From Aduncisulcus paluster (taxonomy: Eukaryota), in assembly GCA_024181965.1 (NCBI GenBank), contig BQXS01009951.1, positions 1-39,035 on the forward strand: 39,035 nt of DNA, written 5' to 3'. Position numbers and translations under genes: made by a program. The notes beneath the pieces are model-generated. The model was not told where the DNA came from. It saw only the letters and a program-made list of their open reading frames with translations, and did not search any database. Shown in pieces: positions 1-39,035 of this stretch (positions are counted from its first letter, which is position 1; every line of letters begins with the position of its first letter).

Positions 1-1
1 G

Positions 2-3000
2 ATGAAGAAAGAAACAGATGAAACTTCCAAAGAACTCATTTCTCGAGTAGCTGAGGTTGAAGCCAAGTTGTCATCAATTGAGCACGCTTATCAGATTGCT
101 ATTGATAAATCCCATGGGGATTTGTTTTCCGATTTCTCTGATTCTTTGACTAAACTCTCTTCATCTATGTCTGACCAACACAAGGATCTCCTTGATCGTG
201 TCTCTTCTGTATCTTCCTCATTTTCAACCCAACAACAAGAATGTACCCTTCATATTGCGAATAATCGGTCTGATATTGACGATTTAACGATAAAACTTAG
301 TGATCATATTTCAAAGATTGAGGATCGCATGTCAGCTTTGGAAAAAGCTGTCACGCTCAGCAAAAAAGAATCAATTGATCGTGAACGTGCTTATAAAGCC
401 GAGATGGCCACTCAAATGAAAGAATATGAGTCCCGCATGGAAGAGAAATTCCAATTATTCGCTGATAAGATATCTGAACAAATTAAGGTTCTCTCCGGTC
501 CCAATGAGAGTTTGATTGAGGGTTTATCCTCTATTGACAAATGCACAAAAGATGTTAAGATTCTATCTGAGTCTGTTGAGGAAAGATTAGCGTCTCACTT
601 TGAAAAAGCCGCCGATATCCACACTGAGTTACAGACTGAGCTTAACGATCGTCTTGACCAGAATGAAACCCGACTTAAGCACTTACTGTCCCAATCTGAT
701 AGCAGCATCCAACACCTTGTCAAGTCACACATTGCCTCCTCTGTCTCCTCTGTCCAATCTACCCTTGGTGTCCTTACAAACACTATCACCACCAGCAGAG
801 CCTCCCTCCAGCGTTCCATCTCCGAGCTCGACCACCGTGTCTCCATCAATGAAGATGTTGTATCCTCGCTGTCTTCTACCGTGTCCCATTTCAAGGACCG
901 TATGAAGGACTGGATGGACCACGAAAAGGACAGGCGTGATGGAACCCTTCGGGAATTCCAAGGAACCATGAAGATCACTGAAAGTGCTTTCCGTCGTGAT
1001 GTCACAAAGGTCAAGGAATCCATTGACCACCTTAAGGAAGAAGTCGAACTCTCTTTGAAGGAGGCTGATTCGCTTGCTGCAAGGAGACACGGTCAGCTTG
1101 AAGAGAATATTTCAAGGTTCAGCCAGGCCAGTCGTACCCATATGGATCGTTCTGAAAAACTAATGGGTCAGCTTGGAAAGCGCATTGAAACAGTGTCGAC
1201 CCGCATCGATGGAGATATTAAAGACTTAAGCTCCCACGCTAAATCTATGCTTGCCTCCTCAGAAGAGACTGCCATTGCCCGTGAGAGCGAAATCACAAAA
1301 CATATCGCCCAAGAAAGGACACGAACTGAGAATGACATGAAACATAACAACACTCGCCTTATGGGTGTGCTTCACACTCTTCAGAACAGGCTGAAGAAAT
1401 GTGAAGAAAATATCATTCGTGTTGGATCATCCCAACCTTTCCTGATCTCCAGACCACAGTGGGGCGAGAAAGATGTTCAAGAACACGAGGAATCTGATTC
1501 AAAGTCTGAAGAAGGAAAGAAACACGAGTCAACTCCTGAAGGAAAGCCATTCTCCTCTCTCTCTTCCCTATCTTCTCTTAGTTTACGTCTTTCTGTGTGT
1601 GAGGGTGAGCTCAAAACCATCCATTCCCATCTTGGAGCTCATTCAGACGAGATTGATGCTGTCCGTGATATCAATGAGAAAGAATGTGAGCATGTCTTGA
1701 GCAAGGTTAATGATCTTGAATGTGTCATGAAAGAGAGTAACAGGGAGTTAGAGAGGAAGGATATGAAGGCTAGAGATGTCATAAAGAAGTCTTTGGAAGA
1801 CAGAACATCTGTCCTCCAGGATATGCTTGTGGAGAGAATAGCCACACTATCAAGGACTTCCGAGGAAGCCAGGGAGAAGGTGAGACGCGATGCTGAATGC
1901 GGAAGAACAGATCTCTTGGCCGAGCTTAACAGTGCTATCAAGTCATTCAATGCATCAATCGAAGCTGAAGAGAAAGCCCGCGAGACCTCTGATCATGCCA
2001 TCAAAGCTGACATGGCTTCATTGACACGCCAAACAGAGGAACAGCATGCGTCTGCAACTTCTCTAATTATTGAGACTCAGAAAGAGCTTCAGGCCGAGAC
2101 AAATTCTCTCCGTGATCAAACGTCTCTTAGATTCGATGGAAATGAGCAAACAATGGCCGCTTTGAAGGAGGAGCGTATAGAGAAAGAGAAAGAACTTCGT
2201 GACATTTTAATGAGAACTGAAGAAGCTCTCTCAAGAACTATCTCAGATCTCTCCCAGAAGATTGATGCTGAACGCAAGAGTGATGTTGACACCTTGACGA
2301 ATGAACTCAAGCGTGAACATGAAGAGAATTCCGTTCATTTCTCTTCAATAGAATCCAATGTTCACTCCCTGGAAGAAAAGACGACCTTAGAACTCTCGAG
2401 GGCTATTTCTGAGAGGAACTCAATGTTGGAGCGTATTGAGACCGAATTGAAGGATTCCATAGAAACGCATCATTCATTAGCCTCCAAGATGATCGACCAG
2501 ACTCGTGCTGATGTTGACAAGGAAAGATCTGAACTCGCTGATACTGTTTCCCAGAACATCAAGGATCTGCGGGAAGAGACATCCAGCAGAGACGCCAAGA
2601 ACGAAGGTTCCATCGAAATACATGGTGAGCGTATTGCCGCAAACAAAGAATTTATCACATCCGTTCACAAAGATTTGGCGGAAATTATCAGACTCGGTGG
2701 AGTCCAAGAAGAGAAAGACCGTCTAGCGTTGAAGGATTCTCTTGTTCATAGTATCACTCAGCTCTCAAAAGAAGTTAAAGAAACTCATGAACGTGATATT
2801 GACACACTTCAGAAACAAACCAATGCAGAAATTATTGAAATGGACAAGAAACATGAGGGATTACATCAAGGAGTCGTTGCTCGTCTCGATAACCATAATA
2901 GCCAACTCCAAACTCATTTGGAACATCTCGAAAGGCACGATGGTCACTTGGAGAAACACGATGGTCACTTGGAGAAACACGATGGTCACTTGGAGAAACA

Positions 3001-6000
3001 TGATGAAGAGCTTTCAAATCATTCAGCCCAAGGACAAGACCACTCTGACCAACTTCACTCCCTTCACTCCTCTCTCTCTTCCCTCGTTGCCAGAGTGGAG
3101 AAAGATGAGACTGCCATCCTTGACAAGGAACAAAGCACCATTGCTCGAGAAAAAGAACTTCAGGAAGTATGGGAAACCAAGGAGAAAGAGAACGCCGAGC
3201 ATCTTAAGGAATCGCTTCGAATTGTTGATGAATTGGCTTCAAGATTCCAAGAAGACGTTAAAAAGGAGCATGTCAAGATATTCCATGAAATTGAAACCAC
3301 CAAAGATACCATGTCCTCATCCACCATTGAGCTTAAGCATTCCATCTCTGATCTCTCCACATCTGTGGCCGCCAATCGCAAGACAGACCTCGCTTCATTC
3401 GCTGCCTCCGTTTCATCTCTCCATGACCAAATCACTTCCACTCAGTCTCTTGTCCATGAGAACCAAAATGAAGTCGTTGAGAAGTTGAAGGAAGAAGCAA
3501 AGATTCGTTCCGAGCGTGCTGATAATGTCGATTCCGAATTGCACCGGATCAGTGCCGTCATTGAGAGCTCTCATAACTCAAGTGTTAAGGCTACAGCTGA
3601 TCTGAGGAAACGCACCGATGAAAGGTACGATTCGTTGGCAAAACATGTATCAGAAACCCATCAGAAGGATCTCTCTGAAGTTCAGACCTCTCTTGCAGTC
3701 ATTCGTGATACTCTGTCCAAGCATGAAGTCAGTATTGACTCCAACAGTGAGAACATTGAAAAGAATGAGAAGAATAATTCGCATTCCATTGCTGTGCTTG
3801 GCAGTTCTGTATCCACAAACAAGGGTTCCATTGACGAACACTCACGGGAGCTTGTGTCTGTGAAACAATCCATTGAGCACGTTTCAGAGGATATGATGGA
3901 GAGACTCGAGAAATCAAAGAGTGAGATATCCCACGCAATTGACGAAGAGAGGGGGATAAGAGAAGTTGGTCTCGATGAGGCAAAGAAAGAGAGAGCCTCC
4001 ATCGTCGAGCAACTGAACGACGGAGTCCAACTCTTGCAGAATTCCCTGGAGGAACAAGGCGTTTCTCTGTCTAATTCGATCGAAAAGGAATCATCTGAAA
4101 GACGCTCTGAGGCTCTTCGCATCTCATCTGAGTTATCTCAAGCTATTGAAACCGAGAAAGAGACTCGAATCTCTATTTCTTCGACTGACAGGTCTAATTT
4201 TGAGCATCAACTCTCACAGCTTGTCAAGAACCTTGAAGAAGAGAAAGTTGCGCGTACGTCTTCTGTGTCCACTTTAAGCACCACCTTGGATGCTGAAATT
4301 GAGCGCTGTCACGATTCCATTGGCAAAGAAAAGGTAGCTCGTGAGGAGTCTGACACCAAGATCCATGAAGAGCTTGTTCACGTTGATACCACTATCAAGG
4401 AGATGCTCTCAAGCGAAAAAGAGACCAGAGAGAATGAAGTGAGTATCCTCCAGGCTGATCTTCACAAAGCCATTGAGAATGAAGATGAACAACGTACAAG
4501 AGCATTTAATCACCTTGAAGAGAGAATGAAGGAGGATAAGAATCTTGTTGAGAAGCAGCTTGAATCAATTGGAGAGCGTATCGAGGAACATCATGAAGAG
4601 CTCACCGTAGCACTCAAGTCTGAAGCTCAAAAGCGTGAAGAGGCATTTATTATCGGCGGTTCTGCAAGAGAAGATCTCAAGAAAGAGCTTAATGAACGTA
4701 TGAGTGAAGAAACAGAGAGGGTCAACTCCATCCTTAGTCAGCATTCTTCCGGCCTTACTGGTCTCACCAATTCCATTGATACCCATGTTGAGAAGCAATG
4801 TGTCAGAGAGGCTGGATTTGATAATGATATTGTCGAACTGAGAGAGTCAATTGCGAACACAAACAGTGATGTCGAATCTGTACGTTCCACCCTTTCCTCT
4901 AAGTTGGAAGCTCATGTGACCGATTCTGAGGCTCAACGCTCACAAGATCGTGTTGAAATCAATTGCCAAATTGATGCTCTCATGCCTGTACTTGATGCGA
5001 AGACTAAGGAAGTTCTTGAAACTGAACACTCGTTCCAAGAGAAGCAACTTCAGGATCAGCTTGCTCAAAAGGCCAAATTGGAAGCTGTTCTTCAGCAAAC
5101 TCAAGAAAAGATGGATTCTCTTACCGTTCGTTTCGATGCTAAACTCGAAGAAACAACCAAAAAGATTGACCGTGTTGCTAACCAGAGTGCCGAAGCTGTT
5201 GTGGAGGTGAGCAAAGCTATTGATGTGACCAAGAAACGTGTACGTGAAGACATGAAACAGTTTGTATCCTTCCAACAAACTCACATGGGTAATGTTAACT
5301 CCATGGTTAAGGCTGTTGAAGGGCGGGTTGGCAAAGCAGAAGACAAAGTTGTCCAAATTCATGGTGATGTTAGGCGAATGGGTGAAAATATCGATGAGAA
5401 ATTAACCACTCAGCTCTCCAAACAAGCCTTGTCTACCCAAGCTTCATTTGCTCAGATCGGTCAAGATATTACTTCACAGTCAGCCTCCCATCAATCTGAT
5501 CTGAGAAGGCTTCGTGAAGAACAAAAGAAGTTCGAGAAACAGGTTGAAAGAACCATGGAGTACAACAGAAAGCTTGACTCTACTCTCGATGGTATTCGGA
5601 GTACTATTGAACATGTTGAACAGCAGAGTAGAAGACGTCTTCAGAGAGATACTGATGAAGTTAGGGAGCTTAAGCGTGAAATGGGTGATCTTCGAAGCTC
5701 GATGAGTATCGAACGAATCTTTTCATCTCCTCATGAATTGAGAAGAAGTGAGAGTTATGCTGGCGCTACAAGAAAAGCTCCTTCCGTGACTTCCTCTTCT
5801 TCCTCATTCCGCCCATCCTCCTCTTTCATTGGTGCTGGAGCTGTATATAATTCACAGACTCGTCCATCCCGTGGTCTTGGACAAGGGGAGGCACGTGGAT
5901 CAAACCCCATCAGTGGTACTGGTCGTAGAGTTTTGTCTGCCCAAGAGCTTGACATTGATGACTCTATTAGTAGCCGTAAAGCTATCGTTGATGGATCAGA

Positions 6001-6286
6001 AAGAGAGTATAGCAGTATCGAAGAGACTCAAGATCGTACAGTTGATGCTGACATTTTGAAGACTCTTCTCTCTATGGGTTTGAAAGAAAAGGATTTGGAC
6101 GAGAATGTCAAGCGTTTTGGAGATAACAAATATGCTTTCTTTGGAGATATCCAAGTCCATGTTCAGAGAAACGCTCGTGGCAAGTTGGAGATCAAATTCC
6201 AAAACGCCAGAGGATCCAACCCACTTGCCTTTGAAAGTTATATCAAGGATGCCATGAAGGTGAGTAAGAAGAGAGTTTTGAAATAA
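2..6286 (+). CDS. Giant coiled-coil (cytoskeletal-type) protein, at least 2094 aa, probably 5'-truncated by the window
   Basis: Uninterrupted ORF from the window edge, E/K/S/L-rich heptad and hendecad composition over about 1900 aa, recurrent [IL]xxExxxR motifs, a Ser-rich linker and a small globular C-terminal domain. Confidence 0.9.
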   Translation: MKKETDETSKELISRVAEVEAKLSSIEHAYQIAIDKSHGDLFSDFSDSLTKLSSSMSDQHKDLLDRVSSVSSSFSTQQQECTLHIANNRSDIDDLTIKLSDHISKIEDRMSALEKAVTLSKKESIDRERAYKAEMATQMKEYESRMEEKFQLFADKISEQIKVLSGPNESLIEGLSSIDKCTKDVKILSESVEERLASHFEKAADIHTELQTELNDRLDQNETRLKHLLSQSDSSIQHLVKSHIASSVSSVQSTLGVLTNTITTSRASLQRSISELDHRVSINEDVVSSLSSTVSHFKDRMKDWMDHEKDRRDGTLREFQGTMKITESAFRRDVTKVKESIDHLKEEVELSLKEADSLAARRHGQLEENISRFSQASRTHMDRSEKLMGQLGKRIETVSTRIDGDIKDLSSHAKSMLASSEETAIARESEITKHIAQERTRTENDMKHNNTRLMGVLHTLQNRLKKCEENIIRVGSSQPFLISRPQWGEKDVQEHEESDSKSEEGKKHESTPEGKPFSSLSSLSSLSLRLSVCEGELKTIHSHLGAHSDEIDAVRDINEKECEHVLSKVNDLECVMKESNRELERKDMKARDVIKKSLEDRTSVLQDMLVERIATLSRTSEEAREKVRRDAECGRTDLLAELNSAIKSFNASIEAEEKARETSDHAIKADMASLTRQTEEQHASATSLIIETQKELQAETNSLRDQTSLRFDGNEQTMAALKEERIEKEKELRDILMRTEEALSRTISDLSQKIDAERKSDVDTLTNELKREHEENSVHFSSIESNVHSLEEKTTLELSRAISERNSMLERIETELKDSIETHHSLASKMIDQTRADVDKERSELADTVSQNIKDLREETSSRDAKNEGSIEIHGERIAANKEFITSVHKDLAEIIRLGGVQEEKDRLALKDSLVHSITQLSKEVKETHERDIDTLQKQTNAEIIEMDKKHEGLHQGVVARLDNHNSQLQTHLEHLERHDGHLEKHDGHLEKHDGHLEKHDEELSNHSAQGQDHSDQLHSLHSSLSSLVARVEKDETAILDKEQSTIAREKELQEVWETKEKENAEHLKESLRIVDELASRFQEDVKKEHVKIFHEIETTKDTMSSSTIELKHSISDLSTSVAANRKTDLASFAASVSSLHDQITSTQSLVHENQNEVVEKLKEEAKIRSERADNVDSELHRISAVIESSHNSSVKATADLRKRTDERYDSLAKHVSETHQKDLSEVQTSLAVIRDTLSKHEVSIDSNSENIEKNEKNNSHSIAVLGSSVSTNKGSIDEHSRELVSVKQSIEHVSEDMMERLEKSKSEISHAIDEERGIREVGLDEAKKERASIVEQLNDGVQLLQNSLEEQGVSLSNSIEKESSERRSEALRISSELSQAIETEKETRISISSTDRSNFEHQLSQLVKNLEEEKVARTSSVSTLSTTLDAEIERCHDSIGKEKVAREESDTKIHEELVHVDTTIKEMLSSEKETRENEVSILQADLHKAIENEDEQRTRAFNHLEERMKEDKNLVEKQLESIGERIEEHHEELTVALKSEAQKREEAFIIGGSAREDLKKELNERMSEETERVNSILSQHSSGLTGLTNSIDTHVEKQCVREAGFDNDIVELRESIANTNSDVESVRSTLSSKLEAHVTDSEAQRSQDRVEINCQIDALMPVLDAKTKEVLETEHSFQEKQLQDQLAQKAKLEAVLQQTQEKMDSLTVRFDAKLEETTKKIDRVANQSAEAVVEVSKAIDVTKKRVREDMKQFVSFQQTHMGNVNSMVKAVEGRVGKAEDKVVQIHGDVRRMGENIDEKLTTQLSKQALSTQASFAQIGQDITSQSASHQSDLRRLREEQKKFEKQVERTMEYNRKLDSTLDGIRSTIEHVEQQSRRRLQRDTDEVRELKREMGDLRSSMSIERIFSSPHELRRSESYAGATRKAPSVTSSSSSFRPSSSFIGAGAVYNSQTRPSRGLGQGEARGSNPISGTGRRVLSAQELDIDDSISSRKAIVDGSEREYSSIEETQDRTVDADILKTLLSMGLKEKDLDENVKRFGDNKYAFFGDIQVHVQRNARGKLEIKFQNARGSNPLAFESYIKDAMKVSKKRVLK
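2936..2998 (+). repeat. Three perfect tandem copies of 21 bp CACGATGGTCACTTGGAGAAA (encodes HDGHLEK x3)
   Basis: Read directly from the sequence; in frame in the giant ORF. Confidence 0.97.
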
Positions 6287-6690
6287 TTAGTATCTCGCTA
6301 GAATCCTTATTATAATTTATTTTAATGATTTCAATGTAATCAACTTGTATCAACCGGAATTGTATTTTTTTTTTCTGTTCGTCCTTACGAATCGAGTCCT
6401 TCCGTCTAGATTTTCTATAATAATAGCTATTATTATTATTATTTTTGTATTCATTATTCATCAGATGAGTTATATTTTTAATCAACTGATGTTTTGTAAC
6501 GTGACGCCTGAGTCAATAATCTCTCAAGAAATAAATAGCTAAAAAAACAAATATCCGATTTTACGATAGATCTAAAAACTTGAAAAAATCAGGAAATTTG
6601 GATAAAGTTAATTCGTAATAGAACAGACAATATATTTATAGATAATAGGTGTGATCTATGGCTTAAATTGATACAATTCTGAAAAAATAG

Positions 6691-7062
6691 TTATTTACCA
6701 ATCCCTTTTGATATGGCTTTTCTAATATCTTTTCTATCAGCAAAACAGATGGCTTGATGTGCTTTTCTTATAGAACCGGCAATGTGAATAACAATAGTTG
6801 TCTCATCAAAGGCACATTTCTCTTGAAATATCGATTTAAAATATTTTGTTTGTTGAGCCGGGCAGCGAACCATCAAAGTTCGAGTATCCTCATTGAAATA
6901 TTTCAGCGCCATATTTTCACATTGCAAACTGACCAATTCTCCATACTTATTCTTTATAGCATTGAGTAATCGAGATCTAACCGATAAGGGTGAATAGACA
7001 TGCCGTTTTGAGATTGAATCCATAATTCGAACAACAATATATCTATATTTAAATCTTACCAT
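6691..7062 (-). CDS. POP5: RNase P/MRP subunit Pop5 (Rpp14/Pop5 family), 123 aa
   Basis: ATG at 7062 gives the family-typical N-terminus MVRFKYRYIVVRI. Also has LMVRCP and C-terminal VIHIAGSIRKA (family motif xSGTIKK). The longer ORF-track start is non-ATG and adds non-homologous sequence. Confidence 0.88.
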   Translation of the reverse strand: MVRFKYRYIVVRIMDSISKRHVYSPLSVRSRLLNAIKNKYGELVSLQCENMALKYFNEDTRTLMVRCPAQQTKYFKSIFQEKCAFDETTIVIHIAGSIRKAHQAICFADRKDIRKAISKGIGK

Positions 7063-7266
7063 TATCAATAATTCTACGAAATGAGAAATGTCCCCAAACC
7101 ACAATATTATCATAAGTCCGAGTATAGACCATCCAGATAAGATCGAATAACAATATGTTATTCTAAATATAGTTATAATTGAATATCCAATATCTCTTAT
7201 CAACAATATTGCTACCTCATTCAAAGGGAAAATTCAATCAAGCTTTCCTTCGGATTGCGGACCAAA

Positions 7267-10080
7267 ATGGATTCATTAAATCCTATAATCCGAAGTATAT
7301 TTCAAAAGAAATTCTTTATAGACCTGACTCCTGTTCAAGCAGCAACGATTCCTCTCTTTTTACAAAACTATGATGTTAGTGTTGAGGCCGAAACTGGGAG
7401 TGGAAAAACTCTTGCATTTTGTGTTCCAATCGTTCAAAGACTTCTTAAATTGTTGATGGATCACAACATACCAAAAGAGAAAGTTAGAATGGATGGGAAA
7501 ATTACCCCCAGTCTCCAAGATCAACATAGAATCAATGTATTTAGTGTTATTATGGTTCCCACTAGGAGTTTAGCTGATCAAGTATACAAAGTGTTATCCA
7601 AGCTTATTGCTTGTCTTCCCATTTGTGGTGGTGCTTGTTGTGCTTGTGGTCTTGGACCTATAGTTGGAGATGTGAAAGATATGAAGAATATTATGGATAT
7701 GAGATACAATCAAATGGAGGAATTACAAGAAAAGGATGGAGAAGAGAGTGCTCTTTTGAAATTCAGAAAACGAAAGGTTCAAAAGAAGCTAAAAACCTTT
7801 CTATCTAGAATCACTCTCTCAAATACAACTCCTATTTCAAAGAAATATTCCAATACTGATGAATACCCCCTTGTCCCCCCTGTATCATCGGTTTCTCATG
7901 GTCAAACAGACTTGATCATTGTGACGACACCAGGACGTCTGAAATCCTTAATTTCCATATCATCAGCCCTCATTAAGAAGTTTCCAGGCCAATCTGTTGA
8001 TGAAGAAACATCAAGTCGTGAGAGAGAAGCTCAGCTCCTCCTCACACGTTCTCCCATCTCCTTGTCCTTCCGCTTCCTTCAATGCGTTGTTATCGATGAA
8101 GCAGACCGAATGCTTGCTGCAATGATGCATGTTCGTGAAGTTTTAAAAGTTCTTCCCTCCCAACGTCGAACTGCTCTTTTCTCAGCCACTCAGACTCGTG
8201 ATGTACAAGATCTCATTAGAGCAGGCATGAGGAACATGAAAAGTATTCGTGTGGTGAGAGAAGATGATGGCGCGGAGGTAGATCCGAAAGAACCTCTGAA
8301 AGAATCGGCTGAAGGAAATGAAGAGGAATTTGAGGAAGAGGAGGAAGAGGAAGATGAAGAAGAAGAGGGATCTACTCGAGAATTGGCCATTCACAGATTG
8401 TCAAAGGCCATTAATATGTCTCTCCCCTCATCCTTGCATCTTTCAATGCATCAGATTGATGAATGGAACCGTGTCGAATACATAATCGATCTTGTCAAGC
8501 AACATTACTCCCATTCATCTCCAAGTGACATAAAACACCAGAGAATTGTTGTGTTTGTGTGTTCTCGTGCCTACGCCGATTACATTGCAGAGGCCACCAT
8601 TCGTGTGATTGGCGACATAGAAGCTCGTCTTGTCAAAGAAGGGAATGATCACTCCCCATTCCACCTTCACGTTGATACCCTTCATTCTTCTCTCTCTCGG
8701 AGGGTTCGTAACAAAGTCCTCGATCGTTGGACACAGCCTTATAATCCAAAAGATTCTTATTTGCACTCTCACTGTTCTCTGGAACTACTACATGGCAAAA
8801 AGAAGTCAAAGCAAAATATTCCTTCTTTATTTGTCCTATTCACCTCAGATATTTCCGCAAGAGGAGTTGATTTTGTTGACGTTGATAATGTCATCCAATT
8901 GCACCCTCCAAAGTCTGCAGATTCATTTATTCACAGAGTCGGAAGAACAGCTCGTGCAGGCCGTGAAGGAACTGCCACTTTCGTTGGTTCAAAAACTGAA
9001 TGTGAAAGTTTCTCAAAGTTGTTAAAGAGGGAGAAAGATGTGGAATTCGATGAAGAGAAAAGTCTATTTATAGATTCTAATGTACATGAATTGAGAAAGA
9101 GACTTACACGTGTCCAAGATCGCCTTGGATCTCAGATGAAACAGTTGAAACAACTGGGCAAACGCATGAAGAAGAGGACTCATGAACTTGAGAAAAGTCA
9201 GAAAAAGAGCAAGAAATGGATGTTAAAAAGTGGAATATCTAGTGACGAAGTACATCTATTGCAATCTCAAACATCACACGGGGAAGATGCCACATTATCT
9301 GCACTCCAAACTCAGGCGGCTTCTCTCTCCTCCTCTTCCTCCTCTTCTCTTTCTCATTCTTCCGTGATATCACTCATGAATCAAGGATATGTCCAACTTC
9401 AAAAGGTTGTAGCAGATAAAGAGAAGGAGGAAAAGGAAATTATTGAGTCCTTACGTGATTCTATCTATTTGAAAGAAGTCAGTGTTCTCTTGCGTCATGC
9501 TCAGCTTCACAATAATCCCCCAACCATTGGAAATATCATCACATCATCATTTCCGCTCAGTCCTGAACCAGGGAGTTCATTCTCATCAAACACATTCCTC
9601 TCAAAGACTCAAGCTGCCTTTGTTTCCCTCTTCTCTTTCTATTCCCATCATCCATTTTTAGGCATTCCCATTGACTCTGCGGGACTCACTGCGATGGCAC
9701 ATGGATGTGTATATCTCCCTAGGCTCAAGGAGCTCGCCAAAACCTATGTTGTGTTTCGAGAAGGGGAGGAAGTTGAAGAGAGGCGGAAAGAGCGGAAAAG
9801 CAGGGGCGAACAGAAGAGAGATGAATCTTTTGAAGGCGATCTAAAGAAAAAACGGTGGAAAAAGAAGGAAGAAAAATGGGCCGAAGTGAAAGAAAAAAAG
9901 AAAGAGAAACGAGAGAAAGAAGAATTTGGGAAACGGAGATTTTTGGATGAAGCTGAAAAAGAATTCCTTGATGATGCTATATTCTTGAAAAAAATGTCAA
10001 GAAGCGGAAGAAAAGGAAAGAAGGGGAAGAAAACACAGAATTCAAAAGCTAAGCAATTTGACAGAGAAATTGGACTGTAG
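7267..10080 (+). CDS. SPB4: DEAD-box RNA helicase Spb4/DDX55 (60S biogenesis), about 937 aa with long insertions
   Basis: Q motif and motif I TPVQAATIPLFLQNYDVSVEAETGSGKTLAF (Spb4/DDX55-typical), PTRSLA, TPGRL, DEAD, RRTALFSAT, ARGVD, FIHRVGRTARAG. C-terminal extension AFVS..YSHH..LPRLKEL and a K/E-rich tail. Confidence 0.9.
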   Translation: MDSLNPIIRSIFQKKFFIDLTPVQAATIPLFLQNYDVSVEAETGSGKTLAFCVPIVQRLLKLLMDHNIPKEKVRMDGKITPSLQDQHRINVFSVIMVPTRSLADQVYKVLSKLIACLPICGGACCACGLGPIVGDVKDMKNIMDMRYNQMEELQEKDGEESALLKFRKRKVQKKLKTFLSRITLSNTTPISKKYSNTDEYPLVPPVSSVSHGQTDLIIVTTPGRLKSLISISSALIKKFPGQSVDEETSSREREAQLLLTRSPISLSFRFLQCVVIDEADRMLAAMMHVREVLKVLPSQRRTALFSATQTRDVQDLIRAGMRNMKSIRVVREDDGAEVDPKEPLKESAEGNEEEFEEEEEEEDEEEEGSTRELAIHRLSKAINMSLPSSLHLSMHQIDEWNRVEYIIDLVKQHYSHSSPSDIKHQRIVVFVCSRAYADYIAEATIRVIGDIEARLVKEGNDHSPFHLHVDTLHSSLSRRVRNKVLDRWTQPYNPKDSYLHSHCSLELLHGKKKSKQNIPSLFVLFTSDISARGVDFVDVDNVIQLHPPKSADSFIHRVGRTARAGREGTATFVGSKTECESFSKLLKREKDVEFDEEKSLFIDSNVHELRKRLTRVQDRLGSQMKQLKQLGKRMKKRTHELEKSQKKSKKWMLKSGISSDEVHLLQSQTSHGEDATLSALQTQAASLSSSSSSSLSHSSVISLMNQGYVQLQKVVADKEKEEKEIIESLRDSIYLKEVSVLLRHAQLHNNPPTIGNIITSSFPLSPEPGSSFSSNTFLSKTQAAFVSLFSFYSHHPFLGIPIDSAGLTAMAHGCVYLPRLKELAKTYVVFREGEEVEERRKERKSRGEQKRDESFEGDLKKKRWKKKEEKWAEVKEKKKEKREKEEFGKRRFLDEAEKEFLDDAIFLKKMSRSGRKGKKGKKTQNSKAKQFDREIGL

Positions 10081-10156
10081 ATTTTAAATAGATTTATTGT
10101 AAGTTTTCAATAGATTCAAAATCACTCACACACATGCACGTGAGATGTTGATGGTA

Positions 10157-13100
10157 TCAAATAAATTCTTCGATTTTCTCTCCAGATACCTTTTCAACAG
10201 CATTTTTGAGCTTAAAGGAAGCTCTTTGAATATCCTCATCTTCATTCTCAAGAATATCTCCAACAAATGAACTTATTGAGGGCATTATCTGTACAAATTC
10301 AAATCCTATAGATAAAAACAAGGAAGCGAAAAGCTCTAACCAACTTATTCGGACCACCTTCCCAAATTCAGACCTTTCATCAATCTGCTGAACAGCTTCA
10401 AGGCTATTCTCTGCAAAAACACTCCATTGTTTGTCAGCAGATGTTCCCATCGAAGTTAATAACCTCTTGCACAGATATGACAAGCATTTGGAAATGTGAG
10501 ACACGGTGAAGGATCCAAATTCATCAAAATTGAAAGATTTAGAGAGGTCAAAATCACGTCTATAAATAGAAATTGAGTTAAACATAGTATATGGTGATAT
10601 AATAGCAGGTGAAGTGAGACAGGGAATGATATATTCAGTGACCTTTCCAAATGATTCTTCGTTGAGCCATTTCCCTTCCTTGTCTTCGTCGCACAACACA
10701 AATAGCAATCTCAATGAGCACATAAAACACCACAGTTCCTCCGAAGCAGCCTCACCCTCAGGCAAAGGATATCCCCGAATAATGTGCCTCTTTGAGTCCT
10801 TATAGGAAACAATATGGGACAGAGATTTTGTCATGGAAATAAGAGATTCCTTTTCTTCCTCATCTTTCTCGTGCTCCTCCTTGAATGCTGTTGGGAAGAA
10901 AGACAGTGATACAGGAAGAAGGTCCATGATAAACTCACTCAGAACAAGGATGGACTCACGACTGATCTGTGCAACAACGACAAAGACCTCAAGCATCCAA
11001 GAGAGTAGAGAGAGCTGAACAACACCTTTCTGTTTTCTAATAAGCTTTACAACCTTACCTACTCTTCGCTGGATTGAACTATCGATCGATATCAGTCCCC
11101 CAACAATATTTTCATTAGCACTTTCGGAGATAATCCTTCGTTTTCCAGTTGCTTCCACTTGTGGTTCATTCCATCCACCACAGAGAGACACAGCAATCAT
11201 CCTGGCAAACAACTGTGCGGCTGCCGAAGGAATGCCTGCAATAGAATTATATCCATGGCTCATATCAATCTCTTTTATCCTTTGTTGCCCCCCTGCAAGA
11301 GCTATTCTCATGAAAGAATCACTATACTGTTTTAACAGGACAGGTTGAGAATGGAGATGGGAAACAAGGGGAAGCAAAAACAAGGGAATTGTCAAAACAG
11401 CAGTTTTCTCGTCTAACTCTTGAACAATTCCAACAGAAACAGAAAGAATAATATGTGGAGGGATGAGTTCAAAAATAGATTTGAGAAGAGATAAATATAG
11501 ATCAGAATTAAATCCAATTAAATGATTATATGTCAAACAAGAACGAAGAATCGAAGGAACAAAGGATGAAAAATATGTAGAATAAAGTGATATCAAGGAA
11601 TTCAATACGGTAATAGAAGATATTTCCAAGCGATTTTCACCTTTTCGCTGTTTCCGAACATTCTTTGAAGATCTACGAACAACCATCACACGTGAAACCT
11701 TTTCTTCTTCCTCTTCCTCTTCCTCTTCTTCCTCTTCCGTCTCTTCCTCTTCCTCTTCTTCCTCTTCCTCTTCTTCCTCTTCCGTCTCTTCCTCTGCTTC
11801 AGATTGGGTGTTTTCAAGGATAAACACACATTTGTTCACAATAAATTGGAGAGAAGGAAGAACACACTGACGAGGGACAATGAGACAAGACTCCAAACAT
11901 AACAAGCAGGAAGTCATGATATCAATTTCTTTAATTTCCTCGGCAATCAGGAACACAGATGACACAAGAGAAAGAATTCGCCTCAGGAAAAATACAGAAC
12001 AAACACCACAAATATTCTTCGCCAAAAGTTGGAGAACGAGAAGATTTAAGATGATCTCAGCAACAGAAAGGGCTGACGCTCCCCGAATACTTTGACGATC
12101 ATGGCATTTCTGGATTAATGGACAGGGGATGAGCTCGGATTGTTTTGTATACGATTCGTTAGACCTTGAATATCCCAACAATTTCCTTTCAATTGTCTCA
12201 AGAATAGCAAAAGCAGTACCATTCATTCCATCAAAACCACCTCTCGCCCAAGTTGGAGAATAATTGGCTGGAATGTTCAAGATACCTTTTGGAGATCCAA
12301 TTTGAACGCTTCTATCTCTGGATTTCCGGGCCAAAAATAGCCGAAAATCTTCAATAACATCGTCTTCCCTGCCCTGTTGTTTTAAGATCTTCTCCATCTC
12401 CTTGATATGCTCGACACTGTCAGAAGAAGATATTTTTGATGGGTTCATTGTGCCCTTATCCATGACACGAATACCATTTGAGGTCGTAAGATCAGAGAGA
12501 GCGGAAATAAGCAGATTTGTGAGACATAATAAGGATTGGGGATTCGAATTATGAAGTTTCTCATGTTGTCTATATATAGAAATAATAGAAAACATAACTC
12601 TATGAGGTTTTAAAACACTTTCGAGAATATGAATAATCTCTTTGGCCTCAGAGGAATTTTCCTGAGCGTATATAAATAGACAATGAGAAAGAAGAGAGAG
12701 AGAAGGAGAGAAAAATGTCAACTGCTGATTGATCTGCATTTCAAGGAAATCGGCACCATGCCCCTTGGAACTTTCTCTCTTCTCTTCTTTTTCTGATTCC
12801 TTCAATAACAGCTCTTCCCTCTTCTTACGCTCTATTTCTTCCTCAGAGGCAATTTCTTCCAACGAATGGGCCAAAATAGCATCATTATTGATAAAAGTCC
12901 GAATAAATTCCAATATAGAACCAGAGAAAGTTCTAAAAATAGAATAATATTCCCCATGACCATTGCTATTTCCCGAGAAACAGTGCATATACTCCCTAGC
13001 TATCATATGAGTCTTCTTCTCCCCCTTTTGCATCACAAATATTGGCCGCTCTTTCTCTTCTGAAGCACACCCCGAACACAATATTTCCAAACACTTCACG

Positions 13101-15217
13101 GAGAAAGAGGAAGGGAGAAGAGCGATCAGAAAGGCCAAAGAAGAGGATAATGGCTCAATACAAAGAACATGGTCTTGCTTCGCTTCGATACGAGANNNNN
13201 NNNNNNNNNNNNNNNCTATCATATGAGTCTTCTTCTCCCCCTTTTGCATCACAAATATTGGCCGCTCTTTCTCTTCTGAAGCACACCCCGAACACAATAT
13301 TTCCAAACACTTCACGGAGAAAGAGGAAGGGAGAAGAGCGATCAGAAAGGCCAAAGAAGAGGATAATGGCTCAATACAAAGAACATGGTCTTGCTTCGCT
13401 TCGATACGAGACAAATAATTCTTCCTTGTGATAACAAGTGCTTTGACAAGAGAACCCCAAATAGCCACCTGAACATCCTTGCCGAGATCTTTAGCAAAAG
13501 TGACGACACCCTCACAGACGCACTGAACATTCTCAATTGTGACGCATTTAGAAAATAGTTGAGAAAGAAGATCTGAGAAACAGAAAGAGGATATATAGTG
13601 GAGAAAACAAATATTTTGGCAGGATAATGGTTCAACAAACGCTTTTCCCGCAATGATATCAATTATTACATCAATATCTTTGGAATTTCCATGTTTAACA
13701 CCTTTCAAACTCTTGGAAATGAGTTTAATGATCCCAGTCCAAGACTTTGAGGCCCAAATCGACACCATGTCCTTGCAGAACTCCATAGAAGAGCGCAAAT
13801 GTTTGTCCACGAGTGTGGACAATGTCTTGAAAACCGATTGACCAGACATAGAAGAGACAGAAACAGATGTGTGGGTGAGATCATATAAAGAAGTATCAGA
13901 AAGAGATGATGATACGATTCCATGCTTTTGGAAGAGTTTTTTTCTCTCTTTCTTACGCTCATCAACTATTCTCTGAACATTTTGATCAGATTTGGCAAGG
14001 GATTCGAGTTCCTTCATTTCTTCGATTCTCTTTTGAATCCCATGTTTAGATCTGTCAACAAAACTTCCCATCCTCTCCTTTCTGAGTTCTTCCATCCTCT
14101 TTCTTTCCTCTTCAATCTCAAGCCGAGACAACACACGACCATCATGACGAACTGACCCAATTGAGAAGCTCGGATATAATTGTTCAGGGACAAGATTCAC
14201 CATGAATTCTCTCCGGCGTTCATTATAATCTTCCTCTTCCTCTTCCTCTTCCTCTTCCTCTTCCTCTTCCTTTGCCTTCTCTCCCACTGAACCAAGGGGG
14301 ATGGAAAGTTCAATCCGATGCATTTCGGAAGAAGTGGGGTTAAAAATATCCATAATTGCCAAACAAAGAGATATGGTTGATAGATATTTATGAGGAAATA
14401 ACTCCGATATAGGGTTATCTTGGGAAGACAGAGATCTTTGAATATCCTGGACAAGTTGCCATACTTTGTTGATAGCACCGCTCCATATTCCTACACGATC
14501 GCAATCAAGCTGACGAATGGCACCAACAATAGCACTAGATACAGGGGAAGAGGAGGAGAAAACGAGAGAGAGCAGGAGTTCGAAGGAGGAAGTGGAGGTA
14601 CTGACAGTCGATAGATCAAGCAAAAGGAATAAAAATGGAAGTGTTGAGGCCTCTGGTAAATATTTTTGAACGATTGGTGGATTATCTTTCGGGTGAATTG
14701 GGAAAGAAGAATAAAAGCCTTGAGAGTGCATTTTACCAGAAACAACCCTATTAGCGAAATGAATAGCTTGTTTGTGATACGGGTGCGAATCTTTTGTGAA
14801 AGCAATTCTTAGAAAGTTAACGGAAGAATTCATAAGAGTTTCAGAAGAACATAAAGCATTAATAACACGAAAGGTACAAAGGAGATCGGGAGAAAACCAT
14901 TCTAATATTAGCAAGGTTCTGATTGGGATCGTTAAATCATCAATAGAACATGTATTTTTAGGGAGAAGTAGAGAAACTATGAGAGACTCATCAAATTGAG
15001 ATTCTATCTTTGAAGCTAAGGCACACATCAGTGTATGAGCAGAAAGTACAAGCGATTGATGTAACTTTACCTTCTTTTGAACTTGAATCCCTGGATTTAG
15101 ACATAACTCAATCCAACGAATAACATTCGGTTGAATTTGGTGGGGTTTTTTCATAACTATCTCTCTCAAGAGATTTTTTGTTTGGGTAGCCACAGATTTA
15201 TGCGTTAATTCCATCAT
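10157..15217 (-). CDS. UTP10: U3 snoRNP/SSU processome HEAT-repeat protein Utp10/HEATR1-like (about 1614 aa after collapsing the gap duplication)
   Basis: Large Leu/Ser-rich helical protein. The C-terminus IMPSISSFVGDILENEDEDIQRASFKLKNAVEKVSGEKIEEFI matches the Utp10/HEATR1 ending (LLPE.IPFLAEL.EDE.EEVE...LE.VLGE.L..Y). The N-terminal part is too divergent to recognise, so the start is uncertain. Confidence 0.75.
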   Translation of the reverse strand: MMELTHKSVATQTKNLLREIVMKKPHQIQPNVIRWIELCLNPGIQVQKKVKLHQSLVLSAHTLMCALASKIESQFDESLIVSLLLPKNTCSIDDLTIPIRTLLILEWFSPDLLCTFRVINALCSSETLMNSSVNFLRIAFTKDSHPYHKQAIHFANRVVSGKMHSQGFYSSFPIHPKDNPPIVQKYLPEASTLPFLFLLLDLSTVSTSTSSFELLLSLVFSSSSPVSSAIVGAIRQLDCDRVGIWSGAINKVWQLVQDIQRSLSSQDNPISELFPHKYLSTISLCLAIMDIFNPTSSEMHRIELSIPLGSVGEKAKEEEEEEEEEEEEEDYNERRREFMVNLVPEQLYPSFSIGSVRHDGRVLSRLEIEEERKRMEELRKERMGSFVDRSKHGIQKRIEEMKELESLAKSDQNVQRIVDERKKERKKLFQKHGIVSSSLSDTSLYDLTHTSVSVSSMSGQSVFKTLSTLVDKHLRSSMEFCKDMVSIWASKSWTGIIKLISKSLKGVKHGNSKDIDVIIDIIAGKAFVEPLSCQNICFLHYISSFCFSDLLSQLFSKCVTIENVQCVCEGVVTFAKDLGKDVQVAIWGSLVKALVITRKNYLSRIEAKQDHVLCIEPLSSSLAFLIALLPSSFSVKCLEILCSGCASEEKERPIFVMQKGEKKTHMIXXXXXXXSRIEAKQDHVLCIEPLSSSLAFLIALLPSSFSVKCLEILCSGCASEEKERPIFVMQKGEKKTHMIAREYMHCFSGNSNGHGEYYSIFRTFSGSILEFIRTFINNDAILAHSLEEIASEEEIERKKREELLLKESEKEEKRESSKGHGADFLEMQINQQLTFFSPSLSLLSHCLFIYAQENSSEAKEIIHILESVLKPHRVMFSIISIYRQHEKLHNSNPQSLLCLTNLLISALSDLTTSNGIRVMDKGTMNPSKISSSDSVEHIKEMEKILKQQGREDDVIEDFRLFLARKSRDRSVQIGSPKGILNIPANYSPTWARGGFDGMNGTAFAILETIERKLLGYSRSNESYTKQSELIPCPLIQKCHDRQSIRGASALSVAEIILNLLVLQLLAKNICGVCSVFFLRRILSLVSSVFLIAEEIKEIDIMTSCLLCLESCLIVPRQCVLPSLQFIVNKCVFILENTQSEAEEETEEEEEEEEEEEEEETEEEEEEEEEEEEKVSRVMVVRRSSKNVRKQRKGENRLEISSITVLNSLISLYSTYFSSFVPSILRSCLTYNHLIGFNSDLYLSLLKSIFELIPPHIILSVSVGIVQELDEKTAVLTIPLFLLPLVSHLHSQPVLLKQYSDSFMRIALAGGQQRIKEIDMSHGYNSIAGIPSAAAQLFARMIAVSLCGGWNEPQVEATGKRRIISESANENIVGGLISIDSSIQRRVGKVVKLIRKQKGVVQLSLLSWMLEVFVVVAQISRESILVLSEFIMDLLPVSLSFFPTAFKEEHEKDEEEKESLISMTKSLSHIVSYKDSKRHIIRGYPLPEGEAASEELWCFMCSLRLLFVLCDEDKEGKWLNEESFGKVTEYIIPCLTSPAIISPYTMFNSISIYRRDFDLSKSFNFDEFGSFTVSHISKCLSYLCKRLLTSMGTSADKQWSVFAENSLEAVQQIDERSEFGKVVRISWLELFASLFLSIGFEFVQIMPSISSFVGDILENEDEDIQRASFKLKNAVEKVSGEKIEEFI
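11703..11794. repeat. (TCTTCC)n-type microsatellite encoding a poly-Glu tract in UTP10
   Basis: Read directly. Similar tracts at 14229-14270, 24528-24610, about 8330-8370 and about 34020-34045. Confidence 0.9.
13000..13411. repeat. Gap-flanking duplicate: 13000-13195 = 13216-13411 around 20 Ns (assembly overlap artefact)
   Basis: 196 bp identical on either side of N13196-13215. The offset of 216 keeps the frame. Confidence 0.93.
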
Positions 15218-15447
15218 AGTACTACACAATTGATGATTATCCCTTCCCCGAGGCTCATTTTATACAATTCTTAAATTAAGCACGCGATGTGTATTAATAT
15301 TATATGTAAATTGAGAAAATATTAATTATTAAAAATGGATTGCCTTAAGCAAGCCAGAAATGATCAAATGGTCAAAAGGAGAAATTTACTAAAGCTATGG
15401 AATAATCTGGTATAAAATTCGGGAAAATGTATCATCTTTGGTAAATA

Positions 15448-16006
15448 TCATTCAGCACTACTAGCTTTCTTATTCTTTTTGTGATGTTTCTTATGTTTTT
15501 TCTCACTATGTCTTCTTTTTCCACTTGATTTTTCCTTCTTTTCATCCTTTCCTTCTTTTTTCTTTTCTGATTGTTTTTCCTTTTTCTCAGATTTGGAATG
15601 CTTTTTCGATTTTTCAACTTGTAGGGATTTTGACTCCATGGCCTTTCCCTCATCTTCAACAATAACACTACTTTCAATGTGAATACAGATAGTGGCGGTT
15701 GCATCAAACGAATCATCCGCCACAAACTTACTCGAAGATCCAGGTTTTGGACATACAGCTAAATATTGGTTGGAGATATCTTTGTGATCAGGAATGATAT
15801 CATATTTCTTGCCTGATTTTCCTTGTATAGTAACAGACTCCCCTTTTAACAGTTTTTCATAATCAATATCCTCATTTCTGAAATCAGATACGGATATCTT
15901 TGGAGAGTGAAGGAAGTTGTAAAATTTGAAAAAAAATAGCAAAAGTAAAATGAAATAATATTTTACATACAATTTTTGGAACTCGGAAAAGTACCTTAGC
16001 TTCCAT
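15448..16006 (-). CDS. RNA polymerase I subunit A34/RPA34 (PAF49)-like, two exons 16006-15971 and 15897-15448, 161 aa
   Basis: Spliced product MEAKVLFRVPKI|ISVSDFRNEDIDYEKLLKGESVTIQGKSGKKYDII...YLAVCPKPGSS...FD resembles the A34 dimerisation domain (lWli+.P..vdis.l....d ... Y.I ... ll.P ... fd), followed by the A34-typical Lys-rich tail. Confidence 0.55.
15898..15970 (-). other. Spliceosomal intron, 73 nt, phase 0, GTATGTAAA...CCAAAG
   Basis: T-rich. Removal joins an ATG-initiated 12-codon exon in frame to the downstream ORF, which has no plausible ATG of its own. Confidence 0.75.
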
Positions 16007-16179
16007 GGTCACGAAACAATCGATTTTCGATAATGTTTTGATCTTGGGATTTTCGAGAAGGAGTAGATAATAAATAAGAGAAATATGAACAAAACATCAA
16101 TATTTATGCGATTTTAGTCCAATAGAAAGTGATATGATTGGTGATTTATACAAATCGAAATCCAATCGAGTTTGTAGCG

Positions 16180-17214
16180 ATGGTATCAAAGGCCGAGGCC
16201 GCAAAGAAAAGGGAAGAACCTTTTTCTCTTATATTTAGAAGGGGAAAAGTGTGTCCTCAAGCTAGAATCCTTGAGAATGAACTTCGAAAAATGTTTCTCC
16301 CATTCAATGCTCCCAACCTTCAAATGAAAAAATCAAACAAATTAAAGGATGTGGAAGCTGTTACAGGTGTTTTAGATCTTAGTCATTGTTTGATTTTGTC
16401 CTCATCTGGACATGGAACTATGCTTAGAGCTATAAAATGTCCTCGTGGACCAACCCTTCATTTTAGGATTTTAAAATACCGTTTATCTCATGATATATGT
16501 GCGAAAAGGAAGACTGGAGCTTCTCCTAGAGATTTGGGTGAGCCAGCTCTTCTTGTTATGTCTGGGTTTGGAAAACAATCAAAAAAGTTCAACATGACTG
16601 AAATTGAATTATCTCTTGTCCAATCATACTTTAGAAATATGTTTGGAGCTGTTGATCCAACAAAACTAAAACCAGTCCAATGCAGGCGTGTCGTGCTAAT
16701 TTATTGGGATAATGAGAATGGTCTTATACGAATTAGGCATTTTAAGATCGTTTTTCGTCAAGGAAGTAATGTTGTTCATTCTATCGCTGATGCTGTTAAG
16801 TTTGGTGGGTCTCTTGGATCGAAATCTTCAGATTCTTCCATTACTCTCGCTTCTTTGATGTCTTCCATTCGTTCATCATCTGTGTCTGGACCTTCTGTTC
16901 GTCTTGATGAAATTGGACCTGCTCTTGATTTGCGTCTTGAGAAAGTTATTAGTGGCTTCGACAAAGGGAAAGAATTATATGTGTGTCCTATTCGTAGTGA
17001 AGATGAAAAAGTTGAAGATGAAACGAAAGAAGTAGATGAAGAAGAGAAAGAAATTGAAAGTCATCCTGTCAAAAATAAGAAGAGCAAAATGAAAAAACAT
17101 CCAGAAAAAGAAAGCTCGAAGAAGCGCAAGTCGAAATCAGAAGAACCGAAAAAAAGACGGACAAAAGGCGGCTTGAAGAAAAAAGATGGTAAAAGGCACT
17201 CTACTGCAAAATAG
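16180..17214 (+). CDS. SSF1: Brix-domain protein Ssf1/Peter Pan (PPAN), 60S biogenesis
   Basis: RRGKV, LRKMFLPFNAPNLQMKKSNKLKD, PRGPTLHFRILKYRLSHDI, RRVVL, IRIRHFKI and the sigma70-like Brix motif VRLDEIGPALDLRLEKVISG. Confidence 0.9.
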   Translation: MVSKAEAAKKREEPFSLIFRRGKVCPQARILENELRKMFLPFNAPNLQMKKSNKLKDVEAVTGVLDLSHCLILSSSGHGTMLRAIKCPRGPTLHFRILKYRLSHDICAKRKTGASPRDLGEPALLVMSGFGKQSKKFNMTEIELSLVQSYFRNMFGAVDPTKLKPVQCRRVVLIYWDNENGLIRIRHFKIVFRQGSNVVHSIADAVKFGGSLGSKSSDSSITLASLMSSIRSSSVSGPSVRLDEIGPALDLRLEKVISGFDKGKELYVCPIRSEDEKVEDETKEVDEEEKEIESHPVKNKKSKMKKHPEKESSKKRKSKSEEPKKRRTKGGLKKKDGKRHSTAK

Positions 17215-17448
17215 ATTCTTTTTTTAGAGCATTTTCGTGTTATTTTCAGACGATTGATATTTTTTAGAAATAAAACAGAATTTTGATTGATTTATATTTA
17301 GAGAAATTTTTAACTTGCTGTTTTCTCTGACAATATATCAGTTTTAAGCTGAAAATTGGTATTAAATTTATATTTATTACGTGTATTTTTTAAATATTAT
17401 CTGATCATCCAATTTGGCCTTGAATATTCGGCTTAAGAAGACAGTTTT

Positions 17449-18081
17449 ATGGAACATTTTAAACCAAAACACTCATATGATAGAGTAAGATATCTATGTA
17501 AATCATATATTGAAAAGAGTAGTGCAGGTACTTATGGCCGTGTTGATTCGCCAGTTACACGAATGCTCTTCCAGTTTGCAAAGGAGGTCGAATTATCCAT
17601 TTCTCATCTTAAAGCAGAACATAAAAGACTCGAAAAGAAATTAAAATATAAAAATCAAATTGTTGACCAATGGGAATTGATGTTTGGAAGAGGTTATGAG
17701 TCTATTGAAAAAGACACTCTCGATGATCTTGAAATGAAACGTTTTCTCGCTATCCCGGCAACTGAACTCCCTCAAGATGCATATGAGAAATTGTATGGCA
17801 AAAGTGCACCCACTCCTGCTGATATTCTTGAATCACTTGAGAGGAAAAATCGAGAAATCCAAACTGGCCAGGCTGTTATATTAGAGCAACAAAAACGAAT
17901 CCAAGAACTTGAAAGAGATTTGGACTCAGCCCATAAAAGAGCAGAACATTATGCCAAACGAGTAGCATCACAATTCGCTGAAGAGGCTATTACAGCTATG
18001 CATAAAGATTTATCGGATATTTATGGTTTAGAAGAGCAACAAAAAAGAGAATTAAAAGCTGAAATCGACGTCGATAAATAG
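17449..18081 (+). CDS. Hypothetical coiled-coil protein, 210 aa
   Basis: ATG-initiated ORF bounded by AT-rich spacers, with two predicted coiled-coil stretches. No family recognised. Confidence 0.8.
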   Translation: MEHFKPKHSYDRVRYLCKSYIEKSSAGTYGRVDSPVTRMLFQFAKEVELSISHLKAEHKRLEKKLKYKNQIVDQWELMFGRGYESIEKDTLDDLEMKRFLAIPATELPQDAYEKLYGKSAPTPADILESLERKNREIQTGQAVILEQQKRIQELERDLDSAHKRAEHYAKRVASQFAEEAITAMHKDLSDIYGLEEQQKRELKAEIDVDK

Positions 18082-18243
18082 GAGAAATGCTCAACTAAAT
18101 TTGAACTTAACTCTCGATTTCTAATGATAAATAAAATTTAAATGGACTAATTTTGCTAGTTAATGCATTAATTTGCTTTATTTGCTCTAATATTCCGGAA
18201 TTTTTTCTTTCTTTTAACTCTTTTTGATTTTGGTAACATAAAG

Positions 18244-18903
18244 ATGTCTTCAAGAGGATTATCATTTCCTGGATTAGCTCCTGACCACGAAGAACATGAA
18301 CACCCAGATGGAATCGGACAATCCATCGTCGTCACCCAGCGGTTGAGTTCGAAGAAAGTTCCCTTAGTATTTCTTGATCTTGAAGCGACTGATCTTGATG
18401 CATTGACAAATCATATTTTAGAAGTTGCTATTATTATCACATCTGCAGATTTACGAGAAATTGCCCGGTATCACGCTGTTATTCACCAACCCGATGAAGT
18501 CCTCGAATCCATGAATGAATATTGTACAGAAATGCATCGAGCTTCTGGATTAATTGAATTGTCTCGTGCTTCAAACAAAACTACAGAAGATGTTGACCAA
18601 GAAATTGTTAATTTCCTGCGTGTATATTGTGGTGAATACGTTGAAGCAGGAGTACATTTGCCACTTGCTGGAGCTTCTGTTCATATGGATTTGAGATGGG
18701 TTGAGAGGCATTTTCCTGAAACAAGAAAACTTTTGGTTCACCGTGTTGTTGATGTAACCACTATTATTGAGTTGGCAAAAAGGTGGAAGAGCAGAATATT
18801 GAAGCACTTCCCTCGGTCTAGAGATGATCATAGAGCAATGGCTGCTGTGGAATTGTGTCTCAATAGATTGAGATATCTCCAACAGCACTTTTTTAAATTA
18901 TAG
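18244..18903 (+). CDS. Oligoribonuclease Orn/Rex2/REXO2 family (DEDDh) with a degenerate ExoIII motif
   Basis: LVFLDLEATDLD..HILEVAIIIT, IHQPDEVLESMNEYCTEMHRASGL, PLAGASVHMD, RVVDVTTIIELAKRW, HRAM..., RYLQQHFFKL align end to end with Orn. Confidence 0.9.
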   Translation: MSSRGLSFPGLAPDHEEHEHPDGIGQSIVVTQRLSSKKVPLVFLDLEATDLDALTNHILEVAIIITSADLREIARYHAVIHQPDEVLESMNEYCTEMHRASGLIELSRASNKTTEDVDQEIVNFLRVYCGEYVEAGVHLPLAGASVHMDLRWVERHFPETRKLLVHRVVDVTTIIELAKRWKSRILKHFPRSRDDHRAMAAVELCLNRLRYLQQHFFKL

Positions 18904-19075
18904 TCCTCTTCTTGTATAGTAAACAATCATTTTCATAATTTCTTTATTTATATAACCTTTTTGGGCATTGACATATTCTAAAGTTTGTGTTGCATTTCAA
19001 AATCACCTCATCTTCGAGAGACAAAAAATCAAAACAACATTTTCTCGTCCTCTACACAACCAAGTCATAATATAG

Positions 19076-22000
19076 ATGAATCACGTATGTTTTTCATTCT
19101 TTTTCATATTTTATTCGAGTTAGGTAATATTTAATTTAGATCATCGAATTCTTCTTCACATTATCACCTATCAACCCCAATTCAAACAAATTACAATTTC
19201 TAATACTCATATTCTTGTAGTTCTTATGGACTAGTGCCATGGATGAACGATTACATTCAGCTATTCAAGTAGTTCGAAAGCAAGGTTGTCGATCTGAACA
19301 ATTTTGGCTTCGTGTGAGTCGTAGGATCCCAGGAACATCTCCAGCTACATGTTGTAGTAGGTGGCAATATATCTCAACTCGTCATAGAGTCAGTAGAGAT
19401 AACAGTCAGAGGCGAGAAGATGGTGGATTTCGAAGAGATAGTCGATCACGAATTTCAACAACTGGTCAACAAAATGTATATAAAACTCAAGAAAGACCAT
19501 GGGAAATAAGTGGAGAAGGTGTTAGTTCTAAAGATCGAGGTTCTACTCCAGAAGTGAGACCTGTTAGTACCAAATTTACGCAGCGCACGCGATCTTCAAG
19601 TGTTGGAATGCCCTCTCACCCATCTAAATTTCAACCCCAATATCATGCTCATCCTGGGAGTCGAAGAGGAAGTAGTCGAGGGAGTATTAGTAGTATGCGG
19701 GAAGAAGAATTCAGTGATAAACAGTGGGATAGAGCTCAAAAACAATTACAAAGGATGAGATCATCCTCTCTAAAGAAGGAAATGGTTCAACAGGTCCCTC
19801 AAAAAATCCAGCATCCCGAGGAACCAATAGCAGCACCTCCATCCTCTGAGAGTCGAGCCCGTCCATCGAATGGAACATCAACGATTATCACGACTCATAC
19901 TCCATCGTCACCTTTTACGCTTCCATCCTTCTCTGCTCTTCTTCATGTCAAAGACGATGCTCATGCTCACACACACACTCAATCTCTTTCTCAGTTCTAT
20001 ATCGGGCAGAAGGTACTTCGAGTAGAAATGGGATACTTTGAAAAATGTCTTAGAGGATCGCCAGAAGATGAAGAAAAAATATCTGACATTGAAGAAAAAA
20101 AAGAAAGAAAGAAGACTTTACTAAGGCGAGTTAAAGAACGAATCATAAAAAACGATAAATTATTCCCATGGCATACCTCTGATGCTATTGATTTTCGGAT
20201 TCAATCCACTTGTAATTATTACGACCTTTACGATGATGATGGTGTCTTGGATATTGATGGGTCGATCGAATCTCCATTGTTCGTGTCAGCACCACCATCA
20301 ACTTTGGCTGAATTACCCTCTCCAGATGGTTATCGATCACCCCCACTTTCTTCTCTTTCTCCATCTCTCATTGACATTTCAATTCACTGTGATGTTGCTG
20401 TTTTTGAAGGATTATTAGGGTTTATTGTTGTAAAGAAAGAAGAAGAACGAAAGATCCGAGAGAAAGAAAGGGAAATTATCTTAAAGGAGTGGGAAAGAGA
20501 GGCTTTTGAGAGAGACCCCAAGAGTGACGATCCTTTTATTTCTCATCATGACAGTGTATATCCTCATCCTCTTCCGAAGTCTATTCCTCGTCTTTTCTTG
20601 AAGAAGATCCTACAATCGCCGACTTCCACGGCACCTTCATTATCTCTCACCCTTGCTTCTATTCCTCCTCTTACCTTGACCATTAGTAATGTCACACCTG
20701 TTCTGATCTCTTCTTCCTTCCTTGACATGCCTGAATTAACTGACATTGCTCTATCTTTCCTCTCTGATCATCTCCCCTCTGTTTTGTCATTACCACTGAG
20801 TCTGTGCGACTCTGTGTGTGACTCTGTGTGTAAGAGCGTCAGTCACACAGCTGGTCTCAGGAATTGGCTCTGTGTGGGTCTCTGTATTGGTGGAATGAGG
20901 AAGAAGTGGGGCAAAGATGAGCAAGAAATGCGGGAGAAGAGATTCCTAGAAGATCTTGACAAAAAACAACAAGCGCAGGATGCTTGGAGAAAAGAAAAAG
21001 AACTTGAAAGGATACATCGATTGAAAGAACAAAGTGAGGATCCAATGAATGAATTACGTTTTATGGAGAAGAAAAGACAGATAATTAGTCGCACAGATCT
21101 TGCACTTGCTCGTTATCGAAATCGACTTGAAAAGGCCATTGAGTCTCTTCTTGTGGCCATGTTTCAGGAAGACGATGAGGTCATGTTTCCTTCCATCTTA
21201 TCAGGGATTGAAATATGGATGCGGACTCAAGGATGTGTCATGGATGAATCCTCATGTAAAATGGAATATGTTGGGAAGAGAGAGAGGGAGAAATACGATT
21301 CTGACAATACTGAACGTGAGATGCGACAAAAAGGTGTTGTTATTCAGCCCACTATCTCATCTCTTCCTTCTGCTACTCTTGGGGAGACTTCCCTTGGTGG
21401 TAAGATACTTCAGAGATGTATTAAACGTCTTCTCAATGGGCATAAAATATCTTATCTCAGTCATCAAGAATGTCTTCAACGCATCGAGAGGCTTGTAGAG
21501 ACAGAGAGAAACGTTGAGATGAAACGTGAGGAGCTGGTTTGGACAAAAGTATTGAATCAGCAAAGGTTTGTTAACTCTATGAAAACTGAGTCAAGTCCGT
21601 ACCAACTCGACATTGTCAATCTTTTAATATCAGAATGCTGGAGGAAAGTGGATGAGCGGCATAAAATTGAGAGAACTATTCTTAACCACTGTTCTCATGT
21701 ATTCTCCTCCTCCTCTTCATCTTCCACTCTTCCCTTCTCTCTTTCACTATGCTCCGAGTGTGGGTGTGTCTTTGTGAAGGAATTAAACGATGCCGGTTAT
21801 GTTGAATGTGATAATGCCAACGTTGTCGTGGATATTCACGGCCAAGAGAATAGGAAACACATATGTTTGGATGAAGAGTGGGGTAGCGCTGATAAGGATC
21901 GTTGGATTCAGGCTGAATTGAAGAAGATTAAAATTGAATGTACCAATGCCAAAGAACAGGTTCAAATGTGGGAAAAGAGGCTCATATCTTGGGAAGGAGA

Positions 22001-22769
22001 ATGGAAACATGAATGGGAACGTGAGAAATCAAAGAACTTATCAACTGATGGATCATGTCCAGCCCCTCCGGTCCCTCCTTCTCCCTATACTATTGCTCTC
22101 TCTGTATACTCTTCCTCGCCACATTTCATCCTCTATCTCCGACTTATCTTCTCTCTCTCGTTCTTCTTCTGTTCATCATGCAGTCGTGTTACTTCAATTG
22201 CTGATTATTTCTTGTGTTCTACGAATATTCTTCACTGTGTCGATAGCTCAAAGGAGAGTGTTGTAAGATCTGATATTTTCTCGGATCCATTGACATCTTT
22301 TGATTCAACACCTAATCCTGCTCTTTCACTGTCAAAGACACTCACAATGCTGTCTATATCATCGATGCCCATCGCCTTAGCAAAGAGAATTGGCCTTATA
22401 TTTCCTTTCGTATTTAAACAGCAAATTGTTGAAGGACAAGAAAAAGATGTTGAAACTGACGAATCCGTTGGTATTTTTTCAAATCCGACCCCATTTTCGA
22501 CTCCATTTAGTTCTTCTGCTCCCAAATTAACCCATTCTCTCTCTTCTTCCTTCTTCCCCCTGTTGAAAAAGATGTCCTCTCCCAATATGTCCTCCAAACA
22601 AAGGAAGCATTATCTGATATCCCTTTCTCACTCTTTGGATTCCAAGGAAATGGAGAAGATGAGGAAGAAACTTAGACAAAAAAGGCAAGAAGGTGAAGGA
22701 GAGAGGGAAATTATAAAGAAATATGATAAATTTCACCCGTATAAAGTATTCATCGGGAAGAGAAAATGA
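19076..22769 (+). CDS. SANBR/KIAA1841 (DUF3342)-like SANT + BTB protein, exons 19076-19084 and 19221-22769, about 1185 aa
   Basis: N-terminal SANT/Myb repeat WTSAMDERL...FWLRVSRRIPGTSPATCCSRW. KIAA1841 motifs LHVKDD...EMGYF, IDISIHCDVAVF, NVTPVLISSSFLDM, then CxxC...VDIHG...H...W and a second CxxC. Confidence 0.8.
19085..19220 (+). other. Spliceosomal intron, 136 nt, phase 0, GTATGTTTT...TTCTAAT...TTGTAG
   Basis: Removal gives MNH|FLWTSAMDERL, supplying the first conserved Trp of the SANT/Myb repeat. Branch-like CTAAT at 19200-19204. Confidence 0.75.
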
Positions 22770-22838
22770 TAATCACTTTTTTTATTGAATTTGCTTTTCC
22801 GTAAGATTAAACAATTCAATGTTTGACAATCGACATTT

Positions 22839-23258
22839 TATAGTATAGTATTGTTTAGTACAGTAATCGAATAGAACACAACAGTTCGTTTTATTCATAT
22901 CAACGTCCTTTTGAAATTTTTTGTCTATTGTATGGAGTATTCTACAATATTTTGATCTGATCAACTGCATTTGCTAAGTTTGTACCAACAGAAGCCTTGA
23001 TACTATCCTTGTCTTGTAAAATTAGACATACATTTCCANNNNNNNNNNNNNNNNNNNNTATAGTATAGTATTGTTTAGTACAGTAATCGAATAGAACACA
23101 ACAGTTCGTTTTATTCATATCAACGTCCTTTTGAAATTTTTTGTCTATTGTATGGAGTATTCTACAATATTTTGATCTGATCAACTGCATTTGCTAAGTT
23201 TGTACCAACAGAAGCCTTGATACTATCCTTGTCTTGTAAAATTAGACATACATTTCCA
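22839..23258. repeat. Gap-flanking duplicate: 22839-23038 = 23059-23258 around 20 Ns (assembly artefact)
   Basis: 200 bp identical on both sides of N23039-23058. Confidence 0.93.
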
Positions 23259-25331
23259 TCCTTGTCGAATGGTTGAATGATTCTTTCTTTCGGAGATTCT
23301 GACGATTGAAGGAATGAGCATAGAGTCTCAACCAAATCAGAACAAGGAGAACCTTGAAGATACACTCCTTCTTTCTCAATAATAACTAATTTGGATGATA
23401 ACTGCGAATAAACTAATGAATTTAATTCCTCTTGCATCCGTGGATTACTTATCTTATCAAGGATAACGTCAATTCTATCAAATATTGTCTGAGAAGGTGC
23501 ACAGGGATGTTTGGATGAGGGAATAACGAGAGACAGGAAGGAAACATCACCCCTGGAACTTTCATATATATATGCATGCTTCCCTCGTATAAAAGGGGCT
23601 GCACACAGAGGTTTAGAAGATGTATCCGAACAAGCCTGGACTGAAGCATCTTCCTTGACATAACTTGACAATTTCTCACTTGAATGGATAAAGATATTGT
23701 GAGAGAAGGAGTCAGAAATAAGGTGCTCTCTTGCATCAGAACAGGATATTTTCCCGCTGAGATCCTCTTGATATTCACGTTTGGAATGGGAGAAATGGAA
23801 CATGAGGCGAGAAATCGAGGGTTGTGATACACTTGGGAGCAATAGAACATCAGAAGGTGTCACAGCAGTTAATGTTGATGATATAGATAAAGGAATAGAG
23901 CAAGAAGGAAGAAGATGATCATGAATAAAGATGCGAGATCTTCTCTTTGAAATATATTCTCGTTTGGGAAGTGTCTGCTCTGATTGACGCACTAATCCAA
24001 AGTAACTAAGACAATCTTTAAAATCTATGGTGAATATTGACTTCGAGGGAATAGATTGATGGGAATAGTACTTCTCAAAGAGCTGTTTTTTCCAGCTATG
24101 GTAAAGCAAAAGCTGGAAGATCGAAGGGCCTTGAGCCTTGAGTAACTTACCTTTCCAAAGTAGAATGGAACAAATACATTGAGAACCTATAATAGATCCA
24201 AAAATAGATTGAGAAGAAGCAAAAAAAGATTGTAATATTTCCAAAGAAAAAGAAATATTGTTGGAAATTGTTGGAATATGGCACAAAAATAATGAGTCAT
24301 GTTCTTCAGGTGAATACTTAGCAATAATCTGAATTTCATCCTTTTCAATGATTGTTATCTTTTCTTTAATCAGCCCAGAGAGATACTCCAATATATCATT
24401 AAATTGTTGGAAATGTCGCGCAAAAGAAATGGGAGGAGAAGAACGGAGATTTCGCTTAACAAACTGAATTGCATGATGCTTCTTCCTTCTTTCCTCTTCT
24501 TCAACTTCTCGGATATCATCCATACGATCTTCTTCTTCCTCCTCTTCCTCTTCTCTTTCTTCTTCTTCTTCTTCTTCTTCTTCTTCTTCCTCTTCCTCTT
24601 CTTCTTCCTCTCCTTTTTCTTGACTTGGTATATCTTCGGTGAGATTTCCTTTGAGTTTTTCCGCTTCTTTGAGGGATTCACTTTCAATAATAAGGGTTTC
24701 TTCTTCTTTTTTAAGATATTTAATTCTTTGTTTTTCAACAACAGATCTTTTAATTTTTGATAAATGCAACATTGAGATTGGAATTCCACTAATTGCAAAA
24801 GAATACGATACAAGAATCCCAAAAGATTTTAAAAGATATCTGACAGAACTACTCACAGAAACATGGAGTTGGACAGGAGTAATGGGTAACGATTTGATGA
24901 TTTGCTCTTCAATTGTTGGAGAAAATGGTGCAAATAGGGGTAATAAATAAATGCCAAGAGAAGAGTTGGAGAGAAAGAAATATGAACATAAAATAAGTTT
25001 ATGGGTTGGTAACTTTGACAAATATGCACTTTCAATAATAATTCCTGTCGGTAATACATCAAATATAATATAATTTGCGGTATCGCTCTTGTGATATACA
25101 TTTTCAACGATACGGGAAGACGCTGATTTTATGGCAATAATAAGTCCAGAAAATAAAGGAGATTTAATTGTTTTGAATGGATAACAATATATTGGCTATA
25201 TAATAATAATAAAACATGAGATAAACCGGGAGTGAACTATAGTATTTACAGATTTAAAACACCGGTTAACATACTTCACTGATTTCTTTTTCATTTGCAT
25301 TTAGATCAAATACTAAAAAAGAAGGTTCCAT
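23162..25331 (-). CDS. Probable CCZ1/INTU/HPS4-family longin-domain protein, exons 25331-25275 and 25195-23162, about 696 aa
   Basis: The spliced N-terminus MEPSFLVFDLNANEKEISE|PIYCYP...FSGLIIAI resembles the first longin domain of this family (F.iy......E....I.yyyP ... G). CSILLWKGKLLKAQGP resembles the second longin. The CDS is well supported; the family call is tentative. Confidence 0.5.
25196..25274 (-). other. Spliceosomal intron, 79 nt, phase 0, GTATGTTAA...TATATAG
   Basis: Joins a 19-codon ATG exon in frame to an open frame continuous with ORF 23162..25021. Confidence 0.8.
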
Positions 25332-25431
25332 AATATCCTGAAAGACATCAAAAAATGAAATTGACAGGATCTTCCCAATTGGTTAACCAAAAAAGATAAG
25401 AAATAGAATTGAACGGAAGGGAATTATCTAT

Positions 25432-26700
25432 TTATTTGTTTACGTTCATTCCAACACCAATGACTCCAAGAATAGCTGTAATTCCTGCGATTAATCCAAT
25501 CGTAAGCTTAAATGGGTCCATTTTCTTTTCAGGAACCTTCAAAGATATCTTTTCTCTTGGTCTTTCCTGGAAACAAGGTGGCATCACCCTCTCTCTTTCA
25601 GTTAATTTGGAAAATAAATTGATAGCATCCATTAATTTGGAGATATGTTTTGAATAATCTTTAAATAAAATACCCTCAGAGCTGACTTGTTTCTTGAAAT
25701 CTTTCCATTCTTTCAATAAAATAAGTCCATGATCCCCTTTTGATTGCTCATATTGTTTCTCAAGAACAGTAATACGTTTTCCAAGTTGTTCAAATTGTGG
25801 AAGAATAAAAGATTTCAAAGATTCACTAATCTGTTCTTCTAAATCTTCTCTATCATCCTCCAATACTTTTTCTAGTGTCTTTTTCTCTTCATCGAAACCT
25901 TGTTTCACGATAGAGGCGATTGATTCATCCCCAAGGACAATATGGAGATTCTGCAACGATGTTTGTATATCAAGGAGAGTGGCTCTATGCTTGGCATCAA
26001 ATTTCAATTTTTCAAGCTGCTCAGTTAGTTTTTTTGACTTTTCTCGTTCATTTCGAATCTCCTTCTCTTTTTTTTGTTTCTCATCTTTCATTTTTGAAAT
26101 CATTATTTCAAGTCTCTTAACTTTCTCTCTAAGTTCATCTCTTTCCCGTTTTATCTTTTCAATGTCATGAAATGCGTCGTGTTGAAGGGACTGAATTCCT
26201 GAAGGGGAAGAAGATGAACGAGAAACGAGAAGATCGGAGTCATGATGAATAGAATCACTCATTGGAAATCCAAAATTCTTTGATCCGGCACGCTTAAGGC
26301 GAACAGTAGTTCGTAATTGTTCTGAAAAATGTCCAGAAACGGCGAGAGTTGGTGTTTTCGGTGTTCCTGGAGAACTGAATGGAGGATGATCCATCTCACT
26401 TCCAACAGAGGGATCAATTGATGAAAATGCATGAGATGTAGATATGGAGGGAGTGGTTGAGAAATTGGTATAAGCTTCGATCACACAGTCAATACAATCA
26501 CGGACACGATCCAAAGGTTCAAACTCACCAAATACATATTCCTCGCTAATTACATCGAGGATTTCTTCGGGGGTTTCTTCAATATCACTTGGTAAATAGT
26601 ATTTTATGATTGCAAGAAGGTTGGATTTGGCTACAGTATTATTTGATAGTAAAAACCCTTGTTCTCTTAAATATGATTCTATTTCTTTGTCTTTTTCCAT
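25432..26700 (-). CDS. Tail-anchored coiled-coil protein, 422 aa
   Basis: Acidic helical N-terminus, S/P-rich linker, long coiled coil, and a single C-terminal hydrophobic segment LTIGLIAGITAILGVIGVG followed by only 5 residues. Confidence 0.8.
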   Translation of the reverse strand: MEKDKEIESYLREQGFLLSNNTVAKSNLLAIIKYYLPSDIEETPEEILDVISEEYVFGEFEPLDRVRDCIDCVIEAYTNFSTTPSISTSHAFSSIDPSVGSEMDHPPFSSPGTPKTPTLAVSGHFSEQLRTTVRLKRAGSKNFGFPMSDSIHHDSDLLVSRSSSSPSGIQSLQHDAFHDIEKIKRERDELREKVKRLEIMISKMKDEKQKKEKEIRNEREKSKKLTEQLEKLKFDAKHRATLLDIQTSLQNLHIVLGDESIASIVKQGFDEEKKTLEKVLEDDREDLEEQISESLKSFILPQFEQLGKRITVLEKQYEQSKGDHGLILLKEWKDFKKQVSSEGILFKDYSKHISKLMDAINLFSKLTERERVMPPCFQERPREKISLKVPEKKMDPFKLTIGLIAGITAILGVIGVGMNVNK

Positions 26701-27068
26701 TTATAATTGTAATAATTATTTAAATTTGTATTTTGAATTTTATCACCAAGTCTTGCTTCCCACAATTGCCCCACAATTTGTTCATTTTTGATTTTTCGAT
26801 TGTCTTCTCATTTTTTCAACTCATACTTTGCTTTTTTTGTGGATCTGGTTATGCTAGAAGTATTTAACAGGGCTGTATTATTGTAAATCTATTCCGGACA
26901 ATTGTATTCAACTCTCGGTCAACTTTATTCTTATGAGGCAATAATTCTATGGAGTGCTGATTTGGTGTTGTTTCATACTCATGGTTAGTGAAATTATCTT
27001 GTGAACAATACAATAGAAAATAATAGCAACAAAACCATATAATATTCGAATAATTTTAAATAATAATA

Positions 27069-27809
27069 TCATTTTGATTCAATGGAGGAAGATCTCTTTT
27101 GTGGACGATACTTGGTTTCTCCGTGCCTTTCTTTTCCACGACTACTGGATCTTCGTTTCCATTTTTGACGTTTTTCTTCTTCATCATCACTAAAACCTTC
27201 CTCGCCTTCTTCATCGTGAGCATTACTTGCGTCAGTAAATTTTTCTTTTGAGAGCTTTTTCAAGTCAACTGTACTATCTGAAGAATGTCGGACATAGAGG
27301 GTTTCCCCAACACTAAAATCCAATTTCTCAATGTCTGAAGGGTTAAGATATCGCAATATATAATGAGGATGATCGATTGGACCAAATACATCACATATAA
27401 AGCCAATACAATGATAAAAATAATCCGGAATGGATGAGGATATCGAAAGGGATTGAGGTTCTTCAGAAGGAATGGATGAAATCGGAGCATCTTCAGGATT
27501 TTCTTGAGAAGAAATTATTTTTTCGTCTTCTTTATCGGGATTTTGAACTTTATCATAAACAGGTTCCCACAATTGATACGGAAGTCCTATTCCTTCTATA
27601 ACAACTGTATTGTGGACAAAATGTTTAATATTACCAAGAATATGCAATTTTTGCTTTGATTCATCATGAATATCCATATCTTCTGGTATAGATGAGAGAT
27701 CAACTATATCTGGGAGAGCCTCATGTAAAGAACGAACAATAAGTCCTTTTTCATTTTCTATCTGAACATTAACAATAAATTCATCGGAAGATTCAGATTC
27801 TTCCTCCAT
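27069..27809 (-). CDS. NAF1: H/ACA snoRNP assembly factor Naf1 (Gar1/Naf1 family)
   Basis: LGNIKHFVHNTVVIEG, IGFICDVFGPIDHPHYILR and the Naf1-specific TDASNAHDEE...FSDDEEE motif. First ATG at 27809. Confidence 0.9.
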   Translation of the reverse strand: MEEESESSDEFIVNVQIENEKGLIVRSLHEALPDIVDLSSIPEDMDIHDESKQKLHILGNIKHFVHNTVVIEGIGLPYQLWEPVYDKVQNPDKEDEKIISSQENPEDAPISSIPSEEPQSLSISSSIPDYFYHCIGFICDVFGPIDHPHYILRYLNPSDIEKLDFSVGETLYVRHSSDSTVDLKKLSKEKFTDASNAHDEEGEEGFSDDEEEKRQKWKRRSSSRGKERHGETKYRPQKRSSSIESK

Positions 27810-27949
27810 ATATCTCACTCAACTTGGATTTCAAATCAAGTTGATTTGGGAGGAGTAATAGGATAGTGTGATTTTTGTAAGATTGATGAGGCACGCGGAA
27901 TAAGGAGAAATATTTATTATTGATGATGATTATTTTGTTGATATTTGAA

Positions 27950-28573
27950 TTACTTTACATGGATATGAAGAATATTAGATGCCGTTTTTCTTTTGAATAT
28001 TTTTCCACTTTTACCAACTATCACATTCTCTTGACTTCTATCGCCTGTTGTTTCATCTATTGGAACGACAAGAAGTTCCCTGTCGATATCGATACTCGAC
28101 AAAACTCCGCATTCTTTTGGTTCAATTGATAATAATGCTCCTCTACGATCTCCTAATGATAGGACATACGCACGAACCTTGTCTCCAGGGTATAAAACTT
28201 GATGAAGCTTCAGCTCATCTGTATCTTCTGAAATTGAATGAGGCTTTATCCGACCAAGAGGAGCATTGGGAGGCAATGAAATAAACTTAGGAAGTGGATA
28301 TCCATCAATGTGAGATATTGAAACAATTGATTCAACCCTTGATACCGATAAAACAGTTCCGATCACTAAAGCCCCTGGATATAATCTTCTAAGATATGAT
28401 AATGAAGGCAATACTGATATAAAGATATCTTTTGATTCATGTTTATATATTTTTTGAACAGTACCGGCAATTGTTGCATAAATAAAACCATCTTCATCTA
28501 ATCTCGTATTTTCGCCAGGTGTATCAGGTATTTTACCAACAATATCACCTGGTAACACAAATTCAATTGACAT
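27950..28573 (-). CDS. CSL4: Exosome cap subunit Csl4/EXOSC1
   Basis: VLPGDIVG...IYATIAG (N-terminal domain), PGALVIGTV and PGDKVRAYVLSLGD..LLSI...GV (S1 domain), C-terminal SGKIFKRKTA. Confidence 0.9.
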   Translation of the reverse strand: MSIEFVLPGDIVGKIPDTPGENTRLDEDGFIYATIAGTVQKIYKHESKDIFISVLPSLSYLRRLYPGALVIGTVLSVSRVESIVSISHIDGYPLPKFISLPPNAPLGRIKPHSISEDTDELKLHQVLYPGDKVRAYVLSLGDRRGALLSIEPKECGVLSSIDIDRELLVVPIDETTGDRSQENVIVGKSGKIFKRKTASNILHIHVK

Positions 28574-28732
28574 GAGTCAAATATCAGATTGATTTCCTGA
28601 AAGAATCGTCAAAAAAAAGGGAAATCAATATCCATTTCTTGGCGTTGCCTCAAATAAATATCTTTCCGAATCATAAATTCGATTATAATAACAATCAAGA
28701 TTCAAGAGAACCCTATATCATTTATTTTCAAC

Positions 28733-29550
28733 TTAGAGGTTAAGTTTAGCCTTGGAATCAGCTTCCTTTCTAATAGCAGCTTGAACCTTAGCAATCTTGT
28801 GCATAGCCTTACCTCCCAAAACTGGTTTACCAACTTGACGTCTCAAGGTAGTGTAAGAACTCTTGGCCTTGATAGCATCGATAACAGTTTGGAGCTCAGC
28901 CTCGTGCTCGGGCTTCACGGAGGAGAAAGCAACACAGGAAGCAGTTTTCTGGTGAACAAGCTCTCCAAGAAGAGACTTAGACTTGATGATGGCGCAAGTG
29001 ACACCAACACGCTGACAGAGAGCAGGCATCCACAAAACAAGCTATTTAACAATATCATAAAAAATCAATATAAATAAATGGAAAATGAAATACAATATAA
29101 AAAATAACAACTAAATTAACATACTTCAAGAGGGACAACATCATGAGCAACAAGAACAAGCTTGGCTTCTTTCTTTTCAATGAGGTTAGTCACGTTGTGG
29201 ATTCCGAAACGGAGGTATTGGGGGGCAAGAGTAGTAACCTCAGATTCCTTAGAAGCTTGGGCAAGACGAGCCTTCTTTTGGGCGACAGTCTCAGGAGAGT
29301 ACTTGCGAGCAAGTTTCACAATGTTAGTTCTGAGATTCTTGTCAACTGGATGACGGAAAACGTTAATCTGTCCAGGGACCTTCAAACGAGAGTTAAGGAT
29401 CTTACGTTGACGTTGGATACGGATGTAACGAGGCCATTTGACGTAACGGGTAAGATCACGCTTAACAGGAACGGCTTGACCAATACCAAAGTGACGGGGC
29501 TTGGCAGTAAACCTCACTTTTTGAATTTCTTTAGGGACCTTAGCACACAT
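28733..29550 (-). CDS. RPL7A: 60S ribosomal protein L7a (eL8), exons 29550-29125 and 29041-28733, 244 aa
   Basis: FGIGQ..KRDLTRYVKWPRYIRIQRQRKIL..RLKVP, KYSPET, AKLVLVAHDVVPLE|LVLWMPALC, IIKSKSLLGELVHQKTA. Confidence 0.97.
29042..29124 (-). other. Spliceosomal intron in RPL7A, 83 nt, phase 0, GTATGTTAA...AAATAG
   Basis: Removal restores the conserved eL8 peptide DV.P.E|LV..lPALC exactly. Confidence 0.95.
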
Positions 29551-29712
29551 TTCTTTCTGCTTCGCTCTCTAGACTGCGAAATCAAGAAAGGAGTGAGTGG
29601 AGTTGTTGATCCGAAAATAGCAACATGAGAAAATATCACATAATCGCTAAAATGATTATCATGTGGGTAAAATTAATAGTATTTTTTTATTTATCGCAGG
29701 TTATAAAACATT

Positions 29713-30897
29713 TTGAAGCCTGTCAAAACACTCCCAAGTATTCCCAAGTGTATTACTGATGAATTTGGAAGTTTCATTGATTCTCTCATCATTAGAATCG
29801 AAACTGGAAATATTCATGGTCTATCCGAAGAATGGAAAATATTTTCTTTAAAAAATGATGTTTATCCGGAGTATTCTTTGGGTATTTCTCGACTTACATT
29901 TTTGGTTAATATGATTGCCTCATCGATATGTGATGTTAATATTTTACATGAAGGAATCTCGTTTATTATATTAATTTTTTTGATTATTCAGGAACAGCCA
30001 TATTTGCCCAAGATACTCCCAATCATTTCTCATCAATATATTTTGGGATTTTTGAAAATTAAAGAGAATTATAAATCCTTTTACAAACCTTTTTTTGCAG
30101 AAAAATTAACCCATGAGTGTTCTGAAAGAATGCTCGAGNNNNNNNNNNNNNNNNNNNNAGAATGGAAAATATTTTCTTTAAAAAATGATGTTTATCCGGA
30201 GTATTCTTTGGGTATTTCTCGACTTACATTTTTGGTTAATATGATTGCCTCATCGATATGTGATGTTAATATTTTACATGAAGGAATCTCGTTTATTATA
30301 TTAATTTTTTTGATTATTCAGGAACAGCCATATTTGCCCAAGATACTCCCAATCATTTCTCATCAATATATTTTGGGATTTTTGAAAATTAAAGAGAATT
30401 ATAAATCCTTTTACAAACCTTTTTTTGCAGAAAAATTAACCCATGAGTGTTCTGAAAGAATGCTCGAGTTCTTTGGATGTACTGTCGTTGGATGCTTAAA
30501 TTTAATCCAATTTGGAACTCCCTTTGATGATAAAAGATTATCACGGGCTTCTTTACTGTCAATCCATATAATGAAAGCTATTCAGGATTTTGAAAATGAC
30601 AAGTATTCGGATTATCATCTAGATTCAAAATTTGTTGATCCTTCTCGTTTATTGCCATATTTTGATGAATTAAGCCAAACTTCAATCTCGAAACATATCT
30701 TGAAAACCAAGGAATTTGCATCTTTTCACTTGGATGATCTTTCAAGACGAAAAGGGTACTCTGAAATGTATGAGCCTCTGAGATCAAAAATTTTCCAGGG
30801 TCAAAAGAGTTTACCTTCTCTTTTGGATTATCGATCTGGGTTTGATGAGTTTGAAGATACTGAGGATTTTTTATTGGAATTTTTGAAGATTAAATAA
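29713..30897 (+). CDS. Hypothetical protein, weakly SNAPC1/SNAP43-like; true start unresolved (probable short upstream exon); contains a gap duplication
   Basis: Long open frame (about 284 aa collapsed) without an early ATG. The pattern ..F.....L...W........hydrophobic helix IILIFLIIQEQPYLPKILPIIS resembles SNAP43 LY.LY.TQP..P..kI.i. Confidence 0.4.
   Translation: MKPVKTLPSIPKCITDEFGSFIDSLIIRIETGNIHGLSEEWKIFSLKNDVYPEYSLGISRLTFLVNMIASSICDVNILHEGISFIILIFLIIQEQPYLPKILPIISHQYILGFLKIKENYKSFYKPFFAEKLTHECSERMLEXXXXXXXEWKIFSLKNDVYPEYSLGISRLTFLVNMIASSICDVNILHEGISFIILIFLIIQEQPYLPKILPIISHQYILGFLKIKENYKSFYKPFFAEKLTHECSERMLEFFGCTVVGCLNLIQFGTPFDDKRLSRASLLSIHIMKAIQDFENDKYSDYHLDSKFVDPSRLLPYFDELSQTSISKHILKTKEFASFHLDDLSRRKGYSEMYEPLRSKIFQGQKSLPSLLDYRSGFDEFEDTEDFLLEFLKIK
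29829..30468. repeat. Gap-flanking duplicate: 29829-30138 = 30159-30468 around 20 Ns (assembly artefact)
   Basis: 310 bp identical on both sides of N30139-30158. The offset of 330 is in frame. Confidence 0.93.
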
Positions 30898-31368
30898 ATT
30901 CTACAACTATACTCGGAGGCCTTCATCTTATGATAAAATGATCATTAACACGGTCAGTGACTGTACAGTATACTGTGAGCGGAGGCCAAGTGGGTCATCG
31001 CTGATAAGGATTGATTTTTCTTTTTCTTTGACAGATAAATATCTAAAAATAGATAATAAAATTATTAAATCAAATATAAATTTTTTATAAAGATATTATA
31101 TTAATTATATAATATAACTTAAAAATAAATTTTTTATACTCTATTTATAGATATTTTTTCATGAACGAGATATTAAAATAAATAAATAAATTACTACTTA
31201 TTCATTATAATAAATATCCCATTTTCCTAAATATCATTCCTTGGGTGTATTATCATTTCTTCAACACACCGTACGAGATTCAATCTATCAAAGTTTTGAT
31301 TTTCCCTGTTTCGGCAAGATAGTCTATTCTGGATAATTATTTTTTGATTTTCTTGTGCGATAGATAAA

Positions 31369-34300
31369 ATGTCAAAAAGTACGACATCATTCAAATCTAT
31401 TTCTATCCTTTCATCGGGTTCTTCTCTTGCTGATTCTAGTTACACAGTTAGGCGGAGCCTGTCGGGGCAATTTGAGCATGCCTTGTTTCATTGTTTATAT
31501 TTTACTTATTTTCATGACAGAAAACGTCATGGAATGTTATCATTCTCTAACATTTTGTGGGGTACAATGTATCTATTTAAATTTCTTGTTATTGCATCTC
31601 TTGCTGCTCCAATTAAGAGCATAAAATACGAAGACGTTGTGATTGAAACTATTTTAAAACTTTTTTTAATTGATCGATTGGATTTTGTTAGTTCTGAGTT
31701 TTTGTCGTATCATTGGGCCATCTATATCTTTTCCATTTTCATGGGATTATTCGCGATTGCTGCTATTTTTTTCATATATGTTGTTGTTGTTTTATCAAAA
31801 ACTCGGATTCCGAATATGAATATTGTAATTTTTAATACGACTCTTCTTCACATTATTTGTGATCTTATGTTTCCTATGTTCGCCGCTCAACTTGGAAATA
31901 TTATTTCATTCACTTTTTCGGGTGATATTTCGATTGCTGGGTGTATTCTTTGTGTCTTTTTTGCTTCTTTCTACATAATCGCTTCTTTGATTTTTTCTCG
32001 CGTTAATTTTCCACCGGAAATATCTTCTTCTTCAATTCTCGCGTCCGAAACTGGAACTTCTCGTTTTTATTTCTCTATTGTTGTTGGTTTGGTTGCTTTT
32101 GTCTATCCTTTTTTCAATTCTGAAAATGTTAATCCTTCATTTCCGGCGGCAGTGTCGATTGGATTCGGGATATTGGCATGGGTGATAACATTAATTGGTA
32201 TTTGTAGTCAACAGAGGGGAAATATATTTTTTGCATTATGTTCTGGACTCACAATTGGGTTTTCTGTTGGATTTTTTATTTTGTCCTTTTTCCAAAACCT
32301 TAATCACATTTTAACTGTGGTTCTTGTAATTATTTTCCCAACTTTATCTTGCATTGGAAATGGATTTCTTGTGTCTTTTCTATATAATCGATTTAATACT
32401 CAACCAGTACAGTCTGTGCAAAATATTGAAAGATTTATCCGAATTCAACGTGAAGAAATAGATTATGATCTGCCAATTTCACTTCAACCACCGAAATGGG
32501 CAGCTAATTCACCGTCATCCGTCTTTTCTGCACTTCACACACTCGTATTTTATATTAAGAAGGCTATTGAGATGGAGATGATCATTTTCAAGATTAATCC
32601 GCCTTCTTCTCCTCCAAATGTATCCAATTTACCCATTTTTACTGTATACGCTTGTGCTTCCGAGGAAGAAAGGCTCTCCGCTATTCGAAAAAAGCAAGAG
32701 AGTATGCAATGTGGTTCATGCATGGTTGAAGAAAGGCAATATCACGATCACATTGATATGATTTTGAACAGAGAAAAAGAATACAAGGGGAAAAAACTTT
32801 ATATTCCTTGTTTCGCTCCCATTCCATCGTTCCAGCCAACTCTATTTCGTCCATATTTTCGCTCCAAAATGTGTGTTGGAGAGAAGATGGAAGCTCATAT
32901 TAAGCATTCCTTAACCACTGGGAGAATTCTCTCACTTGTTCGGGCTGCTCTCATACTTATTGAGTACTCAAAGAATGCTTTTCCGTCCTCTGTAGCTCCA
33001 ATCTGGGCTTACACCTTGTTTGCGTGCTCTTATGCTCCTTCATGTGCTGCTCATGCTGTCAAGCAGCTTAGCTCTTATGAAAACGAGAAAGGATCCACAC
33101 TTACAATGAGATACGTCCTGTTCTACGCGGGTAAGAAGCTGGTAGAAGAAAGAGAAAGGGGTGACGGAGATATCATGCAAGTAATTAACAGCAGAAAACT
33201 GAAGAAAAGGGCGAAAGAGCAGGCAGAGATTGTTGTTATGGGAATGTCTAGATTGTTGAGGAAAATATCCGAGTTAAAAGAAGCTATNNNNNNNNNNNNN
33301 NNNNNNNATGTGCTGCTCATGCTGTCAAGCAGCTTAGCTCTTATGAAAACGAGAAAGGATCCACACTTACAATGAGATACGTCCTGTTCTACGCGGGTAA
33401 GAAGCTGGTAGAAGAAAGAGAAAGGGGTGACGGAGATATCATGCAAGTAATTAACAGCAGAAAACTGAAGAAAAGGGCGAAAGAGCAGGCAGAGATTGCT
33501 GTTATGGGAATGTCTAGATTGTTGAGGAAAATATCCGAGTTAAAAGAAGCTATTAATGAGAAGAAAGAGACCTTAAAGAATCAAATTTATGAGCGGAAAA
33601 AAGAAGAGAGAGCGATAGAAGACGGTAATTGTTGCACCCGTCATAAATTTAAGGAGAAATTACGGAAAAAACAAGATAAAATCAATGGACAAGAGAAACA
33701 ATCCGATACACATGGTTCAATTTCACAATATGTCACCATTTTCAAGGACAACCTGTATGTTGGTGAGAAGAGTCTCAGTCCTCTCAAAGAAGAAATGCAT
33801 AAAATTCATGATGCTGTCCTTTCTGCCCAACAAGCTTTCGGACAACTTCTTGAGAAACCAACCCCGTCAATTATTCGTATGTATGTTACATTTCTCGCTG
33901 ATATGCATGTTCCCGAATCTGTTATTGACAAATATATTGGAATTGCCAATGATCTGGAGAAAGAGGACGTTAGAGAAGCAATTCCTATCCACGATCTCAC
34001 TGAACTTGGTGATGTTGACGAAGAGGAAGAAGAGGAAGAAGAGGAAACCACGTCGATGTTCACTGCTCTTGTGGGGAAGTACAATACTGTGAAACATTCG
34101 AATACGGTTGTTATCAAAGCTGTCTCCATTGTTGTTTTGCTTTGTTCATTGGTTCTGATGATCATACTGAGTGTTCTTCCAGCATTGGAATCCAATATTA
34201 CGCTTGAATTGCAAGTACAAGACATATTAACATTATCATCAGCTGTGGACATGTATGCAAGGATGAACATTCATTTCTTCGATTATATTGCGAATGAAGG

Positions 34301-36329
34301 CGATGAAAATGATTCAGAGCTCTTGTGGATCCATGGGAATTTCCTTTATACGTATAGCAATATGTTATCCATGGCCAAATTACACAATTATTATTCGAAG
34401 GTTAGGTCTGTGTCCGACAATATTGTGTCCTATCTTGAAGGAGGAATTGATGCTATAAGTCTATTTGAGATCATTCCTCAGCTATCATACACTCCCCAGG
34501 CATCTCTTGCCAATTCTCTCAAGATTGACAGTGCAATTGATCTAAATTCCGAGACCATTGAAGTTTCTGATTTTATGAGTGAAAGATCGTATGATGTTCC
34601 ATTATGCGATTTCTTGTATAATATTGCCACCAGATACACTCAACTCGTGGAATGTGCCAATGACACTTTGTGGGATTTTAAGTATTCTTCTTCTGATGAT
34701 CTCGAATCTACATCTTCTACTTACATGGTCCCTGATGCATATATGTTTTTGAATGATAATGTTAATTTTAAGTCTCGGGGATGCATGCTTGGCATTGTCA
34801 ACAGCGCTGAAGAGCTTCGACAACTCTCGATTGATGCCGTGATGGACTTGATTTCAATTCAGTTATCCTCAATGGGATCTCCTTTCTCATTCATGTCAGA
34901 ATCGGAGACAAACACATATATTACGACAGGAATATGTGTTTTCATACTCATCTTGGCCGGATTGACAATATTCTTCTTCCTGATTCGACCATCTCTTATT
35001 AGATACCACGTTGGTGTCCTCAAACTCGTTGAATATTTTTCTGATGACCATCTTAAGCAGCTCAGATTGTGGATAAGGGAGCGAGTGAAGAAAATCCAAA
35101 AGGAAAAAAGGGGAGAGGATAATCTTGAGGCTAGGATCACCTCTGATTTTGATCAAGTGGACGGGTCTGATCCATCCCAACAGGAAGAAGACATTCTGAA
35201 TATGATTATGGAAGGATCGCAGGAGGAAGGAGAGGTGGAGGAAGAGAAGGAAGAAGACGAGAAAGACGACAGAATTGAATCTGTCTTGATTGATGCTCAG
35301 GAAGAATCCACCGAAGATCCAGATGTTATTCTTCGAAGAGAGGTCGATGGTTTGACTTTTGAAGTTCTACCTTGTTCTGCCCGAAGGTATCTCTTTAAAC
35401 ATACGTGTTCGACTTTGGTGTGGAGCTTGTTTCTGTCGTGTTTTCTGTTTTTGTGTATGTATGTTTGTTACATTCTCCTCCGTCTTGCGGCACAAGATGG
35501 TGCCAGAAGCATCATTATAGCTTCCGTGGCTGAGTTTTTGGCTTTATCTCAAATGAATCTTAATGCAACGGTGCAAGTTGTGTCGGACGACCAGCAACAA
35601 ATGTCGAATAATTTAATGAACTGTGCCATCACTTTGTATGGTATTCTTCCGGCTGTCGAGATCTTTTTTGCAATGATTACAGAAGGAGGTTCTACCGAAC
35701 GTATTGATCAACTTATTCAACTCTCTTCGGATGCTACTTCTGCTCTTCAAGACACCGATAACTCTGCGCGAACCGTTGATTTTCTTGATATTTTTAATCA
35801 ATCTGATATCCAAGAGGCCTTTCAGTTCACTGATCCATGGTCTGCTGGAATGGATGATTTCATTGATATATTGTTTACTGAAGGAAAATGTAATCGTCCT
35901 CTTTCAAGTGTGACATGTCCTGTGTCAAGATATCAAGAAGATCTTGATCATGGATTGCAAAGTTCTACTCAAATATTTATTTCTGCTATGAAATCTCTTA
36001 TAGCCCAACAAGTCACGGCTGCTTACGATCCAACAGATTCTACAGACTATGTTTCAACGACGAATTCGCAATATATTTTCCTTCAATACACTTCTGAACG
36101 CGATATTTTTGCTGGGTTTTCTCTTCTTCTCGATGATTCTTTGGATAAATTCAATCAAACACTAAATAACCAATATATTTTGTTAATTTTCACTGTCGTT
36201 GCCGTCTTTTTGCTTTTTATTCTCTATTATTTCATGTATTTTGTCTCTAGTAGTTCAAATATTCAATTAATAAGCAAGAGGTATCGATTCATTCATTCTC
36301 AATTATCCATGGGTATGACGATGAAATAG
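31369..36329 (+). CDS. TmcB/TmcC-like multi-pass membrane protein; a single ORF of about 1564 aa after collapsing the gap duplication
   Basis: About 8-9 N-terminal TM segments, then TPR-like motifs (FPSSVAPIWAYTLF, MRYVLFY, AQQAFGQLLEKPTPSIIRMYVTFLADM..IANDLE) typical of the TmcB-like family, then two TM-extracellular-TM modules. The ORF track splits it only because of the 266-nt artefactual offset. Confidence 0.65.
33042..33553. repeat. Gap-flanking duplicate: 33042-33287 = 33308-33553 around 20 Ns, one mismatch (T33233 vs C33499)
   Basis: 246 bp duplicate. The offset of 266 causes an apparent frameshift. Confidence 0.93.
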
Positions 36330-36763
36330 AAAGCTCACTCTACTGATTTAAACTATCCTTTAGTTTTTAATAAACACTTTTTATCTTCTTCCGAAGAATC
36401 TTCCTGCTCGACATTTCGAAACACTGCGATTTTCTTTGATGTCTTCTTTTGAGAACTTCATCGACATATGTCGATTCGACATAATGAGCATTCTTTGCAT
36501 GTCATATGATATGATGTTATGTTTTGTGCTTCATTTCCGTTCTTTTGGTGATTTATGAATGTGACATCTCAGGCTGATGTCGCAGTGTAACTGCAAAGGC
36601 TGGAAAATAATTTTGTAATGATAACGCGCCTAATCACTTATTTATGAGAAAATATTAAAATACAGTTACATTTGAAATGGGAAAGGTGTGATTTCGAAGG
36701 AAATACGAAAGTTTTTCGTCCTTTTCACAAGCTTGAAGCCAATATAAATGTCAATAGAAATCC

Positions 36764-37192
36764 ATGTTCTAAAAATAGATTTTCTAAAAATAGAAATTCA
36801 AAGCAATATTTCTTCCAATTTTATGGATTTTTACATGGTATTTTCATTATTTGTACATAATCCCCGTTTTAGAATTTTTACTGTCCATTTTTCAAATAAT
36901 CTCGATGTGGATTTCAATGAGTAAAAATATGTTCATTACAGTTCAACTGCTATAAATCAACACATAGAAAAGAATATATTGATTGGATAATTGATTGGAC
37001 AAAGCGGAAGTTATCGAGCTCTGGTGATCGCTGCAAAGTTATCGAAGAAAATCCGCCATGACAAAAATATTGAAAGAATAATTGGAGATACAAATCAAAA
37101 AGTTGTAAATACGAGCACTTTTGATGAATTTAGCATGAATGAAAGGAATAATGAAAAATGATGTTCTAAAAATAGAATTTCTAAAAATAGAA
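36764..37192. repeat. Dispersed 32-bp repeat ATGTTCTAAAAATAGA(T/A)TTTCTAAAAATAGAA at 36764-36795 and 37161-37192
   Basis: 31/32 identical. Each copy holds two CTAAAAATAG units at 15-bp periodicity. Confidence 0.9.
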
Positions 37193-37223
37193 CAACCCAA
37201 TCTTTTCCCTGAATATATTTCCA

Positions 37224-39035
37224 TTAACGATATTTTTTCGGAGTTTTATGCTTGTGTTTTCGGGATTTTCCCCGTTTTAATAGATGTGAAGGTTTTTGAG
37301 ATGGCACAGTTTCCAAATAATCCTTATTGTCCTTGTATTCCACCTTCTTTTCCTCATAAAGTGTTGAAAAAGGAACAATAGATGGAGAAATGATTTTTAA
37401 ATTTGTCAAAATATCACTTGAGGAAGTAAAAGAAGGACCAATAATAATAAAGAAAAATATCATAGAAATGCAAAGTAAGCAAATCAACAAAAAGATAACG
37501 ACAATTGAAGGCGTCAATCTATAGCGTTTTTGATGACATTTTTCCCCAAACCACCCATATTCACATATACATTTGAATTCTCTTTCAAGCACTTTCACAC
37601 ACAAACCATGTCCATGACATAACTCACTCTCTTTAACCCCACAGCTATCAATATCACATTGATTTCCACCCCATCCCCAATCGCAAACACATGTGGGAAC
37701 ACGATTTGAAGTGACATTTGGAAAATTCGAAATATCTTGGATCAACATACATTGTCCATTCATACATCCTTCACAAAAACCTTCATATTCATTTGACGGA
37801 AGTTCACAAATACCATCATTATTGAGGAAAAAAGAAGAATCACAATTACATTGCAATGTAGAAAGATCAAACTCACCCCAACCACATACCCTCCCTTCAC
37901 TATCAATTGGATAAGATTCCTCACATCTTTCTCCATAAAACGAATCATAACAATGGCAAAACGGGAGAGAATCATCCCCAATATCACAGAAACCATGGGA
38001 AGAAACACACCCATAACATCCTTCCCCGATACCAGAGGCATAAATACACGAACCTTCATTATCCAAGTAGGATGTGAAATCACATTGACATTCCCAAATT
38101 GAATTATTTTCAACACATGAACTATTTTGTGGACAGTTTACACCACATTTTGAAACACAAAATTGGATGGTATCTTCAAACAAAACTTCTTCAGTTTCTG
38201 AACATTGACAATCCCAACTGAAATATTCATTGGAAATACATTTTCCATTCCCATCAGATAATTCACTAGAACATCTAGAATCGGAACAGTTTTGGATTTC
38301 ACATGAATCTCCAGAAAATCCAGTGTAACACTCACAAAGTTCATTAATACAAACCCCATTTCCACCACAGACAAGGCCATCACTTGACGGACAGTCTTCA
38401 AAAATATCACAATTATCCCCATACCATCCAACAACGCACCCTTCACTCGTGCTATCATCAGCTTGCACACATTGTTTGTTGGAATGTTCTGCGATAACAC
38501 TCACACACCCCGGAATTGTTGATAAATCGTCAAATAGAGTGCAAGGAGATTCAGAATGAGAATCGTAGAAGCTAAACATAACACATTCCGCACGCCACAC
38601 ACCCGTCCAAATTTCCCGACATACGGTATTAGATTCCATACTGACATCCAAGCACTCGGAATGTGAATCGCAAACGTTAGAATCTTGCTCAGTAGTATCC
38701 ACGAGTTCTAAATGTTTGAATATAGCAGTGAACTCATCCAGATCAGAAAGATCTGTCGTGTTTGCAATTCCACAGATATTATTATGGGAAATATTCAACG
38801 ATAGTAATGTATTTGCATGCACATATAACAGCGAGATGTCAACAAAACCATTGCTCGAAAGATCAAGTGAGGTGAATGATTGAGTGGTCAAATGAAAAAG
38901 GTCTGCATCAGAGAGTAAACAATTAGCAGCAACAAAATCTGCAATGGCTTCAAACAACACCAATTGTGCAAAATCATCCAATTGCAAACCAGAAATATCA
39001 AGAAATATCAGAGAGGAATTGGTATTTGTTTCATC
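37224..39035 (-). CDS. Type I membrane surface protein with leucine-rich repeats and multiple EGF-like/Cys-rich repeats; 5'-truncated by the window
   Basis: The frame is open to the window edge. LRR motifs (FTSLDLSSNGF, LLSLNISHNNI), EGF repeats (CGGNGVCINELCECYTGFSGDSC, CHGHGLC..CICEYGWFGEKC), a TM segment SIVVIFLLICLLCISMIFFFIII and a basic cytoplasmic tail. Confidence 0.88.
   Translation of the reverse strand, partial: DETNTNSSLIFLDISGLQLDDFAQLVLFEAIADFVAANCLLSDADLFHLTTQSFTSLDLSSNGFVDISLLYVHANTLLSLNISHNNICGIANTTDLSDLDEFTAIFKHLELVDTTEQDSNVCDSHSECLDVSMESNTVCREIWTGVWRAECVMFSFYDSHSESPCTLFDDLSTIPGCVSVIAEHSNKQCVQADDSTSEGCVVGWYGDNCDIFEDCPSSDGLVCGGNGVCINELCECYTGFSGDSCEIQNCSDSRCSSELSDGNGKCISNEYFSWDCQCSETEEVLFEDTIQFCVSKCGVNCPQNSSCVENNSIWECQCDFTSYLDNEGSCIYASGIGEGCYGCVSSHGFCDIGDDSLPFCHCYDSFYGERCEESYPIDSEGRVCGWGEFDLSTLQCNCDSSFFLNNDGICELPSNEYEGFCEGCMNGQCMLIQDISNFPNVTSNRVPTCVCDWGWGGNQCDIDSCGVKESELCHGHGLCVKVLEREFKCICEYGWFGEKCHQKRYRLTPSIVVIFLLICLLCISMIFFFIIIGPSFTSSSDILTNLKIISPSIVPFSTLYEEKKVEYKDNKDYLETVPSQKPSHLLKRGKSRKHKHKTPKKYR

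Follow-up and report, generated by a model that had tools for sequence, protein, structure and literature searches.

It is established that housekeeping and essential genes cluster. Adjacency of ribosome-biogenesis (Ribi) genes is known mainly in the form of pairs in fungi, and in yeast the shared promoter elements are PAC and RRPE. A conserved gene neighbourhood of archaea, comprising exosome, RNase P and proteasome genes, was reportedly described by Koonin et al. in 2001.

According to the passages on gene pairing in Arnone et al. 2012 (PMC3500266), 15% of the yeast genes for rRNA and ribosome biosynthesis (RRB) occur in adjacent pairs, in any orientation and under tighter co-regulation. The paper calls strings of three rare (about 3% of genes), names the MAL genes as the single string of four, and gives the pairing of RRB with ribosomal protein (RP) genes as not significant. 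Conserved divergent pairs in fungi, as presented in a table of Davila Lopez et al. 2010 (PMC2871058), include RRP3-SSF1 and UTP17-RPABC5. In archaea, POP5 adjoins RPP30, and the operon also contains proteasome and exosome genes, as stated in passages of two reports (PMC4919917, PMC2588523).

The window, i.e., the whole stretch of 39,035 nucleotides analysed here, is a 39-kb scaffold of Aduncisulcus paluster with 18 genes, 14 of which are located by ORF lists in a region of 24 kb (6691-30897). A. paluster is a free-living fornicate related to Giardia, and a deep-branching metamonad. Its draft genome comprises 15,316 predicted proteins, and the assembly consists of 25,863 contigs with an N50 of 4.6 kb (PMC9933649). 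In the literature, we found no reported Ribi cluster for Giardia, its relatives or A. paluster, and the genome announcement appeared without an account of gene clustering (PMC9933649).

Eight of the 14 genes in the region, or nine if an RPA34-like gene is counted, belong to an rRNA/stable-RNA class that is broad and was drawn after the genes had been seen (Ribi, ribosomal protein, RNase P, exosome, snoRNP, Pol I and Orn). With a probability of about one half, we regard this block as a real and unusually dense neighbourhood, which represents an enlarged case of the known any-orientation adjacency of ribosome-biogenesis genes. Its density surpasses that of the neighbouring gene pairs in yeast, it does not constitute an operon, and its selection or regulation as a unit is hypothetical. 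The features of the region are as follows.

6691..7062, minus strand: Pop5, protein subunit of RNase P/MRP (PF01900 Rpp14/Pop5, E 8.4e-10)
7063..7266: divergent intergenic region between Pop5 and Spb4, 204 nt (gene coordinates)
7267..10080, plus strand: Spb4/DDX55-type DEAD-box helicase for 60S subunit biogenesis, 937 aa (DEAD and Helicase_C domains)
10157..15217, minus strand: probable UTP10/HEATR1, giant helical protein with acidic inserts (C-terminal alignment and ESM-Atlas clusters)
13196-13215: N gap inside UTP10, with an artificial 196-nt exact duplication around it
15448..16006, minus strand: tentative RPA34-like protein, small (161 aa) and Lys-rich in its tail (sub-threshold PF08208)
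16007..16179: divergent intergenic region between the RPA34-like gene and Ssf1, 173 nt (gene coordinates)
16180..17214, plus strand: Ssf1/PPAN of the Brix family, 60S biogenesis (Brix domain, 2.6e-29)
17449..18081, plus strand: coiled-coil protein, 210 aa, outside the class (sub-threshold Pfam noise only)
18244..18903, plus strand: oligoribonuclease Orn/REXO2 (RNase_T, 3.3e-15)
19239..22769, plus strand: SANT/BTB (SANBR-like) protein, outside the class (PF11822, 4e-8)
23039..23058: N gap between the two cluster halves, with an exact 200-nt duplicate on its flanks
23162..25331, minus strand: protein without a Pfam family, longer than the 536-aa ORF
25432..26700, minus strand: coiled-coil protein with a C-terminal membrane anchor (sequence features)
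27069..27809, minus strand: Naf1, H/ACA snoRNP assembly factor (PF04410 Gar1/Naf1, 3.1e-7)
27950..28573, minus strand: Csl4, exosome cap subunit (ECR1_N, 8.4e-7)
28733..29550, minus strand: RPL7A (eL8), two exons (L7Ae profile)
29707..30897, plus strand: orphan ORF, called SNAPC1-like earlier (ORF only)
30139-30158: N gap inside the orphan ORF, with an artificial 310-nt duplication around it

Seven identities are secure, namely Pop5, Spb4/DDX55, Ssf1/PPAN, Orn/REXO2, Naf1, Csl4 and RPL7A (eL8), and six of the ten ORF models compared agree letter for letter with deposited proteins. The Pop5 ORF is open to position 7113 and the family match starts at the second Met (MVRFKY...); read from this inner Met, the protein aligns with positions 1-103 of the 104 positions of PF01900 (E 5.8e-10). 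The Spb4 protein is marked by long inserts and a basic tail, and its best solved chain is Spb4 itself (1.3e-29, 106 bits versus 99 bits for DDX18). PF13959 was not detected by the Pfam scan in the Spb4 query; it is present in 120 of the 120 homologues listed, among which the only specific names are DDX55, DDX55/SPB4 or the plant “RNA helicase 18” (RH18). For Ssf1, the solved-structure matches number only three: PPAN (1.2e-25), a Brix protein and Ssf1.

Orn matches 24 Orn/REXO2 chains, human REXO2 among them at 3e-30, and its membership in the “stable-RNA” class is borderline. The gene at 27069..27809 is closer to Naf1 than to Gar1, since its best solved chain is 2eqn, “LOC92345” (2.2e-4, versus 0.08 for archaeal Gar1), which we take to be human NAF1. 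Among the solved-structure matches listed for this protein there is no eukaryotic Gar1 chain, and its translation is devoid of RGG tracts, as expected of a Naf1, in which the Gar1/Naf1 core has no flanking Gly/Arg-rich domains. Csl4 aligns with human CSL4 over residues 3-160 (1e-5), and 9 of its 11 matches are Csl4 or exosome cap chains. RPL7A harbours an intron of 83 nt (29124..29042, GTATGT..AG, splice sites read from the sequence), and the L7Ae profile is split between the two exons (positions 9-45 and 48-90).

An eighth member of the class is probably UTP10/HEATR1, which comprises about 1614 aa once the artificial duplicate is removed. A protein of this family is expected to be all-helical, to measure roughly 1600-2100 aa and to end in a conserved C-terminal HEAT repeat. 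The last 150 aa of the candidate weakly match, over their full length, residues 1641-1767 of the 1769 residues of yeast Utp10 (E 0.38), which is the sole match to a natural protein, and the best ESM-Atlas clusters listed (ranks 1-10) are HEATR1/UTP10, with a score of 0.94 and 164 shared features. The other searches were negative within their scope: U3snoRNP10, HEAT_HEATR1 and BP28CT are absent, and the last 399 aa gave no Pfam match even at E values up to 10; a word-index homologue search returned a single, spurious poly-Glu match; and phmmer with the C-terminal 1012 aa against solved structures yielded eight matches, none of them relevant.

The RPA34-like gene is a tentative ninth member, a candidate for subunit A34.5 of RNA polymerase I, which would be expected to dimerise with an A49-like partner. 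Its two exons (16006..15971 and 15897..15448) are separated by an intron of 73 nt (15970..15898, GTATGT..AG), and this two-exon model is identical to the deposited protein P0002. The top Pfam match of the full protein is PF08208 RNA_polI_A34 (E 0.0064), which at 17 bits stays under the cut-off of 31.7 and is co-linear, residues 6-83 corresponding to profile positions 8-85. The match is lost without exon 1, and exon 2 alone retrieves nothing from Pfam or from solved structures. The full protein has no match among solved structures and no homologue except itself, and its single-sequence fold model is unusable (pLDDT 46.9).

The orphan ORF at 29707..30897, in which the first in-frame ATG does not occur before position 29911, had tentatively been called SNAPC1 (SNAP43). 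This call found no support in seven tests: the protein has no SNAPc family match in Pfam and no match among solved structures; it likewise drew 0 matches from 1.84 billion representatives, its Atlas score is below 0.9 and importin-like, and its single-sequence fold model (pLDDT 36.5) is too low for a fold search.

The family searches upheld most of the firm calls of the initial annotation, left RPA34 below threshold and did not support SNAPC1. Its statement that ten of 14 genes belong to the class holds for the high density and gives way on the count, which is 8-9 rather than 10 because SNAPC1 is unsupported and RPA34 is sub-threshold. The “five consecutive genes” POP5-SPB4-UTP10-RPA34-like-SSF1 are a run of five only if the sub-threshold RPA34 match (E 0.0064) is accepted, and otherwise are three genes plus one, while the “four consecutive genes” NAF1-CSL4-RPL7A-SNAPC1-like shrink to the first three. 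The members of both runs are immediately adjacent, with 76-230 nt between genes, and Naf1, Csl4 and RPL7A are arranged head to tail with spacers of 140-159 nt. Four to five unrelated or orphan genes interrupt the block, and only ten genes of the region have any family assignment, 8-9 of which are in the class. That the genes are mutually unrelated in sequence was borne out.

Like the RRB/Ribi and ribosomal-protein pairs of yeasts and other eukaryotes described in passages of PMC3500266, the genes in question serve one pathway, are unrelated in sequence and immediately adjacent, and combine divergent, tandem and convergent orientations with short intergenic regions. Unlike those pairs, the window holds three to five genes in a row and then three more, and its ribosomal-protein gene (RPL7A) adjoins Ribi genes (compare the same passages of PMC3500266). 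Furthermore, the yeast phenomenon is defined by co-regulation and genome-wide enrichment, both of which are hypothetical for the window. The locus also resembles the conserved divergent eukaryotic pairs in that functional partners flank a short, putatively common promoter region, yet none of Pop5-Spb4, RPA34-Ssf1, Naf1-Csl4 and Csl4-RPL7A is named in the main text of PMC2871058.

Two Ribi-Ribi pairs are divergent, Pop5|Spb4 (about 200 nt) and RPA34-like|Ssf1 (173 nt, the RPA34 call being tentative), and with such short spacers a single promoter region can serve both genes of a pair. A bidirectional promoter common to Pop5 and Spb4 is predicted in the 204-nt spacer. Proximity would tighten co-expression, whether by way of common promoters or of the local state of the chromatin, and would be kept by selection. 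In a comparison of seven upstream regions of the class with eight controls, which has low power, no 6-8-mer was common to the seven beyond AT-rich words that are equally frequent in the controls.

A more far-reaching proposition, which we consider doubtful, holds that the locus is a “nucleolar gene island”, co-regulated and under selection, which goes well beyond the yeast pairs and is conserved in Carpediemonas-like organisms. Its genes would share bidirectional promoters within one chromatin domain, and the orphans (the RPA34-like protein, 29707-30897 and the 210-aa coiled-coil protein) would represent factors of the nucleolus or of Pol I/III that are particular to the lineage and can be found by position alone.

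Several other explanations have to be weighed against the enlarged adjacency favoured here. The genes might owe their proximity to the assembly, if the scaffold joined unlinked contigs at N gaps and the two runs were not true neighbours. The window indeed includes four 20-N gaps, three of them inside the region, in a short-read MaSuRCA assembly (PMC9933649), and the gap at 23039 lies between the half that runs from Pop5 to Orn and the one that runs from Naf1 to RPL7A. Against this stand the exact duplicates of 196, 200 and 310 nt, each of which occurs exactly twice in the window, on the flanks of its own gap, and which indicate that the three gaps in the region are overlapping contig ends left unmerged. 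The reading frame moreover continues on both sides of the two gaps inside ORFs, and each half keeps its own run even if the join at 23039 were wrong. Mis-scaffolding had been named beforehand as a hazard to the cluster; with exact overlaps of 196-310 nt at all three gaps the joins look sound, and we rate an artefact as very improbable. A relic of the archaeal exosome/RNase P/proteasome superoperon, handed down through the eukaryotic ancestor, is even harder to credit. The resemblance is that each neighbourhood brings together genes for the exosome, for RNase P protein and for ribosome-related functions, with homologues of Pop5, a Brix protein, Csl4 and the L7Ae family in both; also cited in favour of a relic is the archaeal linkage of POP5 to RPP30 (passages of PMC4919917 and PMC2588523). 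The archaeal operons, however, run in one direction and include Rpp30, Rrp4/41/42 and the alpha subunit of the proteasome, whereas the strands in the window are mixed and Pfam scans of its ORFs revealed no Rpp30, Rrp4/41/42 or proteasome subunit. Spb4, UTP10, Naf1 and the RPA34-like protein are eukaryote-specific, three eukaryote-only genes separate Pop5 from the Brix gene, and Csl4 lies 11 kb from both. The superoperon parallel drawn in the initial annotation thus lacks the defining features of its model.

Chance aggregation, by which the identities are real and the proximity is the tail of a random gene order, is possible but unlikely in our estimation, even though many windows were in effect scanned with a broad post hoc class. 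Under random gene order, where p is the assumed background fraction of class genes (our own estimate), the probability of at least 8 of 14 per window is 1.7e-9 at p=0.03, 8.9e-8 at p=0.05 and 6.6e-5 at p=0.12. With 15,316 proteins in the genome the class should make up a few percent, which places the probability per window at about 1e-9 to 1e-7, and among 2000 genomes simulated with 15,316 genes and p=0.05 none contained a window with at least 8 of 14. A yeast-like background is more favourable to chance: with 6000 genes and p=0.12, the fraction of random genomes with such a window amounts to 0.157, i.e., 16%, and falls to 0.0145 for at least 9 of 14. With 2000 genes, at least 8 of 14 is reached in 0.78 of the genomes at p=0.2 and in about 1.0 at p=0.3. 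Random order is therefore very unlikely to produce at least 8 of 14 if the class amounts to no more than 12% of genes, and is expected to do so only if it constitutes 20-30% of the local background. Restricting the count to the family-assigned genes (n=10) again speaks against chance, as the probability of at least eight is 1.6e-3 at p=0.3 and 7.8e-5 at p=0.2, and that of at least nine is 1.4e-4 at p=0.3. On the side of chance are also the lack of a common upstream motif and the fall of two of the ten original gene calls. Alternatively, the region might be an island of core genes at large, whether housekeeping, essential or highly expressed, for instance in a stable chromosome core of the kind that assembles into long scaffolds, and ribosome-related genes would simply be the largest core class. 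Housekeeping clusters, like the window, bring together essential, broadly and highly expressed genes without sequence kinship, and since the assembly is highly fragmented (N50 4.6 kb) compared to this 39-kb scaffold, long scaffolds may favour unique, conserved sequence. Yet housekeeping clusters mix many functions, while the identifiable genes of the window almost all belong to one pathway. None of its 18 genes encodes a metabolic enzyme, kinase, GTPase, chaperone, proteasome subunit or translation factor, and outside the class there are, besides orphans and coiled-coil proteins, a single BTB protein and a single membrane protein with EGF repeats. This explanation seems improbable to us.

If the enrichment survived a genome-wide test, the organising principle behind the enlarged adjacency would be older and reach beyond pairs, and position would serve as a handle for annotating very divergent nucleolar proteins where sequence searches fail. 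UTP10, the RPA34-like protein and the orphan at 29707-30897 all escaped ordinary family searches. The locus would also offer short promoters in which to seek fornicate growth-control elements. If the enrichment did not survive, what is left would be no more than a draft-genome segment with good annotation.

The block is free of detected snoRNA and tRNA genes, given that Rfam yielded 0 matches and a tRNA scan 0 genes within the window. A metagenome scan with RPL7A exon 1 found two loci among 252 candidate stretches (a 1.2-kb contig, and a weak match on a prokaryote-like contig), neither of which informs on synteny; the RPL7A relative in the metagenome shows 45% identity (E 3e-32). The surroundings had been described as surface-protein families, which applies to one Cys-rich membrane protein with EGF repeats and not to the remaining neighbours, a coiled-coil protein and orphans. 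Finally, the frame of the gene at 23162..25331 is open to 25195, and its likely first exon (25331..25275) is followed by an intron of 79 nt with the boundaries GTATGT..AG.

Between positions 6691 and 30897 the ORF listings give 14 genes. Eight of them, or nine if RPA34 is accepted, act in the synthesis or processing of rRNA and other stable RNAs, and not ten as counted in the initial annotation; the identity checks account for the lower number, since the SNAPC1-like call found no support and the RPA34 match lies below its cut-off. Likewise, the proposed run of five neighbours, Pop5-Spb4-UTP10-RPA34-like-Ssf1, holds only if RPA34 is accepted, and the supposed run of four is reduced to three genes, Naf1-Csl4-RPL7A. 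In window order, with the strand in brackets, the genes are Pop5 (-), Spb4 (+), UTP10 (-), the RPA34-like gene (-), Ssf1 (+), a coiled-coil gene (+), the oligoribonuclease Orn (+), a BTB gene (+), the gene at 23162-25331 (-), a tail-anchored coiled-coil gene (-), Naf1 (-), Csl4 (-), RPL7A (-) and an orphan ORF (29707-30897, +). Pop5|Spb4 and RPA34-like|Ssf1 form divergent pairs with start-to-start distances of about 204 and 173 nt, Naf1, Csl4 and RPL7A stand in tandem with spacers of 140 and 159 nt, and intergenic spacing in the window is generally tight (76-392 nt).

Profile and structure-database matches make the identities of Pop5, Spb4/DDX55, Ssf1/PPAN, oligoribonuclease, Naf1, Csl4 and RPL7A secure. 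Pop5 matches PF01900 (E 8e-10; 5.8e-10 from an inner Met, profile positions 1-103 of 104). The helicase has DEAD and Helicase_C domains, with yeast Spb4 as top solved chain (1.3e-29), narrowly above DDX18/Has1; all 120 homologues listed carry PF13959, and among these 120, 15 are named DDX55 or DDX55/SPB4, 18 are plant "RNA helicase 18", the DDX55 orthologue of plants, and none bears the name of any other helicase. Ssf1/PPAN scores 2.6e-29 for Brix, and its only three solved-structure matches are PPAN, a Brix protein and Ssf1. The oligoribonuclease matches REXO2 at 3e-30 (24 Orn/REXO2 chains). Its place in the class is borderline; in yeast, the homologous Rex2 acts in the trimming of stable RNAs. 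Naf1 is recognised by PF04410 (3e-7) and by its top chain 2eqn (2e-4, versus 0.08 for archaeal Gar1), and eukaryotic Gar1 is absent from its listed solved-chain matches. Csl4 aligns with human CSL4 (1e-5, residues 3-160). The L7Ae profile of RPL7A falls on two exons (positions 9-45 and 48-90), interrupted by an intron between positions 45 and 48; Giardia Rpl7a likewise has an intron.

The UTP10-like protein has no Pfam match and no relatives by sequence searches. UTP10 is its probable identity, as two independent weak signals agree: yeast Utp10 is the sole natural match of the last 150 residues, at its far C-terminus (1641-1767 of 1769, E 0.38), and HEATR1/UTP10 clusters hold ranks 1-10 of those listed in a language-model search (score 0.94). 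The RPA34 identity is tentative. With a 12-residue first exon included, RNA_polI_A34 is the best Pfam match, co-linear from the N-terminus (E 0.0064), at 17 bits under a cut-off of 31.7; the match is lost without exon 1, solved structures give no match and the fold model is unusable. For the orphan as SNAPC1, neither protein part matches Pfam, no solved structure and none of 1.84 billion representatives match, and Atlas scores stay below 0.9, towards importin-like fragments; its fold model has a pLDDT of 36.5.

The remaining genes of the region are as follows:

(+) coiled-coil protein of 210 aa
(+) SANBR-type BTB protein
23162-25331 (-) 536-aa ORF, 3' portion of a longer gene
(-) tail-anchored coiled-coil protein

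At 23162-25331 the frame is open to 25195, preceded by a likely 19-codon first exon (MEPSF...) and an intron; no protein family was found. Long poly-Glu tracts are inserted in this protein (23162-25195), in the UTP10-like protein (10157-15217) and in the helicase (7267-10080), and they cause spurious database matches, e.g., P0001. The introns start with GTATGT and end with AG:

15898-15970 (-) 73 nt, RPA34-like gene
25196-25274 (-) 79 nt, gene at 23162-25331
29042-29124 (-) 83 nt, RPL7A

The window is eukaryotic and uses all three standard stop codons; Rfam families and tRNA genes number zero in it, and of ten ORF models compared with public protein entries, six are identical throughout. The A. 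paluster draft comprises 29.4 Mb in 25,863 contigs (short-read MaSuRCA, N50 4.6 kb, GC 39.1%) with 15,316 predicted proteins, 11,743 introns and a BUSCO completeness of 40.4% (PMC9933649).

In such an assembly the block might have been scaffolded from unlinked contigs. The window has four 20-N gaps, three of them inside the region (at 13196, 23039 and 30139), each flanked by an exact duplicate:

13000-13411 gap at 13196, 196-nt duplicate
22839-23258 gap at 23039, 200-nt duplicate
29829-30468 gap at 30139, 310-nt duplicate

At each, the sequence that ends the left side also opens the right side, and in the window it has exactly two copies. These gaps are overlapping contig ends left unmerged, so the joins, which the initial annotation had wanted checked, are supported and mis-scaffolding is disfavoured. 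Across the two gaps within ORFs the reading frame runs on, leaving artificial internal repeats of 65 aa (UTP10-like) and 103 aa (orphan) in the deposited proteins. The duplicates on either side of the fourth gap, 33288-33307, are imperfect (54 and 191 nt) and offset in position; this gap lies close before the end of ORF 31369-33375, which overlaps ORF 33372-36329 by 4 nt; the two may be a single gene divided by the gap.

Whether class genes could have aggregated by chance was estimated from binomial tails and simulated scans over a range of class fractions p, and in these models the answer turns on the background fraction assumed. The per-window probability of at least 8 in 14 is 1.7e-9, 8.9e-8, 6.6e-5, 2.4e-3 and 3.2e-2 for p=0.03, 0.05, 0.12, 0.2 and 0.3. 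No such window arose in 2000 simulated genomes of 15,316 genes at p=0.05, whereas with 6000 genes at p=0.12, a rough yeast-like figure for the broad class, the fraction of genomes was 0.157 (0.0145 for at least 9), and such windows became the norm when p was 0.2-0.3 among 2000 "core" genes. Chance also gains from a class definition drawn post hoc and a window chosen out of a very large scan. A low background is favoured because a few-hundred-gene class is a few percent of 15,316 predicted proteins, and because no conserved genes of other housekeeping kinds turned up among the 18 in the window, an absence that also disfavours a general housekeeping or essential-gene island. Against chance, furthermore, 8-9 of the 10 family-assigned genes belong to the class (P=1.6e-3 and 1.4e-4 for 8 and 9 even at p=0.3; 7.8e-5 and 4.2e-6 at p=0.2).

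Descent from an archaeal superoperon does not fit. RPP30 adjoins POP5 in archaea, together with proteasome and exosome genes (PMC4919917; PMC2588523), whereas Pfam scans of the window's ORFs give no Rpp30, Rrp4/41/42 or proteasome gene, the strands are mixed, and Pop5 is separated from the Brix gene by eukaryote-specific genes only. The closer parallel is yeast, where 15% of rRNA/ribosome-biosynthesis genes lie in adjacent pairs of all orientations and the paired ones are more tightly co-regulated; three-gene strings are rare and the sole four-gene string is the MAL genes (PMC3500266). The divergent pairs and the tandem Naf1-Csl4-RPL7A show the same pattern, and the block would thus be an enlarged instance of yeast adjacency. 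The RRP3-SSF1 divergent pair is kept in fungi (PMC2871058); the main text of that study names none of the window's pairs. Short common promoters and one local chromatin state would then allow co-expression of the block genes. Words of 6-8 nt common to seven class upstream regions were AT-rich and equally present in eight controls, a comparison of low power; the anatomy of the block is established, its co-regulation putative. Literature searches turned up no published cluster of this kind in Giardia or its relatives, and the genome announcement mentions none (PMC9933649). Should the enrichment hold genome-wide, the block would extend a known kind of gene arrangement to a new and larger form, and its gene positions would offer a useful clue to the annotation of highly diverged nucleolar proteins in fornicates.

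The initial annotation offered, as one inference, a housekeeping island separated from expanded surface-protein families; a single gene in the window, 37224-39035 (-), resembles a surface protein. Its product is Cys-rich (8.8%), contains EGF and teneurin-like repeats, crosses the membrane once and has a basic tail. On the left, 2-6286 (+) encodes a coiled-coil protein that runs past the window end and exceeds 2094 aa; it has a weak SF-assemblin/beta-giardin match (E 2.7e-4, under cut-off) and may be a cytoskeletal fibre protein. The convergent intergenic region 36330-37223 contains two tandem doublets of the 13-mer TTCTAAAAATAGA, spaced by 400 nt (36767-36794 and 37164-37191, +); with at most one mismatch it has six matches in the window versus 0.29 expected, a number reached in 0 of 100 shuffles.
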